Assembly (NCBI RefSeq): GCF_056712565.1
Contig: NZ_CM160072.1
DNA: 64,000 nucleotides
Direction: 5' to 3' (one strand)
The notes under the pieces: model-generated
Databases searched by the model: none
What the model was told of the DNA's origin: nothing
Seen by the model: the letters and a program-made list of their open reading frames with translations, nothing else
Part shown: positions 1 through 64,000 of the stretch, piece by piece
Numbering within the stretch: the first letter of the stretch is position 1
How the letters are laid out: every line of letters begins with the position of its first letter
Program-made: the position numbers and the translations under genes

Positions 1-1551
1 AACGCCGAACGCTACGAAAAAGGGGTGGCGAAAATTCTCCACCGTAGCCTGCGCTGGATTGTGATTTATGTCCTGCTGCTTGGCGGCATGGTGTTCCTGT
101 TCCTGCGTTTGCCGACGTCGTTCTTACCGCTGGAAGACCGTGGCATGTTTACTACTTCGGTACAGTTGCCCAGCGGTTCAACCCAGCAACAGACCCTGAA
201 AGTCGTTGAGCAAATCGAGAAATATTACTTCACCCATGAAAAAGACAACATCATGTCGGTGTTTGCCACCGTGGGTTCTGGCCCTGGGGGTAACGGGCAA
301 AACGTGGCGCGAATGTTTATCCGCCTGAAAGACTGGAGCGAACGCGACAGTAAGACCGGCACCTCGTTTGCCATTATCGAGCGTGCAACGAAGGCGTTTA
401 ACAAGATTAAAGAAGCTCGCGTTATCGCCAGCAGCCCGCCAGCAATTAGCGGTCTTGGTAGTTCTGCGGGTTTTGATATGGAGTTGCAGGACCACGCTGG
501 AGCGGGTCACGATGCGCTGATGGCAGCACGAAACCAGTTGCTGGCGCTGGCAGCGGAAAACCCGGAGCTAACCCGTGTGCGCCATAACGGCCTCGACGAC
601 AGTCCGCAGTTGCAGATTGATATCGACCAGCGTAAAGCTCAGGCGCTGGGCGTTGCTATCGACGATATTAACGACACACTGCAAACCGCCTGGGGTTCGA
701 GCTATGTGAATGACTTTATGGATCGCGGTCGCGTGAAGAAAGTCTATGTGCAGGCAGCTGCGCCGTATCGCATGCTGCCAGATGACATCAATCTCTGGTA
801 TGTCCGAAATAAAGATGGCGGCATGGTGCCCTTCTCTGCTTTCGCGACCTCACGCTGGGAGACAGGCTCGCCGCGTCTGGAACGCTATAACGGTTATTCT
901 GCGGTTGAGATTGTTGGGGAAGCCGCACCGGGGGTCAGTACCGGTACGGCGATGGATATTATGGAATCGTTAGTGAAGCAGCTGCCAAACGGCTTTGGTC
1001 TGGAGTGGACGGCGATGTCGTATCAGGAGCGGCTTTCCGGCGCGCAGGCTCCGGCGCTGTACGCCATTTCCTTGCTGGTGGTATTCCTGTGTCTGGCGGC
1101 ATTGTATGAAAGCTGGTCGGTGCCGTTCTCGGTAATGCTGGTCGTGCCACTGGGGGTTATCGGCGCGCTGCTGGCAACCTGGATGCGCGGGCTGGAAAAC
1201 GATGTTTACTTCCAGGTGGGCCTGTTAACGGTCATTGGTTTATCGGCGAAAAACGCCATCCTGATCGTCGAATTTGCTAACGAGATGAACCAAAAAGGCC
1301 ACGACCTGTTTGAAGCGACGCTCCACGCCTGCCGTCAGCGTTTACGCCCGATTCTGATGACCTCGCTGGCATTTATCTTCGGCGTATTGCCAATGGCAAC
1401 CAGCACAGGTGCCGGTTCCGGTGGTCAGCATGCGGTGGGTACTGGCGTAATGGGCGGGATGATTTCGGCCACTATTCTGGCTATTTACTTCGTGCCGCTG
1501 TTCTTTGTGCTGGTGCGCCGCCGCTTCCCGCTGAAGCCGCGCCCGGAATAA
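1..1551 (+). CDS. acrD: RND aminoglycoside/multidrug efflux pump AcrD, C-terminal part (5' end outside window)
   Basis: Frame open from window start to stop at 1549-1551; TM-rich RND C-terminus; K-12 neighbourhood acrD-ypfM-yffB-dapE. Confidence 0.85.
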
Positions 1552-1562
1552 GCAATAAAAAA

Positions 1563-1590
1563 GGCGACATGCCAATGTGTCGCCCTTTTC
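1563..1590 (+). terminator. Rho-independent terminator after acrD
   Basis: Hairpin GGCGACA...TGTCGCC followed by CTTTTC just after the stop. Confidence 0.5.
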
Positions 1591-1649
1591 AACTTTCCGA
1601 TTAAGAACCTGCTCAGCGGGTTCTTGCTGTTTGTACTTTGTCTCAGGAA

Positions 1650-1709
1650 TTACTTACGAAGCATAACTTCGATAAAGTCTTTCCAGTTCCCCAGTTCACG
1701 TTCAATCAT
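1650..1709 (-). CDS. ypfM: Small protein YpfM (19 aa, MIERELGNWKDFIEVMLRK)
   Basis: ATG at 1709-1707, stop at 1652-1650, RBS GAGAGG upstream; absent from ORF track (below 60 aa). Confidence 0.6.
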   Translation of the reverse strand: MIERELGNWKDFIEVMLRK

Positions 1710-2071
1710 AACAACCTCTCTTATAATTATGGGTATTCTACGGAAACAATATACCGTGGTGAAGCTAATTTACTCGATTGCTGCGATGACTACCTCCGGG
1801 GGACAAACCTTATGTAAATACTATGGTCCTGCGGTGATGATTTGTATGTGATACACCGCAACATTTCGAGATATTCATACGGCATCTAATACTGATTTAA
1901 TTCTGGTTAAAATACAGACAGATAACAAGATGAATATTCTTAATGTTTACGTTAAAAATGTTTAATGTTATTTAATAGTTGTTAATTTGAATACTTCGAT
2001 AATGTTATATTTCCTGATAATCATTTGCAGGCAAAATGTTTTCACCTTTAAATGAGTATTTATTCTCATAA

Positions 2072-2446
<375 letters not shown>

Positions 2447-2449
2447 TCT

Positions 2450-3577
2450 ATGTCGTGCCCGGTTATTGAGCTGACACAACAGCTTATTCGCCGCCCTTCC
2501 CTGAGTCCTGATGACGCAGGATGCCAGGCTTTGTTGATTGAACGTTTGCAGGCGATCGGTTTTACCGTTGAACGCATGGACTTTGCCGATACGCAGAATT
2601 TTTGGGCATGGCGTGGGCAGGGTGAAACGTTAGCCTTTGCCGGGCATACCGACGTGGTGCCGCCTGGCGACGCCGACCGTTGGATCAATCCGCCGTTTGA
2701 ACCAACCATTCGTGACGGCATGTTATTCGGGCGCGGTGCGGCAGATATGAAAGGCTCGCTGGCGGCGATGGTGGTAGCTGCAGAACGTTTTGTCGCACAA
2801 CATCCCAACCATACGGGGCGACTGGCATTTCTGATCACCTCTGATGAAGAAGCCAGTGCACACAATGGTACGGTAAAAGTCGTCGAAGCGTTAATGGCAC
2901 GTAATGAGCGTCTCGATTACTGCCTGGTTGGCGAACCGTCGAGTATCGAAGTGGTAGGTGATGTGGTGAAAAATGGTCGTCGCGGATCGTTAACCTGCAA
3001 CCTTACCATTCATGGCGTTCAGGGGCATGTTGCCTACCCACATCTGGCTGACAATCCGGTACATCGCGCAGCACCTTTCATTAATGAATTAGTGGCTATT
3101 GAGTGGGATCAGGGTAATGAATTCTTCCCGGCGACCAGTATGCAGATTGCCAATATTCAGGCGGGAACGGGCAGTAACAACGTTATTCCAGGTGAACTGT
3201 TTGTGCAGTTTAACTTCCGCTTTAGCACCGAACTGACGGATGAGATGATCAAAGCGCAGGTGCTTGCCCTGCTTGAAAAACATCAACTGCGCTATACGGT
3301 GGATTGGTGGCTTTCCGGGCAGCCATTTTTGACCGCGCGCGGTAAACTGGTGGATGCGGTCGTTAACGCGGTTGAGCACTATAATGAAATTAAACCGCAG
3401 CTACTGACCACAGGCGGAACGTCCGACGGGCGCTTTATTGCCCGCATGGGGGCGCAGGTGGTGGAACTCGGGCCGGTCAATGCCACGATTCATAAAATTA
3501 ATGAATGTGTGAACGCTGCCGACCTGCAGCTACTTGCCCGTATGTATCAACGTATCATGGAACAGCTCGTCGCCTGA
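2450..3577 (+). CDS. dapE: Succinyl-diaminopimelate desuccinylase
   Basis: 375-aa ORF, M20 peptidase family motifs, synteny. Confidence 0.95.
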
Positions 3578-3604
3578 TGAGTGGTTCTGCAAGAGGAAAT
3601 AAGC

Positions 3605-3805
3605 ATGGACTGGCTGGCTAAATATTGGTGGATTCTGGTGATTGTCTTTTTGGTAGGCGTCCTGCTGAACGTGATTAAAGATCTCAAGCGCGTCGACCAT
3701 AAGAAATTTCTCGCCAACAAGCCGGAGCTTCCCCCGCATCGTGATTTCAACGATAAGTGGGACGATGACGACGACTGGCCGAAAAAGGATCAACCGAAGA
3801 AGTAA
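3605..3805 (+). CDS. ypfN: Small membrane protein YpfN (66 aa)
   Basis: ATG 3605 with RBS AGAGGA; TM helix then acidic tail; ORF track start 3581 is an upstream extension. Confidence 0.75.
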
Positions 3806-3813
3806 GCTAAGTG

Positions 3814-3872
3814 GCCGGATAAGGCGTTAACGCCCCGGCCATGATGCCTGATACAGTCTTATCAGGCCTACC
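3814..3872. repeat. REP (repetitive extragenic palindrome) elements
   Basis: GCCGGATAAGGCG... and GCCTGATA...TATCAGGCCTAC palindromic units between ypfN and ypfH. Confidence 0.5.
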
Positions 3873-3881
3873 CGGCTATTA

Positions 3882-4580
3882 TTACATCATTTCAATCACA
3901 TCATCATCGCCAGGCTTACCGCCACTTAGCGCTTCGTCGAAATAATGTTTCGGAATGGTATAACGCAAGTGATCCAGGGCTAATTGCATACTGCGATTGT
4001 CGATCGCATGGCCTAAATCCTCCACGATATCCAGCGTCACATCGCCACCGGCACTGATTAACGCTTCCTGCGCCGCAACCGCATGCGCCAGATCGATAAC
4101 CGGATCTTCACCGCCATGAATCAAGTGAATTGTTGTGGCTGTAGACGCGGTTTCCGGCAGGCTCGCGTAGCGTCCGTTGAAGGCAATGACGCGCGAAGCA
4201 AGGCCCGGTTCGGCTTTAATGCTCTCCAGCGCCATAATCGCGCCTTGTGAGAAACCGATTAGCGCCGTGGCATTAGCCCCTACTCCGCTTTGTTTCTGCC
4301 AGTAGCGCACCGTCTCAATAAACGTCGGCATGATGGCATTCACACGCGCCTGGCGATTATCTTCCGTAATACCCTGCACCGAAAACCACTGACGCCCCGC
4401 CGGATTACCGCTCGGCTCCGCGCCACCGACACTCACCACCAGCGCATCAGGAAACAGCGGCGCAAACCAGCTACCTATTTCCCCCATTGCCACCGGGTTA
4501 TCCCCGACACCGTGGAAAAGCAGTAACAACTGTTGTGCTGGTTTATCCGGGCTTTGAACAACAAAATGGTCATGTTTCAT
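3882..4580 (-). CDS. ypfH: Esterase YpfH (alpha/beta hydrolase)
   Basis: Start at ATG 4580 (MKHDHF...) with RBS AAGGAG 6 nt upstream; ORF track start 4604 is an extension. Confidence 0.85.
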   Translation of the reverse strand: MKHDHFVVQSPDKPAQQLLLLFHGVGDNPVAMGEIGSWFAPLFPDALVVSVGGAEPSGNPAGRQWFSVQGITEDNRQARVNAIMPTFIETVRYWQKQSGVGANATALIGFSQGAIMALESIKAEPGLASRVIAFNGRYASLPETASTATTIHLIHGGEDPVIDLAHAVAAQEALISAGGDVTLDIVEDLGHAIDNRSMQLALDHLRYTIPKHYFDEALSGGKPGDDDVIEMM

Positions 4581-4653
4581 GGCGAACTCCTTAACTGATG
4601 TCATTAATTTTACGCCGCTGACTCACAATGACCATGGGAGAAAATTGAAGGAG

Positions 4654-6669
4654 TCAGTGAAAAAATTGCCATTGCGTTATGCGATCGCGCAGACGCTCAG
4701 TGCGAACATCATCAAGTGCGAATAGCGCCTGCGCGGCCTCTTCCCGCTGGCGAACCAGTAACAGCTTACGGCCTGAAAGTTTAAGTGTGGTACATAACTG
4801 CGCGTCACTGGCGTTTTTCTGTAAACGCCCACGCAGCGCCGGTAATGCCAGTTCGCTGGTTTGTAGCAAACGCAATAAGCAACCTAACGATGTTAATAGC
4901 GGACGATGAGTGAAAGCAAAACCGGCCAGTTCAAGCCAGTCGTCGTCAGAAAGGACGGCATCGTTTAGTGGATCAACAGGAAGCATTTCGCCATTCCACT
5001 GCGCGAGAGCTTGCGCATCGCGACGTAAACGGTAATGCTCACGTTCAGCCAGTTGTTTACCCGCATCACTCATCGGTAACAGCGCCATCGCCGTATAGCA
5101 ACCGCTGCTGGCTTCACGATGATTACCCATTCGCACCAGCACAAAACCGCAGCGTTGCCAGAAACGCCATAACTCCTCGGTGTAACCAAAACTCACCGAA
5201 AGATAGTCGAGGTCATGAATATATTGCAAAGCACCAGCAATCAGTTGCTGACCTGTGCCTTCCCGCTGACGAGCCGGATGAACTGCTATTCGGCTGACCC
5301 GCCTTCCGCGCAATGTCGCCGCCAGTGGATTGCTGCCGTGCGCCGCCAGCGACTGGGCCACCAGATTACCCCGCGGGCGACGAAAACCTGCCCATACCGC
5401 CTGACTGAGTTCTTGAGATAATCCGCCCTCATCCACCAGCCACAGCGCCCCGGCAATCTCGTTTTCGCCAGCCGCCTGTAAAAAATGTTGACCTGGTGCA
5501 TCCATCATGCGGCGTAAATCCAGCGGCGAAGTCCGGTAGTGCGCACCAGACAATAATTGATAAACCTTTAACGGCGTTTCTGGCTCGCTTCGCCATAACG
5601 TCTGTTCAAATGCGGAAATAACGATATTGCCTTGTGGTGTATGGGTGAAGTTTTCATCGTCAAACACCAGTGCCTCACTAACCATTTTTTCCAGCGGGCA
5701 TCCCTGCGCCCAACGGATCGGCTGTTGTAGTTCAAAACGGTGTAAATGCGGAAAGCGAGCGCAAAATTTCAGCAAAAAACCACGTCCGGTGCCTTCGTAG
5801 CCCTGCACCGTAGTGGTTAACAACGTTCGAGGAAAACGCGATACCAGTTGATACAACAACGGCGCAGGTATAGCTGCGGCTTCATCGACCACCAGCCAGT
5901 CGGCTTGCTCATCGCTGGCTAACAAGGCATCCGGTGCAATAAAGCGAAACTTCTCACCCGCAAATTGTGCCAGTACATCCGTTGCCGCTTTTGCGGGCGC
6001 GGTGACAATCGCACTGCCCGCAATACGAGAAATGAGTTGCCCTGCCAACGCCGACTTACCGCGCCCACGCGCAGCAGTTACCGCTGCCACGCCCGGCGGC
6101 ATGGTCAGTAGCTGCTGTAAGAGTTGCTGTTGTTCTGGTTGTGGTGCGCCGGTAGCGGGGTGCCAGTCAGTACGGGGAGTAAAATGCGCCAACGAGAACG
6201 GCTGGTTTTGCCGCCAGAGGATAGCGTCGTTATTCGCCGTAAGTACGCGTTTGAAATGCTGGACAAAATGCGGCGTCGCAATAGGGTCAGGGCAATCACT
6301 CCAGCGCAGCGAGTCGGCATCAGGTTGGTTTTCCCACTCATCCCATACAGGGAGTAACAACACCAGCCAGCTTCCCGCTTTCAACGTTCCGCTAAGTGCC
6401 GCAAAGGCAGCGGCATCAAAGCCTTGGCGGGCGTCGAATACCGCATGCCGGAACTCGCGCCCAAGTAAAGTTTGTAGTGCCGAGGGAGAACAGTGGTTTT
6501 CAGCATCTGGCTGCGGCGAAATCCACAGCCAGTCGCCAGGTAAGGCATCACGCAACTTAAGCGCATGATCAAAACACCAACGCTCTTCCCCGCTCAACAC
6601 CAGCAAGCGGCGGATCCCTTCACGTTTCATTTGCGCTGTTAATGTGTGAAGCGCAGTCAGTTCAGCCAT
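4654..6669 (-). CDS. tmcA: tRNA(Met) cytidine acetyltransferase TmcA
   Basis: 671-aa ORF, helicase-like ATPase plus GNAT domain, synteny. Confidence 0.9.
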   Translation of the reverse strand: MAELTALHTLTAQMKREGIRRLLVLSGEERWCFDHALKLRDALPGDWLWISPQPDAENHCSPSALQTLLGREFRHAVFDARQGFDAAAFAALSGTLKAGSWLVLLLPVWDEWENQPDADSLRWSDCPDPIATPHFVQHFKRVLTANNDAILWRQNQPFSLAHFTPRTDWHPATGAPQPEQQQLLQQLLTMPPGVAAVTAARGRGKSALAGQLISRIAGSAIVTAPAKAATDVLAQFAGEKFRFIAPDALLASDEQADWLVVDEAAAIPAPLLYQLVSRFPRTLLTTTVQGYEGTGRGFLLKFCARFPHLHRFELQQPIRWAQGCPLEKMVSEALVFDDENFTHTPQGNIVISAFEQTLWRSEPETPLKVYQLLSGAHYRTSPLDLRRMMDAPGQHFLQAAGENEIAGALWLVDEGGLSQELSQAVWAGFRRPRGNLVAQSLAAHGSNPLAATLRGRRVSRIAVHPARQREGTGQQLIAGALQYIHDLDYLSVSFGYTEELWRFWQRCGFVLVRMGNHREASSGCYTAMALLPMSDAGKQLAEREHYRLRRDAQALAQWNGEMLPVDPLNDAVLSDDDWLELAGFAFTHRPLLTSLGCLLRLLQTSELALPALRGRLQKNASDAQLCTTLKLSGRKLLLVRQREEAAQALFALDDVRTERLRDRITQWQFFH

Positions 6670-6683
6670 CCCTGCCCCGGAAG

Positions 6684-7547
6684 TTAAATGCTTTTACCAA
6701 AAGTATTGCATTGTGCCGGATCGCCGCTGTCGAAACCACGTTTAAACCAGCTGTAGCGTTGCTGAGAAGTGCCATGAGTGAAACTGTCTGGTACTACTCG
6801 CCCCTGACTTTGCTGTTGTAAACGGTCATCGCCGATGGCCTGCGCCGCGTTTAGCGCCTCTTCCAGATCGCCGGTTTCCAGAACACCTTGCTGCTGCATA
6901 CTATGCCCCCAGACACCGGCAAAACAGTCGGCCTGGAGTTCCATACGCACAGATAAGCGGTTTACTTCCGCCTGCGTCGCGTTTTGTTGCAGTTGACGAA
7001 CTTTCGGCTCGATGCCTAACAGTTTCTGCACATGATGACCGACTTCATGAGCGATAACGTACCCCTGGGCAAAATCGCCATCCGCGCCAAGTTTGTCTTT
7101 CATGTCATCATAGAAGGAGAGATCGATATAAACTGTGCCATCCGCCGGGCAATAGAATGGCCCCATTATGGACTGGCCCGCCCCGCAGCCGGTACGCGTC
7201 ATTCCACGGTACATGACCAGCTTCGGTTGCTGATAGGTTTTACCCATCTTCTCGAATTGCTGTCCCCAGGTGTCTTCCGTGGTTGCCAGAATCACCGAGG
7301 TGAATTTTGCGGCTTCGTCTTCATTAGGGCTAATTGACCGCGTTGATTGCTGTTGGGAAACCGGCTGTCCGGTCATCAACCCGGTTAAATCAACGCCATA
7401 GTAGCCTGCAACCAGCACGACTATCAGTAAAATCAGCCCGCCTTTACCGCTTGGCAGGCGAAAACCGGGACCGCCCATAGACGGACCACCAGAGCTGTTG
7501 CGCCTGTCTTCAACATTGTCACTTTCACGTCGCCCTTGCCAACGCAT
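6684..7547 (-). CDS. ypfJ: Zinc metalloprotease-like protein YpfJ
   Basis: 287-aa ORF with HExxH (HEVGHH) motif, synteny. Confidence 0.85.
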
Positions 7548-7714
7548 AGATACCTCAACATTATATTCATTATAGAAATGATCGTAGGTGGTTCAGAGGA
7601 AGATTACCACAGGAAAGCGGGATGAAATGGCGGAGGAATGAGCGTTCAATGCACATCTTATGAGAGCGGTTGTCTTGCCGTGCCAGCAGCACGGCAAGAT
7701 GATGAACAGAAAAA

Positions 7715-8428
7715 TCAGTCCAGCTGTACACCCAGGCGGCGGGCAACGGCTTCATAGGCTTCGATCAGGCCACCGAGGCTCTGTCGGAAACGGTCTTTGT
7801 CCATTTTCTCCAGCGTTTCTTTGTCCCACAGGCGGCTGCCGTCCGGGGAGAACTCATCGCCCAGTACCACTTCACCTTTGTACAGGCCAAACTCCAGCTT
7901 GAAGTCGACCAGAATGAGACCAGCATCATCGAACAGTTTTTTCAGCACGTCGTTCGCTTTGTAGGTCAGCTCTTTCATACGCGCCAGGTTCTCTTTGCTC
8001 ACCCAGCCAAAGGTTTCGCAGTAAGATTCGTTGACCATCGGATCGTGCATGGCGTCGTTTTTCAGGAACAGATCGAACAGTGGCGGGTTCAGCTCAATAC
8101 CTTCTTCGATTCCAAGACGTTTCACCAGAGAGCCAGCAGCACGGTTACGCACGACACACTCAACCGGCACCATATCCAGCTTTTTCACCAGACATTCGGT
8201 ATCGGAGAGCAGACGCTCCATTTGAGTCGGGATACCCGCTTCAGCCAGTTTGCTCATAATGAAGTAGTTGAACTTGTTGTTCACCATACCTTTGCGATCA
8301 AACTGCTCAATGCGCGCGCCATCCCCTGCTGACGTATCATTGCGGAATTCGAGCACCAACAGGTCCGGGTTTTCCGTGCTGTATACGGTTTTCGCTTTAC
8401 CACGATACAACTCAGCTTGCTTTTGCAT
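7715..8428 (-). CDS. purC: SAICAR synthetase
   Basis: 237 aa from ATG 8428 ([16 protein letters not shown]) with RBS AGGAG; track start 8437 is a GTG extension. Confidence 0.95.
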
Positions 8429-8482
8429 CTTTATCACTCCTGGGTGTGAATTAACGTTTTAAAATCTTTTGCTGTCTGGTGT

Positions 8483-8535
<53 letters not shown>

Positions 8536-8581
8536 AAACAAATTTCGTGCGAATTACCGCTAAAATCGCGTTTTTCTGCCG

Positions 8582-8597
8582 ACGCACACGTTTGCGT
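8582..8597. promoter_or_regulatory. Candidate PurR box in purC leader
   Basis: ACGCACACGTTTGCGT, near-palindromic match to PurR operator type aCGCAAACGTTTGCgt. Confidence 0.45.
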
Positions 8598-8640
8598 ATC
8601 ATATCAGAAAAAAGGGCCGGATGACTCCAGCCCTGTATTT

Positions 8641-9675
8641 TTACTTGCTAAACGCAGCCTGGAAGACAGCTACCAGCGCGTCGTTCTGACTCTGAGTCAG
8701 AGTATGACCTTTCGGATCGATGAACTGTAGGCTGCTGCGGTTATCTAAATCGCCAACCTGCAGTTTATAGTCACCGGATGCCAGACCTGGATCGCTCGCG
8801 CCCAGTTCGTGCCATTCGCTGTCAGACAGCGGCTTATAAGTTACGGCCATGTTGCCCTGCGAACGGGTGCTGTCAGTCACTTTCATGCCCACTTTTTCCA
8901 GCGCAGCTGGCAGACGTTGCCAAACCACATTGAACGGCCCGCGTACGACCAGCATTGGTAAACCGGTGTCATCAGCTGCACTTTGTACGTCCATAGTGGT
9001 GGAGGCACGATTTTGCGCAGCGTTCGCGGCGTCAGTGGCAGATTTATCCAGACCGGCGGAAATAACGTTCATCATCTCCGTGCTGTAACGCTGCATGGAC
9101 GCCGCGTCTGCAACCGGTTTGCCCGCCTGTTCCAGGTTCAGCAGTTTAACCGTAACCGCCTGCTGATAACCCTGCGGCTTAACAGAGATTTGATAACGAC
9201 CACGATACTGCTCGTCTTCATCCAGACGGTTCCATTGTACCCAATCGGTGGTCAGTGTCTGACCAGCATCATCACGTTGGGTGATGGTGTAGTTTTTCGC
9301 CTGCAGCACGCTAACCACCTGCGGCCACAGAGTATTGCCACGACCATTTTCCACCAGCAATGAAGCGGTATCGCCCGTGAACTGGGTACGCGCGCCAGAA
9401 ACCAGTGCCAGCGGCTGGGCTGGTGGACGAATGTCCAGCGCCTTACCGACGGCACCACTACCGTTGGTCACCGGGATTGCATAATCGCCGGAGGTCACCG
9501 GCAAGATCATTCCAGCCGGGGCATGAAGCTCCGCAAGCGGTGCCGCTTCCAGGTAGGCTTCATCACCACTGACCTGACGCTTATAGCGTGAGTCAGAACT
9601 ACAGGCAGCGAGTAATAAAACAAGCGAAACACCCGCAACCTTTGCCAGGCGCGACTTTTGAACAGAGTAAGCCAT
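8641..9675 (-). CDS. bamC: Outer membrane assembly lipoprotein BamC
   Basis: Lipobox LLAACSS after signal peptide; synteny dapA-bamC. Confidence 0.9.
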
Positions 9676-9691
9676 CAAATCTCCCTAAACT

Positions 9692-10570
9692 TTACAGCAA
9701 ACCGGCATGCTTAAGCGCCGCTCTGACCGTCTCACGACCACTGTCGGTGATTGGTGTCATTGGCAGGCGCAGCGTATCGGTCGCCACAAGACCCAGTTCC
9801 TTACATGCCCATTTCACCGGGATTGGATTGGGTTCGACAAATAGTTTGTTGTGTAATGGCATCAGACGCTGATTAATAACGCGTGCCTCGGCAAAATGCC
9901 CTTCTGCTGCCAGTTTGCACATCTGGGCCATATCACGCGCTGCGACGTTAGCCGTAACGGAAATAACCCCATGACCGCCTAATTGCATGAAGTCCAGCGC
10001 GCTCGCATCATCGCCGCTCAGCAGAACAAAATCATCTGAAACCAGCTCTTTGATCTGGTTTACACGCGTTAAGTTCCCTGTTGCCTCTTTGATTCCGATA
10101 ATATTTTTTACTTTCGCCAGACGGCCCACCGTTTCCGGGAGCAGATCGCAGCCAGTACGGGACGGCACATTATACAGAATTTGCGGCAGGTCAGTATGTT
10201 CAGCGATGGCTTTGAAATGCTGATACAAACCTTCTTGCGACGGACGATTGTAGTAAGGGGTTACCGTCAGGCAGCCGACGATACCGCTGTCATTGAAGCG
10301 CTGCGTCAGGCTAATGGCTTCCGCAGTAGCGTTAGCACCGGTCCCGGCAATCACCGGAATGCGCCCGTCAGCCAGCTCCAGCGTCATCATCACCACATCA
10401 GCATGTTCGTCATGATTTAAGGTAGCGGACTCGCCAGTGGTGCCAACAGAAACGATCGCCGAAGTACCGCTGGCGACATGATAATCAATCAGTTTTTTCA
10501 AGCTAGCCCGACAGACATTACCTTTTTCATCCATCGGAGTAACAATCGCGACAATACTTCCCGTGAACAT
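9692..10570 (-). CDS. dapA: 4-hydroxy-tetrahydrodipicolinate synthase
   Basis: 292 aa from ATG 10570 ([13 protein letters not shown]); track start 10588 is an extension. Confidence 0.95.
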
Positions 10571-10715
10571 GGGCCATCCTCTGTGCAAACAAGTGTCTCA
10601 ATGGTACGTTTGGTATGGCATTAAAAGCAAGCAGACAGAACCGTTCTGATTGTTGTATGCATGTTTTTTTTATGCTTTCCTTAAGAACAACTCACCCCTT
10701 GAAGGAATAACCAGT

Positions 10716-11288
10716 TTGACACTGTCATCGCAACATTATCTGGTGATCACTGCGTTGGGTGCCGATCGCCCTGGAATAGTGAACACCATCACCCGTCATG
10801 TCAGTAGTTGCGGCTGTAATATTGAAGACAGTCGCCTGGCGATGCTGGGAGAAGAGTTCACGTTTATCATGCTGCTTTCCGGTTCATGGAATGCCATTAC
10901 TCTGATTGAATCAACGTTACCGTTGAAAGGTGCCGAGCTGGATCTTTTAATCGTGATGAAGCGCACGACGGCGCGTCCGCGTCCGCCAATGCCAGCATCT
11001 GTCTGGGTTCAGGTCGATGTGGCAGACTCCCCGCATTTAATTGAACGCTTCACAGCACTTTTCGACGCGCATCATATGAACATTGCGGAGCTGGTGTCGC
11101 GCACGCAACCTGCTGAAAATGAAAGGGCTGCGCAGTTGCATATTCAGATAACTGCCCACAGCCCCGCATCTGCGGACGCAGCAAATATTGAGCAAGCGTT
11201 CAAAGCCCTATGTACAGAACTCAATGCACAAGGCAGTATTAACGTCGTCAATTATTCCCAACATGATGAACAGGATGGAGTTAAGTAA
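10716..11288 (+). CDS. gcvR: Glycine cleavage system transcriptional repressor GcvR
   Basis: 190 aa, probable TTG start at 10716 (LTLSSQHYLV) preceded by GAAGGA; ACT-domain protein. Confidence 0.8.
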   Translation: MTLSSQHYLVITALGADRPGIVNTITRHVSSCGCNIEDSRLAMLGEEFTFIMLLSGSWNAITLIESTLPLKGAELDLLIVMKRTTARPRPPMPASVWVQVDVADSPHLIERFTALFDAHHMNIAELVSRTQPAENERAAQLHIQITAHSPASADAANIEQAFKALCTELNAQGSINVVNYSQHDEQDGVK

Positions 11289-11758
11289 TGAATCCACTGA
11301 AAGCCGGTGATATCGCACCGAAATTTAGCTTGCCGGATCAAGACGGAGAACAAGTTAATTTGACCGACTTCCAGGGACAGCGTGTTCTGGTTTATTTCTA
11401 CCCGAAAGCCATGACCCCCGGCTGTACCGTACAGGCCTGCGGCTTACGCGATAACATGGATGAGTTGAAAAAAGCGGGCGTTGATGTGCTGGGTATCAGC
11501 ACCGATAAACCCGAAAAACTCTCCCGTTTTGCGGAAAAAGAGCTGCTTAACTTTACGCTCCTGTCTGATGAGGACCACCAGGTGTGCGAACAATTCGGCG
11601 TCTGGGGTGAAAAGTCCTTCATGGGCAAAACCTACGATGGTATTCATCGCATCAGCTTCCTGATTGACGCTGATGGCAAAATCGAACATGTCTTTGACGA
11701 TTTCAAAACCAGCAATCACCACGACGTTGTGCTGAACTGGCTGAAAGAACACGCCTGA
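11288..11758 (+). CDS. bcp: Thiol peroxidase Bcp (peroxiredoxin)
   Basis: 156 aa, peroxiredoxin PxxxTxxC motif (TPGCT). Confidence 0.9.
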   Translation: MNPLKAGDIAPKFSLPDQDGEQVNLTDFQGQRVLVYFYPKAMTPGCTVQACGLRDNMDELKKAGVDVLGISTDKPEKLSRFAEKELLNFTLLSDEDHQVCEQFGVWGEKSFMGKTYDGIHRISFLIDADGKIEHVFDDFKTSNHHDVVLNWLKEHA

Positions 11759-11856
11759 TTACTTTGCTCCATTCCGTGCTGGCTGCGCTTGCGGCCAGCA
11801 CATCTCAAATCTTCTCACTGCCCTGCAACACTCGTTTAAAATTTTTTCGCTGAAGG

Positions 11857-12918
11857 TCAGTCTTGCGCGATTTGCCCATCAGGCCAGGCGTGAATCACGG
11901 CTTTGATCAGCGTCGCCAATGGAATAGCGAAGAATACGCCCCAGAATCCCCACAAACCACCGAAGATCACCACCGATAAAATAATCACCAGAGGATGCAG
12001 GTTAACCGCTTCGGAGAACAACACCGGTACTAACAGGTTGCCGTCCAGCGCCTGAATAATCAGATACACCGCGAAGCAGCTCCAGAATTCCGTGCCAGCA
12101 CCAAACTGGAATAGCGCCACGCCAACCACCGGAATGGTCACCACAAATGCGCCAATGTACGGAATAAGTACCGAGAAGCCGACCAGCACCGCCAGCAGCA
12201 GCGAATAGTTCAGCCCAAAGAGCAAGAACCCCAGCCAGGTGGCGATCCCTACCACGATCATCTCCAGCACTTTGCCGCGGATATAGTTGGTGATTTGTTG
12301 ATTCATCTCCTTCCACACCTGTCCTGCCAGTCCACGGTTGCGCGGCAGCACCCGGCGAACGGCGTTCAGCATCTGCTCTTTGTCTTTCAGCAGGAAGAAG
12401 ACCATCAATGGCACCAGCACCAGATAGACGGCAATGGTCAGCAAACCAACCAACGAGGCGAGGGAAATTTTCACCACCGAATCGCCCATGGTCAGCATCC
12501 GACTGCGCATATTTTCAGCCATTGCATCAATAATGCCCGCATCCATTAACGCCGGATAGCGGCGCGGCAACGTGGCGGCAAAGTCAGAAAGCTTATTGAG
12601 CATCCCCGGCATATCGCGGATTAAGTAGATGCCCTGCTGCCAGGCGATAGGCAGTACCACGAACGCCATCAGTAGCAGGATGCCCACAAACAGGATCAGC
12701 ACGATAGATGTCGCCCAAGGGCGGGAACAGCCAATAGACTGCAGGCGGACAGTCGGCCATTCCAGTAAATAGGCCAGCACAATAGCCACCAGCAACGGCG
12801 CGAGTAGGCCGCTAAAGAAAAAGATAATGCCAAAACCAGCAACCAAAATAACCAGCAAGGCAATCGCTTCCGGGTCGCTAAAACGGCGGCGATACCATTG
12901 CATCAACATTTCGAGCAT
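11857..12918 (-). CDS. perM: Permease PerM (AI-2E transporter family)
   Basis: 353-aa polytopic membrane protein; K-12 neighbour of bepA. Confidence 0.85.
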   Translation of the reverse strand: MLEMLMQWYRRRFSDPEAIALLVILVAGFGIIFFFSGLLAPLLVAIVLAYLLEWPTVRLQSIGCSRPWATSIVLILFVGILLLMAFVVLPIAWQQGIYLIRDMPGMLNKLSDFAATLPRRYPALMDAGIIDAMAENMRSRMLTMGDSVVKISLASLVGLLTIAVYLVLVPLMVFFLLKDKEQMLNAVRRVLPRNRGLAGQVWKEMNQQITNYIRGKVLEMIVVGIATWLGFLLFGLNYSLLLAVLVGFSVLIPYIGAFVVTIPVVGVALFQFGAGTEFWSCFAVYLIIQALDGNLLVPVLFSEAVNLHPLVIILSVVIFGGLWGFWGVFFAIPLATLIKAVIHAWPDGQIAQD

Positions 12919-13130
12919 ACAGACCTTCCCTGAACCTCAAGAGCGGGATTGCGATCCGCAATTGTATCGAAATGTCACAAAAAAGACTTCGCTTTTTATG
13001 ACGGATTCAGGAAACTGAAAAGTCATTTGAGTGGGCTAATCTTCGCCGTTACACTCAAAGGCGGCGCGGTGGGAACGATATTTCACAGTATCGGTCAAAT
13101 GACTATCTCCAGAAATACAGGATAGAGGTT

Positions 13131-14594
13131 ATGTTCAGGCAGTTGAAAAAAAACCTGGTTGCAACCCTCATTGCTGCTATGACCATTGGTCAGGTAGCCC
13201 CGGCGTTTGCCGACAGCGCAGACACCTTGCCGGATATGGGAACCTCCGCAGGAAGCACACTTTCCATTGGTCAGGAAATGCAGATGGGCGACTATTATGT
13301 CCGCCAGTTACGCGGCAGCGCGCCGTTAATTAATGATCCGCTGTTAACGCAATACATTAATTCGCTAGGAATGCGTCTGGTTTCGCATGCCAATTCGGTT
13401 AAGACACCGTTTCATTTCTTTCTGATCAACAACGATGAAATTAACGCCTTTGCTTTCTTTGGCGGCAACGTGGTGCTGCACTCTGCCCTGTTCCGTTATT
13501 CCGATAACGAAAGTCAACTGGCTTCAGTTATGGCGCACGAAATCTCCCACGTCACCCAACGTCACCTGGCGCGAGCGATGGAAGATCAGCAGCGCAGCGC
13601 GCCGCTGACCTGGGTCGGCGCGTTAGGTTCTATTTTACTGGCGATGGCCAGTCCGCAGGCGGGGATGGCGGCGCTGACCGGTACACTGGCGGGAACGCGC
13701 CAGGGGATGATCAGTTTCACCCAGCAAAATGAACAGGAAGCGGACCGCATTGGTATTCAGGTGCTGCAACGCTCGGGATTCGATCCGCAGGCGATGCCGA
13801 CCTTCCTCGAAAAATTACTCGATCAGGCGCGTTACTCTTCGCGCCCACCAGAAATTCTGCTCACTCACCCACTACCGGAAAGCCGTCTGGCTGATGCCCG
13901 TAACCGTGCCAATCAGATGAGCCCGATAGTGGTGCAATCGTCAGAAGATTTCTATCTGGCAAAAGTGCGCACACTGGGGATGTACAATTCAGGGCGTAAC
14001 CAACTCACCAGTGATTTGCTGGATGAATGGGCGAAAGGAAACGTTCGTCAGCAACGAGCGGCGCAATATGGTCGTGCTTTACAGGCGATGGAAGCCAATA
14101 AATACGACGAGGCGCGTAAAACGCTGCAACCGTTACTGGCGGCAGAACCTGGCAACGCATGGTATCTCGATCTGGCTACCGATATCGATCTTGGGCAAAA
14201 CAAAGCCAATGACGCTATCAATCGCCTGAAAAATGCCCGCGATTTGCGCACCAATCCGGTGTTGCAGCTCAACCTGGCGAACGCTTATCTGCAAGGGGGG
14301 CAACCACAGGAAGCGGCCAATATTCTGAATCGCTACACTTTTAACAATAAAGATGACAGCAACGGCTGGGATTTACTGGCACAGGCGGAAGCCGCACTAA
14401 ATAACCGCGATCAGGAACTGGCTGCGCGAGCAGAAGGTTATGCGCTCGCCGGGCGACTCGATCAGGCTATTTCCTTGTTGAGTAGCGCCAGTTCGCAGGT
14501 GAAATTAGGCAGCCTGCAACAAGCGCGTTACGATGCGCGCATCGACCAGTTGCGCCAGCTGCAGGAACGCTTTAAGCCTTATACCAAGATGTAA
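13131..14594 (+). CDS. bepA: Periplasmic metalloprotease/chaperone BepA (M48 plus TPR)
   Basis: 487 aa, signal peptide, HEISH zinc motif, TPR C-terminus. Confidence 0.9.
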
Positions 14595-14614
14595 TTCGCA
14601 TTAAAGGAAGAACA

Positions 14615-14974
14615 ATGACCAAACAGGTAAAAATCTACCATAACCCACGCTGTTCAAAGAGCCGGGAAACGCTGAACCTGCTGAAAGAAAACGGCGTGGA
14701 GCCAGAAGTGGTGCTCTACCTTGAGACACCCGCCGATGCGGCAACGCTGCGTGATTTGCTGAAAATGCTGGGGATGAATAGCGCTCGTGAATTGATGCGC
14801 CAAAAAGAGGATCTTTATAAAGAACTGAACCTGGCTGACAGTTCGCTTAGCGAAGAGGTGCTGATTCAGGCGATGGTAGAGAATCCGAAGCTAATGGAAC
14901 GCCCGATTGTGGTCGCGAATGGCAAAGCGCGGATTGGTCGTCCACCGGAGCAGGTACTGGAAATCGTGGGTTAA
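14615..14974 (+). CDS. yfgD: ArsC-family protein YfgD
   Basis: 119 aa, ArsC-like, synteny. Confidence 0.85.
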   Translation: MTKQVKIYHNPRCSKSRETLNLLKENGVEPEVVLYLETPADAATLRDLLKMLGMNSARELMRQKEDLYKELNLADSSLSEEVLIQAMVENPKLMERPIVVANGKARIGRPPEQVLEIVG

Positions 14975-15004
14975 GATGTGCTCCATCGCTAGTTGAAGCA
15001 CATT

Positions 15005-15097
15005 GCCGGATGCGACGCTTGCCGCGTCTTATCCGGCCTACGAATACTATGGATTAACTTCGCGTAGGTCGGATAAGGCGTTCGCGCCGCATCCGAC
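15005..15097. repeat. BIME (pair of inverted REP elements)
   Basis: GCCGGATGCGACGC...TTATCCGGCCTACG and inverted copy CGTAGGTCGGATAAGGCG...GCATCCGAC. Confidence 0.55.
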
Positions 15098-15111
15098 AAT
15101 AAACACCTTAT

Positions 15112-15813
15112 CTACAACTTCAGAATTTCTTTCACAAACGGAATGGTCAGCTTGCGTTGCGCGGTAATCGACGCACGATCCAGCTGATCCAGCGTCATAA
15201 ACAACGTGCGCATTTCTCTGTCGAGCCGCTTCAGCAAGAAACGCCCCACATCTTCCGGCAGTTCAAAACCACGCAAACGCGCGCGTAACTGTAGCGCCTG
15301 CAACTTATCTTCATCAGAAAGTGGCTGCAATTTGTAGATCTGCCCCCAGTCGAGACGCGACGCGAGATCCGGTAATCCCAGATTCAACTGCCGCGGTGGA
15401 CGATCGCCGGTGATCAACAACCGTGTTTTGCCCGATTCCAGAATTCGATTGTAGAGATCGAAAATCGCCATCTCCCACAACTCATCGCCGGCAATACACT
15501 CAATGTTGTCAATACAGACCAGCGACAAATGCTCCATACCGTCGAGCACTTCCGGAACAAACCAGGTGCGTTTATCCAGCGGGACATAGCCCACCGCATC
15601 GCCACGCTGTGACAATTCCGCGCAAGCCGCGTGCAGCAGATGGCTGCGCCCCGCGCCTTCGCGTGCCCAGAGATAGATGTAACCGCTATGTTCCTGACGC
15701 AGCACGTTTTGCAGCGCGGCCAGTAAAGAGGAGTTATCCCCCGGCCAGAAACTTGCAAAGGTTTCGTCGTCAGGAAGATAAAGTGGCAAAGAGAGCTGTG
15801 CCGGTGTGTTCAG
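15112..15813 (-). CDS. hda: DnaA-inactivating protein Hda
   Basis: 233 aa if started at CTG 15813 ([10 protein letters not shown]...), as recalled for K-12 Hda; ORF track gives a 248-aa extension. Confidence 0.8.
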
Positions 15814-15907
15814 AGATACCTCAACCAGGATTTCACAAAATCGCGAGAAGTTTACCACAGAATCCCATGATGTTTGAACCGGGCAGCAACACTGCCCGGT
15901 CGGTACA

Positions 15908-17197
15908 TTATTTGTCTGTTATATCCGCGTCTTCTGCGTCCAGCACCACTTCTTCAGGGCGCAGCATACTAATCAGTTTGAAGATCAAACTTAAGCCGAT
16001 ACCGACGATGGTCGCCAGCGCCATACCTTTCAGCTCCGCCGCGCCAATGTTTACCTTCGCGCCACTGACGCCGATGATCAAAATAACGGAAGTCAGGATC
16101 AGGTTCTGTGCTTTGTTGTAATCCACTTTCGATTCGATCAACACACGAATACCGGAAGCACCGATGACCCCGTAAAGCAGCAGCGAAACGCCGCCCATCA
16201 CCGGCAATGGAATCATCTGGATAGCAGCAGCCAGTTTACCGACGCAGGAAAGCAGGATAGCGAAAATCGCCGCACCGCCGATAACCCAGGTACTGTAAAC
16301 ACGGGTGATCGCCATCACGCCAATGTTTTCTCCGTAAGTGGTGTTTGGTGTGGAACCAAAGAAACCGGAGATCACGGTCGACAAGCCGTTAGCAAACATC
16401 GAACGGTGCAGACCTGGATCGCGCAGCAGATCTTTTTTGACGATATTAGCCGTTACGACCAGGTGCCCTACGTGTTCGGCAATAACCACTAACGCCGCTG
16501 GCAGAATAGTCAGAATGGCAAACCACTCGAAGCGCGGCGTATAGAGGGTCGGCAGCGCAAACCAGTGAGCATTAATAATCGGCGTGGTATCGACAATTCC
16601 CATTGCGAAAGAGAGCGCGTACCCCACCAGCACGCCAATTAAAATCGGGATAATTGCCAGGAAACCACGAAACAGCACGGAACCTAAAACCGTGACCGCC
16701 AGGGTGGTAATAGAGATGATGATGGTTTTGGAGTCTGGCGTTTGCCCTTCAGCCGGGAGTAAACCCGCCATACCGGCAGCTACGCCCGCCAGCTCCAGAC
16801 CGATGACGGCAACGATTGCGCCCATTGCCGCAGGTGGAAACAGCACGTCCAGCCAGCCGGTCCCCGCTTTCTTCACGATAAAAGAAACCAGGCAGAACAG
16901 CACGCCGCACATAATAAAGCCGCCCAGCGCGACTTCATACCCCAACGGCAACAGTAACAATACCGGTGAAATAAAGGCAAAGCTGGAACCAAGATAAGCC
17001 GGAATTTTCCCTTTACAGATGAAGAGATACAGCAGTGTTCCTATACCGTTAAATAACAGTACAGTCGCCGGGTTAATATGAAATAAGACGGGCACCAGGA
17101 CGGTTGCACCAAACATGGCGAACAAATGTTGCAAACTAAGCGGGATTGTCTGTAAAAGTGGCGGTCTTTCACTCACCCCGATAGCACGGCGCGTCAT
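15908..17197 (-). CDS. uraA: Uracil permease UraA
   Basis: 429 aa from ATG 17197 ([16 protein letters not shown]); NCS2 transporter. Confidence 0.9.
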
Positions 17198-17282
17198 AGT
17201 ATTATCCTCTGTATTATGTGTTATAGGCGCTTTACTCAAAAAAAAGCCGACTCTTAAAGTCGGCTTTAATTATTTTTATTCT

Positions 17283-17909
17283 TTATTTCGTACCAAAGAT
17301 TTTGTCACCGGCATCGCCGAGGCCCGGAATAATGTATCCGTGCTCGTTCAGTCCCTGGTCAATCGATGCAGTATACAGTTCGACGTCCGGGTGCGCTTTT
17401 TCCAGCGCAGCGATACCTTCTGGTGCAGCTACCAGCACCAGAACTTTGATGCTGCTGCAGCCCGCTTTTTTCAGCAGGTCGATGGTCGCGATAACGGAAC
17501 CACCGGTTGCCAGCATTGGGTCAACGATCAGCGCCATACGCTCATCGATGTTAGAAACCAGTTTCTGGAAGTACGGTACCGGCTCCAGCGTTTCTTCATT
17601 ACGGTACATACCGACGACACTGATGCGCGCACTCGGAACGTTTTCCAGCACACCGTCCATCATCCCAAGACCCGCACGCAGAATTGGCACAACGGTAATT
17701 TTCTTACCTTTGATCTGGTCGATTTCTACCGGGCCGTTCCAGCCTTCGATAGTGACTTTTTCCGTTTCGAGGTCGGCGGTCGCTTCGTAAGTCAGCAGGC
17801 TACCCACTTCGGAAGCGAGTTCGCGAAAGCGCTTGGTGCTGATATCTTGCTCACGCATCAGTCCCAGCTTGTGTTTGACGAGTGGGTGTTTGACTTCCAC
17901 GATCTTCAT
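17283..17909 (-). CDS. upp: Uracil phosphoribosyltransferase
   Basis: 208 aa from ATG 17909 ([14 protein letters not shown]) with RBS AAGGAG. Confidence 0.95.
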
Positions 17910-18153
17910 ACTCTTTCTCCTTTGAGGGGCAGCCACAAAAAAATCGACGGATTATACCTCCTTTCTTCAAGGCGGCAATATTATTTTCGTTGACTTTAGT
18001 CAAAACGATAACGGTTTTAGATAAAGTTATTTTATATTCAAATGGTTATGAAAGAAGATTATTCCATCCGAAAACGATCCTTTGCCCTGGTACAAGTATT
18101 CTTTCGCCGCGCGCCTGGGGAAAAGACGTGCAAAAAGGTTGTGTAAAGCAGTC

Positions 18154-18169
18154 TCGCAAACGTTTGCTT
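18154..18169. promoter_or_regulatory. Candidate PurR box upstream of purMN
   Basis: TCGCAAACGTTTGCTT, palindromic core GCAAACGTTTGC. Confidence 0.5.
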
Positions 18170-18214
18170 TCCCTGTTAGAATTGCGCCGAATTTTATTTT
18201 TCTACCGCAAGTAA

Positions 18215-19269
<1,055 letters not shown>

Positions 19270-19270
<1 letters not shown>

Positions 19271-19908
19271 TGAATATTGTGGTGCTTATTTCCGGCAACG
19301 GAAGTAATTTGCAGGCAATTATTGACGCCTGCAAAACCAACAAAATTAAAGGCACCGTACGGGCAGTTTTCAGCAATAAGGCTGACGCGTTCGGCCTTGA
19401 ACGCGCCCGCCAGGCGGGTATTGCAACGCATACGCTCATCACCAGCGCGTTTGACAGTCGTGAAGCCTATGACCGGGAGTTGATTCATGAAATCGACATG
19501 TACGCACCCGATGTGGTCGTGCTGGCTGGTTTTATGCGCATTCTCAGCCCGGCGTTTGTCTCCCACTATGCCGGGCGTTTGCTGAACATTCACCCTTCTC
19601 TGCTGCCGAAATATCCCGGATTACACACCCATCGTCAGGCGCTGGAAAATGGCGATGAGGAGCACGGTACATCGGTGCATTTCGTCACCGATGAACTGGA
19701 CGGTGGCCCGGTTATTTTACAGGCGAAAGTCCCGGTATTTGCTGGTGATACGGAAGATGACATCACCGCCCGCGTGCAAACCCAGGAACACGCTATTTAT
19801 CCACTGGTGATTAGCTGGTTTGCCGATGGTCGTCTGAAAATGCACGAAAACGCCGCGTGGCTGGATGGTCAACGTCTGCCGCCGCAGGGCTACGCTGCCG
19901 ACGAGTAA
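19270..19908 (+). CDS. purN: Phosphoribosylglycinamide formyltransferase
   Basis: 212 aa, start overlaps purM stop (ATAATG). Confidence 0.95.
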
Positions 19909-20079
19909 TGCCCCCGTAGTTAAAGCGCCAGCTCTGCCGCTGGCGTTTTTCAATTCACCTGTAAATCGCAAGCTCCAGCAGTTTTTTTCCCCCTTTTCTG
20001 GCATAGTTGGACATCTGCCAATATTGCTCGCCATAATATCCAGGCAGTGTCCCGTGAATAAAACGGAGTAAAAGTGGTA

Positions 20080-23692
<3,613 letters not shown>

Positions 23693-23698
23693 TGCTTT

Positions 23699-23730
23699 GC
23701 GGGCCGACGAGAAATGTCGGCCCGCATTAT
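23699..23730. terminator. Bidirectional terminator between ppx and pdeF
   Basis: GCGGGCCGAC...GTCGGCCCGC hairpin. Confidence 0.5.
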
Positions 23731-25974
23731 TCAGGCACTTTCGCGAATGGGTTCGATTTCATTCAGCGTATCAATTAACGGTTGCGGCTTACCAATAAGA
23801 TAACCCTGCATATAATCGATCCCCAAAGAGAGCACCGCCTCGCGGATCTCTTCGTTTTCAACGTACTCTGCCACTACCCGCATTTTCTTCATTCGCGCCA
23901 GGTGGCAAATCGACGCCACTATCTGATAATCCAGACTATTTGATACAATATTGCGGATAAAACTGCCGTCAATTTTAAGCAGATCGGCATTCACATTTTT
24001 AAGCCGCGCATAGCTGGCGTAGCCGGTGCCGAAATCATCAATCGCAATCTGGCAGCCTAATTCCTGAAGATGCTGCAAGGTGATTTGCGCCTGCTTAACA
24101 TTGGTCAGAGCATTACTTTCGGTGACTTCAAAAATAAGTTGCCACGCTTCAATCTGATATTTAGCCAGCAGCTGACTGACTTCAACAGGAAAACGAGCCT
24201 GACATACCGAGGTTGGAGACAGATTAATAGCAAAACGGTGAGCGGGCATCTTCGCTCTGTTTTCAGCCATAAATTGCAGCGTATGCTCAATGACCCACAT
24301 GTCGATACTCGACGATAAACCAAATTCGTGCGCGACCGGTAAGAAGCTATCGGGGCTGATCAGCTCATCATTCTCACCCTTCATGCGCAGAAGAATTTCA
24401 TGGTAAACATCACCACGCATACCGGTAATCGGCTGGGCCATCAGGAAAAAATGGTTGTGTTCCAGCGCCCGCTGTAGCCGATTCATCATCGCGACTTTAT
24501 CTTTCAATTCGCGTTGCAAATACATTGCTCCGCGACGCTGCATATTTTCCGGGGCGTTGGTCACGATGGAAAGTTCGGCCACTGTATTTAGCTCTCCCAG
24601 CAGCAGGTAGATATGATTCACTGGCGAGCGCACATAGCAGTAACTGACGCCAATCTGCGGTTGCATCGGCATTCCATCCCAAAAGAAACGAAATTGCTTG
24701 AGATGGCTATCCAGTGCGGTAATGCGCTCCTGGTGCGATTCTGTATTCAGCCGCAGCGCGAGATCGTTACCCGAAAGCTGATAAACATCTTCACCCGGTT
24801 CCAGCAATGGTGACAGCCAGTGAGAAAGTTTTTGCTTGTATTGAATCCGCAGCATGATGCCATAATTCTTAACCAGCATTTCCATGCCAGGGATGCGTAA
24901 ATAACAAAGCGCAGACCAGGGGGCATCACGTAACGCGCGATTCAGGGCGCGAACATTTGGCAGATGAACCACCGGGTCCACATACGCAAGCCGCTGAATG
25001 CGTCTGACTACCGCTCGCTGACGGGTTGCCAGTACAGCCATATAATTGACAATAAAAGAGAATACCAGATAACTGGAGGAGGTTATGGTCAGCTGCGTGG
25101 TATAGCCAGGATAAATGGGAATGTAATTTTGATAGCTGTGGATGCTGATCATCAACACGACCGCCCAGAGCAATGAAATCAGCTTATAACCATAGCGCAT
25201 CGCTCCCCACATCATCAGGGGCAGCAATAATGACAAGGTGTAATTGGTGCTAAAAATCGTGCTTTTTTCATTTAACGGCATGCATAACAGCAATAGTAAA
25301 GCACCTAATGCCAGTAGCCAGATTGCGAACTCTTTTTTGGTAACTTTGGCATCAACCTGCTGTTTTAATTGCGAATAATAGCTACGTAAATAAAACGGAT
25401 TTCGCACCACCCGAATGATGAAGTAGCACAGCGGGACACCAATCAGATTACCCACCAGCAAGGCCTGATAATTGATTAAGGTCCCGAGGTTAAAGGGCAT
25501 GACGCCGACCAGATTTTCTCTGCTCGCCAGTAACCCTACAAACGCAGCAAACTGGAAAAGTATCAGAAACAGCGTTGCAGGAAACACAATCTGCCAGAAT
25601 AGTCGCTGGGAAATTAAACGGCTATCACCATGTGAAACGTTGTTACGCCGGGGGGTAAAAACCCTGTAACCGCCCCAACAGAGAATGATAATGATAATAA
25701 AATTAGCCGTTAATGAGAGCGTTTCGTAAAAACCCAGCTCTGCATATTTGCGGACAAAAATCCCTAAGGCGATCCCTGGCAATGCCGCCCAGCTGAAAAA
25801 CATCATCATGCTGATCATCAATGCCAGTGGCAGATAAAAGAGAAAAACTTCACCGGAAGAAATATGCGCGAAAGTATTAATGTGGGCGAAAATGGGCAAG
25901 ATTAAAGAAGGCAGGAACAGCGGAAGCCCCCACCATTTATCACGTATTTTTATATAAGTTGCATTCAGTTTCAT
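23731..25974 (-). CDS. pdeF: Membrane c-di-GMP phosphodiesterase PdeF (YfgF), EAL domain
   Basis: 747 aa, N-terminal polytopic membrane region plus C-terminal EAL domain. Confidence 0.9.
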   Translation of the reverse strand: MKLNATYIKIRDKWWGLPLFLPSLILPIFAHINTFAHISSGEVFLFYLPLALMISMMMFFSWAALPGIALGIFVRKYAELGFYETLSLTANFIIIIILCWGGYRVFTPRRNNVSHGDSRLISQRLFWQIVFPATLFLILFQFAAFVGLLASRENLVGVMPFNLGTLINYQALLVGNLIGVPLCYFIIRVVRNPFYLRSYYSQLKQQVDAKVTKKEFAIWLLALGALLLLLCMPLNEKSTIFSTNYTLSLLLPLMMWGAMRYGYKLISLLWAVVLMISIHSYQNYIPIYPGYTTQLTITSSSYLVFSFIVNYMAVLATRQRAVVRRIQRLAYVDPVVHLPNVRALNRALRDAPWSALCYLRIPGMEMLVKNYGIMLRIQYKQKLSHWLSPLLEPGEDVYQLSGNDLALRLNTESHQERITALDSHLKQFRFFWDGMPMQPQIGVSYCYVRSPVNHIYLLLGELNTVAELSIVTNAPENMQRRGAMYLQRELKDKVAMMNRLQRALEHNHFFLMAQPITGMRGDVYHEILLRMKGENDELISPDSFLPVAHEFGLSSSIDMWVIEHTLQFMAENRAKMPAHRFAINLSPTSVCQARFPVEVSQLLAKYQIEAWQLIFEVTESNALTNVKQAQITLQHLQELGCQIAIDDFGTGYASYARLKNVNADLLKIDGSFIRNIVSNSLDYQIVASICHLARMKKMRVVAEYVENEEIREAVLSLGIDYMQGYLIGKPQPLIDTLNEIEPIRESA

Positions 25975-26325
25975 AGATGCTCAGCAGAATCCCCCACATC
26001 CTGAAGGAGGTGTATTCAGACAGGCATCCCACCTGACTTCGAATGATGATTATTCATCACTATAGAGAGCAATGATTCTAAGTGTCATATGAAAGTTCCA
26101 ATTGATATATATCAAACAAAATAACCCTGATTAATGAATTATTACGTTTATCATGTTAACTCATCATTATTACATCATCATTGTAAATAATTAAATTAAC
26201 TTCCATAACATTAAAATATGTATCCACTGACGCTTTTTTACATAACGAAGAATTGACCATTTTGTCCTGTTGTGCCTTAATGTAAGTACCGTCCACGGCG
26301 TGGGACATACTTCAAGGAACCTTTT

Positions 26326-26517
26326 GTGAGTCAGGCAACCAGTATGCGAAAACGACACCGATTTAACAGTCGCATGACCCGTATCGTACTGCTCATCAGC
26401 TTTATCTTCTTCTTTGGCCGTTTTATCTACTCGTCCGTCGGTGCCTGGCAGCACCATCAGAGCAAAAAAGAAGCTCAGCAATCCACACTCTCCGTCGAAT
26501 CACCGGTACAACGTTAG
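26326..26517 (+). CDS. yfgG: Small membrane protein YfgG
   Basis: 63 aa with one TM helix, synteny. Confidence 0.7.
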   Translation: MSQATSMRKRHRFNSRMTRIVLLISFIFFFGRFIYSSVGAWQHHQSKKEAQQSTLSVESPVQR

Positions 26518-26827
26518 CGGTTACCTTCTCCACTCTCACAGAACATAACGGCACCTCGCTGTCGGATGCTTTTGCTCTTTGAGATTATCAAAGCGGCAGA
26601 TATTCTTTCATCTTAAATTTTACGTCTTTGTTCTGACTGAAGTTCATCCTGTTCGGCTGCGAAATAAATACATCATTAATACATATGTTGTGATGATGTA
26701 TTTTTATAAATTATTTCCAGCATGAATTTTAATAAATTTAATCTATTCCTTTATACGCAATACATTTACTTTCCTCTTTTGATGATCTTAAATGTCTCAT
26801 TTTTCGTAATGTGTATAACAAGGAATA

Positions 26828-27346
26828 GTGATGAAATTTAAAAAATGTCTTCTGCCTGTGGCAATGTTAGCGTCATTCACTCTGGCAGGATGCCAGTCAA
26901 ATGCTGATGATCATGCCGCCGATGTTTATCAAACCGATCAACTGAATACCAAACAAGAAACTAAAACCGTTAATATTATTTCCATTCTTCCCGCAAAAGT
27001 TGCCGTAGACAACGCCCAAAATAAACGGAACGCACAAGCCTTCGGCGCGCTTATTGGCGCTGTCGCTGGCGGTGTTATCGGCCACAACGTCGGGTCTGGC
27101 AGCAATTCCGGAACGACGGCAGGTGCAGTTGGCGGCGGAGCTGTAGGCGCGGCAGCGGGTTCTATGGTGAATGATAAAACCTTAGTGGAAGGTGTTTCTT
27201 TAACATATAAGGAAGGCACCAAAGTGTATACCTCCACCCAGGTGGGTAAAGAGTGCCAGTTTACGACAGGTTTAGCCGTTGTTATTACCACGACGTATAA
27301 CGAAACGCGTATTCAGCCAAATACCAAATGTCCTGAAAAGAGCTAA
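26828..27346 (+). CDS. yfgH: Outer membrane lipoprotein YfgH (glycine-zipper)
   Basis: Lipobox LAGC; Gly-rich GxxxG repeats. Confidence 0.85.
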   Translation: MMKFKKCLLPVAMLASFTLAGCQSNADDHAADVYQTDQLNTKQETKTVNIISILPAKVAVDNAQNKRNAQAFGALIGAVAGGVIGHNVGSGSNSGTTAGAVGGGAVGAAAGSMVNDKTLVEGVSLTYKEGTKVYTSTQVGKECQFTTGLAVVITTTYNETRIQPNTKCPEKS

Positions 27347-27361
27347 TAATCAGGAGGAGTC

Positions 27362-27901
27362 ATGAAGAAAGTTTTTCTTTGCGCCATCTTAGCCTCCTTA
27401 AGCTATCCGGCTATCGCCTCATCATTGCAGGATCAACTCTCGGCTGTCGCAGAAGCGGAACAGCAAGGTAAAAATGAAGAGCAAAGGCAGCATGACGAAT
27501 GGGTCGCGGAGCGCAACAGGGAAATCCAGCAAGAGAAGCAACGTCGCGCAAACGCCCAGGCCGCGGCTAATAAAAGAGCGGCAACGGCAGCAGCGAATAA
27601 GAAAGCTCGTCAGGATAAACTGGACGCCGAAGCCACTGCGGACAAAAAACGCGATCAAAGTTATGAAGATGAGCTACGTAGCTTAGAGATTCAGAAACAA
27701 AAACTGGCGCTGGCGAAAGAAGAAGCCCGCGTCAAGCGCGAAAACGAATTTATCGATCAGGAACTGAAGCACAAAGCTGCGCAAACCGATGTGGTGCAAT
27801 CTGAAGCTGACGCAAACAGAAATATGACTGAAGGCGGTCGCGATCTGATGAAAAGCGTGGGTAAAGCAGAAGAGAATAAATCAGATAGCTGGTTTAACTA
27901 A
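27362..27901 (+). CDS. yfgI: Secreted coiled-coil protein YfgI
   Basis: 179 aa, signal peptide, charged coiled-coil. Confidence 0.85.
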   Translation: MKKVFLCAILASLSYPAIASSLQDQLSAVAEAEQQGKNEEQRQHDEWVAERNREIQQEKQRRANAQAAANKRAATAAANKKARQDKLDAEATADKKRDQSYEDELRSLEIQKQKLALAKEEARVKRENEFIDQELKHKAAQTDVVQSEADANRNMTEGGRDLMKSVGKAEENKSDSWFN

Positions 27902-27946
27902 ACGATGTTAGTAACTTCAAACCTATAATTCTTTAGGATAAAAAAA

Positions 27947-27973
27947 CCCTCTGTAGTAACAGAGGGTTTTGTT
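27947..27973. terminator. Bidirectional rho-independent terminator (yfgI / original guaA)
   Basis: A-run, CCCTCTG-tagtaa-CAGAGGG, TTTTGTT. Confidence 0.6.
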
Positions 27974-27994
27974 CATTCATAGTGCAGGGTCAAA

Positions 27995-28009
27995 TCATTC
28001 CCACTCAAT
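27995..28009 (-). other. Displaced guaA 3' end (codons IEWE-stop) = prophage attachment core at junction
   Basis: TCATTCCCACTCAAT reverse-translates to ...I-E-W-E-stop then diverges into phage DNA; 9-bp inverted repeat CACTCAATT/AATTGAGTG at 28002-28038. Confidence 0.55.
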
Positions 28010-28119
28010 TATTTACGATAACCATAACCAATTGAGTGATAACATTTTTCCAAATCTCAATTTTTCCCGTACCGTTTTATATACCGTCACCGGAAATCAG
28101 TACCATGAAAAATGCCATG

Positions 28120-28602
28120 CTATCTGGTCAAAGTGTCGTACTGTTTTTCGCAGACTCTTCCGGCTTCGGCTGCCCGGTCAGCATACTCTGCCAGTTGTCT
28201 GTTTCTCTCGAGAGATTTGCTGAGCACGTCGGCAAGCAAAACTCCGGTGTCTGCGGCTGACGACCCAGCGCCGACAATGGCGTTATACTGCCTGAGCTGC
28301 TCACGGATGGCAAAGAGTTGTTGCTGCAACCGGCCAGCGCTAGCGGCAGCATCAAGAGCATCATTGCGCGCCTGGTCGATCCTCTGCTGAGCTTCACGTT
28401 CATTGGTCACTTTCTCCTGTTCGTAGTACTGACGAACTTTGTCTTCTTCGGCTTTGCGGTCTTCTTCCGCCTGAGCATACCCGGCATCGTACTGGCGACT
28501 GCCGTGTATATTCCAGGCAACCACTCCTGATATGACCAGAACAGCAAGCACTGCCACGATAAGCAACTGTTTCCAGTATGCTTTCACGAATGCCTTGATC
28601 AT
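28120..28602 (-). CDS. Rz-like i-spanin
   Basis: N-terminal TM anchor then charged coiled-coil; last gene of lysis cassette. Confidence 0.6.
   Translation of the reverse strand: MIKAFVKAYWKQLLIVAVLAVLVISGVVAWNIHGSRQYDAGYAQAEEDRKAEEDKVRQYYEQEKVTNEREAQQRIDQARNDALDAAASAGRLQQQLFAIREQLRQYNAIVGAGSSAADTGVLLADVLSKSLERNRQLAEYADRAAEAGRVCEKQYDTLTR
28128..28364 (-). CDS. Rz1-like o-spanin lipoprotein, embedded in Rz in the +1 frame
   Basis: MMLLMLPLALAGCS lipobox; fully nested within Rz. Confidence 0.5.
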   Translation of the reverse strand: MMLLMLPLALAGCSNNSLPSVSSSGSITPLSALGRQPQTPEFCLPTCSANLSRETDNWQSMLTGQPKPEESAKNSTTL

Positions 28603-28823
28603 ATACTTACCTTCGGCTGAAATCGGCGAACGTTAATTGGCTCACCATATGGCCATGACCAATTCAGCCAGGTAAATGTTTTCAGCTCGCACATCGCATC
28701 GAAAAATTCACCAGGATCGATGTCGGAATAGCTGCAAACTATTTCCAGACCACGTTCTGTTTCTTGCAAAGCAACTGTATCTGTTTCCCAGCGGGGAATG
28801 AGCAAAGAAAATAGTTTATTCAT
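28599..28823 (-). CDS. Hypothetical 74-aa protein, translationally coupled to endolysin
   Basis: ATG 28823 overlaps endolysin stop; RBS AGAAGG; no TM. Confidence 0.4.
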
Positions 28824-29446
28824 AAAAGCACCTTCTTGGCCGAAAGATACCGTACACGCCGGTCGTCGATACCGTTTCTGCCACCATTGATAATCAGAGT
28901 TACACGTGCAATATCGCCGGTATACTTCATGCATCCTTTGCTGGCGAAGAACCACGCCGCGCTACGAGCCGCATATTCGTCCTGCGCCAGCAGTTCAGGG
29001 CTCTCCAGCAGGTCAACCTTCAGACCGTTTCCGCAATCACGATAGTTATTCAAACCGGTAATCTGGATAAGTCCGCGCCCTCGGTAATTCCAGCCATCAC
29101 CAGGGGCATTGTTCCCCATGCGTTTGCTGTATACCAGATTTGCGATCGCGCGCTGGCGCTCAAGTGGCAATGGTGGTTCACCAGCACGGCGCCCCAGTGC
29201 ATTAGCCTGCCCCTGAGTGAGACGCCCAGCCCGAACGAAGTTAGCCAGTCCGCTGACACTGTAGTTGAAATTCTCCTGCAACCTGGTGAAGCCCCCAGAC
29301 TCATGCCCGACTTGAGCAATAAACATTGCCTGATCTTCTGCTTTGCTGATACCAAACTCTTTCATCGCAGAAGTTATATGCGAGAACCAGCGTGCGGCCA
29401 GTGCCTCGCTGATACCAGCAGCTCGCTGGAATTGTTTAATCTCCAT
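28820..29446 (-). CDS. Endolysin, glycoside hydrolase family 19-like
   Basis: [12 protein letters not shown]...[12 protein letters not shown] chitinase-class motifs; start ATG 29446 with RBS GAGGT; track extension to 29611 rejected. Confidence 0.75.
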
Positions 29447-29744
29447 GTTTAGACCTCGATACTTTAAAAATTTGAACGACGTTACCGCGCGTTTTAATAA
29501 CCGCAGCCAGCATGACAGCGTTGATAATGACCTCAGATAAATCCACAGCCATTGGCGTACGTAACCAGATTGCATAGGCGACTCGAACAGGAATACTGGC
29601 CGCAGCAACAATCAGGAAATAAGCAAGCCATCCTCCCCACCTTCGATGTTGAGAGCCGTTACGCCGGAATGTGACAACGCGAATTGCTATGCCAGTGCAA
29701 ATAACTGCATTGGTGATAAGCAAAAAAAACTCATGCGTTACCAT
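29436..29744 (-). CDS. Lysis-cassette membrane protein (holin or antiholin candidate)
   Basis: 102 aa, about 3 TM segments, overlaps endolysin start. Confidence 0.5.
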
Positions 29745-30135
29745 CGTCTTTTCTCCCCGGAATTAACTCGCGTGGATTATCGGAACGGTGATAGAGCCAT
29801 ATACCAATACGCACAGCGACAATTGCTGACACGAATGCGCCTGCAGAGAAAACAATCCCTTTTTCAAAAGAGTCCTGCGTGATGGTAGGGATCAGGCTGG
29901 CTATGCCGATAAGAATTGATGCTGCTGGTTTGTAAAAGAGAAGGCCACAAAGAAAGCTGAGCATCGAAAGGAGCACCCGGCGACGGATGGGGTACTCTAC
30001 TGCAGAGGTAACAAAAATTACCGCCCCAGCCAAAGCCCCTAAAGCAACCTCCGGAGGGACACCTGCAATAACCGCAGCAAGAGAACTAAAACTAAGCAAC
30101 TGATTTAATTGCTCACTTGTTACTTGAGCAGACAT
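29731..30135 (-). CDS. Holin-like membrane protein
   Basis: 134 aa, about 4 TM segments, charged C-terminus, first gene of lysis cassette. Confidence 0.5.
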   Translation of the reverse strand: MSAQVTSEQLNQLLSFSSLAAVIAGVPPEVALGALAGAVIFVTSAVEYPIRRRVLLSMLSFLCGLLFYKPAASILIGIASLIPTITQDSFEKGIVFSAGAFVSAIVAVRIGIWLYHRSDNPRELIPGRKDDGNA

Positions 30136-30416
30136 ACTTTCTCCTGTTTACTATCTATAAGCCAGTCAATTATTGATGACTAACTTCGCATAGTAAACCA
30201 TATATGAATCATTATTGTTCCATATCATATATCTCAATAAAAGTACTAATGATTTTACAGAACGAGCCAGCAGAGTGAGGGCAGTTGTACAGGAACCATA
30301 GACTTAATTTTGTATTTAATAATGCTATGGTGTAATAAACCTGAACATGTATTTAAAATACGTACTGATTCATGATAGAATTCAAAGATAACTTTTCACA
30401 AACTCCGTTTTTGATA

Positions 30417-30445
30417 CCCGCAAAATATTGCGGGCTTTTTTTTAA
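30417..30445 (+). terminator. Plus-strand rho-independent terminator abutting tailspike stop
   Basis: CCCGCAAAATATTGCGGG followed by CTTTTTTTTT. Confidence 0.4.
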
Positions 30446-33400
30446 CGTTCTTCCAGAGACTGAATCCGCTCTTTTATCTTATCCATTTCTCTGCGCTGCC
30501 ATGCTGCCTCGATATAGAATAAGAGATCAGGTCTGACCCCCCATCTAGATCCTGCTGGCGTTATTTCAACGCGCTCAATGATGTCTTCTATTACCATCAC
30601 TGGATTATCATCCTCATCAACAATGATGCTCCCGTCATTATCAGTCAGCGGCATTTCCCTTTGGCCAGTAATGACGTCATCATATACTGCGGGATAATCG
30701 TCATAGCAAAGAAAGGCATAGCGGCATGTTGTGCTTTCTTCTTCCATGAGTCCGTGAGAAATAAGAACATCACGAAGTTGCTGCGCGATTACACCATGAT
30801 GTATCCTCGCCCCTTCTTCCCCCTTTATAGCGACAGCGTTCAGCCATTTATAAGCGATATACCTGACGTCACCCCAGGCATCCAGCAATGCTTCGTCAGG
30901 AGAGACCGGCTCTGTCTTTAATGTTCCGTCACTGGTAACCACAGGATTGGAGCCAAGATAAACTGTCGAGAACCTGTTTCCCGGACCACCAAGAGCATTT
31001 ACATTATCAAGATAAGGTTTAACATCTCCGTTCTCAAAAAGATGTTCGAGTGCGTTATATACCGCGCGACGTGGAGTACTGCTTCCGGAACCATGCAACG
31101 TTATCATTGCACCATCTGCTGAAGACGTTGTTTCACCTCCGCTAACGATTAATCTCTGAGCGGTAACATCATCAGACGGTACTTTCTTCGCAATAATGGC
31201 GTAATTACCCTCAAGTTTGACTTCCGCGCGAACTTGTCCTGATGTACCTGCATGGACAGTCAGTGACTGGACGGCAACATCATCTGTGAAATCAACGGGT
31301 ACAGGAACCGTCCTCACGCCTGACGTCGACATAAAAGTAGGAAGCGTTCTGTTAGGAGTGGCTCCGTAGACAAAATCCCTTGAAACAAATTCTTCCTGTT
31401 TAATTTTCACCCTGAAACAATACAAATCAGCCGGGTGACCATCGTGAACATAAGGATATTTTCTGTTGTTATCCCCTATGCTCCATGGGTTTAGAAAGTC
31501 TTCCCCACCGAAAATGTAGTACAGCCAGTTGTCTTTGATACAAACTGAACCAACACCAACCGCAGAGTTAACTATTCCGCCCTGATAAATCTGATCAGTA
31601 ACATTAACCCACTCTACATTATCCAGACTCCACTCATTGACGTTAACTCTGGTCATAAATGTTCTTGGATAATTTCCTGCATAACGGTTATCAGGTTCTC
31701 CTCCTTCCCACTCACCAAATGCGCGCTCACTGCCAAAAATAATCAGCTCATCGCCAACTTTGGCAAAAGGAAGGTTTGAGTGATGAACATTATTTGGGAA
31801 GCGAAGAGAATTCCATGATGTACCTAAATCAGAGCTTCTGTGCAATGAACTACCGGGTTGAGTACTTAATGTCCCCCTGGTCGTCAGATACAGAATGCCA
31901 TCATAATATTTTACACATGGCTCAGATGCATTCGCCTCATATTCTGCAGGTATGCGTCTGCGAACAAAGCTACCAGGAGAACCGAAAGCATCAGAGAAAT
32001 AGAGTATCCCAAGCTCGCGTGGACCAATATCACCATTATGGTAGCCAACAGCAAAACTGTTATCGCTAATCGTCGCAAAACTGTGAATCTCAGTAACAGG
32101 AGTGCTTCCGTCAACAAAAGAAGGAATAGTTCCAAGACTGGTTTTTCTCCATGGTGACGAGTGAAATGATGTACCAAAACTCCAGTATCTACCCTCGTTA
32201 TTCTGATCCACATCCTGAGTATTTTGCGTCGTAACTGTAAAAGTATTTTTATCAATAACAGTAGTCACCGTCATATTCCCGGTAACACCTGTAACACCAG
32301 AGTTTGAGAAGTTGACAAAATCACCAGCAAATAATCCGTGATCAGTAATGCGAATATAAGCGACTTGCTGATTTGCTGCTTTCGTTATACCACCATAAAC
32401 GCGAAGGCTGCGACTCATTGGGCGATCCCACAACTCTGCAACCTGCAGTTTATTTCCTCTCACGGTCCGCGTCTCAATTACAGCAAAAAGGCGATTTCTG
32501 ACAACCCCCATACTCATGCAGTGATAGTTAACTGTGGGATAGTTTTCATGTAAATCTGTAAGCCATTCCGGCGTTGTCCAGGTCTTCCCGTCATCTCCTG
32601 AGCGAACCCATGCAACATGGAGGTTATTTACACCATGGCGGTCTCCAGCCATAAAAGGCGCATAGATGACATTGTCATATACAAACGTTTTATCCTGCGT
32701 CCAGGCGTTGTACCACGGTGTATCTGTAATTTTAAATAACTCTCCCTGGATAAAATCTTCAGAAGCATAAAAAAGAGGCTGGCCCGGTATTCTCTCAAAT
32801 AAAAAACGAGCATTTTTAAATCGACTGACATCCGGAAGAGTTGATACTTTAAAAGTAAGCCCTAATCCGTCAATTTTATAACCTGGAGATGAGGCTTCAA
32901 GGCACGCGCTTATTGCAGTGGAATCGTCATTTATACCATCACCAACAGCTCCAAAATCTTTGGGGCTAATAGCATCACGCATTTTATCCTGGAACGTTCG
33001 GTACACAGCCCCAGAACCATACTGAATAAACCAACCAAAACCACCAACAACCCCGGCGATTGCAGCATCGACATAATTACGCATTGAGCGATTATTTACA
33101 GCGTCCTGCTCAAATGATGGATCTGCAAGGTTAGAAATTTTGTTTTGCTTTGCATCGTAATATTTTGCAAGCAAAGATGGTTTCATCAATGCACGTCTGA
33201 ACCACCCAAAACATTGCTGGATCAGCATCGTCAGGTAGTCAAAGGCATCTTCATGCACTTCGGGGAAAAATTTTCCCTGATTGCGAAGGTCTGTCTCCTG
33301 CACTACATCAAGCACACGATCTATCGTAATTCGCCATCCAGTAGCAAGCGGAGACGGAAGAACCACAGAACCGCCACTATAAGTGCCCGCCCCAGTTACC

Positions 33401-33561
33401 GTATAACCGGTATCCAGGACCAATTCTGTTACGTTCCCGTTCAGGTCAGACACCTGAACAACCAGGTCTGATTTTCTGAAAATTCGAAAAGTATACGGAA
33501 ACGATGTCGTAACGCCGTTACCGGTGTATTCGTTGTGGTCAACTTCGGTTGAGACCGTCAT
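30442..33561 (-). CDS. Tailspike protein with Asp-box (BNR) beta-propeller-type central domain
   Basis: 1039 aa; conserved phage tail-fibre N-terminal domain; two SxDxGxTW motifs (SGDDGKTW, SSDLGTSW); RBS GGAG. Confidence 0.8.
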   Translation of the reverse strand: MTVSTEVDHNEYTGNGVTTSFPYTFRIFRKSDLVVQVSDLNGNVTELVLDTGYTVTGAGTYSGGSVVLPSPLATGWRITIDRVLDVVQETDLRNQGKFFPEVHEDAFDYLTMLIQQCFGWFRRALMKPSLLAKYYDAKQNKISNLADPSFEQDAVNNRSMRNYVDAAIAGVVGGFGWFIQYGSGAVYRTFQDKMRDAISPKDFGAVGDGINDDSTAISACLEASSPGYKIDGLGLTFKVSTLPDVSRFKNARFLFERIPGQPLFYASEDFIQGELFKITDTPWYNAWTQDKTFVYDNVIYAPFMAGDRHGVNNLHVAWVRSGDDGKTWTTPEWLTDLHENYPTVNYHCMSMGVVRNRLFAVIETRTVRGNKLQVAELWDRPMSRSLRVYGGITKAANQQVAYIRITDHGLFAGDFVNFSNSGVTGVTGNMTVTTVIDKNTFTVTTQNTQDVDQNNEGRYWSFGTSFHSSPWRKTSLGTIPSFVDGSTPVTEIHSFATISDNSFAVGYHNGDIGPRELGILYFSDAFGSPGSFVRRRIPAEYEANASEPCVKYYDGILYLTTRGTLSTQPGSSLHRSSDLGTSWNSLRFPNNVHHSNLPFAKVGDELIIFGSERAFGEWEGGEPDNRYAGNYPRTFMTRVNVNEWSLDNVEWVNVTDQIYQGGIVNSAVGVGSVCIKDNWLYYIFGGEDFLNPWSIGDNNRKYPYVHDGHPADLYCFRVKIKQEEFVSRDFVYGATPNRTLPTFMSTSGVRTVPVPVDFTDDVAVQSLTVHAGTSGQVRAEVKLEGNYAIIAKKVPSDDVTAQRLIVSGGETTSSADGAMITLHGSGSSTPRRAVYNALEHLFENGDVKPYLDNVNALGGPGNRFSTVYLGSNPVVTSDGTLKTEPVSPDEALLDAWGDVRYIAYKWLNAVAIKGEEGARIHHGVIAQQLRDVLISHGLMEEESTTCRYAFLCYDDYPAVYDDVITGQREMPLTDNDGSIIVDEDDNPVMVIEDIIERVEITPAGSRWGVRPDLLFYIEAAWQRREMDKIKERIQSLEER

Positions 33562-33665
33562 GTTAAATCTCCAGATAGTCGCAGCACCCGTTGCGCCGCA
33601 TATCTGGTTATTCTATTACCTGAAAAACCACATATGGATAAAAGGACTATAAATACCAATAGATA

Positions 33666-33680
33666 TTACCTTTCGGGTAA
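33666..33680. promoter_or_regulatory. Operator-like palindrome TTACC-N5-GGTAA
   Basis: TTACCTTTCGGGTAA; member of a family of 10 perfect sites in the prophage. Confidence 0.45.
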
Positions 33681-33717
33681 TTTGCAAAACGTGCTGGATA
33701 GCAAACAAATTATTTGT

Positions 33718-33737
33718 TACTGTATAAACATACAGTT
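33718..33737. promoter_or_regulatory. LexA (SOS) box
   Basis: TACTGTATAAACATACAGTT = CTGT-N8-ACAG with TA-rich spacer, 20 bp upstream of ATG 33757. Confidence 0.6.
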
Positions 33738-33756
33738 ATTGCATGGAGAAGATAAG

Positions 33757-34014
33757 ATGCAGCAGTATCACTATCCACTGGAAGACGGATTTACCGAAAG
33801 GATTCACACGCCGGGAGGCGTCAGATCACTGGTGGAGGGATCGCTCTTGATGAAATTACTCCGGGATCTCGATAAGGATGGATTTAATGTCGATGGCCCA
33901 CTTGCCGAACTGACTGCACTGATTAACTACGTCACCAGCTCACAGATGTCTATGCGGGATCTGCAAACACATCTCGACTATTGTGCCGAACAATTACGAA
34001 AACAAACCAGATAA
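33757..34014 (+). CDS. Small antirepressor-like protein (85 aa), paralog of the Ant C-terminal domain
   Basis: MQQYHYPLEDGF...; aligns with C-terminus of the BRO-N protein; RBS GGAGAAG; track start 33634 is an extension. Confidence 0.55.
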   Translation: MQQYHYPLEDGFTERIHTPGGVRSLVEGSLLMKLLRDLDKDGFNVDGPLAELTALINYVTSSQMSMRDLQTHLDYCAEQLRKQTR

Positions 34015-34017
34015 GGT

Positions 34018-34046
34018 TTGCAATTACCAAATGGAGTGCTTATATT
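34018..34046 (+). promoter_or_regulatory. Sigma70-like promoter for antirepressor gene
   Basis: TTGCAA, 17-bp spacer, TATATT; abuts operator 34046-34060. Confidence 0.45.
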
Positions 34047-34060
34047 TACCTTTGCGGTAA
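34046..34060. promoter_or_regulatory. Operator-like palindrome TTACC-N5-GGTAA
   Basis: TTACCTTTGCGGTAA overlapping -10/+1 of the antirepressor promoter. Confidence 0.45.
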
Positions 34061-34326
34061 ATTTACATCGCACTCCTCTTGTGCCATAGTAATCGGGCAC
34101 TGGCAAAATCCAGTGCCGGGATTGGCGTCCCGAGTTACTACAGAGGCACATATGCCGCATAAGCGGTTTTTTTATGTGTAAAGCGCACCTATTCTATGGT
34201 GGGCTGTGTGGGGGCACCGAAAGGTGCGCCGGGTCCTTTGTAGCCGGTTACGCCAACCCTGCACAGTTCACCACCAACCGATTGGCGTCGGTAGTGGTGA
34301 TTAACCTAACTACAAAGGTGATCGCC

Positions 34327-35019
34327 ATGAATACCAAACCTTCCATCTTTTCCTTTGAGTCATCCTGCCAGATCCGTATGTTCATGATTGACGGAGAACC
34401 TTGGTTTGTCACCAAAGATGTGTGCAATGCTTTGAATATTGATGTTACACAAGCGAGAAAACTTGATAAAAAAGGCTGGAACAAAAAGGGGCTGTATTCA
34501 ATACAGACCCCTGGTGGAATACAAGAACTATCCATCGTTTCAGAATCAGGTCTCTACATCCTTATTCTGCGTTGCAAAGAGGCAATGACTGAGGGAACGA
34601 GAGCATTCAGATTTCTTGAATGGGTTACAGGCGAAGTACTTCCTCAGATCCGCCGCACCGGAAGCTACATTAAAAACTCGCTCCCGCAGGAAGAACGCAT
34701 AAAGATGGTTGCCGACCAGGTAGCCAACGCCACGGCGTCAGCAGTAATGCAGGCGATGAAGATAGAGAACAAAACCTACAGCGCCCCACTGAAGCCCGGC
34801 TACCGCAGCCTGATTCATTCGCCGTCTGGTGTTCTCGGCCTGACGGAGAACTCACTGCTGATGAATCTGCTGAACCAGTTACAGGAAGACGGGCACGACG
34901 TATCGGGCGCGGCGGCGGAGCTGACCACCATGTTCTGCTACATCGTCGGTGTGAGCAAGTGCCTGCGTGATATCCAGACGCACGCGGAGTACATCAACGA
35001 CAAGGCTGGGTTCTTCTGA
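34327..35019 (+). CDS. Antirepressor, BRO-N N-terminal domain plus Ant-type C-terminal domain
   Basis: GEPWFVTKDVCNALNI...GLYILILRCKEA...EWVTGEVLPQIRRTG BRO-N signature; ATG 34327 with RBS AAGGTG. Confidence 0.75.
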   Translation: MNTKPSIFSFESSCQIRMFMIDGEPWFVTKDVCNALNIDVTQARKLDKKGWNKKGLYSIQTPGGIQELSIVSESGLYILILRCKEAMTEGTRAFRFLEWVTGEVLPQIRRTGSYIKNSLPQEERIKMVADQVANATASAVMQAMKIENKTYSAPLKPGYRSLIHSPSGVLGLTENSLLMNLLNQLQEDGHDVSGAAAELTTMFCYIVGVSKCLRDIQTHAEYINDKAGFF

Positions 35020-35027
35020 CGGGCGGC

Positions 35028-35046
35028 GGCACATGGATGTGCCTTT
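35028..35046 (+). terminator. Candidate terminator after antirepressor gene
   Basis: GGCACAT-gg-ATGTGCC hairpin then TTT. Confidence 0.35.
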
Positions 35047-35085
35047 AAAATAATCATTGGCGATGTGATGTAGATTCGCGTAATA

Positions 35086-35100
35086 TTACCTTACGGGTAA
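35086..35100. promoter_or_regulatory. Operator-like palindrome TTACC-N5-GGTAA
   Basis: TTACCTTACGGGTAA, 60 bp upstream of ATG 35160. Confidence 0.45.
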
Positions 35101-35159
35101 GAAAGCGTTTTTAATCTTCCCTTCAAAACGCGTCCTGTAGCCAAACATGGGAGGACGAA

Positions 35160-35792
35160 ATGAAAACAAATACAACAAGAAAAGCGATGCCATACATTAT
35201 CCCAGAAGCAGATTTCGACAGAAAACTGAACATGTCTGAGAAGAACACTAGTCACACCGAAAGCTACTTAGCGAAAGGTGTGGTTGATTTCGTTCTTCCG
35301 GGATTCACAACACCTTATGGTTATCGCCTTGTAAAATCTTGTAATGGCGATCATTACAGAATGATTACTACCAGCGATACTCCAGAAACGGTGTATGCGG
35401 TTAAGTTAATCTTTCGGGAAGATATCGTCGAAGCTAAAAGAACATGTACGCAGATCATGGTATGGCGTACGCCTAATGTTATTCATGACCGTGCTGTTCA
35501 TGGTTTGCCTCAGATTTTTTTTCAGTTCTTCCTAGAGCAATATGCGATCGTTGTATCTGATGAGCAACAAACAATCGATGGGAGAAGATTCTGGGAAAGA
35601 ATGATTTCTTGGGCTATAAACACCCCGGGATATAATGTATACGTTTCAGATGGCTCTGAAGAAGATAGACCTCTTAGCTTCATGACATCATGGGATGATT
35701 TCTATAGCCAGTGGGCTGATTTCTGTTGGGGCAGTGATAAAGATGTGCATACCCACAGACTACTGGTTATAAGCAAAGATAAACTGCATTAA
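35160..35792 (+). CDS. Hypothetical cytoplasmic protein (210 aa), moron
   Basis: Own operator, RBS GGGAGGA and terminator; Trp-rich C-terminus; no family recognised. Confidence 0.55.
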   Translation: MKTNTTRKAMPYIIPEADFDRKLNMSEKNTSHTESYLAKGVVDFVLPGFTTPYGYRLVKSCNGDHYRMITTSDTPETVYAVKLIFREDIVEAKRTCTQIMVWRTPNVIHDRAVHGLPQIFFQFFLEQYAIVVSDEQQTIDGRRFWERMISWAINTPGYNVYVSDGSEEDRPLSFMTSWDDFYSQWADFCWGSDKDVHTHRLLVISKDKLH

Positions 35793-35796
35793 TAGA

Positions 35797-35818
35797 AGCC
35801 CGCAGCGCGGGCTTTTTT
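35797..35818 (+). terminator. Rho-independent terminator
   Basis: GCCCGC-agc-GCGGGC then TTTTTT. Confidence 0.55.
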
Positions 35819-35890
35819 GTGGACGAAACAAAAGTCAGTGCTACACTCATTGACGCCACATTGAGGTGGCTTATAGATGGAAATTTCACA

Positions 35891-36052
35891 ATGAAAAAAA
35901 CATTTGCTGCACTGTTCGTTTTGTTGTCTCTGGTAGCTTCAACTCAGGCCTTTGCCGGTCGTTGTCAGCACGACAGCGATACTGCTGCTGACGGCTCCCG
36001 CTGCGGTGGGCGTTCTGCGGATTCCCGCCCGGGCGGCGGTGGCATTCGTTAA
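35891..36052 (+). CDS. Candidate small secreted peptide (53 aa)
   Basis: MKKTFAALFVLLSLVASTQAFA signal peptide, then 2-Cys Gly/Arg-rich 31-aa tail; weak RBS. Confidence 0.3.
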   Translation: MKKTFAALFVLLSLVASTQAFAGRCQHDSDTAADGSRCGGRSADSRPGGGGIR

Positions 36053-36058
36053 AAACAA

Positions 36059-36074
36059 GGCCGCGAAAGCGGCC
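36059..36074 (-). terminator. Terminator ending the minus-strand virion operon
   Basis: GGCCGCGAAAGCGGCC hairpin followed on minus strand by TTGTTTTTAA. Confidence 0.5.
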
Positions 36075-36075
36075 T

Positions 36076-36087
36076 GTGACATGTCAC
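36076..36087. repeat. Perfect 12-bp palindrome GTGACATGTCAC (copy 1 of 3)
   Basis: Exact copies at 36076, 53468, 55919. Confidence 0.5.
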
Positions 36088-36088
36088 G

Positions 36089-36649
36089 CTACATTGATAT
36101 ATGATTCATAAAGTAGCTTAAAGATTTACTTCCCAGAAAAGAAATTTCTTTTCCTGGATATGTCGCAATAATTGAGCATGACTTATCCCCGTTAGAGGTA
36201 ACAAATCCTGAATAACCTACTTGTTCTTTACCATTTTGTTGCTTGGCTAAAAAGTAGAGGTAGCTTATCTTTTTGCCCTCTGGGTAAAACTCTGCCAAAC
36301 CAGTATCGGTGATTGAATATTTTATTCTCCCGCCTTGAGTAACGTTTTCCATCTCAAGTTTAGCTATGTCTTTTCTGTTGTATTCAGCATTGATTTTCCT
36401 TTCGAAATCAATGTTGTTTTCAAATGAGTAGGAAGCAACAGTCTGAATAGATGGGAACACGTTTATCTGGATGCCCCCACAGTCGGCACAGGTATAAAGG
36501 TATGAATCAGATGGAATCCCCATAAAAGAAAACTGAGTTACCTTAAATTTATCGCTATCTCCAAAGTATTGAAGTTCGCATTTAACATTTTGCCCTGCAA
36601 AAGAAAATGCAGACATCAATATTGAAACAAAAAATATAATTGCCTTCAT
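36089..36649 (-). CDS. Secreted Cys-containing protein (186 aa), AT-rich moron at end of virion operon
   Basis: Signal peptide MKAIIFFVSILMSAFSFA; ATG 2 nt after stop of upstream gene. Confidence 0.55.
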   Translation of the reverse strand: MKAIIFFVSILMSAFSFAGQNVKCELQYFGDSDKFKVTQFSFMGIPSDSYLYTCADCGGIQINVFPSIQTVASYSFENNIDFERKINAEYNRKDIAKLEMENVTQGGRIKYSITDTGLAEFYPEGKKISYLYFLAKQQNGKEQVGYSGFVTSNGDKSCSIIATYPGKEISFLGSKSLSYFMNHISM

Positions 36650-36651
36650 TA

Positions 36652-39204
36652 TTATTTACCTAGCATGAACTGCGATGGTGGGATCAGAAAGTCGTTCCCC
36701 TGCTCACGCTCAACACGGCGCTGATAACGCTCAAGAGAGCCTGGGTCAAGGGCATCTTGTATCCGGTTCAATATTAAACCATTCATCGCCGTACGAAGCC
36801 AGAACACGTTGAGGAATGGCGTATTGTCAAGTGCCGTGCGATACCAGTCACCCAAATCTGCATCCCCTCTCGTGGTCTGCTGGAGCAGCGTGATAATGCT
36901 GTCAGCGTTCGATGCTGCTGGCCCCATTAGCGACGTAACCGGCCCGGCCCCCATGCGGTTGACCTCACCAAACATGAAGTCACCCAAGATGCCAAGACCG
37001 CCCCCCTGAGATGCGGCTGCGAGAAACGTCTTGGCATCTGCCGGGCGTGGTGTTTGCCCTTTCAGCATGAGTTTTGACTGCATGGAGATATAACCAAACA
37101 TAGTCGCCCAGACAAAGAGGTTTGCAGCACCAAGGAAAGCCCCCTTCCCGTTACGTAGCAGCGCATTCGTCAGCGATCCGGTTTTCGACTCACCAAGCCC
37201 AGCAGGAATATAACCACGCCCGAATACTTCGCGTCCTAGTACGTTCTGCATGAAGCTTGCAGTGAACGATTTGTACTGACCAGCGAATCGTATTGCTTCC
37301 CCAGCCACCGTTCCTGGCACCGTGCCCATCTTCATAAACGCCTGCGTGCGATCGCCAGGCTCTGACATGGCGATATTCAGACGGTCAAGGATGTAGCCGC
37401 GCAACTGCCCTTCCAATTGATCGCGTGCGTCAGCGATAGCGCGCTGCGTTGGTTTGATCCCCTTACTCTCTACATAACCGGCAATCACTTCGTCAGGCAC
37501 GCCGCGGATGCCGCTGGTCGTCATGAACTTACGACCTTCGCTATCGGCCATGTCCATGTTGCGAAAAATTTCCCACTCACGTTCGCCAATACCGTGCAGA
37601 TCCAGCACGCGTCGCAGGTCTTCCGGTAGCCGCGCATGAGACTGGTCAGCATTCTTTGCAAGCCAGTTGGTTATCATCATGGCGTTGCTGTTGCGACCGC
37701 TCTCGGTCCAGAAGTTCATGAGGTTGTACTTAAAGAAAAGCTGCTGCGCGCGACCAAGCTTTCCATTCAGCGTGTCATCACCAGATATGCGCCGGATGAT
37801 TTCCTGCGTCATGGAGTCGGAATAAACTCCGATAGAGGAAAGGATCTCTTTCTGCTCCGCGCTGTTGTAACGCGTGAAGCGGCCTCTCATAGCACCAAGC
37901 AACGCCTGCATAAAATTCTGCCCTTGGTAGCGCATCTCGGTAGCGGCGATAGGCACGTCGTTAAACGATGAGATTACCGCGCCACCAAGTTGGCTCATAC
38001 GCAACCAGCCGCGTACAGCCGCCGACGCATTGGCCCAGCCTACGCTGCCAGGAATATTTAGCGAGCCGTCAACCTGCGGCATTACGGTACGGTTAATGCG
38101 ACGCACCTTCGTCATGTAGTCAGCCAACGCTGCCGGTCTTCCGGATTTGCTGATATCTTCAGCAATGGCGTCCGTCAGGTACTTAAACATGTTCTGTGGG
38201 TTAGTGCCCAGTACGCGCATCATGCCCGTTGTGCGGGCAGCGCTGTTTAAGCCACCAAACAGCGCTTCTCGCAGGCTGCCGGTGCCGAATTGCTGGTTGT
38301 ACTCGTGCCACGAGATACCATCTTTGAAGTGCAAAATTCGCTCTTGGCTGGCGCGTTTAGCTGCGTTCGCCGATCCCTTAAAGCCATTCATCCAATCGGG
38401 CTTTTCAGATGTAAGATGCACGCCGGAAGCCAGCCCGTTATAAATGTTACGCATGAACTGCTCGCGGTCAGCCACGCCGTCAAAAGTGCGCTCATCAAGG
38501 CGCGGGAGAATAGCATTTCGCCATGCTTCATAACCTGCGGCGCGGATCTTCATGATGTCGTGTGACTGGCGCACTATATAGCCCGGCTCTTTGCGTATCC
38601 ATGCCCCGGCGCGGTTCTCATCAATGCGCGCAGTTTCCTGCCATTTCATGATGATTTGTGCAGCGCTTACGGATTGCTTTGTCATACCGTCAGTTGACTG
38701 CCCGCGCCCTATGCGCCACATTGCATCGGCAATTTCCCGGTCATTGCTGCCGCTGGCGATGAATTGCACCAGCCCGGCACGGTCAAAATCGTAGTTGATA
38801 CCGGAATGATACTTGCCGCGCAGTTGCGCCACCTCCGAAGATACCGACCGGCGGGCGCCGGTACGCGCATCGTTGCGGCCAACCAGCATTGCTTCAAGCC
38901 CGATATCCGGGCGGTCTTTCCAGATAGTACGAAGCTCTCTAAGTCGTTGTGCGGCAATACGGGCGTCGATTGCCTTATTGCGAGCCTCAATCTGTTTTGC
39001 CAGCATATCGGCATTGCTCAGTTCTTCCGCTGCGCGCATCGCGGCCTCTTCCAGAGACAGCGCCTCATTGGTCGCCAGAATTCGCCTAGTGGTGTCGTTC
39101 ATGTCACGCACCAGCGACTCCATCTCATCGGAAGAAAGCTCGCGACCAGCGGCAGCATTTACACTGCGCTCGCACTGCGTCAAAAATTCGTTTGCTGCCA
39201 TCAC
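36652..39204 (-). CDS. Large internal virion / DNA-ejection protein (850 aa)
   Basis: Position between tail-tube-like genes and tailspike; overlapping starts/stops with neighbours. Confidence 0.55.
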   Translation of the reverse strand: MMAANEFLTQCERSVNAAAGRELSSDEMESLVRDMNDTTRRILATNEALSLEEAAMRAAEELSNADMLAKQIEARNKAIDARIAAQRLRELRTIWKDRPDIGLEAMLVGRNDARTGARRSVSSEVAQLRGKYHSGINYDFDRAGLVQFIASGSNDREIADAMWRIGRGQSTDGMTKQSVSAAQIIMKWQETARIDENRAGAWIRKEPGYIVRQSHDIMKIRAAGYEAWRNAILPRLDERTFDGVADREQFMRNIYNGLASGVHLTSEKPDWMNGFKGSANAAKRASQERILHFKDGISWHEYNQQFGTGSLREALFGGLNSAARTTGMMRVLGTNPQNMFKYLTDAIAEDISKSGRPAALADYMTKVRRINRTVMPQVDGSLNIPGSVGWANASAAVRGWLRMSQLGGAVISSFNDVPIAATEMRYQGQNFMQALLGAMRGRFTRYNSAEQKEILSSIGVYSDSMTQEIIRRISGDDTLNGKLGRAQQLFFKYNLMNFWTESGRNSNAMMITNWLAKNADQSHARLPEDLRRVLDLHGIGEREWEIFRNMDMADSEGRKFMTTSGIRGVPDEVIAGYVESKGIKPTQRAIADARDQLEGQLRGYILDRLNIAMSEPGDRTQAFMKMGTVPGTVAGEAIRFAGQYKSFTASFMQNVLGREVFGRGYIPAGLGESKTGSLTNALLRNGKGAFLGAANLFVWATMFGYISMQSKLMLKGQTPRPADAKTFLAAASQGGGLGILGDFMFGEVNRMGAGPVTSLMGPAASNADSIITLLQQTTRGDADLGDWYRTALDNTPFLNVFWLRTAMNGLILNRIQDALDPGSLERYQRRVEREQGNDFLIPPSQFMLGK

Positions 39205-40898
39205 ATCCCCCGGTTAATCATACAGGCGGCAAATGCCCGGAAAGCGTTGCTCATGCTATTGTCGCTGGCGTCGGCACGAATATCATTGAGTTTCTGGCGC
39301 AACGTGGTCGCAAGATCAGGGTTATCGACAGCGATATCGTCAAGCAGGGCGTTACTCAGGTTGAGCTCGTTATCAAGGTCTGCAGCGGCAGCGGTAATTT
39401 CATGATCTGCCTTTTGCGTTTCTTGATAAACCCGATCGGCTGTTTCGCTTGCTGGGCGAGCCGTTTCATCAACCTGCCGTGCCGGGTTCTGTATGCGATG
39501 GATGGCGCGTTCACGCAGTGCTGGTTTGTGCAGTTCATAGAAGGGCTCAACATCTGGGCTACGTCCTTCCATCATGTGTGCCAGCGCAGCGCGATACGCC
39601 TGCTGGTTCACGTTCCAGTCAGCATCCCTGATGGCGCTTGCGGCAGTGCGAACTGCGCCAGCGACCGGCGACATCTGCATGCCGTCCAGGATCTGCTGCG
39701 CACGCTCGGAAATGGTGACTTTCAGGTCGTCGGGGATCTCGCCGCGGGAAATCTGAGACTGGCGCCAGCGCGCCTGCTCTGCTGTCGCGTTCTGCTCCAG
39801 CGATGTGTTGATCTCCTGATTGCGTGCAGCGATGGCGTCTTTCTCGGCCTGAATCTCTTTCAGTGCCCTAGAGCGCGCATCCTTAAACTTCATCCGCTGC
39901 CCCTGATACTTTTTGGTGCGCTGCTGCAGCGTCGCATCAAGCGAGTCAGCATGACGTTGATTAGCCGCAAGCTCGGCACGCAGGTCGGCAACGTTACCGA
40001 TCTGCCCGCTCTGTAACTCCTGCTGGCGCGCCATATAGTCAGGAACCACGTCGTCATAAGCCCGGCTGTATGCGTAGCTCTCCGCTTCACTGGAAATGGC
40101 CGCCGCCAGATCTGCGTTAGCGCCAACCTCAGGGATATTCACGCCCGCCGGAATGTTGTCAGGCGTTATCACCGGGGTTGGCTGCGCATCGCCAGAAAAC
40201 GCCGGGGACTCTCCCGTTGCAGCATCGGGAACGCGACGCGGTCGCACGATATCGGCGATAAGGCCGCCGCCGGCATGCATTAGACCGCCAGCCATCGTGT
40301 TAAAGAAAGTACTTTCCAACGCGTTGCTATAGGTGAAGTCGTCACCTTCCGCCGCCGCTGCCAGCCCGGTAAGCGGCACGGTCACCAACGCCTGCGCTGC
40401 CCCCATGCGTGCACCAGCAACAAATCGCTCGCCAAATCGGCCAAGCACAGAAGCCGCCTTTGCTTCTCCAGCGAACGGAACCAGCGCCAGCGCCACGTTA
40501 CCAGGATCTGCCATTGAACCAGCTAGGCTGGCTGCGAAATTAAGCGGCGTGGCTACCCACCCGCTCGGTGCCGACATCGCGATCTGCTGGCGTGCCAGAG
40601 AATCTTTGCGTTCGGCAATAACATGATCGAGAAAAGCCTGCGTAACGCCAGAATCTGGCACGTTTATGCTCTTTACGCCGTACTGCTTCAGGAGCTCATC
40701 CGCTTCCTGCTTACTGATAACTGTAGAGTTTGGGTCATTCGCCAGCGAGTCGGCCTGCGCAAAGCGGTAGCCGGACATGACCGGCCCCTCTTCAAATCCC
40801 TGCTTAAGGGAAGAAAGCAGCGATTCGCCAAGCCCTGCTGGCGCGTTGCCAATTGGCTGGTTAATTCCCTGTCCCGGATCATCTGTGTAAATTGGCAT
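39201..40898 (-). CDS. Internal virion / ejection protein (565 aa)
   Basis: Ala/Gly-rich with coiled-coil C-terminus; coupled to flanking genes. Confidence 0.55.
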   Translation of the reverse strand: MPIYTDDPGQGINQPIGNAPAGLGESLLSSLKQGFEEGPVMSGYRFAQADSLANDPNSTVISKQEADELLKQYGVKSINVPDSGVTQAFLDHVIAERKDSLARQQIAMSAPSGWVATPLNFAASLAGSMADPGNVALALVPFAGEAKAASVLGRFGERFVAGARMGAAQALVTVPLTGLAAAAEGDDFTYSNALESTFFNTMAGGLMHAGGGLIADIVRPRRVPDAATGESPAFSGDAQPTPVITPDNIPAGVNIPEVGANADLAAAISSEAESYAYSRAYDDVVPDYMARQQELQSGQIGNVADLRAELAANQRHADSLDATLQQRTKKYQGQRMKFKDARSRALKEIQAEKDAIAARNQEINTSLEQNATAEQARWRQSQISRGEIPDDLKVTISERAQQILDGMQMSPVAGAVRTAASAIRDADWNVNQQAYRAALAHMMEGRSPDVEPFYELHKPALRERAIHRIQNPARQVDETARPASETADRVYQETQKADHEITAAAADLDNELNLSNALLDDIAVDNPDLATTLRQKLNDIRADASDNSMSNAFRAFAACMINRGM

Positions 40899-40899
40899 G

Positions 40900-43521
40900 T
40901 TATCGTCCTGATTGCTGGCCGTTCTGGAAAATGTTAATCAGGTTGTCGCGCTGACTTTCTGCGCTGTATTCCTTAGACTGTCCGGGAGTATATTTCACCG
41001 GAGTATCAATGAACTTGGTAATGCTGTTCCATACTGATCGGTTGGTTGTTCCCAGTTTCGCCAGATCGTTGAACGGCACCGTAATCGGGTTGCCGTCGGC
41101 ACCGTTGACGATCAGCCCGTTGAGCATCAGGGTAAGTCCTGTTTCGTCGCTGTTGGTAACCCACTGCGCATTATCACGAATGCGGGAGATACTCTGCTCA
41201 CGGTTGACCTCATCAGGTAGCCTTGGGTCACCAATAAGCGGCATAATCTGATCTGCTGACAGGTTTTTCAGATACGCATTGGCACCATCGTTAACGTCAC
41301 GAATATCTATCCCTGCACGCTTAGGTAGCCGCCAAGTGCCATTGGTCTGGTACTGCTCGCCGAGGATGTCCTGATACGCCTGTTTTGCTGCATCAGACGC
41401 CGACATTCCGCGCTGCATGTTGATGTAAGTAAGTCGTTTTCCCTGCTCGTTGAAGTTATTCCACACGGCAGTGCCACCAGGCTGAACAACCATCGTGCAA
41501 GCAAAATCTTTCGATTGGTCATTCCATGACGAGTCGGCGCTATCCGCGTCGGTTTTCTCAAGACTGCCGCGTAAGTCAGCAGTTTTAACGCTACGGTTTT
41601 GCCAGAGCGCATTTGCCGCGCGCGGGTTCTCGGTAGCCATGACAACCTGCAACGCAGGATAAGCGCTCTTCTGAACCTGCTGCATCACCTGATCCGAGTA
41701 TTTGCCGAACGACTGCGCCACCGACTGAATGGCCTTTACGCTAGATTCCTGCGTGTTGTCAATACGCTGCAGTACGTCGTGGACCATGGACTCCGGTAAA
41801 ACTTTTTTGCTCATTATCCCCAGGCGGTCTTTTTCAGACTGTATGCGGGAAACTAGGTATTCACCAGATGAAGGGTCATTCAGGTACTGCTGGAATGCAG
41901 CCTGCACAACCGGAGAGTTTTGTTGCAGCCATGCCCCCGGATCCGCTTCCCGCGCCTTCAGTACCTGCCCAAGCTTGACCTTTGCCGATGCATAAAGCTC
42001 TGCTTTGTATTTAAAGTCAGGGTCGTTTTCCTGCGGTGCCATTGCCTGCACGGCGGCGGTACCCTGCTGGACGTTGCCCTGCATAATGGTCTGATAAACA
42101 GGTTGTAGCGTCATTGCCTGCTGGTATTGCTGGAAGGTTTTTTCCATCTGCAGGCGCTCGGCAGGCGCTGCCTGAAGCGGCATAACGGCGGCCCATTCGT
42201 GCGCTGAAATAGGCGTCACCTGCTTACCGGCCTCAATTTTGGATAGGTCGTCCTGCATTCGACTCTGTAGCGCAACGCGACCGGCTGAAGCCTGCATGTC
42301 GTACATGCCAGCAACCTTGCTCATCATCTGCGACTTTTTGTCCGGACTCATGGCGTTCCAGAATGGCTGTGCGATGAGGTTTTCCATCGTCGCAGATCCA
42401 GGAATAGCTCCAGCACTGCCAGTTACTTTTGCCACATAATTGCGCGTCTCGTCGTATGGGATAGCTGCGGCAAACTGGGCGTTACTGACTTCGCCTGTGC
42501 GCGGATCGCCAATCTGTTTAATCCAGCCGTCAACCTTTCCTGGGCCAGCGTTATAGGCAGCTACTGCCAGAACCGGGTTATTGTCGTATTTCTTCATCTG
42601 CGCGCCGAAATAAGCTTGCCCCAAGCGGGCATTATAGCGCGGGTCATTCAACCATTTATCTCGGTCCCACGGCACGCCAGCAAGGCGGGCAGCTTCGGGG
42701 CCAGTATCTTCCGTCACCTGCGCTACGCCAACAGCGCCTTTTGGCGACACCAGAGGTGTTCCGTCCTTTCCGTACTGATTTCCGCCACTCTCCTGCCAGA
42801 TTATTGCAGAGAATAACTGCGCCTCACTCGGTGTATCGGTTACCTCAATCTTGCCGTTCGGACCCATCATCTGTTGATACATCGGCACATACCACGCCTC
42901 CGCCGCACCGTTCGCGGCATTCTCGCGCCACGAAACCCAGTTCTGTTCGATCTCTTCCTGACTCTGGCCGTGGGCTTCGCCGTAAGCGATGATGCTATGA
43001 TATGCCTTCAATCCTGCCTGGTTTGCCATTGTCGGGTTACGGAACTGCATCGATAGGTTTTTTAGTGTCGCATCCTGCATATCCGCCTCATACTGGCGAA
43101 CCTGTCCTATTTCGTACCTCCCGGCCTGCGTAGCGAACTGAATACGCTGCTGCTGCGCCTGCTGCATGAAAGCATTACGAGCCTGTTCATCCGGCAGCGA
43201 CATAGCCAGTTGTTCGATCTGAGCATCAAACTGCTGTGTATACTCATGGCCTTTTCCAATAGCATTTTTCCCTTTCAGGTTAAGCAATCCTGTTTCAGGA
43301 TTATTCAGCAGATCGCTGCTTATCTGACTGAGGTTAAGAGATGCCTCCTGAGCCAGAGCGATATTGGCACGCTGTTTTGCCTGCCCCAAAACATCAATTG
43401 CCTCTGTCCCTGCCCGAACAAAAGCATCACCAATACCTGGCTGAGAAAACGTCTGCAAGCCTGCTGACTGAACTCCACGACTCTCAACCTGACGTCCGGA
43501 TACTGTTGGTACGACTGGCAT
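40900..43521 (-). CDS. Internal virion protein with lytic transglycosylase (SLT) domain
   Basis: WQESGGNQ...AYNAGPG motifs; start ATG 43521 with RBS GGAGG overlapping upstream stop. Confidence 0.7.
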   Translation of the reverse strand: MPVVPTVSGRQVESRGVQSAGLQTFSQPGIGDAFVRAGTEAIDVLGQAKQRANIALAQEASLNLSQISSDLLNNPETGLLNLKGKNAIGKGHEYTQQFDAQIEQLAMSLPDEQARNAFMQQAQQQRIQFATQAGRYEIGQVRQYEADMQDATLKNLSMQFRNPTMANQAGLKAYHSIIAYGEAHGQSQEEIEQNWVSWRENAANGAAEAWYVPMYQQMMGPNGKIEVTDTPSEAQLFSAIIWQESGGNQYGKDGTPLVSPKGAVGVAQVTEDTGPEAARLAGVPWDRDKWLNDPRYNARLGQAYFGAQMKKYDNNPVLAVAAYNAGPGKVDGWIKQIGDPRTGEVSNAQFAAAIPYDETRNYVAKVTGSAGAIPGSATMENLIAQPFWNAMSPDKKSQMMSKVAGMYDMQASAGRVALQSRMQDDLSKIEAGKQVTPISAHEWAAVMPLQAAPAERLQMEKTFQQYQQAMTLQPVYQTIMQGNVQQGTAAVQAMAPQENDPDFKYKAELYASAKVKLGQVLKAREADPGAWLQQNSPVVQAAFQQYLNDPSSGEYLVSRIQSEKDRLGIMSKKVLPESMVHDVLQRIDNTQESSVKAIQSVAQSFGKYSDQVMQQVQKSAYPALQVVMATENPRAANALWQNRSVKTADLRGSLEKTDADSADSSWNDQSKDFACTMVVQPGGTAVWNNFNEQGKRLTYINMQRGMSASDAAKQAYQDILGEQYQTNGTWRLPKRAGIDIRDVNDGANAYLKNLSADQIMPLIGDPRLPDEVNREQSISRIRDNAQWVTNSDETGLTLMLNGLIVNGADGNPITVPFNDLAKLGTTNRSVWNSITKFIDTPVKYTPGQSKEYSAESQRDNLINIFQNGQQSGR

Positions 43522-44066
43522 TATAATCCTCCGGGTAATCTGGTTCCTGCTGCTGCCCCGATTGGCGCAGGAGTGCTTTGAGTAAACGGACTCCACGTCC
43601 CACCAAACATCTGGTACGCACCGTATGCCTTCAGAGGCGCAGTGAGCAATGTTGTTGCTGCTCCCACATTCCCCTGTTTACGGGCTGAACTGGCTTCTGC
43701 TTTATAGTTGGCAGCCTGAACCTGATAACCGTAAGCCTCGCGTTGCGCGTTATTCACCGTCGTCAGAGAATCAAGAGCGCCAAACTGGGCAGTGTCGCCA
43801 AATATATCCAGCGCGTTACCTGTAGATAAATCAGCGCCGGTAGCCCCCATTGTCGCCGCCTGTGTACCAAGCCGCTGTCGGGTCTCTCTGCGCCGTTGCT
43901 CAGCTTCAGCGTTACCTCTGTTTATTGCATCATTTGCCTGAGCTGTGGCTATATCTGCGTTCGCTTCTGCAACCTTCGAGGCATACTTTCCCTGTTGGTA
44001 CTGGGTGTATGCCTGAATGCCACTCATGGCGAGCATTGCGCCACCAGCAATAACCGGATCGCACAT
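43521..44066 (-). CDS. Virion structural protein (181 aa)
   Basis: In-operon ORF with coupled start. Confidence 0.5.
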   Translation of the reverse strand: MCDPVIAGGAMLAMSGIQAYTQYQQGKYASKVAEANADIATAQANDAINRGNAEAEQRRRETRQRLGTQAATMGATGADLSTGNALDIFGDTAQFGALDSLTTVNNAQREAYGYQVQAANYKAEASSARKQGNVGAATTLLTAPLKAYGAYQMFGGTWSPFTQSTPAPIGAAAGTRLPGGL

Positions 44067-44530
44067 TATTTTCTCTCCATGTGAAATCTGTGGAAATTAA
44101 GACCAAGAGCACCATAAGGCGCGGCTTCTTCAAGCCTGAATCCAAGCCAGTGCAGCCATGCTTTGGCAACATGGTTTCGCTCGTCGACATAGTTTTCCAG
44201 GCGCGGATAAACTGCCAGCATCTGCTGCAATACAGGGAGGCAGTGGCGAAGAAATGTCTTCTGATATTTTTCAATACGGCTGGTTCCTACCAGCCAGGGC
44301 GTACCATTGCCACCGATCATTGACGCCGGAGATACGCCAAACATGGTTACCAGTTCTCCGTTCGCAAATCCTGACCAGGCCATAGTCGCAGTACGCAGAC
44401 CAACACGCAGCGCATCTTCGGTAGTCATCAGTGATACCGCATACAGTTCGTCAATATCAGCCTGACGAACATCCGGCAAAATCATCTGAAGATGCTCTTC
44501 GGTTGCGGGAATAATTTGAACATCGACCAT
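44066..44530 (-). CDS. Virion structural protein (154 aa)
   Basis: In-operon ORF with coupled start. Confidence 0.5.
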   Translation of the reverse strand: MVDVQIIPATEEHLQMILPDVRQADIDELYAVSLMTTEDALRVGLRTATMAWSGFANGELVTMFGVSPASMIGGNGTPWLVGTSRIEKYQKTFLRHCLPVLQQMLAVYPRLENYVDERNHVAKAWLHWLGFRLEEAAPYGALGLNFHRFHMERK

Positions 44531-47001
44531 CAGAATCCCCCAACAGTAAGGCGAGGAATAACGGCAAGAACAGACAGCGGCAACGGATCAAGCTGACGGA
44601 TTTTTACACGTCCGTTTTTGCCCCAGTTACTGTCCAGTTTCACTTCTACTTTTCCGGTAGCATCATCAACAGGATCATCGTAGAACTCGAATTCACGCTG
44701 TGGATATTCGTACCATTTACCGCCGGGCGTAGTCGCCCAGATGCCGCGACTGGCATTCACAACCAGAGTAACGGACGGGATCACCTGTTTTTTGTCCAGC
44801 AGCGTTTCCTGTCCGTTAATGTTGATATCCAGTGTTTCGAATTCAGCAGTTATTGGCAGGCCGATGTGCACAACAGCCCCAGGTGATTCCAGCGTGACGG
44901 CACCTCCGGAAACCACTTTCTGTGGTTCCACGTTCGCATCAGAGAGGATGTTTACGGTCTGGCCTTCAAGATGAGACAAGCCGCCAAATGTCCGGCGCGC
45001 CATCTGCCAGTTCGTGGTGGCCACATTCCTGAGGGATGGCGGGACGTTCCTGTTAGCACGAACCACTACAGCGGTATTGCTGGTTACAGAAATAATGTCG
45101 CAACGTAATTCTTTTGACACCTCATCGCCAGTATCAGGATCAGTTCCGGTATAAGGGAACTGTAGTTGCGCGCCGACATCACTACTGGTGAAGTACGCAC
45201 CACCAGAAACACTGATTGTATATTCCGCGCGGTAATCCCATTCGCCAGAACCACCAGTGATGGTCATCGTTCTGTCAGACGTATTTCTTCCATCATAGCT
45301 AAGGCCAGAATCAACAAAGAAAGCATCTTCATCGCTGGTAAATAAACGGCTGGACAGTCGCTCGATGTATCTCACTGTTTGCCCGTTAACGGTTCGGTTA
45401 ATGACGAAATACACCGCATCTTCATTGCCTTCGCTGATACTGCATGTGCTTTCATATTTTCCGGTACTGGACTGTGGTGCCCATGCAAAAACCTGTTGAT
45501 CACGCAAATAGGTCATCACCAGTAATTTACCGTCATCACGAATGCAGAAGGCGCTGGAGTAAGGGACTATCGAGAAGCACCAGTCAACAATGCTGTGCTT
45601 CTGAAAAAGATGATTGGCAAGGATGGTCAGGTCGTTCCCCTGATAGCCGTCAACATCGAATGAGTAGGCCAGATCACGGACAACGCTGCCTTTCTCCTGG
45701 ACGAACAGAGCAATATTCGCCACGGCAATTGGCGGGACGTTGCTTGAGCCATTTGATCCCTGAGAGCTGAATGCAAATGATGATGGGGTTAACACTTTGT
45801 TCTGGTCGCCGGTGATGACGTACTCACCTCCGGAAGTCAGCGCCACCAGCGAACCGACATCAATCAGGTGGCGGATCTCATTAACCTGACGCCCGGCATA
45901 GGTGTAGATAATTCTGTCGTCATCCTGCGTAGGATTGCTTTTGCCAAAATCCTTATAATCCCCGGTACGGCTGGCCCAGATAGTCTGAGGAAACGCAGTC
46001 GATGCGGCGAAGTAAAGACGTTGTTGATAATAAACAACAGTGCCAGGATAACCATTAACACTGTTCCAGGCATATTTAGCCCATTTATAGCTGGCATTAT
46101 CCTCGCCAACTACCTGCGAAGGGATATAGGAAATCACCTCGGCAGTTGCAGTAGTTCCATTTGCAGCAGAGATACGGGCAATGCCAAAACCACTGTGCAG
46201 ATACTCCCACTCAATGCCGGTATCATCATCACCGGATCCGCCCCAGCCATCCCATGATGTGCCTTCTGTATGCGAAGGGCGCAAAGTGCCTGTTTTGCCT
46301 ACTGTAACGGCGCGATAGTAGTTACTGTCTGCACGGCGAATATCGCCAATTGACGTACTCTTACTGGTTTCCCATACCGGCACAGAATCCACTGCAGGCT
46401 GTTCCAGATAGAACAATTTGCCTACCTGCTCCGCGCCAAAAATAGAGGCGCTTGCCGTTAACGTAATTGTCCCGGTGCTGGCGCTGGCATAAACCGTCAC
46501 TGACTCGTCAATATTGATATCTTCAAATGGTCCGTTCTTCGTTACCACATCAACCAGTTGCCAGTTGTCATGCGCATAGCGACGCAACTCTTTCGGCGGG
46601 TATGCCGGATGAACAAGCGTAAGCACGTCGGCGCTTTGCGTGAATTTAATTCGGAACAGATCGGCTTCAGTATATGGCGTGGAAATTTCATAAATAACAT
46701 TGCTGCTGTTCAGCACCAACGCACCATCTTTGATAACGCGCATGTACTGGTGTCCGAACTCCAGAGCATAAGTCTGAACCGTCGAGAACTGGAACGGGAT
46801 CAGGCGGCATTTCCGATTTGGGTATTTGGCGGCACCGACAAAACGCGTACCAGGTCGATTCTCAACTCCGCCATACTGCCGCACGATAAAGTTATCGCAC
46901 TTGCGCAATGCCACCTGGTACTTCGCCATGTCAATACGACCGTACAACGACGGTCCAATCTCACCACCGGCAAAGCTGGGCTGGATCCAACTGATAGCCA
47001 T
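44530..47001 (-). CDS. Tail tube/nozzle-like structural protein (823 aa)
   Basis: Large beta-rich protein after head-completion genes. Confidence 0.55.
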   Translation of the reverse strand: MAISWIQPSFAGGEIGPSLYGRIDMAKYQVALRKCDNFIVRQYGGVENRPGTRFVGAAKYPNRKCRLIPFQFSTVQTYALEFGHQYMRVIKDGALVLNSSNVIYEISTPYTEADLFRIKFTQSADVLTLVHPAYPPKELRRYAHDNWQLVDVVTKNGPFEDINIDESVTVYASASTGTITLTASASIFGAEQVGKLFYLEQPAVDSVPVWETSKSTSIGDIRRADSNYYRAVTVGKTGTLRPSHTEGTSWDGWGGSGDDDTGIEWEYLHSGFGIARISAANGTTATAEVISYIPSQVVGEDNASYKWAKYAWNSVNGYPGTVVYYQQRLYFAASTAFPQTIWASRTGDYKDFGKSNPTQDDDRIIYTYAGRQVNEIRHLIDVGSLVALTSGGEYVITGDQNKVLTPSSFAFSSQGSNGSSNVPPIAVANIALFVQEKGSVVRDLAYSFDVDGYQGNDLTILANHLFQKHSIVDWCFSIVPYSSAFCIRDDGKLLVMTYLRDQQVFAWAPQSSTGKYESTCSISEGNEDAVYFVINRTVNGQTVRYIERLSSRLFTSDEDAFFVDSGLSYDGRNTSDRTMTITGGSGEWDYRAEYTISVSGGAYFTSSDVGAQLQFPYTGTDPDTGDEVSKELRCDIISVTSNTAVVVRANRNVPPSLRNVATTNWQMARRTFGGLSHLEGQTVNILSDANVEPQKVVSGGAVTLESPGAVVHIGLPITAEFETLDININGQETLLDKKQVIPSVTLVVNASRGIWATTPGGKWYEYPQREFEFYDDPVDDATGKVEVKLDSNWGKNGRVKIRQLDPLPLSVLAVIPRLTVGGF

Positions 47002-47606
47002 CAGGACAACCTCGCAATGGTAAACTCGTCAACCGGTGGCAGTGGTTCCTGTGATTCATTCTGGCTATGCGAGCCAGCACTAAGAATCACGCGATTGTAC
47101 ATATTGAGGGCAAACGTACCGAGGTCTGCATTCCCAGTCAGCGCCATGTTAATAGCTGCCGCAAGACGCCAGGCCAACGCCTCCATAAAAATGGCATCAA
47201 ACATGTTCACATCTGTAACGCGAGATACATACTTGAGCCATGCCTGCGGCTGGTCTGTGTAGATCAACTTTCCTGTTCCGTTGGTGTCTGCACCAACTTC
47301 GTACTGAACGCGCATTGCTGCTGTTGGATTGCGTACACCAGGAAGCATAATTTCAGTAATGCGCAGACAATCGGACGGGTACTGGTACGCATATTCCCAG
47401 TCAGGCGGTGGATTGCTCGTATCTGCAAGCGCCACGCGTTTGGTAGCAAAGTTCCAGTCAAAATCAGAAAGCACAGCATCACGGCAGGCCTCAAAGTGCA
47501 GCGAACATTCCCCCGCTTCCTTGCTGGCTTCCGTCAGGCTGTTAATACTGCGGCTGTTGCCAATATTGGACAGCGCACGATTGCAGATCTCTACTACAGA
47601 GGCCAT
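47001..47606 (-). CDS. Head-tail adaptor-like protein (201 aa)
   Basis: Position between capsid module and tail tube-like gene. Confidence 0.45.
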   Translation of the reverse strand: MASVVEICNRALSNIGNSRSINSLTEASKEAGECSLHFEACRDAVLSDFDWNFATKRVALADTSNPPPDWEYAYQYPSDCLRITEIMLPGVRNPTAAMRVQYEVGADTNGTGKLIYTDQPQAWLKYVSRVTDVNMFDAIFMEALAWRLAAAINMALTGNADLGTFALNMYNRVILSAGSHSQNESQEPLPPVDEFTIARLS

Positions 47607-47630
47607 AAGTTTCTATACTCCTGCAATAAA

Positions 47631-47644
47631 GGGGCCGAAGCCCC
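47631..47644 (-). terminator. Intra-operon hairpin / partial terminator
   Basis: GGGGC-cgaa-GCCCC; minus strand followed by TTTATT. Confidence 0.35.
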
Positions 47645-47662
47645 TTGTCTGATTCGCGAGGC

Positions 47663-48007
47663 TTACACGCCCAGTTCTTTACGCTTATCTGCGATCTTCT
47701 CGCGTAGCGTTTCGGCTTTGGCGTTATGGTGTGGCTTCTCGTTAAAGAGCAATTCGTACTCTTCACGGAGCTTATCCAGTTCACCATCATCTGACACATC
47801 GTTGATGATTTTGGTGCTGGTTGCTGCCATTGACACCTTTCCTGCAACTTTTGCTTTTGCCTGTCTGGCTGCATCGTTAACAGGTTCCAGTGCGCTACCA
47901 GGCTCACCTTCGTATTCGATTTCTGCCCCCTCTGGCCACAGAGTGTTATGGATATGAGAGAGGCGCAGAACGCGGTATCTTGGTTTCTCACCTGACATCG
48001 ATATCAC
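47663..48007 (-). CDS. Hypothetical head protein (114 aa)
   Basis: ORF with RBS downstream of decoration-like gene. Confidence 0.45.
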   Translation of the reverse strand: MISMSGEKPRYRVLRLSHIHNTLWPEGAEIEYEGEPGSALEPVNDAARQAKAKVAGKVSMAATSTKIINDVSDDGELDKLREEYELLFNEKPHHNAKAETLREKIADKRKELGV

Positions 48008-48008
48008 C

Positions 48009-48446
48009 TTAACCAGTTACTTTTGAGCGGATCGGGTACGGCGTATTGGCATCAACATCCAGACTGATACCCGCAGTGAATTTGCCAGCCGTTAGTGGGC
48101 CAGTTGCGACGGAGTAGTTAACACGCAGATATCGCTGAACACCGGCTGGCACCTTTGCAGAAACAACTCGCTTACCTGCTGTCAGGGTGGCCTTTGCCAG
48201 TGCGCCACTATCATAAATAGTGGACCATGAGCTGTTATTCTCACTCGTCTGCAACTGGATGTTTACAGTTGCCTCACCACTTGCCGTGGCGGCTTCGTTA
48301 ATCAGCACCCAAAACTCAAGCGGATAACCCACGCCGATATCGCGACGGTTTCCATCAATTGGACCGAGATCGATTACGTCAGTAGAAGCCGCGGTATTCG
48401 TAACCGCCTGAGCTTCGGAGAACATCAACAGTTTGTCGGTGATCAT
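48009..48446 (-). CDS. Capsid decoration-like protein (145 aa)
   Basis: Small beta-rich protein directly after major capsid gene. Confidence 0.45.
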   Translation of the reverse strand: MITDKLLMFSEAQAVTNTAASTDVIDLGPIDGNRRDIGVGYPLEFWVLINEAATASGEATVNIQLQTSENNSSWSTIYDSGALAKATLTAGKRVVSAKVPAGVQRYLRVNYSVATGPLTAGKFTAGISLDVDANTPYPIRSKVTG

Positions 48447-48497
48447 CTTCTTTCTCCATTAGTGGGCCTGTTGCGGCCCACAGGTTAATAACAGGCG

Positions 48498-49490
48498 TTA
48501 CACCACGCGGGCTTCTGTTTCCAGAAGCGCATCAGTTTCACGGATTGGTACACCACGGAATGAAGTCCACCACTCGCCTTCAGTCTCTTTTACGCTGATA
48601 GCCAGAGATGTTTTCTCCAGAGATTGCAGATCAAGAGCCTGGCCTACAGTGCGGTTCATGTAGAACACCGGGCGGCCCATGCCACGGTTTGGAATGCGAT
48701 GCAGTGCCTTAACCATCAACTTGGCAATATTTGCGGCAGAGGATGGTTCTGAAAGATTGCTGACATCGATGTTTGCAATGCGAACAACATAACGCCAGTC
48801 ACGCAGAGCAAGTCCGTTGTCCCATTTGTAATGGGTGCGATAACCTTCGTACTTGCCGCCATTAGCATCTTCCAGTGTCACCTGGCCTTTATCTTCCATC
48901 TGGATGCCAGCCTTCTTCCCTTTCGGGAAGATGCCATGCACGGTGTTTTCGCCCCACACCACTAACCAGATTGAGGTGTTATCTGTACCCGTGCCACCAG
49001 CATCAATGATGTTCTGAGCATTACCCGCAGACAGGCTGGAATAGCGGGAGGACAGTCCCATAAACTGCTGAGGGTTAACGCTGGAATCACCATAAAACAG
49101 CGTCTGCGCCATCTGCTGATTCATCGCTTCAATAAATGCGCGGTCTTCAGACAGGCGGAATTCAGCGGTATTGCCGTTCAGATCAGCCAGTGACTTATCG
49201 ACTTCAGCATAGGTTTCCAGCATGCCAACGGAATCGGTTACCTGCACTGTGGTTGATTTGCTTGGCTGTACGCCATAGTTCAGCAAACGCCAGGTAGCTG
49301 AAGGTAAACCAGAACGAATGGTGGTTCGGTGTCCGGTAGGAAGGTTCCCTTCGACAAAGGGCATATCCTGAAGGATCGGGTTAGTTTGACCGAGAAGCTC
49401 GATAATCTTATCGACTTTCCCGTTTGGATCGACGCGCTTACCCCAGTCAGCCAGCGTTAGCGCAGTTAAGCCTTTAACAGCCATTGTCAT
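48498..49490 (-). CDS. Major capsid protein
   Basis: 330 aa, follows scaffold-like gene; typical size and position. Confidence 0.65.
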   Translation of the reverse strand: MTMAVKGLTALTLADWGKRVDPNGKVDKIIELLGQTNPILQDMPFVEGNLPTGHRTTIRSGLPSATWRLLNYGVQPSKSTTVQVTDSVGMLETYAEVDKSLADLNGNTAEFRLSEDRAFIEAMNQQMAQTLFYGDSSVNPQQFMGLSSRYSSLSAGNAQNIIDAGGTGTDNTSIWLVVWGENTVHGIFPKGKKAGIQMEDKGQVTLEDANGGKYEGYRTHYKWDNGLALRDWRYVVRIANIDVSNLSEPSSAANIAKLMVKALHRIPNRGMGRPVFYMNRTVGQALDLQSLEKTSLAISVKETEGEWWTSFRGVPIRETDALLETEARVV

Positions 49491-49498
49491 TTCCTCTC

Positions 49499-50200
49499 TT
49501 ATTTGCCATAGAGCACTTCGGCCGCACTACGCTGGCCTTCATTACCACCGGTGACCATGCCATCTTCAGACATCGCCTTTCCGATTTTCACGAACGTTTT
49601 GACCAGATCAGGGTGATTACCCAGCCCGGTGGTGTTCAGATATTCTTTGAGTTCAGGTGTCCCGAACTGGTCAAGCGCACGCTGTGCGGCGCTAAGGTTA
49701 GAAATCAACTTGTCGCCACCGATTTCTTTGTCAGCTTTTACATCCGCAGCCCACTGCTCGGTTGTTTTCTGCCAGGCTTCTGCCTGGCGCTGCTGAACAC
49801 CTGCCAGAATCTTCGGATAAGCATCAACCAGCTTTTGCGCTTGCTCGTTGGTCAGGTTAAGTTCTCGCGCCACCGGCTCGAATTCCTTCAACGCTTCTGT
49901 ATCCAGCTCTACGCCTTCGGCAGCCTGAAATTCGTACTTCTCCGGCGCACCCTCTGGTTTATCGCCGTCTTTTTTTTCACCCTGCTTATCGTTTTCAGAT
50001 TTTTTTTCATCATCAGGTTTATCGACATCAGCAACAGGTTGTGGCTTATCACCTTCCTGTTGTGATGGATCACCAACTGGAGCAGGGTTATCACCTGTAG
50101 GCGCTGACGGTTCTGACGCAGCCGGAGCTGCTCCACCATCGACTGGTTGCTCATTGCAAAGACGGCGATACAGCAAACGCTCAAATAAATTCATGATCAC
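49499..50200 (-). CDS. Scaffolding-like protein
   Basis: 233 aa, acidic/Pro-rich N-terminus, helical C-terminus, between portal and capsid. Confidence 0.5.
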   Translation of the reverse strand: MIMNLFERLLYRRLCNEQPVDGGAAPAASEPSAPTGDNPAPVGDPSQQEGDKPQPVADVDKPDDEKKSENDKQGEKKDGDKPEGAPEKYEFQAAEGVELDTEALKEFEPVARELNLTNEQAQKLVDAYPKILAGVQQRQAEAWQKTTEQWAADVKADKEIGGDKLISNLSAAQRALDQFGTPELKEYLNTTGLGNHPDLVKTFVKIGKAMSEDGMVTGGNEGQRSAAEVLYGK

Positions 50201-50493
50201 TCCTGTTCACTGGCCTCTTTGGCCATCTTCAAATACTGTTCAGGGCAATGCGCCATAACGCGCTGAAACAGTTCCAGCGCCAGATTGCGTTGCCCCTCAT
50301 TAAATGCCATTGCCATAGCGTCCATCGGTGAGATAGCGGAAAACACACGGCCTTTCTCCAGCACCGACCAGACAACGCGACGCCCCTGTTCACTGCTCAT
50401 GACAAAGCGAATGTCATCAATTTCACGCTGCGCCATGTCACGTTGCTTACGGGCGTTTTCTTCTTTCAGTTGATCGTCTTCGTAATCTGTCAT
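50197..50493 (-). CDS. Hypothetical head-assembly protein (98 aa)
   Basis: Coupled ORF between portal and scaffold. Confidence 0.45.
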   Translation of the reverse strand: MTDYEDDQLKEENARKQRDMAQREIDDIRFVMSSEQGRRVVWSVLEKGRVFSAISPMDAMAMAFNEGQRNLALELFQRVMAHCPEQYLKMAKEASEQE

Positions 50494-52169
50494 TGTGATT
50501 GCCCACCCTGACCACTAACTGCATTCGCCATAGCTGACAAAACACTCGGATCCGAAGTTTTAGCTTCACTTAGCGTCTTGGCACCCTGTGCCGCCGCCAT
50601 CCCCATCGCCATCATTTGTTGCTGCTGTTGTTGCTGTGCCCGTTGCTGGCGAGCCTGCTCAACCTGTTCCTGCGGAACAATGACGGTTGGAGACACTCCG
50701 GACATATCAGCGAATGCATCGATCGCCTGATCAACGTTGAGTTTGTCGAGAGCTTCTGGTTTCGCTTGCGCAAGTTGACCAATGAAGTTAACCGTGGACG
50801 CCAGACTGGACAGGCCGATAGACTTCTGCGCCTGAGCCATGACGGAAATGTATTCGACCTTCAGGGGCATGCCTTCCATCGCGTCAGGCGGTGGCGGCAG
50901 CATGTTTTTACGCACCATCATCGAGAAAGAGCGATCAATGAGAGGATTAAGACATTCGTCGTTCAGGCGCTCCAGAACCGGCCCCAACATCAGAAGTTTT
51001 TCTTCTTTCATTTCGATCACCGCTTCCACAGGCATCGAGCGGGTATTGATGTTCTGCAACATCATGAACAGATCGACAAAGTAGGCGCTGTTAATGATTT
51101 GACGAGTGTCCTGAATGTCTGCCACCAAATCTGCTGTACTGGGGTTAACCAGATAAGCAGGCCTGAAACCATCCTGACCAGTAATCTGATCGATATACGT
51201 GATGTCGCCAGGAAGAAGGGAGGCACGCTGATTCTTGAGGGAAGTCGGAGCAACCATCGGCGGATTGGTGGCTTTATCAATCAACTGCGACTTGCGCTTC
51301 TGGAGAAGCTGCAATGCCTTAACAGGTCCAAGCGCCAGCATACCCGGGCATGATGATCCATAAACATCTTCGCCGTTAACTTCCCAGCGCGGAGCCATAA
51401 TTGGAAACTCATCGAATCCGGACTCACGCAACAACTTGTCGTTATCGCCACCAACCTCGTAATAAACCGATTTGAATGGCTTGTTCTTGCTATCCAGCTT
51501 CGATGTATCGCGGTCAATGTTCGGGTAAACCGAATGCATCACTTCAATCCACTTCTCGTAGGTGCCGCTTTCCCACATGCTTTTTACGGATTCGCTGACG
51601 TTATTTAGCCCGAACTCCTGAACAAGCTGACGAACAGTCATAGAGAACTTGCGAAAACAGGTGTCCACACTGCCACGAGGTGAGTTAGCCAGGTAGTAAC
51701 TGCCTATCGGGAATGGCATTGTGCGAATGATGTCCTCGTCATCCTCCAGCACTGCCATTGCACCAGTGCTGTATGTGCCGAGGCTTCCGTATAACTGCGG
51801 CAGCGACTGATAGAGATTCGACTTATTGAACATATCGTTCATGCGGTTCTGCACCGCCTCAAGCCACAACTTAACAGGGCCATAATCCATCATTTCAGGA
51901 TCTGGCGTAGCCAGGCGAAACCACGGACGCGCGGGGCTTGTGATGCCTGACATCATGCCGCTGGCGAGAGTGCGCGCCGCCATAGTCCCGGTCGAATCAA
52001 TAATGCGTGTATTGCGTCGATCGTTACGGTTGACCTCAGAAGTCAGAAAGCGGGAACCACGCGGGTTGATGTAATCACTCAACTCGCGCCAGTGCGGCTC
52101 GAACGACTGACGCTCGCTTTCAAGTTGTGCGAACTGTTTGTTCAATCGCTCTTTAGTTGTTTCCGCCAT
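50490..52169 (-). CDS. Portal protein
   Basis: 559 aa, downstream of terminase with moron between; Gln/Ala-rich C-terminus. Confidence 0.7.
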   Translation of the reverse strand: MAETTKERLNKQFAQLESERQSFEPHWRELSDYINPRGSRFLTSEVNRNDRRNTRIIDSTGTMAARTLASGMMSGITSPARPWFRLATPDPEMMDYGPVKLWLEAVQNRMNDMFNKSNLYQSLPQLYGSLGTYSTGAMAVLEDDEDIIRTMPFPIGSYYLANSPRGSVDTCFRKFSMTVRQLVQEFGLNNVSESVKSMWESGTYEKWIEVMHSVYPNIDRDTSKLDSKNKPFKSVYYEVGGDNDKLLRESGFDEFPIMAPRWEVNGEDVYGSSCPGMLALGPVKALQLLQKRKSQLIDKATNPPMVAPTSLKNQRASLLPGDITYIDQITGQDGFRPAYLVNPSTADLVADIQDTRQIINSAYFVDLFMMLQNINTRSMPVEAVIEMKEEKLLMLGPVLERLNDECLNPLIDRSFSMMVRKNMLPPPPDAMEGMPLKVEYISVMAQAQKSIGLSSLASTVNFIGQLAQAKPEALDKLNVDQAIDAFADMSGVSPTVIVPQEQVEQARQQRAQQQQQQQMMAMGMAAAQGAKTLSEAKTSDPSVLSAMANAVSGQGGQSQ

Positions 52170-52183
52170 TTCAATGACTCCGG

Positions 52184-52390
52184 TTACTGACCAAGCAGCG
52201 TTTTACCGCTGGTATTAGCGGTTGATGTGTCGCCCTGAGAACCGGTAAGCAGCGTAGAACTACGACCAGCAGCAGCGCGACGGCGACGTGTTTCTTCGTC
52301 GCGGGCATCAACAACGGCGGCATCCTGCTCCTGTGGTGCTGCCTGAACTTCTGGTGTTGCAGGCACTGATGGTGAGCTACCCATGCACAT
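52184..52390 (-). CDS. Small hypothetical protein (68 aa) upstream of portal
   Basis: ATG 52390 with RBS GGAG; overlapping alternative frame 52171..52410 judged less likely. Confidence 0.3.
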   Translation of the reverse strand: MCMGSSPSVPATPEVQAAPQEQDAAVVDARDEETRRRRAAAGRSSTLLTGSQGDTSTANTSGKTLLGQ

Positions 52391-52458
52391 ATCAATGACT
52401 CCGTACGCAATTAAATTATTACCAATTTAACCACATATGATTTATTTATCGTAGAAGG

Positions 52459-52495
52459 TTGACATTTAACGCGTTAATTATTACCTTTCAGGTAA
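52459..52495. promoter_or_regulatory. TTGACA -35-like hexamer plus operator-like palindrome (52481-52495)
   Basis: TTGACA at 52459-52464; TTACCTTTCAGGTAA at 52481-52495. Confidence 0.4.
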
Positions 52496-52816
52496 CCAAG
52501 AGCTCATTCTGGTTACTAACCTGACTGGCTTGTCGTTAAATTAAACAGGTGGAGTGAGCTTTTATTTTGAGCAGTACGGCGTATGGCACATGCGCCGATA
52601 GCGGTCTGGATACGTTTAAGGGGCACCCTCCCTTGCTCGGGCAAACGAACCAGGTAGCCGGAATGTGCAAGTCGAGCGGTTTTATTCCGCGCACGGGGAT
52701 TCACCATCCCGGCGATTCGGTGTGACGCCTCGGAAGAGACGAGGGTACAACGATGAGAGCATTTATGGAGCCGCGACAAAGTGTGGCGCCTTAACAGGCT
52801 AAGTGCTCTCAGCGTT

Positions 52817-52893
52817 GTGGCATTAGCTCAGTTGGACAGAGCAACCGCCTTCTAAGCGGTTGGTCGCAGGTTCGAATCCTGCATGCCACGCCA
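52817..52893 (+). tRNA. Phage-encoded tRNA-Arg, anticodon UCU
   Basis: Cloverleaf by hand: acceptor GTGGCAT/ATGCCAC, D-arm GCTC/GAGC, anticodon stem ACCGC/GCGGT, loop CTTCTAA, T-arm GCAGG-TTCGAAT-CCTGC, CCA end. Confidence 0.85.
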
Positions 52894-53091
52894 GAATCAC
52901 GCCTAAGGACCGTGATGCCAGAAGTTCCAGGTGCTTGGCGGTGATGGTTTCCCTTGAAGGACTATCACCGCCCTTTTTACAGCAGGACGCCATTGCGATG
53001 ACTTCATGCTGTAAACCAGTACAGCCACGGAAGGCATAACTCATTGCTTCCAGTTCGCCCGGTTCGCCGGGCATTTTTTAAAGGTGAGATT

Positions 53092-53463
53092 ATGAACGAC
53101 CAGCAAATCGAAAAAGAAATCGTTGAGAAAGGCAAAACGGCACCGCGCGTTACGCCAGACCATATCGAAGGCATTATTGCTCAGGAGGCATATTTCACAG
53201 CAGAAGATGGTGCCTTTGGCAAAGCCATAAAAGCGAAACATACTGGCGGAGAGGTAAACTACCAGCCGCACGAATCACTTTCTCTGCTGACGTTCTGCGT
53301 CCTGGTGCTGCGCAACGGCTTCACCGTCACCGGAGAGAGCGCCTGTGCAAGCCCGGAAAACTTTGATGCGGAAATTGGTCGGGAGATTGCCCGGCAGAAT
53401 GCTGTAAACAAAATCTGGATGCTCGAAGGTTACTTGCTGAAGCAGAAGTTAAGCGAGCAATAA
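53092..53463 (+). CDS. Hypothetical protein (123 aa) co-oriented with tRNA; moron
   Basis: ATG 53092 with RBS AAAGGTGAG; plus-strand island in minus-strand operon; family not confidently recognised. Confidence 0.55.
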   Translation: MNDQQIEKEIVEKGKTAPRVTPDHIEGIIAQEAYFTAEDGAFGKAIKAKHTGGEVNYQPHESLSLLTFCVLVLRNGFTVTGESACASPENFDAEIGREIARQNAVNKIWMLEGYLLKQKLSEQ

Positions 53464-53467
53464 CACC

Positions 53468-53479
53468 GTGACATGTCAC
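53468..53479. repeat. Perfect 12-bp palindrome GTGACATGTCAC (copy 2 of 3)
   Basis: Immediately before the bidirectional terminator. Confidence 0.5.
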
Positions 53480-53483
53480 AAAC

Positions 53484-53510
53484 AGCCAGCCGATGAGCTG
53501 GCTTTGTTTT
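53484..53510. terminator. Rho-independent (probably bidirectional) terminator
   Basis: AGCCAGC-cgatga-GCTGGCT then TTGTTTT. Confidence 0.6.
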
Positions 53511-53553
53511 ATCCTCACCAGAGGATATCAGCAGTATTATCCCCACCAGCGGA

Positions 53554-55029
53554 TTAAGCATAAGGGTCATAATCCGTTATGGCCCTTCCCTGCTGGCTTT
53601 GCTGTCCAGGTATATTTATGCGTTTCGAGACCGGGAAAGCAAACGTCAGCAGTAGCGCATCGCCTTTACCCGGCGAACGCCCAAGCCGCTCCTTGATATC
53701 TTCCTTCGGTTCGATAACGATTTTACCGTCCACACGAACTTTGTACTCTGCCGCCGACAGGTCGTCTGCAGTTTCCTGGTCATCCAGCATGCCGCCGAGC
53801 CTCAGCCATGTCTTGCATGAGTTGAACATCTCCCCACGCTTGTTGAGCATCTGCGGGTCAGTAGACGCGCCACCGAACGGAACAAGTTGCCATGTACGTC
53901 CCCAGCCATCACCGATTGACTTCAAACCGGTTCCGTAACCGAAGTCGATGAACACCGCGTCAGCCTGATACTGGTCTTCAAAGTCAGCGATACGCTTCGC
54001 CATAATCAGATCGTCGGTAGTCTTGTTGCCAGTCCACAGCACCTTACTGTGTAGCCCCTGCCGCAGGTATATCACAGCGTCATCAACGCCGGAGTATGCC
54101 GGGTCAACGCCGATTATCACCGGAGCATGTGCAACCTGCGCAGCGGTTACCACCCGTTTCATTGCCTCGTCAGTAAGACCGGTAGGGATAAACTGCAATT
54201 CAGATGCATCAGGGAATATGCCACGCACACGGATTTTAACGAAGTCGCTGTCTTCCCCGTAGTCATCAACCCATTTCTGCAACTGCTGTTTGTTGGTACC
54301 TTCCACCGTCCGACTGTCAATCTGCGCAGTTTTCCAGCGGTGTTTATACTTGCGGAAACATTCACGGAAACGTCCGGTATTACGTGTAGGGTTTCCGAAC
54401 GCCACCCAAATAATCTCAGTGTCTTCGTCCGTAAGCGCACCCTCGGCAACTTCCCACACCAGATCCGCAATGTTCGACGCTTCATCAAACACCACGATGA
54501 TGCGTTTGCGCTCGTTGTGTAGTCCGGCGAATGCCTCGGTGTTGTGCTCAGACCAGGGTATTGCGTCAGCCCGCCACCGCTTGTCGTGCCCTAGGTCATT
54601 GCTGTACATCGCGGTAGCGGTACAGGTAAACCAGTCTTTCGTGATAGCAAGGTTCGACCACTTGATAATTTCCGGCCAGGTCTTCGTTCGTAGCTGGTTG
54701 TCGGTGTTGGCGGTCACCACGACCTTACAATCCTCGCAAGTGGACATGCCCCAGTTGATCAGCATTGAGATGAATGCGGATTTACCAATACCGTGACCAG
54801 AAGCGCGTGCCAGCATAAGCGGCTGATAGCGCGTCTCTGGATTCTGCAGGTGATCACGTATCTCTCGGAACGCATCAGCCTGCCACTGACGTGGGCCGGT
54901 GGCATGTGCCAGTTCAGTCCCCTCTTCCCCCCATGGGAACGCATAGAGGGCATAGCCAAGCGGATCGTGAGTGAACCCTGCAATATCCTCGATTAACTGC
55001 TCTTCAGGAGATAACGCTGTATCTGTCAC
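53554..55029 (-). CDS. Terminase large subunit
   Basis: 491 aa; Walker A-like ASGHGIGKS; C-terminal nuclease-like region; follows small subunit with overlap. Confidence 0.85.
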   Translation of the reverse strand: MTDTALSPEEQLIEDIAGFTHDPLGYALYAFPWGEEGTELAHATGPRQWQADAFREIRDHLQNPETRYQPLMLARASGHGIGKSAFISMLINWGMSTCEDCKVVVTANTDNQLRTKTWPEIIKWSNLAITKDWFTCTATAMYSNDLGHDKRWRADAIPWSEHNTEAFAGLHNERKRIIVVFDEASNIADLVWEVAEGALTDEDTEIIWVAFGNPTRNTGRFRECFRKYKHRWKTAQIDSRTVEGTNKQQLQKWVDDYGEDSDFVKIRVRGIFPDASELQFIPTGLTDEAMKRVVTAAQVAHAPVIIGVDPAYSGVDDAVIYLRQGLHSKVLWTGNKTTDDLIMAKRIADFEDQYQADAVFIDFGYGTGLKSIGDGWGRTWQLVPFGGASTDPQMLNKRGEMFNSCKTWLRLGGMLDDQETADDLSAAEYKVRVDGKIVIEPKEDIKERLGRSPGKGDALLLTFAFPVSKRINIPGQQSQQGRAITDYDPYA

Positions 55030-55622
55030 TGATTGCCATCCTGACGTTCTTTCAGTCTCTTCCTGGCTGCCGCTATGCGATCAGCAATTGTCACATTCAC
55101 ATTAACATCCAGGCGTTCTTTGAATGCGTTGACGTCGACGTGCTTACCAATCAGTTCGAGGTTCTTCACCTTGTCAGGCCATTTAATTTTTTTGAGGATT
55201 GTCTCTATCGAATCCTCGTTCATGTTCATGATGGTCGATGACAGATCAAAGCCACTAAGCGTAGTGCGCCAGATTTTCGGCCACTCGCGGATTGGCTTAA
55301 GGCTCCCATCGTCGTTGAGGATGTCGATCACGTCCATCTGGTCGATCTCCACCAGGCGCATGAGAACGTAATCAGCACTGACGCGCATTCGTTTGTTGCG
55401 CTCCTCCATCAACTCGGCAATCCGTTTTTGAATGCGTTCATCGCGCATCATGACACTGGCTTTAACTGCCGCTGTATTTGGGGAGAATCCTGCGTTAATC
55501 GCTGCCTGAGTCTGGTTTTCAGGCGTTTTGATGTATGACTGGCAATAAGCCTCCTGCATTGCTGTTAGTGGCTTAAATTGCGTTGATTTGCGTTTATAGG
55601 TTTTAGGTTCAGCAGGCATCAT
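55026..55622 (-). CDS. Terminase small subunit
   Basis: ATG 55622/55619 preferred; track start 55700 is a TTG extension over a terminator and operator. Confidence 0.55.
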   Translation of the reverse strand: MMPAEPKTYKRKSTQFKPLTAMQEAYCQSYIKTPENQTQAAINAGFSPNTAAVKASVMMRDERIQKRIAELMEERNKRMRVSADYVLMRLVEIDQMDVIDILNDDGSLKPIREWPKIWRTTLSGFDLSSTIMNMNEDSIETILKKIKWPDKVKNLELIGKHVDVNAFKERLDVNVNVTIADRIAAARKRLKERQDGNQ

Positions 55623-55639
55623 AACCACCGTGGTAATAG

Positions 55640-55654
55640 TTACCGTTGTGGTAA
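55640..55654. promoter_or_regulatory. Operator-like palindrome TTACC-N5-GGTAA upstream of packaging operon
   Basis: TTACCGTTGTGGTAA, 18 bp upstream of small-terminase ATG. Confidence 0.45.
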
Positions 55655-55663
55655 TAGTACCAT

Positions 55664-55691
55664 GCAAAATAAAGCCGCCATAGTTGGCGGC
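55664..55691 (-). terminator. Terminator separating early/middle operon from packaging operon
   Basis: Minus strand GCCGCCA-acta-TGGCGGC then TTTATTTTG. Confidence 0.5.
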
Positions 55692-55696
55692 AGTAT

Positions 55697-55909
55697 TCAA
55701 AGTCCATCAAATTCATCGTAAAAACTCTCGTCAAGATACCCTTCCCATTTACCGCGAATGAAAATTACATCCTCGCCGCAAGGGTGCTGACTGTCGATAA
55801 CTATATCCCTCCTGGCGCAACCATACTTATGCATGAGAAATTTAACCTCTTTCGGAAAATTTGCTGAGTTATCTCTCATATCTTCAAGGTCGTAGCGTAT
55901 TTTTGGCAT
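55697..55909 (-). CDS. Hypothetical protein (70 aa)
   Basis: ATG 55909 with RBS AAGGTG; track start 55930 is a GTG inside the palindrome. Confidence 0.35.
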   Translation of the reverse strand: MPKIRYDLEDMRDNSANFPKEVKFLMHKYGCARRDIVIDSQHPCGEDVIFIRGKWEGYLDESFYDEFDGL

Positions 55910-55918
55910 AACACCTTC

Positions 55919-55930
55919 GTGACATGTCAC
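55919..55930. repeat. Perfect 12-bp palindrome GTGACATGTCAC (copy 3 of 3)
   Basis: Overlaps stop codon of gene 55927..56265. Confidence 0.5.
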
Positions 55931-56265
55931 ACTATTAATTTCGTTTCATGCCAGCCTTTGGTCACCCAGCATTGCGAGTCACCATTACACGGGCATGAAT
56001 TAACTGGAACTCTCTCGCCGCACTTACCGCAACGTTTTCTGCTGATCGATTTTATACGCCCGCGCACGCGTGCATCATCCTGGCGGATCAGTAACGCTAT
56101 ATACTCACCAAATTCGTAAGGCGCACGCCCGGGGCGACGCGTGGCACAGTTACGCTCCAGCATTTCAATTTCCTGAGCATCAAGCACAATCTCCAGTTTA
56201 CGCACACCAGATGCAGCTTGTCTGGCTCTCTGAGCGGCTTTGCGCTCTGCTGCTGATTTAGCCAT
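55927..56265 (-). CDS. Hypothetical basic protein with Cys cluster (112 aa)
   Basis: ATG 56265 with RBS AAGGTG; CGKCGERVPVNSCPC motif. Confidence 0.4.
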   Translation of the reverse strand: MAKSAAERKAAQRARQAASGVRKLEIVLDAQEIEMLERNCATRRPGRAPYEFGEYIALLIRQDDARVRGRIKSISRKRCGKCGERVPVNSCPCNGDSQCWVTKGWHETKLIV

Positions 56266-56539
56266 CAATATTCACCTTTATCGCGAACACCTTTACCGGT
56301 TTATCTCCGAAGTGCGGATGTGTGATTGTCTTGATTTCATACCCTTCATACGGGACGTCTATTCTGCGACTGGAATCGTCACGCTTCGGATATCCCTTTG
56401 TGATAATCAGGCGGTCATACTCGCGGAACATAATTCGCTTATTCCAGTAGTCATTACACAGGCGATACTCTTCCGTTTTCTCTCCGCGAATCATGGCATC
56501 GAAGTATTCACCTTTAACGGCAAGTTGCAGGTTAGCCAC
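56258..56539 (-). CDS. Hypothetical protein (93 aa)
   Basis: GTG start with strong RBS GGAGG. Confidence 0.45.
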   Translation of the reverse strand: MANLQLAVKGEYFDAMIRGEKTEEYRLCNDYWNKRIMFREYDRLIITKGYPKRDDSSRRIDVPYEGYEIKTITHPHFGDKPVKVFAIKVNIDG

Positions 56540-56816
56540 GACCTTCCTCCTTTGGCTTGTGAATTTGTATCGTCATGCCGCTTTGAGTGGTGACTACAAC
56601 GACAGAACCAGGCTGAAGACTGTTAAGATTGAATGCTTCGTAAAACGAAGCCAAGGCCAGCGCTTTTTTATTCTTTCGGTTCCACCAACGCCATCCATTG
56701 CTACAGGCTACACTGACAATCCACTGTCCACTCCTGTAAGCCATATAAAACCAGATGAGCAAAACCTGAATGAATGCTATCCAGTCAATAATCGTATATT
56801 TCGCGAAGGAGACCAT
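56532..56816 (-). CDS. Small membrane protein (94 aa)
   Basis: ATG 56816 overlapping upstream stop (TGATG); one or two TM helices. Confidence 0.4.
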   Translation of the reverse strand: MVSFAKYTIIDWIAFIQVLLIWFYMAYRSGQWIVSVACSNGWRWWNRKNKKALALASFYEAFNLNSLQPGSVVVVTTQSGMTIQIHKPKEEGRG

Positions 56817-57394
56817 CAATTAACCTCCTGCGGCGGTTCCGGTAGAGGCATCCAGTACAAGGCGTTCCCTAACCACGATAAAGTGCCGTCGCTCAACTCC
56901 ACGTATTCCCCTTGTACCTGTCCTGCCATATACTCGCCGTGCTTTGAATAAATTAAAATCCAATCATCTTGAGCGGGCATTCGCTCACTACAGCTTATCC
57001 AACCATCCGGAGTTACCGGATAGTTGCCCGACAGCTCGTTCAACTTGTAAGTTTGGCTTACAGGTTCGGCTTCCAGTTCTGCAATGCGCTTCTCTGCAGC
57101 TTCCAGCTCAACGCGCAGCTTCCCTACCGTTAGCGCAATTTCCTCGTTCTCCTGGTCGCGGGATTTGATGTATTGCTGGTTCCTTTCCCGTTCATCCAGT
57201 AGTGCCAAAGCAATCTTTGGATTAAAGGCAGCAATAAATTCAGCGTTGTTTTTCAGAACGTGTTGCGCAATGGCCTGACTACTTAGTCGGACCTCATAAC
57301 CACGTGCGCCACGGTGTGGTTTATATGAGTCCCAGTCTCCCCACGTTGCTTTTTCTGCCTTAGCACGCAGTGCCTGATAATCAATCTTGCTCAC
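56816..57394 (-). CDS. Ead/Ea22-like protein
   Basis: GTG 57394 with RBS AAAGGAGG; coiled-coil N-terminus; track start 57475 rejected. Confidence 0.45.
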   Translation of the reverse strand: MSKIDYQALRAKAEKATWGDWDSYKPHRGARGYEVRLSSQAIAQHVLKNNAEFIAAFNPKIALALLDERERNQQYIKSRDQENEEIALTVGKLRVELEAAEKRIAELEAEPVSQTYKLNELSGNYPVTPDGWISCSERMPAQDDWILIYSKHGEYMAGQVQGEYVELSDGTLSWLGNALYWMPLPEPPQEVN

Positions 57395-57683
57395 TGGTTG
57401 CCTCCTTTGCTGGGCTTTCGAATGTATCAAGCTCAAACAACTTAACCACGTCATCAAACAGGACATAATCGCCATCAGAATCTTCAGTCATGTCAGCGCC
57501 ACAATCCTGACCGCACGAGTCACAACCATCCATATCAAGCTCGTATCGCTTCAGGTTTACGATATTTGATAAATTCAGCGCCAGTACAGCCAGGTCATAA
57601 ACCTCTTCGGCAGTGACATCGCTGTTCAGTCCCATTTCATGGCGATATATGATTTTTCCTACTCGTTGTTTTGTGATTGTCAT
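57381..57683 (-). CDS. Hypothetical acidic protein (100 aa)
   Basis: ATG 57683 overlapping upstream stop. Confidence 0.4.
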   Translation of the reverse strand: MTITKQRVGKIIYRHEMGLNSDVTAEEVYDLAVLALNLSNIVNLKRYELDMDGCDSCGQDCGADMTEDSDGDYVLFDDVVKLFELDTFESPAKEATSEQD

Positions 57684-58147
57684 TTTTGCTCACCTCCCTG
57701 TTCTTCCAGAAAAATACGCATAGCCTCAAGCATCTCTTCGGTGTCATACGGTGACAACTTGTCACGCAGGATGTGTTCAATGCTGTTAATGAACTTGCGG
57801 ATTGCTTTGCGTTCAATTTCAGCTAGGAAAGCATCGGTGGCTGGGGTGTCAACACGGATACTGTCGCGCAAGATGAAAAATGCATTGAGCATCCCAGTCT
57901 CCGGCACTTCATCCTGATACTTCTCATACGCATCAAGAGCCTTCATCATCTCAGGTCCGAATGGTTGAGGGTGCGCAGCCTTCAGCGCCGCATTCTCCGC
58001 TGCCAGCGCATTAGCACGCACCAGTTGCACTTCCAGTTGCGTTGCCAAACAGCGAACAAGCACGGATGGTGCGCCTGTCATGTCGTCAGCTAACGCATGC
58101 CCTGATGCCACTAAATCTTTGATCATACCTTCAGCCATACTTTCCAT
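57680..58147 (-). CDS. Hypothetical protein (155 aa)
   Basis: ATG 58147 with RBS GAGGGT. Confidence 0.4.
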   Translation of the reverse strand: MESMAEGMIKDLVASGHALADDMTGAPSVLVRCLATQLEVQLVRANALAAENAALKAAHPQPFGPEMMKALDAYEKYQDEVPETGMLNAFFILRDSIRVDTPATDAFLAEIERKAIRKFINSIEHILRDKLSPYDTEEMLEAMRIFLEEQGGEQK

Positions 58148-58208
58148 CTTTACCCTCGCTTATCCACATAACTTATTGATTACATTGATAACTAAAAAGA
58201 TCGTCGAT

Positions 58209-58553
58209 TCAGAACTCTTCGATGTTCCAGCCGCAACCTGCTTTCTTTGGTTTAACCGTTACCCCGATGATTCGGAACGGATACTGATCTGCGGCGACTT
58301 TGGTTTTCACCCTGGCGTCGTCGGTCCAGAAACCTTTCACTTCGTGCAGTTCCATCTCTCCGGTGGCGAGCATCACAGCGAAATCTGGCGTATAGAACGT
58401 GTTGTCAGCTAACCGCAGCTTGATACCCTCGAATCGATACCAGGCGATTTCCCCTGCACGTTTACGCAGCTCAAGGTGCTGGCAATACGCAGATTCTGTT
58501 TTGTTCATCTGGCCTGTTTTGAGTCGACCAAGAGCCTGTATCTGTTTTCTCAT
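58209..58553 (-). CDS. Small PD-(D/E)XK-like nuclease-fold protein
   Basis: YTPDF...HEVKGF motif. Confidence 0.45.
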   Translation of the reverse strand: MRKQIQALGRLKTGQMNKTESAYCQHLELRKRAGEIAWYRFEGIKLRLADNTFYTPDFAVMLATGEMELHEVKGFWTDDARVKTKVAADQYPFRIIGVTVKPKKAGCGWNIEEF

Positions 58554-58556
58554 GAT

Positions 58557-58571
58557 TTACCTCTAAGGTAA
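58557..58571. promoter_or_regulatory. Operator-like palindrome TTACC-N5-GGTAA
   Basis: TTACCTCTAAGGTAA immediately upstream of ATG 58553. Confidence 0.45.
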
Positions 58572-58618
58572 TTAAAAACCACATAAGACACGAAATCAAT
58601 AGATCTAAGAACATTTTG

Positions 58619-58633
58619 TTACCTATTGGGTAA
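58619..58633. promoter_or_regulatory. Operator-like palindrome TTACC-N5-GGTAA
   Basis: TTACCTATTGGGTAA in P / nuclease-like spacer. Confidence 0.45.
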
Positions 58634-58670
58634 CTATTGAGGCGTAAAAAAATGCGCTATCGCGCTGGTA

Positions 58671-59471
58671 TTACTTGATAAATCCTGCTGCCTTTCCTCG
58701 CCTGTATTCCTCCATCAGCCACTGCGCCGGTGTTATTCCCCCCAGGGTGGCGGCGTTAGGCATGCACCCGAAACTTCGCCCTGGTGGATGGTAAACGTCT
58801 CTCCCTGTGTCCGGAGGTGTACTCATGGGCTCTGGCTTTGCCTGTATGCTGATCACCGGATCGGGTATCTGCTGTCCGGAAGCCACCTTTTTCGCCCAAT
58901 CATCGAGCAACCTGCGCGCGTGTTTCTCAACCTCAATCTCGCTAAGCTGGCGCTGATACATTGCACGGCGGGTATCACATACGACCCAGTACATAACCGG
59001 ATGCCGCCACGGGAATCTTTCGGGACCACCAGGATATAAACTTTTTTCCTTGCTGTACCGGTGAAACTCCGCCATCACATCGTCAATGGTGACGCCAAGA
59101 ACCATCTTGCTGTCTTTACACCACTTGATGAATTGCCCTGGCGACGGCCAGAACGGAGACTCACTGGCGCGAGCGTGGCGCATACCAGCAGAAACCTGTT
59201 CACGGGTTCGGATCCCACCTTCGGCAAACGCAGCAATCCACTGCTGTTTTGCAGCAACTTCCTGCTCTGGCGTCTTCAGGTTGGTTACCACTGCCGCCGG
59301 AAACAGTTGTTTCAGCTGTTTGAAAAGGGCATCAACAAGTCTCTCTGCTGACATGTTCACCACATTGTCATTGTTGACGTACTGATGCTCATAACCTGAC
59401 ATGCGAGAAAGGGCTTCTCCGTCACGGTTTTGTATCGCGGTAAAAACGTTGTTCACAAGAAATCCTCCCAT
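58671..59471 (-). CDS. Replication protein P-like (helicase loader)
   Basis: WIAAFAEGGIRTREQVSAGMRHARASESPFWPSPGQFIKWCKD resembles recalled lambda P segment. Confidence 0.7.
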   Translation of the reverse strand: MGGFLVNNVFTAIQNRDGEALSRMSGYEHQYVNNDNVVNMSAERLVDALFKQLKQLFPAAVVTNLKTPEQEVAAKQQWIAAFAEGGIRTREQVSAGMRHARASESPFWPSPGQFIKWCKDSKMVLGVTIDDVMAEFHRYSKEKSLYPGGPERFPWRHPVMYWVVCDTRRAMYQRQLSEIEVEKHARRLLDDWAKKVASGQQIPDPVISIQAKPEPMSTPPDTGRDVYHPPGRSFGCMPNAATLGGITPAQWLMEEYRRGKAAGFIK

Positions 59472-60268
59472 GCTTCAGGGCTGTTCCAGTGCGGAACGTT
59501 GTTATCAGGTAATGTTGATTGCTTCTGTCTGCTAATCTGCAGCCGCCTTGCCAGCTTCTGCTCCCACTGTGCCTGATGGTATGCCTTACCCTCAGCCATC
59601 CAGTAAATTCTGAACTCTGCAAGTTCCTGTGCCGTTGGCAGACTGTCCAGGTAGATCCCCTGCAATGAGCTTTTCCGAAGAAAGTCATCTGATGGTTGCC
59701 ATTGTTCATGCATGACAAATTTGCCTAATTGCCCTGGCCCACCAGGAGGAACAAAGTTATTCATCACGGCGTTGTTTGCGCCGGGGTCATTAGGCACAGA
59801 ATCCCCGCTTTTTGTCCTGCTCTCCCTCTCTTGGTTAAATGACTGGTTATATGACTGGTTCTGGATCCCGTTTTTGGGATCATTCAACATCCCGTTTTTG
59901 GGATCATTCAACATCCCGTTTTTGGGTATATTCCCGTTTTCGGTAACATTACCGTTTTCGGGTTCATTACCCCCTTCCCGGTTGCCTTTAATGTTCCCGT
60001 TTTTGGTTATATTAAGAGAGAAAACCCGCACTCTTTTCGTCGCTCCCTTTCTCTCTCCGGTATCTGAAATAAGCCCCATTTTCATGAGCGATATAAGCCC
60101 GGCCTGCACGGTTTTTTTATTCAGGCAAGTGTCTTTAACGAGGCGTTCTATGCTGGGGTAGCAGAGGTTATATTCATCGGCTCTGTCAGCCATCGAGAGC
60201 AGTATGAGCTTTAATGACGAGCTACCTGGATCTGTCTCCCAGGCCCAATCTGTTGCATGTCTGCTCAT
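59453..60268 (-). CDS. Replication initiator O-like protein (origin-binding)
   Basis: HTH N-terminus; internal repeated PKNG peptides encoded by iterons; RBS GGAG. Confidence 0.65.
   Translation of the reverse strand: MSRHATDWAWETDPGSSSLKLILLSMADRADEYNLCYPSIERLVKDTCLNKKTVQAGLISLMKMGLISDTGERKGATKRVRVFSLNITKNGNIKGNREGGNEPENGNVTENGNIPKNGMLNDPKNGMLNDPKNGIQNQSYNQSFNQERESRTKSGDSVPNDPGANNAVMNNFVPPGGPGQLGKFVMHEQWQPSDDFLRKSSLQGIYLDSLPTAQELAEFRIYWMAEGKAYHQAQWEQKLARRLQISRQKQSTLPDNNVPHWNSPEAWEDFL
59862..60010. repeat. Origin-like iterons inside the O-like gene
   Basis: Two exact 24-bp tandem copies CCCGTTTTTGGGATCATTCAACAT (59866, 59890) plus about 4 CCCGTTTT(T)GG variants. Confidence 0.6.
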
Positions 60269-60283
60269 GATTAATCTCCGCTA

Positions 60284-60484
60284 TCAGCTTGAATGTTGTG
60301 GGGTGGAATTAATCATGATCTGCTTAATCTCTGCCCTGATGCGACGGTTTGATTCCATGGTGCACTCAACACAGTGTCCGTTGTAAACCCAGCGTTCACT
60401 GTCATGTCCGTGCTTACATGGTTTTCCGGTGTAGTAGCGTTTAAGTCCGCGCTTTGCGGCATCAATACGTGTAATGATTTCCAT
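60284..60484 (-). CDS. Small zinc-ribbon-like protein (66 aa), cII-position gene
   Basis: ATG 60484; CKHGH...CVEC motif; between cro-like gene and O. Confidence 0.4.
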   Translation of the reverse strand: MEIITRIDAAKRGLKRYYTGKPCKHGHDSERWVYNGHCVECTMESNRRIRAEIKQIMINSTPQHSS

Positions 60485-60564
60485 GGTAAGCCCTGTTATT
60501 AGTATTGGGATTACGGTTATTTTGTGCTGACACAAAAAAAAGATCAACCAGATTTGGTTTTTTA

Positions 60565-60579
60565 TTACCTTTGAGGTAC
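60565..60579. promoter_or_regulatory. Imperfect operator-like site
   Basis: TTACCTTTGAGGTAC (one mismatch). Confidence 0.35.
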
Positions 60580-60594
60580 GAATAGATATGAAAA

Positions 60595-60612
60595 GACCGC
60601 CGGGTGGCGGTC
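60595..60612 (-). terminator. tR1-like terminator after cro-like gene
   Basis: Minus strand GACCGCC-accc-GGCGGTC then TTTTCAT. Confidence 0.5.
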
Positions 60613-60634
60613 TACAGAGGGTTGTAGCTGGATA

Positions 60635-60865
60635 TCATGAGTAGAAGAAGTATGCCAGTTCTGCTTTTGAGCGCAGCCATTGTCTTGTTTTACAGGCTTT
60701 AAAAAGCCCATTCATCAATACTTTACCTGGCATTTTTCGCTTACCTGTTAAGTGAGTCTGGATATAGTGACTCGTCGTTCCGGCTTCCTGTGCGAAGGCT
60801 TCACGCTCATCCGGAGTAAGTGCAAGCCAGTGCTTTTTGAAATCGAAATGTCCGTTATCGCTCAT
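60635..60865 (-). CDS. Cro-like HTH regulator (76 aa)
   Basis: Divergent from cI-like gene across the operator cluster; HTH LTPDEREAFAQEAGTTSHYIQ. Confidence 0.55.
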   Translation of the reverse strand: MSDNGHFDFKKHWLALTPDEREAFAQEAGTTSHYIQTHLTGKRKMPGKVLMNGLFKACKTRQWLRSKAELAYFFYS

Positions 60866-60901
60866 AGCTATTGCCTGATATTTATTTCAGATAATAAATA
60901 T

Positions 60902-60964
60902 TCACCCATAAGGTAACAAAAATCAAGGATAGTTACCTATGAGGTGCATTTACCTGTTGGGTAA
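60902..60964. promoter_or_regulatory. OR-like tripartite operator region between cro-like and cI-like genes
   Basis: TCACCCATAAGGTAA (60902), TTACCTATGAGGTGC (60933), TTACCTGTTGGGTAA (60950). Confidence 0.5.
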
Positions 60965-61019
60965 TATTGCTTTAAATTGAATCATCTACTGATTCATATA
61001 TGAGGCGATTTTCCAGAAA

Positions 61020-61604
61020 ATGAAAAGTATCCAGGACGTCCGCAGGCAAAATCTCAACGACTTGATCGACCGTGAATTCAATGGTGTTCAGACGCGGATG
61101 GCAGAAAAACTTGGAACTCAGGCAAATCTGGTAAACCGCTGGGCTCTTGGCAAGAAGGTTATCGGCGACCAGGTTGCGCGAAAAATTGAAGCTGCCGCCA
61201 ATAAACCCCGTAACTGGCTTGATATCGATCGCTCGCTTTCTCAGGAAGGTTTTCAGCCTGTCGGCCCAAGCGACATTGGTCAGCTGGCGGCTCACAACCT
61301 GGAACGCTGGATGAGCGAAAGCCGCGACCTTTCAACACAGGGAAAACTTCACCGCGCATCCGGCGTCGCCCAGGTGACAATCAGCCGCCTGTTAAACAAT
61401 GAGGTCAGCGTTTCCATTTCCACCCTGGAGAATGTTGCATCCGCATTCGGGCGTCACGGCTATGAATTACTGATTCACCCGCACGACCCTGCGACTATCA
61501 ACTATGACCGCTCGCGCTACGCATTGTTACCCGAAACAGAGAAGGCAAAGATCGAAAGTTACATTGAATTTGTCATCAGCCAGAACGAAAAAAACAAACA
61601 ATAA
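61020..61604 (+). CDS. CI-like repressor, HTH type, no recognisable LexA-type autocleavage domain
   Basis: 194 aa, two HTH-like segments, no Ala-Gly/Ser-Lys S24 motifs; followed by terminator. Confidence 0.65.
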   Translation: MKSIQDVRRQNLNDLIDREFNGVQTRMAEKLGTQANLVNRWALGKKVIGDQVARKIEAAANKPRNWLDIDRSLSQEGFQPVGPSDIGQLAAHNLERWMSESRDLSTQGKLHRASGVAQVTISRLLNNEVSVSISTLENVASAFGRHGYELLIHPHDPATINYDRSRYALLPETEKAKIESYIEFVISQNEKNKQ

Positions 61605-61625
61605 AATCATATTTTTCAGTAAGTA

Positions 61626-61648
61626 AGCCGCCTCATGGCGGCTTTTTT
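61626..61648 (+). terminator. Rho-independent terminator after cI-like gene
   Basis: AGCCGCC-tcatg-GCGGCT then TTTTTT. Confidence 0.6.
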
Positions 61649-61661
61649 ATTGCCAGCAAGA

Positions 61662-61738
61662 TTACCTTATGGGTAATTTTTTTAACTCATATCTATTGAC
61701 ATCAAACCAGATACGCATAATCATTACCTCAACGGTAA
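61662..61738 (+). promoter_or_regulatory. pL-like promoter flanked by two operator palindromes
   Basis: TTACCTTATGGGTAA (61662-61676), TTGACA 61696-61701, ATAATC -10-like, TTACCTCAACGGTAA (61724-61738). Confidence 0.5.
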
Positions 61739-61757
61739 CAGACCGAGGTAACAAATT

Positions 61758-61910
61758 ATGCAGTGGAAAATCATCAACGGTTGGTACTGCGTTACTGCAT
61801 GCGGATTCATGAGCTGGAAGTTCCGCACCTTACAGGAAGGCATTAAGTGGGCTTTCGTCAGCAAAGAAGCTCGCGATGTGGCCAACGATAACGAGATATG
61901 GGAGGGCTGA
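61758..61910 (+). CDS. Small hypothetical protein (50 aa), first gene of leftward-type early operon
   Basis: ATG 61758 with RBS GAGGT; absent from ORF track (below 60 aa). Confidence 0.35.
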   Translation: MQWKIINGWYCVTACGFMSWKFRTLQEGIKWAFVSKEARDVANDNEIWEG

Positions 61911-61912
61911 TA

Positions 61913-62212
61913 ATGAACGTTAATCAGCAGAAAAATCTTCAAAAAATCATGCAGGCATTCGACAAGGACTACCACCTGTCAGAACAGCTATATGACCGAC
62001 AAGTTGAACTGATTGAGAGCATCCGACTTCATCAACTGTCATCAACTTTCGACGTTGTAACAGGCAAAGGCGTTCGTCAGGAAGTACTGGAGGCTGCTAA
62101 AGACAGCCCTGAGTTCGAAGAACTGATGGATGCCTATCGGCGAGAGGCAATGGCAATTATCGCCCGCTGGGATCTGGCGGATCAGCTTGATGGACAGAAG
62201 GACGCGGCATGA
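61913..62212 (+). CDS. Hypothetical protein (99 aa)
   Basis: ATG 61913 with RBS GGAGGG; coupled to downstream exonuclease gene. Confidence 0.45.
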   Translation: MNVNQQKNLQKIMQAFDKDYHLSEQLYDRQVELIESIRLHQLSSTFDVVTGKGVRQEVLEAAKDSPEFEELMDAYRREAMAIIARWDLADQLDGQKDAA

Positions 62213-63030
62213 AACCGGGAATTTATTTCGGCATCAGCAACGAAGACTACCACGCAGGTGACGGCGTGAGTAAGTCGCAACTGGACATGGTTGCCAAGAA
62301 TCCGGCGCTTCTTAAATGGGTTCAGGCAGCACCAGAAGACGAAGAGAAAAAGTCTGCATTGGATATGGGAACCGCATTGCACTGCCTGCTTCTGGAACCT
62401 GGAGAATTCGACAAACGCTTCATCGTGTCACCGAAATTCGATCGTCGGACAAAACAAGGTAAAGCTGACGAAGAAGCATTTCTTCGTGATGTGGCGGATA
62501 TGGGTATTACGGTACTTGATGTCGAGCAGTGGCGAAAACTTGAGCTCATGCGTGATAGCGCAATGGCTCATCCGGCGGCACGCTGGATGTTGGAAGCACC
62601 TGGTTACTGCGAAGCATCAATGTACTGGAACGATGAAGAGACGGGTGAGTTGTGCCGAATTCGTCCAGACAAATGGCTGAACGAGCACAACGTGATCGTC
62701 GACGTGAAAAAGGTTGCAGATATGGACCGTTTTGCACGCCACATCGAGGAATTCCGCTACCACGTGCAGGACGCAATGTACCGCGAAGGCGCAACGAGGG
62801 TTACTGGTCAACCGCATGGTTTTTTCTTTCTTGCCGTGAGCGAAAGCATTGATTGTGGTCGGTATCCGGTACGCGTGTTCGAGTTGGATGCGCCGGATGT
62901 CGATGCCGGGCACGCTCTGTTCCGCCGGGATCTGAATACCTATCACGAATGCCGCATCAACGATGAGTGGGGCGGAGTGGAAATTATTAAACGCCCTGAC
63001 TGGGCACGTAAACAGGATATGTACGTATGA
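62209..63030 (+). CDS. PD-(D/E)XK exonuclease (RecE-C-terminal/Exo VIII-like)
   Basis: 273 aa; RPD...IVDVKK nuclease motif; coupled to annealase gene. Confidence 0.6.
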   Translation: MKPGIYFGISNEDYHAGDGVSKSQLDMVAKNPALLKWVQAAPEDEEKKSALDMGTALHCLLLEPGEFDKRFIVSPKFDRRTKQGKADEEAFLRDVADMGITVLDVEQWRKLELMRDSAMAHPAARWMLEAPGYCEASMYWNDEETGELCRIRPDKWLNEHNVIVDVKKVADMDRFARHIEEFRYHVQDAMYREGATRVTGQPHGFFFLAVSESIDCGRYPVRVFELDAPDVDAGHALFRRDLNTYHECRINDEWGGVEIIKRPDWARKQDMYV

Positions 63031-63908
63031 GCAATGATATCGCAATCACATCACAACCAGGCGCAACTGTAGGTACTGCTGCGGCAATCTTCAGCCCGGA
63101 GGGCATGAATCAACTGGTGCGTTTCGCGGAGTTGATGTCACAAAGCAAAGCGACTGTACCGAAACATCTTGAAGGCAAACCTGCCGATTGTCTGGCGGTG
63201 ACCATGCAGGCGGCACAGTGGGGAATGAACCCTTTCGCCGTGGCGCAGAAAACGCATGTGGTAAACGGAACGTTAGGCTACGAAGCACAGTTGGTAAACG
63301 CGGTCGTATCCTCTTCCAGCCTGCTGGCGACACGCCTGAATTATCGCTGGAGCGGTGACTGGTCGAATGTTAACGGCAAAACAGATAAATCACCGAATCT
63401 GACGGTAACTGTGTCAGCAGTTCTTAAAGGAGAAGCAGAACCCCGTGAGCTTACCATCAGTATGGCGCAAGCCGGAGTGCGTAACTCTCCATTGTGGGAA
63501 CAGGATCCGCGCCAGCAGCTTGCCTATCTTTGCACGAAACGATGGGCTCGCCTGCACGCTCCTGATGTGCTTCTCGGTGTTTACACCCCTGACGAATTAC
63601 AGGAAACGGCACCGCGCGTTGAGCGAGACATTACTCCGCAAACAACTACTGCTGCGGGAATGAACAGTCTGATCAACGCTAAACCAGTGAAAAAGCCTGA
63701 TGAGCAAACTCGTAAAGCGGATAGCCGTGATCCAGAAGAAATGCTGATGGCCTTTACCAGCGCAGCGATGAATTACAGCACTGTCTCCGAACTGGATAAG
63801 GCTTACAAATACATTGCACAAAAACTTTCAGATGATGACGAACTGCTGGCAAAAGCCACCGACGTTTACAGCGTTCGTCGGGAAGAATTAAACGAAACAT
63901 CTATGTAA
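63027..63908 (+). CDS. Red-beta/Bet-family single-strand annealing protein
   Basis: QWGMNPF and ERDITPQ segments resemble recalled lambda Bet (GLNPW, ERDITPV). Confidence 0.6.
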   Translation: MSNDIAITSQPGATVGTAAAIFSPEGMNQLVRFAELMSQSKATVPKHLEGKPADCLAVTMQAAQWGMNPFAVAQKTHVVNGTLGYEAQLVNAVVSSSSLLATRLNYRWSGDWSNVNGKTDKSPNLTVTVSAVLKGEAEPRELTISMAQAGVRNSPLWEQDPRQQLAYLCTKRWARLHAPDVLLGVYTPDELQETAPRVERDITPQTTTAAGMNSLINAKPVKKPDEQTRKADSRDPEEMLMAFTSAAMNYSTVSELDKAYKYIAQKLSDDDELLAKATDVYSVRREELNETSM

Positions 63909-63957
63909 CCACCACCGCGGCGCCACACGCGCCGCACTGCAACCAAGAGAGGTATTT

Positions 63958-64000
63958 ATGAAAGGTGCATTAGGTAAGAAGGAACTCCTGGCGGTGGTGC
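63958..64000 (+). CDS. Start of next early gene (truncated by window end)
   Basis: ATG 63958 (MKGALGKKELLAVV) with RBS AGAGAGG. Confidence 0.3.
   Translation, partial: MKGALGKKELLAVV

Follow-up and report, generated by a model that had tools for sequence, protein, structure and literature searches.

The perfect 12-bp palindrome GTGACATGTCAC, which occurs three times in the prophage of the 64,000-nucleotide window (the whole stretch of DNA analyzed here), is best explained as the recognition box of the prophage's own 112-aa protein, through which RNA polymerase would be controlled at the boundaries of transcription units. Judged from sequence, this composite statement has a probability of about 0.55. 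Its parts differ in strength: the pairing of the box with the 112-aa protein is very likely, control of polymerase passage at unit boundaries, whether by blocking or by promoting it, is probable, and the action of the box-bound protein as a barrier is put forward tentatively, at somewhat short of even odds.

The window prophage is epsilon15/phiV10-like (Uetakevirus) and lies on the minus strand. The boxes and their surroundings are as follows.

36051..36075, minus strand: intrinsic terminator of the virion operon, AGGCCGCTTTCGCGGCCT then TGTTTTT, with its stem at 36075..36058.
36076..36087, no strand: box C, GTGACATGTCAC, 1 nt past the stop of the last virion-operon gene and abutting the terminator hairpin.
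36089..36649, minus strand: last ORF of the virion operon, 186 aa, PHROG 11983, with its stop preceding box C.
52817-52893: tRNA-Arg(tct), forming a moron unit with the cargo gene at 53092..53463.
53092..53463, plus strand: reverse-oriented cargo gene, Sf6 gp66 / 'Gp49 family', PHROG 322, with its stop preceding box B.
53468..53479, no strand: box B, GTGACATGTCAC, 4 nt past the stop of the moron gene and 4 nt before the terminator.
53484..53510, plus strand: intrinsic terminator of the tRNA-Arg/moron unit, AGCCAGCCGATGAGCTGGCT then TTGTTTT, with its hairpin at 53484-53503.
55667..55691, minus strand: intrinsic terminator between box A and terS, GCCGCCAACTATGGCGGC then TTTATTTT, with its stem at 55691..55674.
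55697..55909, minus strand: 70-aa ORF, PHROG 1541, directly downstream of box A.
55919..55930, no strand: box A, GTGACATGTCAC, overlapping the TGA stop of the regulator gene.
55927..56265, minus strand: regulator gene, 112 aa, of the epsilon15 gp49 / phiV10 p55 / N15 gp46 family, PHROG 536.

All three copies are exact, and the whole window holds no other; none of 100 dinucleotide-preserving shuffles of it yielded a single copy, and allowing up to two mismatches added one match, at 50430 within a coding region, which is at chance level. These counts, together with the positions of the ORFs and terminators, agree with a sequence-only reading of this DNA, which had described three exact copies at operon ends, beside terminators and over a stop codon, had noted that two of them bracket the terminase genes (terS-terL do lie between boxes B and A), and had set the 12-mer apart from the TTACC-N5-GGTAA family, of which 10 copies were counted. 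On the minus strand, box A reads G-TGA-CATGTCAC, the regulator stop being the TGA at 55929-55927, and is followed 3' by GAAGGTGTT (SD), the ATG of the 70-aa ORF, the terminator, terS, and terL. At box B, conserved terL/terminator DNA meets variable cargo. In the terminator scan, the hairpins at boxes B and C were called on one strand each (B on plus only, C on minus only), and both boxes sit on the side of the terminator that lacks the U-tract. Rfam matches in the search were confined to tRNA, isrK, and C4, with no family at any of the boxes.

Three syntenic box sites are shared by phiV10, Salmonella epsilon15, SPN1S, and Enterobacter Tyrion, in which the flanks have diverged: the stop of the gp49-like gene upstream of terS, the gap between stop and terminator of the reverse tRNA/moron unit, and the gap that separates the last virion gene from its terminator. 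In phiV10, the box at the regulator stop differs by one base (GTGACATGTTAC) and spans the record junction, while the remaining syntenic copies are exact. Box A is kept in 79 of 80 IMG/VR relatives, the exception (L038) being cut at the contig end. Box B, by contrast, is seemingly absent from about one-fifth of close relatives (from raw match positions, with some loci too short to judge) and is therefore dispensable; in the three inspected relatives without it, different DNA occupies the site. Where box B is present, the stops of at least six different cargo genes invariably lie 4 nt from it. Presence of the 70-aa ORF varies among otherwise near-identical relatives, with phiV10 retaining a 3' remnant only, and the 186-aa cargo-like ORF stands in place of the 46-aa p21 of phiV10. 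A hairpin homologous to that before terS recurs in epsilon15, Tyrion, SPN1S, and phiV10. Epsilon15 and SPN1S have, in addition, a degenerate fourth copy over the stop of Rz. Throughout the genus, all boxes are at ends of transcription units, the order being stop codon, box, hairpin, and U-tract; the association with operon ends and terminators proposed from the window holds for epsilon15/phiV10-like phages.

Beyond the genus, distant homologues of the regulator (30-67% identical) are encoded by N15, ZF40, P2-like, Mu-like, lambdoid, and Vibrio phages, and GTGAC-NN-GTCAC boxes are found in all of these homologue-bearing phages, an Aeromonas phage having a variant. This co-occurrence of gene and box spans more than 10 lineages; in most of them, a box is found at the 3' end of the regulator gene (on it, inside it, or at most about 20 nt off), and in four it provides the TGA stop of the regulator gene. 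Across 445 kb of homologue-bearing phage DNA, 31 GTGAC-N2-GTCAC boxes were counted against 0.42 expected. For GTGAC-Nx-GTCAC with x from 0 to 6, the counts were 0, 0, 31, 1, 0, 1, and 0 (0.42 expected for each), and permuted half-sites gave a mean of 0.54. It is because of gene-box co-occurrence, conservation, and N2 spacing that we read the palindrome as the protein's cognate box. Syntenic conservation in diverged relatives and the co-occurrence with one family of DNA-binding proteins across unrelated phages favor the second regulator site suggested by the sequence-only reading.

The individual lineages place their boxes in diverse ways. N15, with gp46 as its homologue, has three exact GTGACTGGTCAC boxes (at 28550, 33237, and 39269; cos is position 1) against 0.04 expected, one of which is on gp46's own stop; the N15-like phage Kpn74 has the same box sites. 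ZF40, with gp22, has three exact GTGACATGTCAC boxes (5125, 7622, and 14944), one of them 2 nt past gp22's own stop. In P2-like prophages, whose homologue is 38% identical, most loci have a pair of boxes 33 bp apart, and 36 of 38 loci have at least one box at one mismatch or fewer. Lambdoid loci have a box on or beside the regulator stop, Mu-like loci have one within the 3' end of the gene, and Vibrio K303 has three. The Aeromonas phage has two variant boxes (GTGACCGGACAC), one directly upstream of the regulator gene's own SD. The geometry there, and at one K303 site, is operator-like: a promoter-like -10 precedes the box by 14-16 nt, an SD and ATG come right after it, and one of the Aeromonas genes so arranged is that of the regulator itself. 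Boxes also fall within ORFs, namely repA of N15 and the cII-like gp12 and gp08 of ZF40. A comparison by eye of the central dinucleotide (AT, TG, GC, AG, or AC) with the residues of the predicted beta-strand revealed no clear rule.

The regulator itself is modeled as a ribbon-helix-helix (RHH)-like fold with a C-terminal, Cys-rich zinc finger; as in RHH proteins, the model predicts a beta-alpha-alpha fold dimerising through a beta-ribbon. Profile matches are weak: Pfam RHH_1 and RHH_5 each match 1 of 57 members (E 0.03-0.07), and the NCBIfam profile for YbfE, an RHH protein, matches at E 0.0025-0.07, below its cut-off. The predicted fold would have the protein act as a dimer on the palindrome, as do the phage RHH repressors (P22 Arc and Mnt; CopG/MetJ), which are likewise small beta-alpha-alpha proteins whose dimers read short palindromes. 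The Aeromonas/Vibrio geometry, past a promoter-like -10 and before a gene, resembles the autorepressor operators of that group. In contrast to these repressors, however, the regulator has an extra conserved basic N-terminal helix in addition to the zinc finger, and unlike RHH operators, its boxes lie mostly at the 3' ends of units or in ORFs rather than in promoters, with one on its own stop.

The zinc finger weakly resembles in sequence TraR/DksA, whose members contact RNA polymerase. Residues 47-107 of the regulator align with TraR residues 6-66, nearly the whole of TraR, in hhalign (probability 73.6%, E 2.9e-5), the PDB profile search returned weak matches to TraR (E 0.025) and YbiI (E 0.04), and one member weakly matched NCBIfam DksA/TraR (E 0.096), while no family member matched the Pfam DksA/TraR profile. 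As with members of the TraR/DksA family (F TraR, lambda Orf73, YbiI), the gene sits in the nin-like late-early region of temperate phages. The two differ in cysteine spacing (CxxC-x8-CxC-x5-C in the regulator vs CxxC-x17-CxxC in TraR/DksA) and in that TraR has no DNA site, while the N-terminal helix of the regulator is embedded in the RHH and so is not free to enter the secondary channel.

We propose that gene and one box copy form a portable module, with other boxes scattered over the genome. After induction, the gene at the end of the early-right operon would be expressed and its protein would occupy the boxes, where an RHH-like dimer, its second helix running on into the zinc finger, may read the palindrome; the bound protein would then decide whether RNA polymerase crosses unit boundaries. 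A role as barrier or insulator is favored, in which the box would seal the U-tract-less side of a one-directional hairpin terminator and would give feedback on the regulator's own operon. One parallel is with the stoperators of Cluster A mycobacteriophages, which are likewise multiple short protein-binding sites in the transcribed or inter-operon DNA of a temperate phage and are thought to stop elongating RNA polymerase. Stoperators, however, are asymmetric, oriented with transcription, present at about 20-30 per genome, and bound by an HTH immunity repressor, whereas boxes of the type in the window are palindromic, number about three per genome, and are paired with a separate RHH/zinc-finger protein. 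Several points count against our explanation. First, box positions differ by lineage (unit ends, within ORFs, upstream of late-promoter-like elements, or near a cos-like region in P2-like prophages), and no single transcriptional geometry covers them all. Second, a tight roadblock on a stop-codon box would truncate the upstream gene's own mRNA. Third, box B is dispensable, judging from the close relatives that seem to lack it. Fourth, the lambdoid layout, with the gene in Q position and a strong promoter and tandem terminators downstream, suggests read-through rather than blocking.

This last point leads to a Q-like alternative, which we consider unlikely. Here, the protein would be loaded from the box onto RNA polymerase, or would activate a nearby promoter, to give read-through of the terminators past the boxes, so that terS would be expressed from the early operon and transcription of the virion operon would continue beyond its end. 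The regulator gene is the last before the late/packaging genes in Uetakeviruses and takes the position of Q in lambdoid loci, and no Pfam Q family was found among the called genes upstream in L123 and L124. Three loci (L129, L132, and L124) share a layout in which one or more boxes precede a promoter close to consensus (TTGACG-17-TATCGT or TATACC), two tandem terminators come next, and the lysis and terminase genes lie beyond them; an epsilon15 box overlaps the promoter-like GTGACA-17-TAAATT just ahead of a terminator. The zinc finger and the TraR-like similarity suggest contact with RNA polymerase, and at sites B and C about 35 nt separate the box center from the termination point downstream of it, a distance resembling that from the lambda Q-binding element to the paused polymerase. 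The overall likeness to Q with its binding element, PR', and tR' is of a gene ending the early operon, a zinc-binding protein, a DNA element immediately downstream, and terminators before the late genes. Nevertheless, the protein has no Pfam, NCBIfam, or PDB sequence match to Q; the lambdoid boxes lie at a variable distance (41-70 nt) upstream of the -35 and outside the promoter, unlike Q-binding elements, and a promoter-like -35 is overlapped by a box in epsilon15-type phages only. Further, there are several boxes per genome, including at operon ends, and N15 and Kpn74 hold a bona fide Q-type late activator (gp40) beside the regulator gene. If polymerase read through at box B, transcripts of the moron would enter terL in antisense, and each late unit of the genus has its own promoter region bearing a TTACC-N5-GGTAA operator, so read-through would be unneeded.

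Also doubtful is the more novel proposal that the gp49/gp46 family is either a DNA-tethered, TraR-like termination/read-through factor or a phage-private analogue of MatP/matS. As a tethered factor, the RHH dimer would park a polymerase-binding zinc-finger module on GTGAC-N2-GTCAC beside terminators and gene junctions, giving site-specific control of termination or read-through by means that have no relation to N, Q, or Rho-directed factors. As a private analogue, a system one bp shorter than matS would organize phage DNA or subvert host MukBEF/Ter functions.

A related but improbable view makes architecture, rather than transcription, the primary target, with the protein bridging or condensing boxes or interfering with host MatP, MukBEF, and Ter. 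The consensus of matS is a 13-bp palindrome, GTGACRNYGTCAC, of the form GTGAC-N3-GTCAC (PMC6907758, PMC3603311). The phage box has half-sites identical to those of matS GTGACRNYGTCAC, an identity that the sequence-only reading had missed, together with the connection to the neighboring regulator gene. A number near three per genome, with some boxes in ORFs, is typical of architectural sites, and canonical matS is avoided in prophages, such that a box one base shorter would be a private site. Hosts of the homologue-bearing phages are Vibrio, Aeromonas, and Enterobacterales, and MatP/MukBEF belongs to this clade; the pattern of hosts may reflect database sampling, however, and a few AFDB relatives come from outside it. 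Neither the site nor the protein belongs to the MatP/matS system as it is defined by a 13-bp N3 site and the MatP protein family. Specifically, the box is a 12-bp N2 element rather than a 13-bp N3 one with an RNY center, with 31 N2 boxes against one N3 box in the 445 kb and no GTGAC-N3-GTCAC in the window, and its protein is phage encoded, with a MatP probability of 0.9% in hhalign, no family member matching the MatP Pfam profiles (PF06303, PF17414), and a model without the four-helix bundle or C-terminal coiled coil. Placement of the Uetakevirus boxes at junctions of stop codons and terminators is also far more precise than architecture needs.

That the boxes are accessory sites for pac or cos, or hot spots or scars of module exchange, is highly improbable. 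Boxes A and B do flank terS-terL, one Vibrio K303 box lies 20 nt upstream of terS, the P2-like box pair is about 230 bp from a cos-like G+C-rich stretch, and box B falls exactly at a mosaic junction with at least six alternative cargo genes. A pac or cos site would be expected at the terminase genes or genome ends in all members, yet in N15 and ZF40 all boxes are far from cos and from the terminase genes (terL of ZF40 at 23938), and box C of the window is 17 kb from the terminase genes. The N15 and ZF40 positions, and the fact that N15 has its own SopAB partition system, speak against a packaging or partition-like site as the general role, which had been among the earlier suggestions. The same 10 specified bases recur in phages with non-homologous flanks, so the boxes are not scars, and packaging or recombination leaves the linkage to one DNA-binding protein gene unexplained.

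Least credible is an RNA element, in which a GUGA-CAUG-UCAC hairpin in the transcript would act beside terminators and ribosome-binding sites as a signal for processing, stability, or translation. At unit ends the boxes fall within the transcripts, and several are placed 9-20 nt before a start codon, beside an SD (N15 gene 47, Kpn74, Aeromonas, K303, and box A of the window), yet the predicted stem is of 4 bp only and is inconsistent across minimum-free-energy structures, which also speaks against a nut-like site. The half-sites are invariant in very distant phages, without compensatory changes, the Aeromonas variant GTGACCGGACAC disrupts the pairing, boxes also occur inside ORFs, and strict N2 spacing with a perfect dyad is as expected from a dimeric DNA-binding protein. 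The RNA processing signal suggested earlier thus finds no support. A site for CRP or another host regulator is set aside, as the spacing is unlike that of CRP and we know of no host regulator site that fits the 12-mer, and a promoter -35 (GTGACA resembling TTGACA) is treated as incidental, since relatives do not share the -10 partners of the matches in the promoter scan, GTGACA-17-TAAATT at box A of epsilon15 and GTGACA-18-TATGAT at box C of the window (plus strand). In the literature searched, we found no paper containing GTGACATGTCAC, and nothing relevant on epsilon15 late promoters, N15 gp46, or 'matS-like' phage sites.

The recognition-box reading gives an uncharacterized protein family a concrete, testable candidate DNA target. 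A protein-binding site beside intrinsic terminators is an unusual position, and control at unit boundaries, or insulation of the moron from the late genes, becomes directly testable. The shared half-sites, minus one bp, and the avoidance of matS in prophages raise the question of whether phages evolved a private Ter-organizing site. The module spans podovirus, myovirus, siphovirus, Mu-like, and linear-plasmid phages, which points to a general, portable control device. The family comprises about 154 clusters at 50% identity, labeled in databases as 'phage protein', 'gp46', or 'transcriptional regulator', and is present in the model phages epsilon15, phiV10, N15, and ZF40, as well as in hundreds of Escherichia coli genomes.

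The 12-mer GTGACATGTCAC is real, strongly non-random and evolutionarily conserved, and it is best read as the putative recognition box of an uncharacterized phage ribbon-helix-helix (RHH)/zinc-finger protein. Exactly three copies occur in the window, at 36076, 53468 and 55919, and none in 100 dinucleotide-preserving shuffles of it; allowing two mismatches yielded one further match, within a coding region and compatible with chance. A motif search and re-examination of the contexts bore out the positions and local settings that a sequence-only reading had assigned to the three copies. The surrounding prophage is epsilon15/phiV10-like (Uetakevirus), and its forward direction is the minus strand of the window.

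Boxes A, B and C and their neighbors, in minus-strand order
Terminal part of the early-right nin-like operon, upstream of the regulator
55927-56265 (-), regulator gene, 112 aa
55919-55930, box A, after the regulator gene and before the 70-aa ORF
55697-55909 (-), 70-aa ORF (PHROG 1541), directly after box A
55691..55674 (-), terminator between the 70-aa ORF and the operator
55640, TTACC-N5-GGTAA operator, between the terminator and terS
terS and terL, after the operator and before box B
53468-53479, box B and terminator, common to the terL side and a reverse-oriented tRNA-Arg/Sf6-gp66-like unit
Portal through virion genes, between box B and the last virion-side ORF
Last virion-side ORF, 186 aa, just ahead of box C
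36076-36087, box C with its own terminator, following the 186-aa ORF

Box A overlaps the TGA stop of the regulator (G-TGA-CATGTCAC). The 70-aa ORF beyond it is found in the window and about 25 relatives and survives as a 3' remnant in phiV10-type phages, and this presence/absence indel begins exactly at box A. Searched against 5,426 complete E. coli genomes, window positions 52000-57000 gave a best match of 96.9% identity, so the exact prophage variant is absent from that collection; 2,613 of the genomes hold related segments.

The sequence-only reading had called for a search of related phages, and the 12-mer is indeed present at the same three syntenic places in four diverged ones: phiV10, Salmonella epsilon15, Enterobacter Tyrion and Salmonella SPN1S. 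Sequence around the boxes has diverged (structural genes share only ~75-81% DNA identity with the window), and the sole inexact copy in these phages is box A of phiV10, with one mismatch. Each unit ending follows a common grammar, namely a stop codon (0-8 nt off or overlapping), the box, 0-4 nt, a hairpin and a U-tract; in epsilon15, the gp18 stop lies inside box C. Among 80 IMG/VR loci whose regulators are 97-100% identical, box A is kept in 79 and box B in most. The terL/terminator side of box B does not vary, while the opposite side carries at least six unrelated cargo genes, all with a stop codon placed precisely 4 nt from the box, so that the mosaic junction here has box B as its fixed point.

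Two further sites resemble the box. First, in the Salmonella phages epsilon15 and SPN1S, the lysis operon ends with the Rz spanin gene, and the TGA stop of that gene is overlapped by a degenerate fourth box (GTGACATGGCAT at 26618 and GTGACATGTCAT at 26722, respectively); the left half of this box is lost in phiV10 and the window. Second, a near-copy lies inside a small gene after the portal (50430-50441, GTGACATGGCGC). At this site, phiV10 (at 5306) and about 40 relatives read GTGACATGGCAC, the same sequence as the upstream member of the P2-like pair described below. As the Salmonella relatives lack it, the near-copy may be either a weak fourth site or a coincidence of coding.

Beyond Uetakevirus, gene and box recur together. 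P2-like prophages carry a 38%-identity homolog after gpA, and one or more boxes with at most one mismatch are found in 36 of their 38 loci. Most loci have GTGACATGGCAC and GTGACATGTCAC as a pair, separated by 33 bp and flanked by a cos-like region and the portal gene's 3' end; inserted cargo makes the distance from the pair to the regulator variable. N15, whose gp46 is 35% identical, has three exact GTGACTGGTCAC boxes (0.04 expected), on the gp46 stop codon, after gene 33 and inside repA, and these sites are shared by the N15-like phage Kpn74. Pectobacterium ZF40 (gp22, 67% identity) has three exact GTGACATGTCAC boxes, one 2 nt past the gp22 stop and two, in gp08 and the cII-like gp12, flanking the immunity region. 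Mu-like prophages hold the box within the 3' end of the regulator ORF, where it encodes VTGH, and Vibrio K303 has three, including one that precedes terS by 20 nt. The Aeromonas variant, GTGACCGGACAC, occurs twice, each time just past a promoter-like -10 and immediately ahead of an SD and ATG, and the regulator itself is one of the two genes so preceded. Two lambdoid lineages place the box on or beside the regulator stop, ahead of a near-consensus promoter, tandem terminators and, last, the lysis and terminase genes. Specifically, L129 (615-940) and L124 (13040-13194) have a promoter TTGACG-17-TATCGT or TATACC, two tandem, nearly identical terminators and lysis genes, a PR'/tR'-like arrangement with no recognizable Q gene upstream in these two relatives.

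Spacing is strict. In 445 kb of homolog-bearing DNA, GTGAC-Nx-GTCAC with x from 0 to 6 was found 0, 0, 31, 1, 0, 1 and 0 times (expected 0.42 per spacing), and the remaining 59 half-site permutations averaged 0.54 at N2. This excess at N2 only defines a generalized box, GTGAC-NN-GTCAC, the center of which is lineage-specific (AT, TG, GC, AG or AC). A single GTGACAACTTGTCAC at 57751-57765, with the same half-sites and a 5-bp center, within a nin-like-region ORF on the minus strand, is probably due to chance.

The regulator belongs to a small family (~154 clusters at 50% identity). Profile searches placed it in no Pfam or NCBIfam family; its sole family match is PHROG 536, annotated "transcriptional regulator", and its AFDB50 relatives are only uncharacterized "phage protein" or "gp46" entries. 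An alignment of 57 diverse members shows a basic N-terminal helix (ERKxxQRxR), a PY..EY..LLI motif, a long helix and a Cys-rich motif. The C-terminal two-thirds align to almost the whole of F-plasmid TraR (hhalign probability 74%, E 2.9e-5), other TraR/DksA-like signals being weaker, although the family's cysteine spacing differs from the canonical C4 finger. In fold the protein is like RHH repressors, and its C-terminal part is like TraR/DksA proteins; with Q it shares genomic position only. Our literature search found no publication naming the 12-mer or characterizing this family.

From sequence comparison, we consider the box to be the putative cognate DNA site of the regulator family, passed on with its gene as one module (probability roughly 0.85), because the dyad and spacing are strict, the half-sites are invariant without compensatory variation, copies also occur inside ORFs, and the box is linked to one DNA-binding protein gene, even sharing its stop codon. 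Phage regulators with palindromic sites are known; the placement at stop codons and terminators, the portability across phages and the matS half-sites are unusual.

One role would make sense of all three sites: the box and its protein would regulate the passage of RNA polymerase across the borders between units. The hairpins beside boxes B and C are scored as terminators on a single strand, both boxes lie on the hairpin side without the U-tract, and Uetakevirus units bring operator-bearing promoter regions of their own. Typically, RHH proteins act as repressors. For this reason, and because the arrangement in Aeromonas and Vibrio resembles that of an operator and box B read-through would do harm, we tentatively favor a barrier or insulator combined with feedback. 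A less probable but serious rival is Q-like read-through, to which the Q-like position of the regulator gene and the lambdoid promoter and tandem-terminator layout both point; it is weakened by N15, which has the gene together with a real Q.

An architectural role like that of MatP at matS is less probable still. The closest known DNA motif is matS (consensus GTGACRNYGTCAC; PMC6907758, PMC3603311), with identical half-sites and one more central base pair, and the phage system falls outside MatP/matS on both spacing and protein family. Bobay et al. found canonical matS to be absent from 500 Escherichia and Salmonella prophages, making a one-base-shorter, phage-private version notable. Alongside its three N2 boxes, Vibrio K303 (at 19491) carries GTGACACCGTCAC, a 13-bp palindrome fitting the canonical matS pattern GTGAC-RNY-GTCAC. 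That the boxes serve packaging, or act as RNA signals, is in either case unlikely.

Other features of the prophage were also apparent. Ten exact TTACC-N5-GGTAA sites (33666, 34046, 35086, 52481, 55640, 58557, 58619, 60950, 61662 and 61724; none in shuffles) include one in the terminator-terS gap and one where the portal and tRNA units diverge. Their equivalents are annotated in the epsilon15 record as sites of repressor binding, which implies direct repressor control of the "late" units. Rfam matches to isrK (34097-34173, +) and C4 antisense RNA (34192-34278, +), located just upstream of and overlapping an Ant-like anti-repressor ORF (34174-35019, +), look like a P1/P7-type C4-ant immunity module inside a Uetakevirus prophage, in the reverse-oriented unit converging on box C. 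Finally, the tailspike region (~30471-32863, -) shares 99.5% identity with the K1-specific endosialidase tailspike found in the P22-like phage CUS-3 and in phiv205-1, so a tailspike module that targets the K1 capsule has been swapped into an epsilon15-like prophage.

Follow-up and report, generated by a model that had tools for sequence, protein, structure and literature searches.

The gene at positions 40900..43521 (minus strand) of the window, the 64,000-nt stretch of contig NZ_CM160072.1 that we analyzed, encodes an 873-aa protein that is probably a virion-internal ejection (core) protein, whose predicted SLT (lytic transglycosylase) domain would open peptidoglycan during DNA delivery. It is an ordinary, already recognizable kind of phage protein, and RefSeq already names it "transglycosylase SLT domain-containing protein". 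Going beyond the preliminary description, we found that SLT is one of several alternative inserts, which replace one another at a single position of a conserved helical scaffold, and that the gene is recombinant, the whole 7-kb ejection cassette having been exchanged relative to phage phiV10.

The gene and its operon in an epsilon15/phiV10-like prophage

The stop codon of the gene lies at 40900-40902 and its ATG at 43521-43519 on the minus strand. The longest open reading frame ending at 40900 begins at a GTG at 43596 and would encode 898 aa, a start that the preliminary description considered unlikely. We agree with that judgment and rejected the GTG, which would place the start 75 nt inside the upstream 181-aa gene. 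A Shine-Dalgarno sequence, GGAGG (43528..43532, minus), stands 6 nt from the ATG, and 873 aa is the length annotated by RefSeq in 99.8%-identical E. coli genomes. In addition, M1 and P5 of the 873-aa form are almost invariant among 66 homologues. In the sequence TAATG, the TAA that ends the 181-aa gene and the ATG overlap, which suggests translational coupling of the two genes.

The host element is an epsilon15/phiV10-like (Uetakevirus) prophage, a temperate podophage, in E. coli. We observed a Uetakevirus-like gene order in its late structural operon, within which neighboring start and stop codons overlap: T7 gp11-like and gp12-like genes (tail tubular A/B homologues), genes for two small internal virion proteins of 154 and 181 aa, the 873-aa gene, genes for two large proteins of 565 and 849 aa, and a terminator. 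The 154-aa gene (44066..44530, minus) belongs to PHROG 308, "internal virion protein", and is the counterpart of epsilon15 gp13. The 181-aa gene (43521..44066, minus) encodes an internal virion (core) protein of the T7_gp14 family (Pfam T7_gp14, E=2.5e-7, 31.2 bits with a cut-off of 27); Pfam and NCBIfam gave no other match among the neighbors.

Downstream, and in the same cassette, lies the 565-aa gene (39201..40898, minus; PHROG 3003). Its product matched the middle of T7-gp16-like proteins weakly (PHROG 342, E=2.7e-8), showed no similarity to phiV10 gp19 by BLASTP, and in a homologue search returned solely close relatives without names. A PDB sequence search yielded nothing informative for this protein and nothing for the neighbor of about 850 aa. 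The latter is encoded by the 849-aa gene (36652..39201, minus), whose ATG is at 39201, one codon after the GTG with which the ORF listing begins. It is a homologue of phiV10 gp20 (23% identity over the full length) and the counterpart of epsilon15 gp17, and it falls in PHROG 684, "virion structural protein". A terminator-like GC-rich hairpin followed by a T-run (36058..36075, minus), inside a 61-nt stretch again shared with phiV10, closes the operon. A scan for promoters and terminators revealed no enrichment, and the hairpin at 36075-36058 alone looks meaningful.

An SLT domain within a helical scaffold

We identified a predicted SLT/GH23, Slt70-like lytic transglycosylase domain at about aa 226-372 (42406..42846, minus). 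The domain search that had been proposed as a check returned Pfam SLT (PF01464) at aa 233-339 (42505-42825) with 63.7 bits and E=1.5e-17, exceeding the curated gathering threshold of 21.3 bits that defines membership. PDB chains of the Slt70 type matched with E-values as low as 2.4e-13 when the single sequence was the query and 2.5e-31 with the family profile (P. aeruginosa Slt). These sequence matches are far above chance, and the predicted domain has the goose-lysozyme-like alpha-helical fold.

SLT motifs had been noticed some 250-360 aa into the protein, and we located them there: ESGGNQ at aa 244-249, GVAQV at 265-269, AYNAG at 322-326 and YDETRNYV at 356-363. The catalytic motif set I-III is complete, with E244-S245, G-x-x-Q as GVAQ265-268 and AYNxG as A322-Y-N-A-G326. 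The predicted catalytic residue, Glu244, lies in the motif WQES (codon 42790..42792, minus); almost every homologue that carries SLT, even at about 21% identity, retains Glu244-Ser245, Gln268 and Tyr323-Asn324. By these features the domain is predicted to be a family-1, Slt70-like lytic transglycosylase with intact catalytic motifs, and motifs that are intact and conserved are the pattern expected under selection on catalysis. Enzymes of this family cut MurNAc-GlcNAc bonds without hydrolysis, leaving 1,6-anhydroMurNAc.

The domain sits as an insert in a long and nearly all-helical scaffold (about aa 39-225 and 373-845). The N-terminal part, aa 1-225 (42847..43521, minus), begins with residues 1-38, which are predicted to be disordered yet are highly conserved, and continues in long helices. 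The C-terminal part, aa 373-873 (40903..42405, minus), consists largely of helices, apart from a small beta element at 724-816. We found neither a signal peptide nor a hydrophobic segment in the 873-aa protein, no 19-residue window having a mean Kyte-Doolittle value above 1.5.

Exchange of the enzyme and of the surrounding cassette

On profile comparison, the 873-aa protein is homologous over its full length to phiV10 gp18, the counterpart of epsilon15 gp15. Alignment with phiV10 gp18 by hhalign gave a probability of 100% and E=6e-49, with residues 1-834 against 1-828 in 764 aligned columns, and the protein matched PHROG 1044 (E=2e-281) and PHROG 992 (E=1e-85). The genes for epsilon15 gp15 and phiV10 gp18 occupy the same position, behind gp13- and gp14-like genes, and encode 837-842 aa as compared with 873 aa here. 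The first ~140 aa of phiV10 gp18 are nearly identical to our protein, the DNA there being 98% identical, and aa 1-232 of epsilon15 gp15 match at 53%. Beyond aa ~235, BLASTP detected no significant similarity.

Both phage proteins also hold a muralytic domain in the corresponding region, about aa 240-390, but the inserted enzyme differs: SLT/GH23 here, PHA02564 (Enc34-endolysin-like) in epsilon15 and phiV10. In a PDB sequence search, aa 247-387 of epsilon15 gp15 and phiV10 gp18 matched the Enc34 endolysin 7q47 with E~1e-19; this search alone gave the PHA02564 match, and Pfam, even at E=10, detected no domain in either protein. The Enc34 endolysin (PDB 7q47) is a proposed N-acetylglucosaminidase (PMC8943055).

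Other relatives, out of some ~14,600 homologues in all, extend the series. The C-terminal scaffold is common to proteins that lack SLT or that carry a PHA02564 or GH108 domain in its place. Relative P0124, for example, is 57% identical in its C-terminal part and has PHA02564 as the insert; P0233 has GH108 at the insert position; and P0170, in which synteny is identical, has no insert, as is the case in other relatives. Scaffold matches in BFVD bear the names tail lysozyme, GH108, SLT and NlpC/P60. One scaffold with three muralytic domains or none offers a natural comparison for the contribution of the enzyme to genome entry.

The 98% nucleotide identity to phiV10 stops at 43103, at codon ~140 of the 873-aa gene. 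From there, a 7-kb ejection-protein cassette (36091..43102, minus) is without nucleotide similarity to phiV10, while its flanks are 97-98% identical. The GC content of the cassette is 0.538, compared with 0.511 upstream. Two alleles, SLT and phiV10-type, circulate in E. coli prophages, and the SLT allele is the rarer, being present in 60 of 5426 complete genomes as compared with 344 for the phiV10-type allele. E. coli 4/0 (CP023849) is one strain that carries the prophage. Among the RefSeq E. coli records listed, the phiV10-type allele is called "hypothetical protein", although it holds an Enc34-type muralytic domain; in this common allele a previously unannotated domain is now recognized.

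The evidence establishes the slot and the swap, and any adaptive value that they might have is speculation. We raise as a tentative idea, rather doubtful as it stands, that prophages which are close relatives and share a host species trade mechanistically different wall-cutting enzymes in the slot, and that the choice of enzyme, or of the whole co-swapped 7-kb cassette, might adapt infection to the state of the host peptidoglycan or evade a host defense against entering ejection proteins.

Proposed role and comparison with known ejection systems

The preliminary description took the protein for an internal, presumably ejected component, and the context fits this. The gene lies in a late structural operon after a T7_gp14-family gene, its product is a homologue of phiV10 gp18 over the whole length and has no signal peptide, the prophage has a separate holin/GH19 cassette, and epsilon15 gp15 is counted among the proteins of the packaging/injection device (PMC12391199). 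From this we infer that the protein resides in the virion, is ejected and acts on peptidoglycan. The 873-aa protein would be packed over the portal, in the core of the capsid, alongside the gp14-like protein and both of the large proteins encoded downstream, and on infection it would be expelled through the tail. In the periplasm, the SLT domain would cut MurNAc-GlcNAc bonds locally, so that a trans-envelope DNA conduit, of which the helical scaffold may form part, could pass the peptidoglycan. By analogy with T7 gp16, the lytic transglycosylase activity may be needed under particular conditions only.

The annotations of PHROG 1044 and of TL-2011b contain the word "endolysin", which implies a role in lysis, with the enzyme acting from within, late in the lytic cycle, as an endolysin or an auxiliary lysis enzyme. 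We consider such a role highly improbable. At 28120-30135, apart from the 873-aa gene, there is a complete lysis cassette that encodes two holins together with a GH19 endolysin and a DUF2514 protein; the 873-aa gene is inside the structural operon behind the gp14-like gene, with start and stop codons coupled; and about 85% of the protein is scaffold common to relatives without an enzyme domain. With a holin/GH19 endolysin cassette present elsewhere in the prophage, we judged the PHROG label to be wrong for this protein, and an annotation as a structural/ejection protein is the apt one. The same enzyme-less relatives bear on whether the SLT domain could be a catalytically dead relic, serving purely as a structural or peptidoglycan-binding module: they function without any insert, so that the scaffold does not require the enzyme. 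The intact Glu-Ser, G-x-x-Q and AYNAG motifs, kept throughout nearly all of the diverged SLT-bearing homologues, make a relic very unlikely.

A further question is whether the protein belongs to the outside of the particle, as a tail-hub or tail-tube component with SLT at the tail tip, in the manner of tail-associated lysins. A genetic study by Guichard et al. (2013) is said to have put forward gp15 together with gp17 as the central tube of the epsilon15 tail. As summarized in PMC12391199, that study assigned gp4, gp20, gp15 and gp17/16 to the epsilon15 tail packaging/injection device; any placement of gp15 within the particle is tentative. Related SLT blocks also occur in proteins annotated as tape-measure or "lytic tail fiber". 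Against an external location, the products of genes just upstream are homologous to T7 gp11 (adaptor) and gp12 (nozzle) and can explain the short tail hub (in the epsilon15 record, gp11 is annotated from an HHpred match with T7 tail tubular protein A), and a gene for a T7_gp14-family core protein immediately precedes the 873-aa gene. The best whole-chain structural matches, though weak, are ejectosome or core proteins: 7k5c_A, the T7 ejectosome periplasmic tunnel, is the best Foldseek PDB match of the whole model (E=1e-3), with 6yt5, 8vb2 and 7eyb among the other top matches. Finally, the internal core of epsilon15 visibly exits the capsid on infection and gives rise to a periplasmic tube (PMC8954989, PMC12391199). 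We therefore regard a tail component as unlikely, and an ejected core protein as the better reading.

A bacterial housekeeping Slt was rejected as well, because the gene lies within a prophage. E. coli Slt70 and P. aeruginosa Slt are housekeeping enzymes that are secreted to the periplasm and possess superhelical U and L domains, whereas the domain described here lacks a signal peptide and lies within the scaffold of a phage protein. Its sequence is nevertheless far closer to these cellular Slt70-type enzymes (2.5e-31) than to T7 gp16, whose lytic transglycosylase domain (residues 28-147) the family profile matched with E~1e-5.

Peptidoglycan hydrolases that travel in the virion as parts of podophage ejection proteins are well documented, examples being T7 gp16, K1-5/K1E gp35, phiKMV gp36 and A4 gp28. 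In T7 gp16, an SLT-superfamily domain is likewise carried by a capsid-core ejection protein, with a presumed role in local peptidoglycan cleavage at genome entry (PMC8954989). The domain of gp16 is N-terminal (aa 1-156 of 1318), whereas SLT here is internal (aa 226-372 of 873), and the searches run detected no similarity to gp16 outside that domain. We rejected an assignment as a T7 gp16-like internal virion protein D on the internal position of the enzyme, the length of 873 aa as opposed to ~1300 aa, and the lack of any hydrophobic segment comparable to the C-terminal membrane-inserting ones of that class.

The 873-aa gene occupies the gp15 position and not that of the gp16 counterpart. T7 gp15, encoded at the same place behind a gp14 homologue, is all-helical and of similar size; profile comparison with it by hhalign gave a probability of 0.4%, and size and synteny are, for the most part, what identifies a protein as gp15-like (PMC8954989). 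In K1E and K1-5, the lysozyme activity that resides on gp16 in T7 is carried by the gp15-like gp35 (PMC8954989). Cyanopodophage A4 gp28, a pre-ejectosome protein with lytic transglycosylase and M23 domains, was resolved by cryo-EM inside the capsid (PMC12002296). As described, gp28 resembles our protein in being a helical-bundle ejection protein with the lytic transglycosylase domain away from the N-terminus, and differs from it in having an M23 peptidase as well and in carrying its enzyme domains in the C-terminal half.

The prophage and its late operon

At its left end the window holds chromosomal genes of E. coli (ppk, ppx, pdeF and yfgG-I), which an epsilon15/phiV10-like (Uetakevirus-type) prophage adjoins. 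The late operon of this prophage lies on the minus strand, and its start and stop codons mostly overlap. In transcription order it encodes homologues of T7 tail tubular proteins A (47001-47606) and B (44530-47001), a 154-aa "internal virion protein" (44066-44530), a 181-aa core protein of the T7_gp14 family (43521-44066), the 873-aa SLT protein (40900-43521), a 565-aa protein (39201-40898), an 849-aa homologue of phiV10 gp20 and counterpart of epsilon15 gp17 (36652-39201) and a final 186-aa ORF (36089-36649), followed by a terminator-like hairpin (36075-36058).

The SLT ORF ends at 40900, and its longest form, 898 aa from GTG 43596, would overlap the upstream 181-aa gene by 75 nt. Four lines of evidence disfavor this extended start and point to ATG 43521, which yields the 873-aa product: a 6-nt spacer separates GGAGG (43532-43528) from the ATG, the start codon shares bases with the TAA stop of the 181-aa gene (TAATG), RefSeq records of E. 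coli genomes with 99.8% identity give the product as 873 aa, and Met1 and Pro5 hardly vary in an alignment of 66 homologues. The preliminary description was therefore correct, both in placing the gene at 40900-43521 and in doubting the longer form.

Downstream, the 565-aa protein has a weak match (E=2.7e-8) to the mid-part (positions 224-624 of 1235) of PHROG 342, a T7-gp16-like family labelled "internal virion protein with endolysin domain", which hints that T7 gp16 functions may be split among several proteins in epsilon15/phiV10-like phages. The 186-aa ORF has a predicted signal peptide, 4 Cys and a GC content of 0.357, versus ~0.54 for the cassette; it matched PHROG 11983 (unknown function) but no Pfam or NCBIfam family, and phiV10 has a 46-aa membrane protein, gp21, in its place. 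It has the appearance of a moron, whose product might be secreted or act in the manner of a superinfection-exclusion factor.

The tailspike gene (30442-33561, minus strand, 1039 aa) carries a complete endosialidase domain set, namely End_N_terminal, beta-propeller (E=6.5e-233), beta-barrel, End_tail_spike and S74 chaperone, so the predicted target of the phage is the K1 polysialic-acid capsule. An otherwise near-identical prophage in E. coli 4/0 (CP023849) has a different tail fibre of 820 aa. There, a tRNA-Arg is annotated between the terminase and portal genes; here, tRNA-Arg (anticodon TCT) lies within the prophage at 52817-52893 (plus strand).

The SLT domain and its protein family

The lytic transglycosylase motifs quoted in the preliminary description were present in the 873-aa protein (ESGGNQ at 244-249, GVAQV at 265-269 and AYNAG at 322-326), and a domain search bore out the assignment, in which aa 233-339 matched Pfam SLT (PF01464; 63.7 bits, cut-off 21.3, E=1.5e-17). 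Searches of PDB sequences returned Slt70-type enzymes, at E=2.4e-13 with the single sequence and E=2.5e-31 with the 66-homologue profile; the profile also picked up residues 28-147 of T7 gp16, its N-terminal transglycosylase, at E about 1e-5.

An AlphaFold2 model from the same alignment was confident (mean pLDDT 88.1). In it, the scaffold is helical almost throughout, and the SLT domain stands apart as a globule of its own. The model's best whole-chain Foldseek match in the PDB was the T7 ejectosome periplasmic tunnel (7k5c chain A, E=1e-3, probability 0.99), followed by weaker matches to further core proteins of T7 and PhiM1; TM-scores were just 0.15-0.20. No signal peptide or hydrophobic segment was found in the SLT protein. 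The family profile aligned over its whole length with phiV10 gp18 (1-834 with 1-828, probability 100%, E=6e-49), and over their first ~140 residues gp18 and the SLT protein hardly differ; the counterpart in the type phage is epsilon15 gp15. According to the literature, gp15 belongs to the epsilon15 packaging/injection device (PMC12391199), and an internal core exits the capsid to form a periplasm-spanning tube (PMC12391199, PMC8954989). On this basis, the SLT protein is placed firmly in the epsilon15 gp15/phiV10 gp18 family. In the T7 sense, it is "gp15-like" only in its gene position and in a weak signal from fold comparison.

Other readings of its role were also weighed. PHROG 1044 carries the label "endolysin", a misnomer for the SLT protein because lysis genes lie elsewhere in the prophage, with a GH19 endolysin encoded at 28120-30135 together with two holins and a DUF2514 protein; an endolysin role was rejected on account of this separate cassette and the structural-operon context. 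An external tail-hub or tube component is less likely, since gp11/gp12 homologues are encoded in the same prophage and the SLT gene directly follows the gp14 homologue. Nor is the domain likely to be an inactive relic, as Glu244-Ser245, Gln268 and Tyr323-Asn324 are retained in nearly all homologues with the SLT block, down to ~21% overall identity, the pattern expected from selection for catalysis.

An exchangeable enzyme within an exchanged cassette

Where the SLT protein has its enzyme, phiV10 gp18 (record L001, 12001-14514) and epsilon15 gp15 (record L004, 5142-7670) carry a different, PHA02564-type domain at aa ~247-390. A Pfam search of these two proteins did not detect it, but it matched the Enc34 endolysin catalytic domain (PDB 7q47) at E about 1e-19 and the N-terminus of "Gp29" (PDB 9vvp) at E 1e-38 to 1e-39. 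Muralytic activity has been shown for the PHA02564 family, and N-acetylglucosaminidase activity proposed (PMC8943055). In the solved structure 9vvp, chain L (Gp29, 1295 aa) has its PHA02564-type domain at residues 3-143 and looks like a gp16-sized protein with the enzyme at the T7-gp16 position. The epsilon15 record, following an HHpred match to SltB, names gp15 a lytic transglycosylase, perhaps the wrong class of enzyme; the phiV10-type allele is a "hypothetical protein" in the RefSeq E. coli genomes listed (344 matching genomes in all). Among 5426 complete E. coli genomes, 60 had the SLT allele and 344 the phiV10 allele.

Other homologues fill this mid-scaffold slot differently. P0124, 57% identical to the SLT protein in its C-terminal part, has a PHA02564 insert, and P0233 has a GH108 domain. 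About nine of the sequence-detectable homologues (670-805 aa) have both scaffold parts without an insert, and one of these, P0170, lies in exactly the same gene order as the SLT protein. That some relatives lack an insert suggests that here, by analogy with T7 gp16, the enzyme may be of use only under particular conditions. Foldseek against predicted viral structures gave 79 matches at E<=1e-3, the best spanning most of the chain; many were nameless, and those with names included tail-lysozyme, GH108, SLT, LT_GEWL and NlpC/P60 proteins.

Nucleotide identity to phiV10 was 98% from the tail genes to position 43103 (codon ~140 of the SLT gene), was then lost, and resumed only at 36090-36030, around the terminator. 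Thus ~7 kb (36091-43102) is replaced relative to phiV10, with the whole ejection-protein cassette exchanged as one block. Besides the remainder of the SLT gene, the block takes in the genes for the 565-aa and 849-aa proteins as well as the 186-aa ORF, and has a GC content of 0.538, compared with 0.511 upstream. One breakpoint falls in the middle of a predicted helix of the SLT protein and the other at the operon terminator. Sequences closely related to the replaced part are present in Cronobacter (88-89% identity) and in Klebsiella, Salmonella and Citrobacter (78-79%). Phage TL-2011b has a third version, in which the gp14 homologue is followed by just two large proteins, of 905 and 1004 aa.

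Proposed role and comparison with known phages

By analogy with T7 (PMC8954989) and cyanophage A4 gp28 (PMC12002296), the SLT protein would be packed in the capsid core and, after adsorption, expelled via the tail; in the periplasm, the SLT domain would cut glycan strands locally, allowing the DNA conduit of ejection proteins to cross the sacculus. The N-terminus is predicted to be disordered yet is highly conserved, and it has stayed identical on either side of the recombination event. A plausible, if speculative, role for it would be docking onto conserved partners, for instance the portal or the gp14-like protein.

The SLT protein is already named after its domain in RefSeq, and muralytic domains on podophage ejection proteins, moving between gp15-like and gp16-like proteins, have already been described; gp35 of K1E/K1-5 was noted explicitly, and such domain swapping was called "thematic" (PMC8954989). 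Alongside these systems, a slot for alternative enzymes and a cassette swap within one host species make a tidy, unsurprising case of phage mosaicism.

What the first reader, a model, noticed from the sequence alone, without database searches (positions are those of the whole stretch)
52459..53510. Opposite-strand island inside the packaging/head operon: phage tRNA-Arg(UCU) plus a 123-aa orphan gene
A tRNA reading rare AGA/AGG codons, distinct in sequence from host argU, is embedded between terminase and portal on the plus strand. It has a TTGACA element and operator upstream and a terminator downstream, and is followed by a 123-aa protein of unknown family. tRNA-plus-moron units in lambdoid phages usually sit near toxin or lysis genes, so this placement is unusual.
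Basis: partly seen in the sequence, partly recalled or inferred. Interest (0 to 1): 0.55.

Follow-up and report, generated by a model that had tools for sequence, protein, structure and literature searches.

The report
Early phage island: RNA, tRNA, sponge
The tRNA is real but ordinary for this phage genus and the "orphan" gene belongs to a known family of anti-immunity sponge proteins; the unexpected part is the stretch between promoter and tRNA, a conserved folded RNA found in about a third of E. coli genomes and missing from Rfam 15 and RefSeq annotation.

Summary
The features are all present: tRNA-Arg(UCU) at 52817-52893 (+), an upstream TTGACA promoter with an operator, three terminators, and a 123-aa ORF at 53092-53463. 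The context was misread. This is an epsilon15/phiV10-like (Uetakevirus) prophage, not a lambdoid one. The same island between terminase and portal occurs across the genus, so the placement is the norm.

The ORF is not an orphan. It is a PF13876 protein, the Acb4 anti-CBASS sponge family. Relatives carry a Tad2-family gene or genes of unknown family in the same slot.

A perfect copy of the phage operator TTACCT-N3-AGGTAA overlaps the -10, so the unit is most likely repressor-controlled and early. AGA/AGG codons are about 5-fold enriched in the prophage, but not in its head genes.

It contains a 170-nt pseudoknotted core with compensatory base changes, which abuts the tRNA. The core has no Rfam match. 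It occurs in 1810 of 5426 complete E. coli genomes without annotation. It sits at the head of repressor-controlled operons in lambdoid phages and in the C1-controlled ban operon of P1-like phages. Its function is unknown.

The parts
52459..52487 (+). Sigma-70-type promoter: -35 TTGACA (52459-64), 17-nt spacer, weak -10 TACCTT (52482-87)
   Evidence: Read from the sequence. The same -35, spacing and -10 are conserved in epsilon15. It was not called by the consensus scan because the -10 matches only 3 of 6 positions. The promoter is inferred, not shown.
52481..52495 (.). Phage repressor operator TTACCTTTCAGGTAA (perfect palindrome) overlapping the -10
   Evidence: The motif TTACCT-N3-AGGTAA occurs 17 times at 2 or fewer mismatches against 1.16 expected, with 0 of 100 shuffles reaching 17. 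15 of the 17 sites lie inside the prophage, with a cluster at 60902-60964 between the divergent cro-like and repressor genes. The homologous site is annotated 'repressor' in the epsilon15 record.
52576..52746 (+). Core of a conserved structured non-coding RNA. Helices: P1 52577-82/52592-97; P2 52606-09/52650-53; three-pair junction helix (here called J) 52671-73/52711-13; P4 52696-99/52707-10; P5 52728-32/52740-44. Proposed pseudoknots: 52586-91/52663-68 and 52702-05/52719-22
   Evidence: Alignment of 37 non-redundant copies. 96.2% of cells are paired against 29-42% when partners are slid. 13 pairs change on both sides (82 cells), and 0 of 500 shuffles reach this. G-U pairs are frequent, so the + strand is the folded one. 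The covariance model scores 141 bits here. No Rfam match at E<=10.
52747..52816 (+). 3' domain of the non-coding RNA, closed by the helix 52748-61/52804-16, which ends at the first base of the tRNA
   Evidence: Cognate 5'/3' strands give a mean duplex energy of -21.3 kcal/mol against -11.2 for non-cognate combinations across 37 copies. The sequence classes are visibly compensatory.
52817..52893 (+). tRNA-Arg, anticodon UCU, with CCA encoded
   Evidence: ARAGORN, Rfam tRNA 73.3 bits, alignment with argU and with phage relatives.
52896..52916 (+). Conserved hairpin ATCACG...CGTGAT just after the tRNA
   Evidence: It recurs after the tRNA, or after the tRNA-like cassette, in many related loci. 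It is part of the predicted fold. Its function was not tested.
52937..52979 (+). Intrinsic terminator 1 (14-bp stem followed by a T run)
   Evidence: Terminator scan and fold. Similarity to the DicF 3' hairpin is below threshold (13 bits, E=2).
52980..53056 (+). Conserved segment between the terminators containing ATTGCTTCCAGT (53043-54)
   Evidence: It is conserved in epsilon15. The P1 'dicF-like region' carries the related GCTTCCAGTTTGCCC. The 12-mer is identical to the RyhB seed, but the model score is not significant (16.5 bits, E=0.9).
53057..53079 (+). Intrinsic terminator 2 (GCCCGG-TTCG-CCGGGC followed by T6), directly in front of the ribosome-binding site of the ORF
   Evidence: Terminator scan. 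It is conserved at this position in Uetakevirus-type loci.
53092..53463 (+). Cargo gene: 123-aa Acb4-family (PF13876) protein, a predicted cyclic-dinucleotide sponge
   Evidence: Pfam E=2.2e-34. A profile against PDB sequences finds only 9e4w (Acb4), E=6.5e-6. The AlphaFold2 model has pLDDT 84.8. The top 13 Foldseek hits are all 9e4w chains, with probability 0.99-1.00 and TM 0.55-0.67. The family was defined in PMC11722364.
53484..53510 (.). Terminator hairpin between the ORF and the convergent terminase gene
   Evidence: Terminator scan on the + strand. The phiV10 record annotates the same hairpin as a terminator for the terminase strand.

Best explanation
The 1.16-kb island on the + strand between the large terminase and the gp3/portal genes is a conserved accessory transcription unit of epsilon15/phiV10-like (Uetakevirus) phages.

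Control. A sigma-70-type promoter is overlapped by a perfect copy of the phage's own operator. The unit should therefore be silent in the lysogen and fire when repression is absent, at infection or induction. This is inferred.

Transcript. In order, the transcript carries:
1. A roughly 320-nt folded non-coding RNA: a 170-nt pseudoknotted core plus a hairpin-closed 3' domain.
2. A genuine tRNA-Arg(UCU) starting at the next base. RNase P cleavage at the tRNA 5' end would release the non-coding RNA as a separate molecule (inferred).
3. Two intrinsic terminators.
4. A variable cargo gene.

Functions.
- The tRNA most likely supplements decoding of AGA/AGG, which are five-fold enriched in the phage. 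They are concentrated in the tailspike and accessory genes.
- The cargo here is an Acb4-family protein. It is predicted to bind cGAMP-type CBASS signals as a tetrameric sponge and so block abortive-infection immunity.
- Expression of the cargo requires read-through of the two terminators, because no separate promoter is visible.

The non-coding RNA. It belongs to a widespread family in temperate phages of Enterobacterales, with no match in Rfam 15 and no annotation in the records examined. The family always sits in repressor-controlled early operons. Its function is unknown. My best guess is a stable early RNA whose ends are defined by tRNA or tRNA-like processing and which acts on transcription read-through or on host or defence factors.
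For: - Identity with phiV10 and synteny across the genus.
- tRNA.
- Operator statistics and the cluster in the immunity region, plus the epsilon15 'repressor' annotation.
- Codon counts: 11.1 against 2.2 AGA+AGG per 1000 codons.
- Acb4 membership by Pfam, PDB profile and fold, and the published biochemistry of the family.
- Cargo slot in 39 Uetakevirus-type loci: Acb4-like in 16, Tad2-like in 6, the rest unknown.
- RNA structure, strand from G-U pairs, and one copy per phage.
- Contexts of 59 non-redundant copies: about 19 directly downstream of a CI-type repressor behind a PL-like promoter, about 22 in the Uetakevirus island, and 3 in P1-like phages, where it lies in the C1-controlled ban operon in the annotated P1 record.
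- A tRNA-Arg(UCU) follows the core in 8 of 59 copies. In many of the others examined, a tRNA-like cassette starts at the same junction.
- No promoter-like site lies between the terminators and the ORF.
Against: - No expression data exist for this locus, so promoter use, RNase P processing and early timing are inferences.
- The -10 is weak.
- Two strong terminators lie between the promoter and the Acb4 gene, so the gene may be poorly expressed or may use a promoter I cannot see.
- epsilon15 keeps the promoter, terminator 2 and the Acb4-like gene but has lost most of the core and the tRNA. Neither is therefore essential for the phage or, probably, for cargo expression.
- Major capsid, scaffold and portal genes have almost no AGA/AGG, so the tRNA is not needed for bulk virion synthesis.
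- Only three of the seven SPO1 Acb4 ligand-contact residues that fall within the alignment are conserved here: F48, F62 and I66. E49, Y57, N63 and T70 are not. Ligand specificity is therefore unknown.
Confidence: 0.75

Rival explanations
1. One reading: a plain tRNA-plus-moron unit whose only role is to supply a rare-codon tRNA for late genes, with an unrelated orphan passenger gene. The upstream 360 nt would be an ordinary leader.
For: AGA/AGG are enriched 5-fold in the prophage. tRNA-Arg(UCU) is 83% identical to argU, with an intact anticodon loop and identity elements.
Against: The leader is 75-83% identical in unrelated phages and shows compensatory changes in five helices. The passenger is an Acb4-family gene, and relatives carry a Tad2-family gene in the same slot. 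Head genes lack AGA/AGG. epsilon15 lacks the tRNA.
Confidence: 0.15
2. The structured RNA is a cis-acting processive antiterminator, analogous in function to HK022 put RNA. It would modify RNA polymerase so that it reads through the terminators at 52937-72 and 53057-72 into the cargo gene, and through tL-type terminators in lambdoid phages.
For: It lies 45-80 nt downstream of repressor-controlled early promoters. Terminators lie between it and the downstream genes in the window and in cdtI. cdtI has no annotated N gene, and the downstream ORFs tested are not N-like. No promoter is visible for the cargo ORF.
Against: There is only one copy per phage and none on the PR side. There is no similarity to the HK022 put region. 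In P1 it lies 2.3 kb from Pban and downstream of a terminator-like hairpin. epsilon15 keeps terminator 2 and the cargo gene without an intact core. One lambdoid copy is followed by a canonical boxA, which suggests a conventional Nus-dependent system alongside it.
Confidence: 0.2
3. The tRNA, and perhaps the tRNA-like cassettes and the core RNA, are anti-defence devices rather than codon helpers. They would act as replacements or decoys for host tRNAs cleaved by anticodon nucleases. That would make the whole island an anti-defence locus.
For: The neighbouring cargo slot holds known anti-defence sponge families. The unit appears to be early. The tRNA keeps its anticodon loop but has re-coded acceptor and anticodon stems. 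In relatives, non-canonical tRNA-like RNAs occupy the same position. From my own knowledge, phage tRNAs that overcome tRNA-cleaving defences are established for T5-like phages.
Against: I know of no defence nuclease that targets tRNA-Arg(UCU) in these hosts. The anticodon loop is identical to argU, so a loop-cleaving nuclease would cut it too. Codon enrichment gives a simpler explanation.
Confidence: 0.12
4. The conserved element matters as DNA, or in the late transcript on the - strand. Examples would be a recombination or mosaic junction, or the RNase III processing site annotated in epsilon15. It would not act as a + strand RNA.
For: It occurs at module boundaries in mosaic phages. The epsilon15 record annotates an RNase III site on the late strand nearby.
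Against: G-U pairs are abundant: at individual pairs, 11, 15, 16 and 35 of the 37 sequences have G-U or U-G. These would be C-A mismatches on the other strand. The orientation always matches the local early transcription and the tRNA. The epsilon15 RNase III annotation covers epsilon15-specific sequence, not the core.
Confidence: 0.05

Closest known systems
The terminase-portal island of phiV10 and other Uetakevirus phages (PhiV10p03 plus tRNA-Arg; O157 typing phages 9/10, ZX5, SPN1S group)
   Same: 95% identical over the whole 1163 bp, with the same order: TerL, terminator, gp49/66-like gene, tRNA-Arg, gp3, portal. The tRNA is already annotated in several records and noted in print.
   Different: None of these records annotates the structured RNA, the operator or the Acb4 relationship. 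The phiV10 record places a probably spurious CDS (PhiV10p04) antisense over the tRNA.
Bacillus phage SPO1 Acb4, anti-CBASS 4 (PDB 9e4w; Pfam PF13876)
   Same: Same Pfam family. It is the only significant PDB sequence hit and the best fold match. In the published work, all eight tested family members bound 3'3'-cGAMP.
   Different: About 21% identity. The protein is 123 aa against about 95, with an N-terminal helix and a hypervariable segment at residues 38-62. Residues equivalent to E49, Y57, N63 and T70 differ. Binding was not tested for this protein.
E. coli argU and other phage-borne tRNA-Arg(UCU) genes
   Same: Same anticodon loop, D arm and T arm, A20 and C35, with CCA encoded. The rare-codon rationale applies.
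   Different: 13 of 77 positions differ, mostly as compensatory changes in the acceptor and anticodon stems. It is fused to a structured RNA at its 5' end and is transcribed from a repressor-controlled promoter.
HK022 putL/putR antiterminator RNAs
   Same: Both are nascent structured RNAs located just downstream of repressor-controlled early promoters in phages that lack N, with terminators downstream.
   Different: put is about 70 nt with two stem-loops and occurs in two copies. This RNA has a 170-nt core with five helices and pseudoknots, and occurs in one copy. The covariance model finds nothing in the HK022 region searched (NC_002166 24000-30000), where I expected putL to lie; the record does not annotate it.
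[quoted passage not shown] 2020, PMC7067206)
   Same: The ST64B gap downstream of cI has a PL-like promoter, the same kind of closing helix (CAACAGATAAGAGTT / AACTCTTATCGTTG) and the same tRNA-like cassette (GTGGTGAATGCGG...CACCACAAC) as the relatives of this island. The transcript is reported as highly expressed under inducing stresses.
   Different: ST64B lacks the 170-nt core and has a different 5' domain. I could not confirm the published coordinates of STnc1310, so the equivalence is inferred from its described position.
Stable RNAs made by tRNA-type processing (phage T4 species 1 and 2 RNAs in its tRNA cluster; MALAT1-mascRNA). An analogy from my own knowledge.
   Same: A non-coding RNA directly abuts a tRNA or tRNA-like structure, so RNase P cleavage would define its end.
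   Different: There is no sequence relationship, and processing was not tested here.

Membership tests
tRNA (Rfam RF00005), isoacceptor Arg-UCU | Cloverleaf scoring above the family threshold, with anticodon UCU at positions 34-36 | tested here: met
   73.3 bits against a gathering score of 29. ARAGORN gives tRNA-Arg (tct).
tRNA (Rfam RF00005), isoacceptor Arg-UCU | ArgRS identity elements A20 and C35 (established knowledge for E. coli), and a 3' CCA | tested here: met
   The alignment with argU shows the D loop, A20, the anticodon loop CUUCUAA and the terminal GCCA conserved.
tRNA (Rfam RF00005), isoacceptor Arg-UCU | Expressed, processed and aminoacylated | not testable with these tools
   Needs northern blotting or tRNA-seq and charging assays.
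Acb4 anti-CBASS sponge (Pfam PF13876) | Significant match to the family profile | tested here: met
   PF13876 E=2.2e-34 over residues 20-120, covering the full model. A profile of 32 homologues hits PDB 9e4w at E=6.5e-6 as the only significant match.
Acb4 anti-CBASS sponge (Pfam PF13876) | Acb4 monomer fold | tested here: met
   AlphaFold2 model with pLDDT 84.8. The top 13 Foldseek PDB hits are all 9e4w chains, probability 0.99-1.00, target-normalised TM 0.55-0.67.
Acb4 anti-CBASS sponge (Pfam PF13876) | Conservation of the ligand-contact residues defined in SPO1 Acb4 (K36, F48, E49, V56, Y57, F62, N63, I66, T70, K81) | tested here: inconclusive
   The pairwise alignment, read against the residue list, gives F48=F77, F62=F91 and I66=I95 as conserved. 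E49 becomes T, V56 becomes C, Y57 becomes A, N63 becomes D and T70 becomes I. K36 and K81 fall outside the aligned block.
Acb4 anti-CBASS sponge (Pfam PF13876) | Tetramer that binds 3'3'-cGAMP and rescues phage from CBASS | not testable with these tools
   Needs SEC-MALS, EMSA and plaque assays. All eight homologues tested in PMC11722364 bound cGAMP, but this protein was not among those I could identify.
Conserved Uetakevirus terminase-portal accessory island | Same position and orientation between TerL and gp3/portal in genus members | tested here: met
   phiV10, typing phage 9, SPN9TCW, Klebsiella ST512-KPC3phi13.3, Tyrion and epsilon15. 39 IMG/VR loci have TerL convergent downstream.
Phage moron (autonomous promoter-gene-terminator insert) | The cargo gene has its own promoter and terminator and varies between close relatives | tested here: inconclusive
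   The terminator and the variability are met. No promoter-like site lies between terminator 1 and the ORF, so the gene appears to depend on the island promoter and on terminator read-through.
HK022 put antiterminator RNA | About 70 nt, two stem-loops, two copies (after PL and PR) | tested here: not met
   The core is 170 nt with five helices. There is a single copy per phage, and no hit in the HK022 region searched (NC_002166 24000-30000) or the early-right region of cdtI. put features are taken from PMC9378689.
Any Rfam 15 family (for the 52490-52820 RNA) | Covariance-model match | tested here: not met
   No match at E<=10 on the isolated region, and none at E<=1 on the 1.6-kb region other than the tRNA and a sub-threshold antisense match over the same bases. 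Related loci give nothing at gathering thresholds other than tRNAs and unrelated sRNAs elsewhere.
DicF / RyhB sRNAs (for 52926-52973 and 53026-53080) | Score at or above the gathering threshold | tested here: not met
   DicF 13 bits against 48, E=2. RyhB 16.5 bits against 55, E=0.9.

The most novel reading that the evidence does not exclude
The 52576-52816 RNA represents an undescribed class of large structured phage RNA. It has a 170-nt core with two proposed pseudoknots and a near-invariant 19-nt single-stranded block (GGUAGCCGGAAUGUGCAAG). The core is joined through a covarying helix to a tRNA or a tRNA-like cassette. It is transcribed in repressor-controlled early operons in lambdoid, P1-like and epsilon15-like phages.

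Its role would be specific to the first minutes of infection or induction. Candidates are polymerase or terminator control, host take-over, or countering an RNA- or tRNA-directed defence.
Probability: 0.4. Interest if true: 0.8.

Novelty: new variant of a known kind. Interest (0 to 1): 0.6.

Why it matters
As written, the finding is routine. The tRNA is a known feature of a known phage genus, and the passenger gene belongs to a characterised anti-CBASS family.

Two things give it value.

First, the slot next to the tRNA alternates between Acb4-family, Tad2-family and unknown small genes. It lies behind an operator-controlled promoter in the middle of the late region. This marks a compact place to look for new anti-defence genes in Uetakevirus prophages.

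Second, the supposed leader is a conserved, pseudoknotted RNA. It is present in a third of complete E. coli genomes, including P1-type plasmid prophages. It has no match in Rfam 15 and no RefSeq annotation, and it is always placed in repressor-controlled early operons.

If the RNA controls early transcription or disarms a host system, it bears on how N-less lambdoid phages run their early left operon. It would also add an RNA component to phage counter-defence. Its abundance in clinical E. coli makes it easy to test.

Tried and rejected
- The palindrome TTAACGCGTTAA in the promoter spacer as the operator. It is not significant in the window and is absent from epsilon15. It was replaced by TTACCT-N3-AGGTAA.
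- Homology of the RNA to HK022 put. The covariance model finds nothing in the HK022 region searched, and there is no second copy in any phage.
- An N-like antiterminator protein downstream of the RNA in lambdoid relatives. PHROG searches of ten downstream ORFs gave no N-like family, and cdtI has no annotated N.
- The conserved block as a small protein-coding gene. P1, which is densely annotated, has no gene there, and the substitution pattern is compensatory in helices.
- The element acting on the - strand. Rejected because of the abundant G-U pairs.
- DicF-like or RyhB-like sRNAs in the region between the terminators. Only sub-threshold scores were found.
- ST64B STnc1310 being the same RNA. 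ST64B lacks the core and shares only the 3' helix and the tRNA-like cassette.
- Naming the unknown cargo genes of relatives. NCBIfam gave nothing useful.
- Literature searches for a prior description of the RNA found none. The library is incomplete, so this is not proof of novelty.
- My simple terminator finder missed long-stem terminators. I therefore did not use it to claim how often terminators follow the RNA.
Full report
**What is there**

The window carries a prophage from about 28 kb to its right end. It is 95% identical in this region to Escherichia phage phiV10, genus Uetakevirus, the epsilon15-like podophages. It is not lambdoid.

On the - strand lie the small terminase (55026-55700), the large terminase (53554-55029), a 68-aa gp3 homologue (52184-52390), the portal (50490-52169), the scaffold or protease, and the major capsid gene.

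Between terminase and gp3 lies a 1.16-kb stretch read on the + strand. ARAGORN finds exactly one tRNA in the 64 kb: tRNA-Arg(TCT) at 52817-52893. Rfam's tRNA model scores it 73.3 bits against a threshold of 29. The 123-codon ORF is at 53092-53463. Terminator-like hairpins with T runs are at 52937-72, 53057-72 and 53484-53503.

**The tRNA**

Compared with the host argU gene taken from an E. coli chromosome, 64 of 77 positions are identical. Most of the differences are paired changes in the acceptor and anticodon stems. The anticodon loop, the D arm including A20, C35, the T arm and the encoded CCA are the same.

I counted codons in non-overlapping long ORFs. AGA+AGG make up 18.2% of Arg codons in the prophage (115 of 633, or 11.1 per 1000 codons). 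In the 23 flanking host ORFs they make up 3.8% (2.2 per 1000).

The enrichment is uneven. The tailspike gene (30442-33561) has 25 rare codons. The accessory genes at 33.6-35.8 kb are rich in them; one has 9 AGA in 209 codons. Major capsid, scaffold and portal have none or one. Codon supplementation is therefore plausible for horizontally acquired, AT-rich genes, but it is not needed for bulk head synthesis.

epsilon15 itself has lost the tRNA through a deletion, so the tRNA is dispensable.

**Placement**

The same island, in the same place and orientation, occurs in the following phages:
- phiV10, O157 typing phages 9 and 10, ZX5, PAS61, HEMP4 and phiv142-3;
- the Salmonella phages SPN1S, SPN9TCW and SPC32H/N;
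- Enterobacter phage Tyrion and the Klebsiella relatives.

The full tRNA-containing unit is present in 502 of 5426 complete E. coli genomes. Several records annotate the tRNA, and the ZX5 paper mentions it. The placement is the rule for this genus and is not an oddity.

**The ORF**

The protein matches Pfam PF13876 (N4 Gp49 / Sf6 gene 66 family) at E=2e-34 over the whole model. It has thousands of homologues named 'Gp49 family protein'.

PF13876 was shown in 2024 to be the Acb4 family. These are tetrameric sponges that sequester 3'3'-cGAMP and related CBASS signals, and all eight homologues tested bound cGAMP (PMC11722364).

The evidence for membership is as follows:
- The protein alone hits PDB 9e4w (SPO1 Acb4) at E=0.0026.
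- A profile of 32 homologues hits 9e4w at E=6.5e-6, as the only significant match.
- An AlphaFold2 model (pLDDT 84.8) has 9e4w chains as its 13 best Foldseek matches, with probability 0.99-1.00 and TM 0.55-0.67.

Of the published ligand-contact residues, F48, F62 and I66 are conserved. E49, Y57, N63 and T70 are not. I file the protein as a family member with untested ligand specificity.

**The cargo slot**

I examined 39 distinct Uetakevirus-type loci, recognised by a convergent terminase gene downstream. The ORF in this slot is Acb4-like in 16 of them and Tad2-like in 6. The Klebsiella example matches PF11195, the Thoeris anti-defence 2 domain, at E=2e-25. Tad2 equals DUF2829 according to the bioRxiv paper read.

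The remaining loci carry several unrelated small proteins of unknown family. The slot is therefore a variable cargo position that favours signal-sponge genes.

**Control**

TTGACA (52459-64), a 17-nt spacer and TACCTT (52482-87) form a weak sigma-70-type promoter. It is conserved in epsilon15.

The palindrome TTACCTTTCAGGTAA at 52481-95 overlaps the -10. The motif TTACCT-N3-AGGTAA occurs 17 times at 2 or fewer mismatches in the window, against 1.16 expected, and none of 100 shuffles reached 17. Fifteen of the 17 sites are inside the prophage. A cluster lies at 60902-60964, in the divergent control region between the cro-like gene and the repressor gene at 61020-61604.

The epsilon15 record annotates the homologous site as a repressor-binding site. 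I infer that the island promoter is repressed in the lysogen and fires early.

No promoter-like site lies between the first terminator and the ORF. Terminator 2 (GCCCGG-TTCG-CCGGGC followed by T6) ends one base before the ribosome-binding region. The Acb4-like gene therefore seems to depend on read-through.

**The overlooked RNA: sequence conservation**

The sequence between the promoter and the tRNA is not a neutral leader. Window 52576-52816 is 75-83% identical to unannotated DNA in unrelated phages:
- P1, P7, D6, SJ46 and RCS47, where it lies 15 nt downstream of trnI and upstream of ban;
- the lambdoid phages cdtI, mEp460, mEp390 and 2H10, plus Stx2c and some Stx2a phages, where it always lies just downstream of cI on the same strand;
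- Klebsiella phage SopranoGao;
- a phage deposited as infecting Stenotrophomonas.

These reduce to 59 non-redundant copies.

**The overlooked RNA: structure**

I aligned 37 distinct cores with MAFFT, without fitting to any structure, and tested a structure written from the window sequence.
- 96.2% of cells form standard pairs, against 29-42% when partners are slid by 1-3 columns.
- 13 pairs show changes on both sides (82 cells).
- None of 500 shuffles reaches the observed values for four of the five measures; 14 of 500 reach the count of further pair types.

Compensatory changes support helices P1, P2, P4 and P5. The pseudoknot 52702-05/52719-22 is supported by UCACC/GGUGU changing to UAACC/GGUUU in the cdtI group. 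The second proposed pseudoknot, 52586-91/52663-68, is nearly invariant and so cannot be tested by covariation.

G-U pairs are frequent, which fixes the + strand as the folded one.

A 3' domain of about 73-81 nt is closed by a helix whose two strands co-vary. The mean duplex energy is -21.3 kcal/mol for cognate strands and -11.2 for non-cognate combinations. That helix ends exactly at the first base of the tRNA.

**The overlooked RNA: distribution and context**

- A covariance model built from the alignment finds one copy per phage and none in the HK022 region searched (NC_002166 24000-30000).
- Rfam 15 has no match even at E<=10.
- The core is present at 80% coverage or more in 1810 of 5426 complete E. 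coli genomes, with 553 places on plasmids. No feature was annotated under the match in any of the listed RefSeq hits.
- Among species-representative genomes, the exact 19-mer occurs in Citrobacter, Klebsiella, Kosakonia, Phytobacter, Escherichia, Pseudescherichia, Buttiauxella and Candidatus Erwinia.
- Of the 59 non-redundant copies, about 19 lie 95-155 nt after a CI-type repressor gene. In the two lambdoid loci I read, the copy lies behind a PL-like promoter with operators.
- About 22 lie in the Uetakevirus island, and 3 are in P1-like phages, where the element lies in the C1-controlled ban operon in the annotated P1 record.
- Every context I could read is a repressor-controlled early operon.

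**Link to tRNAs**

A tRNA-Arg(UCU) follows the core in 8 of 59 copies, in both lambdoid and Uetakevirus settings. P1-like copies have tRNA-Ile2 just upstream.

In many of the copies without a tRNA, a different cassette begins at the same junction (GTGGTGAATGCGC...GCCGGAGATCAGCACCGGCCACCACAAC). The four cassette variants folded each gave an acceptor stem, a D-like arm, an expanded middle and a T-like arm. Two of them have canonical GGTTCGAWTCC loops.

I infer, but cannot show, that RNase P cleavage at this junction releases the upstream RNA as a discrete species.

Salmonella prophage ST64B lacks the core. However, the 815-bp gap downstream of its cI has a PL-like promoter, a different 5' domain, and the same closing helix and tRNA-like cassette. 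Owen et al. [quoted passage not shown] This is the closest published observation I found.

**Function of the RNA**

The function is unknown. I rank the possibilities as follows.

1. A cis-acting antiterminator fits the position after early promoters, the downstream terminators and the absence of N in cdtI. It is weakened by four points:
   - the single copy per phage;
   - the P1 context;
   - a canonical boxA next to one lambdoid copy;
   - epsilon15, which keeps terminator 2 and the cargo gene without an intact core.
2. A trans-acting early RNA, for host take-over or counter-defence, fits the neighbouring sponge genes. No target is known.
3. A DNA-level role or a role on the - strand is unlikely, given the G-U pattern.

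**Verdict**

The finding as stated is real but ordinary, and its interpretation is partly wrong on three counts: the phage type, the 'unusual' placement, and the 'orphan' status of the gene.

The island is best described as a repressor-controlled early accessory unit of Uetakevirus phages. It carries a rare-codon tRNA and an Acb4-family anti-CBASS cargo gene.

The part worth further work is the conserved structured RNA fused to the tRNA. It has no match in Rfam 15, no annotation in RefSeq, and no description in the literature I could search. I cannot exclude an earlier description elsewhere.

Noticed in passing
window 52576-52816: A conserved structured RNA (170-nt pseudoknotted core plus a hairpin-closed 3' domain) fills the 'leader' between promoter and tRNA. 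It has no Rfam match and is present in 1810 of 5426 complete E. coli genomes without annotation. It also occurs in P1-like and lambdoid phages.
   Followed up: yes
L006 2745-2856 (phage cdtI); L048, L033, L013 and others; L162 27460-27660 (ST64B, - strand): Where relatives lack the tRNA-Arg, a family of tRNA-like cassettes starts at the same junction. They have acceptor, D-like and T-like arms and an expanded middle, and end in CACCACAAC or CACCACACCA. ARAGORN and Rfam do not call them.
   Followed up: partly
window 33666, 34046, 35086, 52481, 58557, 58619, 60565, 60741-60964, 61662, 61724: The operator-like palindrome TTACCT-N3-AGGTAA is scattered through the prophage. Copies lie in front of the + strand accessory genes at 33.6-35.8 kb, which suggests that one repressor controls many separate promoters.
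   Followed up: partly
window 53205-53277 (residues 38-62 of the ORF): Among otherwise near-identical Acb4-like proteins from related prophages, the segment just before the conserved LLTFCV strand is hypervariable in both length and sequence. It could tune ligand choice or evade a host counter-measure.
   Followed up: no
window 52980-53080; L005 300-362 (P1 'dicF-like region'): The segment between the two terminators is conserved in epsilon15. P1 carries the related GCTTCCAGTTTGCCC in its 'dicF-like region'. The segment contains AUUGCUUCCAGU, identical to the RyhB seed, followed by a terminator, which is the layout of an Hfq-type sRNA. Model scores are not significant.
   Followed up: partly
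L008 2760-2900 (epsilon15): epsilon15 has a deletion running from inside the RNA core to the right arm of terminator 1. It removes most of the core and the tRNA, while the promoter, terminator 2 and the Acb4-like gene remain.
   Followed up: partly
L001 3434-3685 (phiV10 record): The phiV10 GenBank and RefSeq records annotate a hypothetical CDS (PhiV10p04) antisense across the tRNA-Arg gene and do not annotate the tRNA. The CDS is probably spurious.
   Followed up: yes
window 35160-35792: An accessory ORF on the + strand has 9 AGA among 13 Arg codons in 209 codons. This is the strongest local demand for the phage tRNA.
   Followed up: no
L004 3697-4218 (Klebsiella phage ST512-KPC3phi13.3): The cargo protein has a Tad2-like domain only in residues 77-173. 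Its first 74 residues match the N-terminal part of a PHROG (phrog_9467) whose C-terminal part matches the Acb4-like protein of the window. This hints at modular shuffling between sponge families.
   Followed up: no
L143, L156: Two short metagenome-assembled contigs binned as Bacillota and Lachnospiraceae carry the exact 19-mer of the core. They are probably mis-binned enterobacterial phage DNA.
   Followed up: no

Follow-up and report, generated by a model that had tools for sequence, protein, structure and literature searches.

The window (the whole 64,000-nucleotide stretch that was analysed, from contig NZ_CM160072.1 of assembly GCF_056712565.1) carries an epsilon15/phiV10-like (Uetakevirus) prophage, and its positions 52391-53090 are 98% identical to phiV10. 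The genes for the large terminase (53554-55029) and the portal (50490-52169) lie on the - strand, and a small + strand island sits between them. Besides the RNA element that is the subject of this work and its folded neighbours, the island contains

52460..52495, + strand: putative early promoter, read from the sequence, with -35 TTGACA (52460-65) and a weak -10 TACCTT (52483-88)
52817..52893, + strand: tRNA-Arg(UCU) with an encoded CCA, found by ARAGORN and the Rfam tRNA model
53092..53463, + strand: downstream accessory gene of the Phage_gp49_66 family (Pfam E = 1.4e-34)
53484-53503, + strand: terminator T3, 3' of the Phage_gp49_66 gene

An earlier sequence-only reading of this DNA had drawn attention to the interval 52497-52816, which it described as bordered by a phage tRNA and free of any credible open reading frame. 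Both descriptions are correct. ARAGORN calls a tRNA-Arg(TCT) at 52817-52893, to which the Rfam tRNA model assigns 73.3 bits, and the interval contains only short non-ATG frames, namely an antisense TTG frame of 87 aa (52516-52779) and others of 52, 52 and 45 aa. The operator that the same reading had placed at 52481 also stands. The palindrome is TTACCTTTCAGGTAA (52481-52495), the motif TTACC-N5-GGTAA is present in the window in 10 exact and 6 one-mismatch copies versus 1.1 expected, and the epsilon15 record has a repressor site annotated at the homologous position. Another palindrome, TTAACGCGTTAA in the promoter spacer, was considered as an operator and rejected, being unique in the window and showing no enrichment. 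The operator overlaps the early promoter, which we call putative because a consensus promoter scan did not call it at 52460-52495. With a real operator in front, the island most probably represents an early transcription unit that the lysogen keeps repressed. The operator-like copies are scattered over the prophage (33666-36287, 52481-52495, 55622-55654, 58557-58633 and 60565-61738), a distribution that points to a repressor acting through dispersed operators, as C1 does in P1. At 34097-34278, isrK (74.2 bits) and C4 antisense RNA (79.5 bits) adjoin each other with the operator motif flanking them, and this region looks like the immI-like antirepressor control region of an epsilon15-like prophage.

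From position 52576 on, the sequence is 70-83% identical to the DNA of unrelated temperate phages. The conserved unit, which we call the core, was delimited as follows:

52577..52745, + strand: core RNA, the conserved unit common to three phage contexts (R1 model, 143.7 bits)
52577..52597, + strand: hairpin P1, whose lower 5 bp covary
52601..52658, + strand: helix P2 (52601-09 with 52650-58), enclosing the variable hairpin P2a
52653..52671, + strand: near-invariant 19-mer GGUAGCCGGAAUGUGCAAG, exact in 140/146
52671..52713, + strand: region of P3, P3a and P4, supported by covariation in P4
52671-73 with 52711-13, + strand: helix P3 (GUC/GGC), enclosing the variable P3a and P4
52696-99 with 52707-10, + strand: helix P4, with the loop UUCACCA
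52714..52727, + strand: conserved joining strand GAUUCGGUGUGAC, possibly pairing with the P4 loop
52728..52744, + strand: hairpin P5 (52728-32 with 52740-44), with the loop GAAGAGA and double changes

That the interval might encode a structured RNA had been one of several suggestions, and it is strongly supported by conservation, by covariation and by G-U pairs, which are consistent only with the + strand, the sense strand of the downstream genes. In an alignment (A2) of 55 core copies, each sharing less than 93% identity with any other, invariant blocks alternate with variable hairpins. A pair count over this alignment found 96.3% of the cells paired, with compensatory double changes at 14 pairs, over 116 cells. 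None of 500 shuffled versions reached the observed pairing and covariation, and shifting the partners by 1-3 columns lowered the pairing to 27-48%. The covariation analysis across related phages, which had been proposed as a check, therefore gave a result above every control. According to the model derived from the alignment, the core comprises five helices and two likely pseudoknots. Within A2, one P1 pair alternates between AU (28 sequences) and GC (25 sequences), and one P2 pair changes from C-G to U-A in 14 sequences. Double changes affect three of the four P4 pairs (in 10, 9 and 18 sequences) and four of the five P5 pairs. The stem GGGGATTCACCATCCC (52695-52710), singled out in the sequence-only reading, is real and is helix P4. 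The loop of P2a carries a CCUCCCUU / UUCCYUUG motif.

The first candidate pseudoknot joins the P1 loop GCACAU (52586-91) to AUGUGC (52663-68). It is 99.4% paired, but invariant, and may thus be regarded as likely though unproven; the mismatches that do occur hit the competing top of P1 instead. The second joins GGUG (52719-22) to CACC of the P4 loop (52702-05) and is 98.2% paired, with a single C-G to A-U double change that is confined to the mEp460 lineage. The 19-mer GGUAGCCGGAAUGUGCAAG served as a search key, and hence its invariance within A2 holds by construction. In order to have an independent measure, we selected sequences with a separate P1/P2 pattern. Among the 146 unique sequences of this set the 19-mer is exact in 140 (96%) and has one mismatch in four more, so its invariance is real.

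The element is widespread. Its lambdoid carriers include mEp460, cdtI, Stx2a- and Stx2c-converting phages, 2H10 and Ayreon, and it is also found in P1, P7, D6, SJ46 and RCS47. Of the 590 plasmid records that match, 548 are non-mobilizable, and the matches listed fit the P1 pattern. Further carriers are Klebsiella, Enterobacter and Salmonella relatives of epsilon15 and one phage recorded on Stenotrophomonas. Apart from a handful of 'hypothetical protein' calls, we found nothing annotated beneath these matches. Of 5,426 complete E. coli genomes, 1,835 have a match to the core alone, with a maximum of four copies in one genome. Other Enterobacterales carry it as well, and its exact 19-mer occurs in genomes of Citrobacter, Klebsiella, Kosakonia, Phytobacter, Buttiauxella, Pseudescherichia and Erwinia, as well as in at least 120 IMG/VR viral contigs. 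The exact 19-mer is also present on two short MAG contigs labelled Bacillota and Lachnospiraceae (L138 and L151), which probably represent binning contamination by enterobacterial prophage DNA.

The sequence-only reading had offered a decayed second tRNA as another explanation of the interval. ARAGORN and the Rfam tRNA model are blank in 52497-52816, even at E<=10, and the fold of five helices with pseudoknots contains no cloverleaf; we therefore rejected this candidate. A protein-coding function on either strand was rejected as well. The length of the core varies from 158 to 187 nt, and the 55 homologues are distributed over the classes modulo 3 as 12/27/16. The variable columns are divided among the three codon positions as 31/37/31 in the antisense frame and 27/31/27 in the + frame. 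Since the lengths fall into every class modulo 3 and there is no third-position excess, the region is non-coding. It is true that tRNA-like modules exist downstream in relatives and that the antisense frame is free of stops in 44 of the 55 cores. However, the blank tRNA searches, the indels of every class without codon periodicity, the 14 pairs with compensatory changes, the 19-mer exact in 96% of the independently selected copies and the retention of the core across three unrelated phage lineages make it very improbable that the element is a decayed tRNA, a small protein gene on either strand or a functionless neutral leader.

The Infernal/Rfam scan, which had also been proposed as a check, matched the element to no known family. 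With the window and with the leaders of loci L043 and L001, no Rfam 15 family matched the core at the gathering or at permissive (E<=10) thresholds; the matches obtained were at chance level and all lay outside the core. The DicF model and the riboswitch and ribozyme families in Rfam gave no match to the core either. Among the loci examined, no conserved terminator or ribosome-binding-site pairing overlaps the core fold, which is aptamer-like. The core is thus a folded RNA that belongs to no Rfam 15 family. A literature search of partial coverage turned up no description of this RNA, and an earlier description may exist elsewhere.

The sequence-only reading had further proposed that the region is a tRNA precursor leader. 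For the window this is literally correct, as the 3' helix of the element overlaps bases 1-3 of the tRNA, but it does not explain the element, because only 33 of 128 loci have a tRNA nearby (tRNA-Arg(UCU) downstream or tRNA-Ile(CAU) upstream) and at some sites, P1 ban among them, a solitary core precedes the genes. Another candidate is a self-cleaving or processing-guide RNA that would cut a polycistronic leader to free the tRNA and the mRNA. The size, pseudoknots and invariant bases of the core are ribozyme-like, and in the window it adjoins a tRNA with which the P6 helix shares those three bases. Nevertheless, the core matches no known ribozyme family, most copies are unaccompanied by a tRNA, a conserved candidate cleavage site is absent, and host RNase P suffices for the 5' ends of tRNAs, all of which renders such an activity quite improbable.

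The core is found in three contexts, and all three are repressor-controlled early transcripts. The first is the terminase-portal island of epsilon15/phiV10-like phages, to which the window belongs. The second is the pL leader of those lambdoid phages that yielded no N-type antiterminator gene, and the third is the C1-controlled ban operon of P1. In mEp460 (L001), the stop codon of cI is followed by the cI terminator, two oL-type operators and a pL-like promoter (2902-2954) and, after about 35 nt, by the core (2995-3174); T1 (3386-3430), a second P6-like domain and the first early-left gene lie beyond it. The operators of this leader resemble those at oR. The same order of a cI-like repressor, the core and early genes, with the latter two on the same strand, is seen in Stx2a_WGPS2 and in the Stenotrophomonas phage BUCT708. 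In P1, the core lies between tRNA-Ile and ban and the other leader modules are missing; the ban operon also contains three tRNAs and a dicF-like sRNA region. The R1 model matches once in the window and once in the entire mEp460 genome, and thus there is no second copy in the mEp460 pR operon. No phage gene is common to all three contexts. N-like antiterminator families are absent from the first three downstream ORFs of 63 loci, and neither mEp460 nor Stx2a_WGPS2 has an annotated N gene.

In most leaders the core is one of several modules, the usual order being the core, a second folded domain, a tRNA or tRNA-like module, a long-stem terminator and the genes. In the window, the modules outside the core are

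52498..52562, + strand: P0, a 5' leader helix of low confidence from the minimum-energy fold, AAGAGCUCA (52499-507) with UGAGCUUUU (52551-59)
52746..52819, + strand: P6 domain, supported by fold energy, with the helix UACAACGAUGAGAGCA / UGCUCUCAGCGUUGUG (52746-60 with 52804-19)
52896..52916, + strand: predicted conserved hairpin AUCACG...CGUGAU, which recurs in Uetakevirus and lambdoid loci
52937..52979, + strand: T1, a long-stem intrinsic terminator, GGCGGUGAU...AUCACCGCC (stem 52937-72) and then the U run CUUUUUA
53057..53079, + strand: terminator T2, GCCCGG UUCG CCGGGC (stem 53057-72) and then AUUUUUU, 13 nt before the start codon

P0 is part of the minimum-energy fold, yet its z is only -0.8; analogous AAAGCGCGC/GUGCGCUUU helices were recognized by eye in Tyrion, PAT1 and epsilon15. 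The long helix of P6 closes a variable three-way junction, and its last three bases are bases 1-3 of the tRNA. In the window, the P6 fold has an energy of -37.4 kcal/mol (z = -6.4). The helix is retained with differing sequences in 38 of 63 representatives, and its strands change together in relatives (GAUGAGAGCA/UGCUCUCAG, GGUAAGAGCA/UGCUCUUUCC, AUGAAAGCGCAC/GUGCGCUUCC and GAUGAUGGCU/AGUCAUCUUC). An ungapped alignment of the P6 strands recovered the six basal pairs and no more; the support for the rest of P6 comes from reading the sequences of the loci and from the window fold. T1, with about -20 kcal/mol, is present in approximately 45 of the 63 representatives, both epsilon15-like and lambdoid. 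Its base is conserved and three of its upper pairs covary. In the epsilon15 record a terminator is annotated at the site homologous to T2.

Most relatives have, in the slot of tRNA-Arg, a tRNA-like module of the form GUGGUG...hairpin...CACCACAAC. Examples with an acceptor-like GUGGUG/CACCAC are found in L001 (3235-3385), L043 (2790-2985), L028 and L088, and some of these modules have a true T-arm (GGTTCGAATCC) and a D-arm together with long inserts. Neither ARAGORN nor the Rfam tRNA model calls the tRNA-like modules. Since the leaders of other loci gain extra P5/P6-like units, small ORFs and tRNAs, we consider the leader to be modular and the core to be one portable module of it. The small ORFs (63, ~47 and 70 aa, in L101, L094/L025 and L114) have ribosome-binding sites and are situated between the core and the tRNA or T1, 20-80 nt after P5. 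In three other loci (L026, L066 and L115), a hairpin and a perfect rrn-type boxA, GCTCTTTAACA(A), follow P5 at ~45 nt, and a reverse-oriented ORF lies between boxA and T1.

The cargo of the island varies also. The Phage_gp49_66 gene is found here and in five other loci, and a Tad2-like (Thoeris anti-defence) gene in four (e.g. L007, 2511-3029). The latter occupies the cargo slot in Klebsiella relatives. To judge from these sequences, the island looks like an early-expressed accessory or anti-defence cassette.

Two phages have lost most of the core or lack it. In epsilon15 (L004, 2544-2652), a single deletion that runs from the P2a loop into the 3' half of T1 has taken out the greater part of the core together with P6, the tRNA and T1's 5' half, but has spared T2 and the downstream gene. 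In ST64B, the core is absent although T1 and other leader modules are present, and for this reason the phage was discarded as a source of transcriptome annotation. Its 815-nt non-coding leader between cI (sb38) and sb37 (L157, 27238-28052, - strand) contains P6, a tRNA-like module, T1 and a second P6-like domain, and an unrelated module of ~300 nt, which includes another terminator-like hairpin, takes the place of the core.

Our leading interpretation, offered tentatively, casts the core as a processive antitermination RNA that works in cis in the manner of HK022 put and would perform the task for which lambda uses its N/nut system. The core would be transcribed at the start of the repressor-controlled early transcript, and the nascent RNA would fold into a compact double-pseudoknot structure. 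Once folded, it would target the host RNA polymerase engaged in transcription, or a host elongation factor attached to that enzyme, and the polymerase would then pass T1 and T2 and reach the genes beyond. Strong terminators separate the core from the first gene in approximately 45 of the 63 representatives, no promoter was found between them, and folded leader modules carry on past T1. Because these modules continue beyond it, T1 is internal to the leader and does not mark the end of an RNA gene. Taken together, these three observations imply that the early-left genes could be expressed only by read-through. In lambdoid phages, furthermore, the core is positioned as nutL is in lambda and putL in HK022 and HK639. 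Because the three phage groups share no gene, the partner of the core would have to be a host component, and the near-invariant single-stranded bases fit such a partner.

In favour of antitermination in cis we therefore count a real and elaborate RNA, the early contexts, the terminators and the lack of an N-like gene. The boxA that follows the core in three loci and the loss of parts of both the core and T1 in the one epsilon15 deletion are weaker hints. A number of observations count against it. There is a single copy per genome, whereas HK022 has put in both early operons. The P1 core has no terminator after it and is placed amid tRNAs and the dicF-like sRNA, surroundings that look like a stable RNA gene cluster. 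ST64B has T1 without the core, so either another module does the core's job there or T1 needs no antiterminator, and epsilon15 retains T2 without the core. In epsilon15-like phages, the element serves a small accessory island only. Moreover, a double pseudoknot of 170 nt exceeds what put needs (~70 nt), and long-stem terminators, to go by the title of one paper, reportedly resist processive antitermination.

By function and position, put RNA is the nearest known system, but the core is not a member of the put family. The put RNA promotes terminator read-through in cis, and its action is blocked by mutations in the β' zinc-binding domain. To our knowledge, RNA-only processive antitermination is essentially limited to one family, put of HK022 and its relatives. 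Like the core, the put RNA of HK022 and the putL-like RNA of HK639 are folded leader RNAs located just 3' of a repressor-controlled early promoter; the HK639 record annotates its putL-like antiterminator at the nutL/putL position. An N-type antiterminator gene was found neither in these phages nor in the core-bearing lambdoid phages. In both systems, terminators precede the early genes and no dedicated phage protein is evident. The differences are just as clear. Put has two stem-loops in ~70 nt (126 nt as annotated in HK639) and is present twice per genome, in the pL and pR operons of HK022, whereas the core has five helices and two likely pseudoknots in ~170 nt and is present once. Epsilon15-like phages and P1 carry the core as well, which sets it apart from put. 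Homology was rejected, as the R1 model has no match in HK022 or HK639 and the HK022 putL sequence shows no resemblance. A BLAST search of all loci with the HK639 putL-like RNA gave nothing below E = 0.1. In HK639 (L158), an 'M3-like RNA' is annotated at 37910-37969, just after cII in the pR operon.

The core could also be compared with the lambda nut site and its N protein and with the boxB-boxA-boxC of the rrn leader. It occupies the position of nutL, the 3' strand of its P6 is often UGCUCUUU-like, and a perfect boxA follows it in L026, L066 and L115. However, a lambda-type nut site consists of boxA and a boxB hairpin and goes with an N-type protein encoded by the phage, and no N-like gene was found at the core loci searched. 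The window and 60 of the 63 representatives lack a canonical boxA, and the boxA-like P6 strand, unlike the boxA of nut, is enclosed in a covarying helix and shows no sequence conservation. With up to two mismatches, boxA (YGCUCUUUA) is found in 6 of 63 representatives versus 4 of 63 on the reverse strand. Given a true boxA in three loci only and a similar reverse-strand control, we rejected a general boxA/nut reading.

The sequence-only reading had also named an sRNA, and this idea stays in contention. A possible though less probable alternative is thus that the core is a stable trans-acting RNA, which would be cut from the early transcript and, in the early lytic phase, attach to a protein or RNA of the host. 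The cuts might be made by RNase P where the tRNA or its tRNA-like counterpart lies, and by RNase III or RNase E in the long flanking helices, and the product might have a role in host takeover, anti-defence or tRNA-related functions. The portability of the module fits such an RNA, as do the 33 of 128 loci that have tRNA-Arg(UCU) on its 3' side or tRNA-Ile(CAU) on its 5' side, the tRNA-like modules elsewhere and the P1 operon, in which the core is accompanied by three tRNAs and the dicF-like sRNA. The core is flanked by the long helices P0 and P6, and the epsilon15 record has an RNase III site in the homologous leader. The complexity and the invariant loops of the core would suit protein binding, Tad2-like anti-defence genes are among the neighbours in the island, and the layout of promoter, RNA and T1 resembles that of an RNA gene. 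On the other hand, in P1 ban, L101, L094 and L114 the core is directly in the 5' UTR with no processing module between, the folded modules go on past T1, and the early-left genes of lambdoid phages would be left without a visible means of expression.

In other respects, too, the core can be set beside known non-coding RNAs. DicF and similar early-left sRNAs of prophages are, like the core, encoded inside a repressor-controlled early operon, but DicF is a base-pairing sRNA of 53 nt, whereas the core is three times larger and pseudoknotted. GOLLD and ROOL are large ornate phage-associated RNAs of 500-800 nt that are found near tRNAs, mostly in Gram-positive bacteria. They share with the core a prophage location, often by tRNAs, and a complex fold; they are, however, in Rfam, where the core matches nothing.

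Unlikely, in our estimate, is some other cis-regulatory leader, that is, a switch sensing a ligand or a factor, or a 5' structure that stabilizes the early mRNA or modulates its translation and thereby sets its amount or use. A pseudoknotted fold whose junction bases are invariant is characteristic of aptamers, the core is 20-60 nt before start codons in P1, L101, L094 and L114, and it has both Shine-Dalgarno-like (GGAAGAG) and anti-Shine-Dalgarno-like (CCUCCCUU) loops. Against this, no expression platform overlaps the fold, T1 follows at a distance of 180-800 nt that in some cases includes a tRNA or small ORF, the sequence right after the core differs completely across the contexts, and no Rfam riboswitch matches.

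Returning to antitermination in cis, we put forward, with somewhat greater reserve, a broader version of it. The core may represent a new protein-independent class of RNA, with no structural relationship to put, that reprograms the host elongation complex, a portable 'gate' with its own T1, which epsilon15-like phages, lambdoid phages that yielded no N-type gene and P1-like lineages would have taken up to time early expression and to carry tRNAs and anti-defence genes. If antitermination by the core is true, it would be a second, unrelated and much larger antitermination RNA, which would mean that this solution evolved more than once, and it would offer a new handle on the control of RNA polymerase by nascent RNA. 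Whatever its function, a complex pseudoknotted RNA is present in about one third of complete E. coli genomes as well as in P1-like phage-plasmids and Stx-converting phages, and it is annotated nowhere and is not in Rfam. With the core as a marker, the early-left leaders of many prophages can be recognized as modular vehicles for RNAs, tRNAs and small genes, and because anti-defence genes adjoin it, the core bears on how prophages start lytic growth.

Also of note are the loops of the core and the terminator. The P2a loop (52625-52640) and the T1 loop (52950-52960) both contain the anti-Shine-Dalgarno-like UUCCCUU(G), here and in L007, L010, L013 and other loci, and the GGAAGAG or GGGAAAG loops of P5 and P5-like hairpins are partly complementary to it. 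Through this complementarity, the core and the terminator might make loop-loop contacts.

Follow-up and report, generated by a model that had tools for sequence, protein, structure and literature searches.

The closest described relative of the locus studied here is the corresponding region of Salmonella phage epsilon15. According to its record (NC_004775), this orthologous locus contains a rho-independent terminator (39646-39672), a protein_bind feature named 'repressor' (12-27) and the gene of the small terminase, terS (47-643). The 'repressor' features of the record appear to be in-silico predictions. A second relevant system is the Rep/Ant immunity system of Salmonella phage SPC32H, which is reportedly the subject of Kim & Ryu 2013 and Kim et al. 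2016 and of the PDB entries 5D50/5D4Z. Both the epsilon15 terminator with its 'repressor' site before terS and the SPC32H Rep/Ant system are already known.

Two more distant systems also serve for comparison. In phage lambda, late control involves the Q protein, the promoter pR', the qut site and the terminator tR', upstream of the lysis and Nu1/A genes. In mycobacteriophage L5 and other cluster A phages, stoperators are asymmetric, orientation-dependent sites that act on elongation inside operons.

The window (the whole stretch of 64,000 nucleotides that was analysed) contains a prophage. It shares 98-100% DNA identity with E. coli prophages and with the phages phiV10, TL-2011b, typing phages 9/10 and ZX5, and 78-86% with the Salmonella phages epsilon15, SPN1S and SPC32H, the Enterobacter phage Tyrion and Klebsiella prophages. 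Due to these identities, we assign the prophage to the genus Uetakevirus (epsilon15/phiV10-like). The region is present in about 500 of 5426 complete E. coli genomes. The order on the minus strand is a gp49-like ORF of 112 aa (55927-56265), an ORF of 70 aa, a gap, terS and the large terminase gene terL, Table 1. On the 3' side of terL there is another hairpin (about 53484-53503), and then an opposite-strand unit with a tRNA-Arg and a gp50-like ORF. With a terminator upstream of terS, and this hairpin and opposite-strand unit after terL, the packaging genes are punctuated as a unit of their own, as the original prediction had proposed.

The gap has the same order and spacing as in epsilon15, where the hairpin GCCGCCGACTATGGCGGC and a T-tract are followed by TGtTACTAT, the operator ATTACCAAAACGGTAAT, a second site with one mismatch and the terS start. 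The layout is largely ordinary because it is already annotated in this reference phage; the succession of terminator, operator and small terminase that had been proposed for the window is exactly what the epsilon15 curators annotated. The window differs from epsilon15 in that a further ORF, of 70 aa, separates the gp49-like gene from the terminator. This ORF is an insertion relative to most relatives, and in alignment A1 it is missing from TL-2011b and typing phage 9. Neither the second operator nor a promoter is annotated in the epsilon15 record. What we add is modest: this second operator, a conserved extended -10 element in the register of the PL and PR promoters, the size of the operator set and a correction of the terS start codon.

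Conservation was followed in an alignment of nine relatives (A2). A search of viral contigs for related loci, based on terS, gave 80 loci that were all 100% identical, and they therefore added no diversity. A scan of genome contigs with a 16-base pattern returned mostly chance matches, and the only relevant loci (L103 and L111) come from two further species, which brings the number of lineages to 11. An Rfam search of the gap region gave no match.

Table 1. Positions of the features discussed in the text, in window coordinates.
Feature	Position	Strand	Basis and remarks
Large terminase, terL	53554..55029	-	ORF list; annotation of relatives; overlaps the terS stop codon
Small terminase, terS, 197 aa	55026..55619	-	Pfam Terminase_2 (1e-29); PHROG_51; start-codon comparison
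Operator O2, ATTACC-ACGGT-GGTTAT	55621..55637		Predicted site; one core mismatch; 18 bp from O1
Shine-Dalgarno GGTGG	55625..55629	-	5 nt before ATG 55619; GGTG invariant in A2
Operator O1, 17-bp palindrome ATTACC-ACAAC-GGTAAC	55639..55655		Predicted site; exact TTACC-N5-GGTAA; core 55640-55654
Candidate extended -10, TGgTACTAT	55654..55662	-	TG 55662-55661; hexamer TACTAT 55659-55654; no -35
Rho-independent terminator	55664..55691	-	Stem 55691-55674 GCCGCCA/UGGCGGC; loop ACUA; U-tract 55673-55664
70-aa accessory ORF	55697..55909	-	ORF list; phrog_1541, unknown function (PHROG match 2.9e-39); 213-nt CDS in PGAP
12-bp perfect palindrome GTGACATGTCAC	55919..55930		Spans the gp49-like stop codon; one of three copies
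Prophage repressor Rep	61020..61604	+	PDB 5D50 'Repressor' (E=4.1e-42, residues 1-190, full length); HTH_3

According to the terminator scan, the minus strand of the terminator reads GCCGCCAACTATGGCGGC and then TTTATTTTGC. The hairpin begins 5 nt past the TGA stop codon (55699-55697) of the 70-aa ORF, which is the last gene ahead of it. Six of the seven stem pairs are GC, the loop has 4 nt, and the tail is TTTATTTTG. For the 51-nt RNA the folding energy is -17.3 kcal/mol (z = -3.76), which 0 of 200 shuffled sequences matched. The terminator is kept in seven of the nine aligned relatives and in the two further species, i.e. in relatives from E. coli, Salmonella, Enterobacter (Tyrion), Klebsiella (ST512), Superficieibacter and Pseudescherichia, and its orthologue in epsilon15 is the hairpin annotated there as a rho-independent terminator. 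Wherever it is present the stem is identical, apart from a single change of A-U to G-U at the pair that closes the loop; there are no compensatory changes. The two relatives in which it is missing (BUCT554 and Kp4865-1) have non-homologous upstream DNA. Scan, fold statistics and conservation thus agree on the minus-strand terminator proposed at 55664-55691.

The palindrome that follows the terminator has the core TTACCgttgtGGTAA, read as TTACCGTTGTGGTAA on the minus strand. In the window there are 10 exact TTACC-N5-GGTAA sites, compared with 0.00 expected, and 16 sites when one mismatch is allowed, compared with 1.12 expected. All exact copies fall within 33.6-61.8 kb, inside the prophage, and four of the one-mismatch copies are found in the same span. 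The operator palindrome of the original prediction is therefore real and far from chance. None of the ten half-site bases of O1 changes among the nine relatives, but the 5-nt spacer has six forms, as is characteristic of sites bound by a dimeric protein. The site is also conserved in the two further species, and its orthologue in epsilon15 is the 'repressor' feature at 12-27.

An 11-nt direct repeat, GTGGTAATAGT, was detected by the repeat finder in two copies 18 bp apart, which corresponds to two tandem palindromic sites. The second of these, O2, has the core TTACCACGGTGGTTA (55636-55622), covers the Shine-Dalgarno sequence and abuts the start codon. Its counterpart in epsilon15 is the one-mismatch site at position 30, and it is degenerate or lost in the Klebsiella relatives. 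O2 is a weaker operator than O1, and its right half could be conserved by the overlap with the Shine-Dalgarno sequence alone.

The prophage encodes a full-length homolog of the SPC32H repressor as well as antirepressor-like genes, and SPC32H has the motif at the same positions as the prophage, including the one before terS. Copies of the operator at 60902, 60950, 61662 and 61724 flank rep on both sides. Two sites lie downstream of rep, at a TTGACA-N17-AATCAT promoter that would serve as PL, and two or three lie upstream of it in the divergent region. Further sites are located at a RuvC-like gene, at terS, at two antirepressor-like genes, in the gap between terL and the portal gene, and in a divergent gap between tailspike and ant-like genes. 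In epsilon15 and SPC32H the same motif occurs at syntenic places, and rep has three copies on either side. The motif tracks the immunity system and not terS: no such operator stands upstream of the 60% identical terS of the lambdoid, Q-dependent Cronobacter phage phiES15. According to one paper (PMC9638917), Rep binds palindromic sites as a tetramer. The palindrome before terS is very probably an operator of the SPC32H/epsilon15 type of Rep site, a 17-bp palindrome of the pattern A-TTACC-N5-GGTAA-T. The release of a repressor at this palindrome, one of two mechanisms put forward in the original prediction, is the best supported.

The distribution of the sites recalls L5, where one repressor also has a dozen or more sites over early and late regions. 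Unlike stoperators, the sites in the window are palindromic and intergenic, nearly all of them lying between ORFs, upstream of or abutting gene starts, and several stand in a fixed register over -10/+1.

A consensus scan of the minus strand between 54500 and 57000 found no -35/-10 pair, including upstream of the terminator. The earlier statement that the gap holds no good sigma70 -35/-10 is literally true. It is incomplete because an extended -10 element, TGGTACTAT (55662-55654), sits directly on the operator. The 9-mer pattern TGNTANTAT has one copy on the two strands of the 64-kb window, compared with about five expected by chance. All 11 lineages share the bases T, G, T, A, T, A and T of TGnTAnTAT without any change, and the element is kept in Enterobacter phage BUCT554 and Klebsiella phage Kp4865-1 despite their unrelated upstream DNA.

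Extended -10 promoters (TGnTATAAT) are a class of E. coli sigma70 promoters in which the TG normally removes the need for a -35 element or an activator. The element in the window is like this class in having a TG at -15/-14, one base 5' of the hexamer, with T-12, A-11 and T-7, and no recognisable -35. It is unlike the class in that the hexamer matches the -10 consensus at only four of six positions (five of six in the Klebsiella form, TGgTATTAT), and its promoter activity is predicted from the sequence. The element overlaps O1 by one base of the core half-site, or two of the 17-bp site, and the hexamer ends on the T with which the TTACC half-site begins. PL of the window (TTGACA-N17-AATCAT) has this register too, as do PL of epsilon15 and SPC32H (TTGACA-N17-GATTAT), the PR-like promoters of these two phages and the ant-like genes of the window. 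The last three bases of the hexamer overlap the operator and its flank, and part of their conservation could be driven by the operator. The invariance of the TG and TA is not explicable by this overlap. It is thus probable that a weak promoter overlaps the repressor site upstream of terS. In the accessible literature we found no transcript mapping or binding at the terS site in any member of the group, and the ZX5 and phiV10 papers say nothing on the region upstream of terS.

The explanation that we prefer, and hold to be slightly better than an even bet, is that terS and terL form a transcription unit of their own, which the terminator shields from upstream transcription and which is expressed from a repressor-gated promoter without a -35. 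The terminator at 55691-55664 would stop transcripts arriving from the early-right operon and the 70-aa ORF. A sigma70 promoter with the extended -10 TGgTACTAT would lie right after it and start near A55647, giving a leader of 28 nt. With this start, the terminator would span -44 to -17, O1 about -8 to +9 and O2 about +11 to +27, so that terminator and promoter would be packed back to back. In the lysogen, an SPC32H-type Rep on O1/O2 would keep the terminase genes off; when the phage antirepressor removes Rep, the promoter would fire, and translation of TerS would begin at ATG 55619. The binding of Rep at O1/O2, the activity of the promoter and its start site are what we infer here from motifs, register and conservation. 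A further point counts against the model: in a temperate phage one would not usually expect the packaging genes to be de-repressed alongside the early genes without a late switch, and an additional activator or antiterminator may take part.

The absence of a canonical -35/-10 pair could also mean that there is no promoter in the gap, and that terS-terL simply continues the PR transcript by antitermination or leakage, with Rep acting only as a roadblock or insulator. We consider this rather unlikely. It gains from those Klebsiella and Enterobacter relatives in which no terminator separates terS from a LexA-controlled gene upstream, so that read-through into terS is possible there. It gains as well from the recurrence of the module of terminator, operator(s) and ATG before the RuvC-like gene (58650-58553) in the early-right operon, where the sites could be roadblocks. 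However, it leaves the invariant TG and TA, outside the operator consensus, without an explanation, and the operator stands in the exact register of PL and PR. A roadblock would also be largely redundant, as PR itself is repressed in the lysogen. Finally, searches with Pfam, PHROG and NCBIfam identified no Q- or N-like protein among the early-right ORFs. The terminator between regulatory and packaging genes is a likeness to lambda late control. Unlike in lambda, the searches of the early-right ORFs recognised no Q-like protein and the minus-strand scan gave no promoter upstream of the terminator; in the window the repressor operators are at the packaging genes, and the lysis genes lie elsewhere.

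Promoters that depend on an activator typically lack a -35, and the original prediction had named an activator as the other possible source of late expression. A phage activator, for instance the 112-aa gp49-like protein, would then switch on terS, and the Rep sites would be only a lysogenic lock. The gp49-like gene is conserved, belongs to a PHROG described as 'transcriptional regulator' and has invariant Cys/His residues, and the conserved 12-bp palindrome over its stop codon is the nearest candidate activator site. Nevertheless, we judge such an activator to be distinctly improbable. The conserved extended -10 in the PL/PR register counts against any need for an activator in place of a sigma70 promoter, as the TG of such elements normally dispenses with both -35 and activator. 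The palindrome and the promoter are about 55 bp apart in epsilon15, about 260 bp apart in the window and over 400 bp apart in the Klebsiella relatives; among different relatives the palindrome is displaced by about 190 to more than 400 bp. The other two copies of GTGACATGTCAC are at the 3' ends of units, beside terminators, and not before gene starts, and the palindrome probably lies outside the terS promoter. Its spacing does not seem to fit the sites of CRP, LexA or the other host factors considered.

The gp49-like protein gave no match in Pfam or NCBIfam, nor by sequence in PDB, and its 726 homologs are all named 'hypothetical'. The AlphaFold model is poor (pLDDT 66), and Foldseek found no fold neighbours for it, with nothing better than E=2.7. 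Only as an impression from the sequence, the protein might combine a ribbon-helix-helix with a zinc-ribbon.

Under the preferred reading, a repressor-gated promoter between the terminator and terS, the gap would be regulatory DNA. The ORF list and several annotations include it in terS. The frame is open from TTG 55700, the identical locus of E. coli ST95-32 has a PGAP CDS of 675 nt, and a similar long form is found in the SPN1S and PAT1 records. If the 27 extra codons were real, both operators and the terminator would lie in translated sequence and be coincidental features of coding DNA. This we find very hard to accept. There are two adjacent ATGs, at 55622 and 55619, and it is the second (ATGCC...) that is conserved, together with GGTGG, in every relative; the extension to TTG 55700 is not. 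Upstream of the conserved ATG, in-frame stops are found at 10 codons in three Klebsiella phages and at 14 codons in BUCT554. In epsilon15 and Tyrion there is no start codon where the long extension begins, the only candidates being a GTG in the Shine-Dalgarno sequence and a TTG in the T-tract. The variation in the extension sits mostly in the operator spacer and not in third codon positions. The Shine-Dalgarno sequence stands 5 nt before ATG 55619, the Pfam domain starts at residue 18 of the short TerS, and five curated records (TL-2011b, typing phage 9, epsilon15, SPC32H and Tyrion) use the equivalent of ATG 55619. Because ATG 55619 is the conserved start, the TTG-extended ORF of RefSeq/PGAP is probably wrong, and RefSeq/PGAP and some phage records appear to start terS 27 (or 25) codons too early. 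The original prediction had already argued against the extended ORF, and the conserved ATG and the in-frame stops of the relatives bear out this argument.

That the tandem repeats are instead a pac or small-terminase recognition site is hardly credible: they do lie at the 5' edge of terS, and the phiV10, epsilon15, SPN1S and Tyrion records open within a few tens of bases of them, but this most likely reflects the convention of opening a record at terS, the 15-bp motif occurs 10 times across the prophage and is concentrated near the repressor gene where a pac site is expected to be unique, and the terminases are of the Sf6/P22 headful type according to the notes of the epsilon15 record.

If terS-terL is indeed a repressor-gated unit, the prophage repressor probably controls late functions directly in this group of phages, and not via a lambda-style cascade; this control has been annotated in silico, and we found no test of it. 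More speculatively, and as a possibility that we hold only tentatively, Uetakeviruses may use a single-tier circuit in which one family of Rep tetramers gates many units via 13-15 operators, with no late activator or antiterminator. The gated units may include PL, PR, the antirepressors, the RuvC block and the packaging genes, possibly also the tailspike and lysis units. The operators may stand in a fixed register over -10/+1 at several promoters, with terminators insulating the units, and the three copies of GTGACATGTCAC may mark unit boundaries for some factor, possibly the gp49-like Cys/His protein.

For the engineering of phiV10, SPN1S and epsilon15 as reporter or therapeutic phages, the gap offers a concrete candidate promoter-operator as a switch point for the expression of packaging genes. 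A search of the DNA upstream of the portal operon (52140-52560) found no design of the terS type with an extended -10 and an operator. The operator in the gap between terL and the portal gene better fits an opposite-strand TTGACA promoter for the tRNA-Arg.

The interval between the gene of the gp49-like protein and terS, the small terminase gene, serves as a cargo site with variable content. Epsilon15 and TL-2011b carry nothing there; the window, like about 100 E. coli genomes, has a 70-aa ORF (phrog_1541) in this position. The Klebsiella and Enterobacter relatives carry a different small gene here, UmuD-like according to the annotation of one record, and it is preceded by a promoter, TTGACT-N17-TACTGT, with a LexA box (TACTGTTTAAATATACAGT). 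Where the small cargo gene abuts terS, i.e. in Kp4865-1, ST11-OXA245phi3.2 and BUCT554, terS has no preceding terminator.

The small terminase start annotated by RefSeq/PGAP, a TTG at 55700, places the terminator and both operators inside the coding sequence. The SPN1S and PAT1 records also begin too early, by 25 codons, and such early starts probably represent a systematic mistake in calling the start site of this family.

A perfect 12-bp palindrome, GTGACATGTCAC, has three exact copies in the window, against an expectation of 0.19 even when one mismatch is tolerated. The palindrome recurs at the three syntenic places in epsilon15 (2142, 19517, 39612) and in SPC32H (2145, 19634, 38629), and all copies lie at 3' ends of late-sense units. 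A rho-independent terminator adjoins each copy in these two phages; in the window the insertion with the 70-aa ORF stands between the copy at 55919 and the terS terminator. One of the copies overlaps the gp49-like gene at its stop codon, and the same overlap is seen in the relatives from Klebsiella, Enterobacter and Pseudescherichia.

The gp49-like protein has more than 700 homologs, none of them named, and its residues C40, C79, C82, C91, C93 and H106 are invariant. Searches of Pfam, NCBIfam and PDB gave no match for this protein, and no fold neighbours were found for its AlphaFold model (pLDDT 66). In epsilon15 (L012 1-45, minus), CTGGCA-N16-AATAAT precedes O1, the first of the two tandem operators before terS, on the strand opposite terS. 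These motifs could form an antisense promoter directed back toward gp49; their counterpart in the window is weaker, CAGGCA / AATAGT.

No terS-type late-sense promoter was seen upstream of the portal operon. Between this operon and the large terminase gene, terL, the tRNA-Arg(TCT) gene and the gp50-like ORF run against late-gene transcription. On the plus strand a perfect TTGACA lies 17 nt upstream of the operator at 52481, an arrangement of motifs that suggests a promoter controlled by Rep, the prophage repressor, for the antisense tRNA-Arg/gp50-like unit.

Punctuation like that at terS occurs again within the early-right operon (58553-58660, minus), in the order terminator-like hairpin (GCGCGATAGCGC and a T-run), operator 58619, operator 58557; the last directly abuts the ATG of a RuvC-like gene (58553). 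Opposite the tailspike, one predicted Rep operator (33666, 34046, 35086) lies ahead of each antirepressor-like or phrog_1349 gene, and those at 34046 and 35086 overlap the -10-like hexamers TATATT and TAATAT, with the register also found at terS.

Coordinates of the features in the window and, where marked L, in related loci.
Feature	Position	Strand	Remark
Palindrome GTGACATGTCAC	36076-36087, 53468-53479, 55919-55930		12 bp, perfect
Antirepressor-like genes (two) and phrog_1349 gene (one)	33634-34014, 34174-35019, 35160-35792	plus	opposite tailspike
Operator	52481-52495		
tRNA-Arg(TCT) gene	52817-52893	plus	between terL and portal operon
gp50-like ORF	53044-53463		between terL and portal operon
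Small terminase CDS, RefSeq/PGAP	55026-55700; L013 1761-2435	minus	from TTG at 55700, 675 nt
Cargo slot	55697-55909; L095 232-700, L096 232-700, L007 560-900	minus	
gp49-like protein	55927-56265	minus	conserved, 112 aa, epsilon15 gp49 ortholog; PHROG 'transcriptional regulator'
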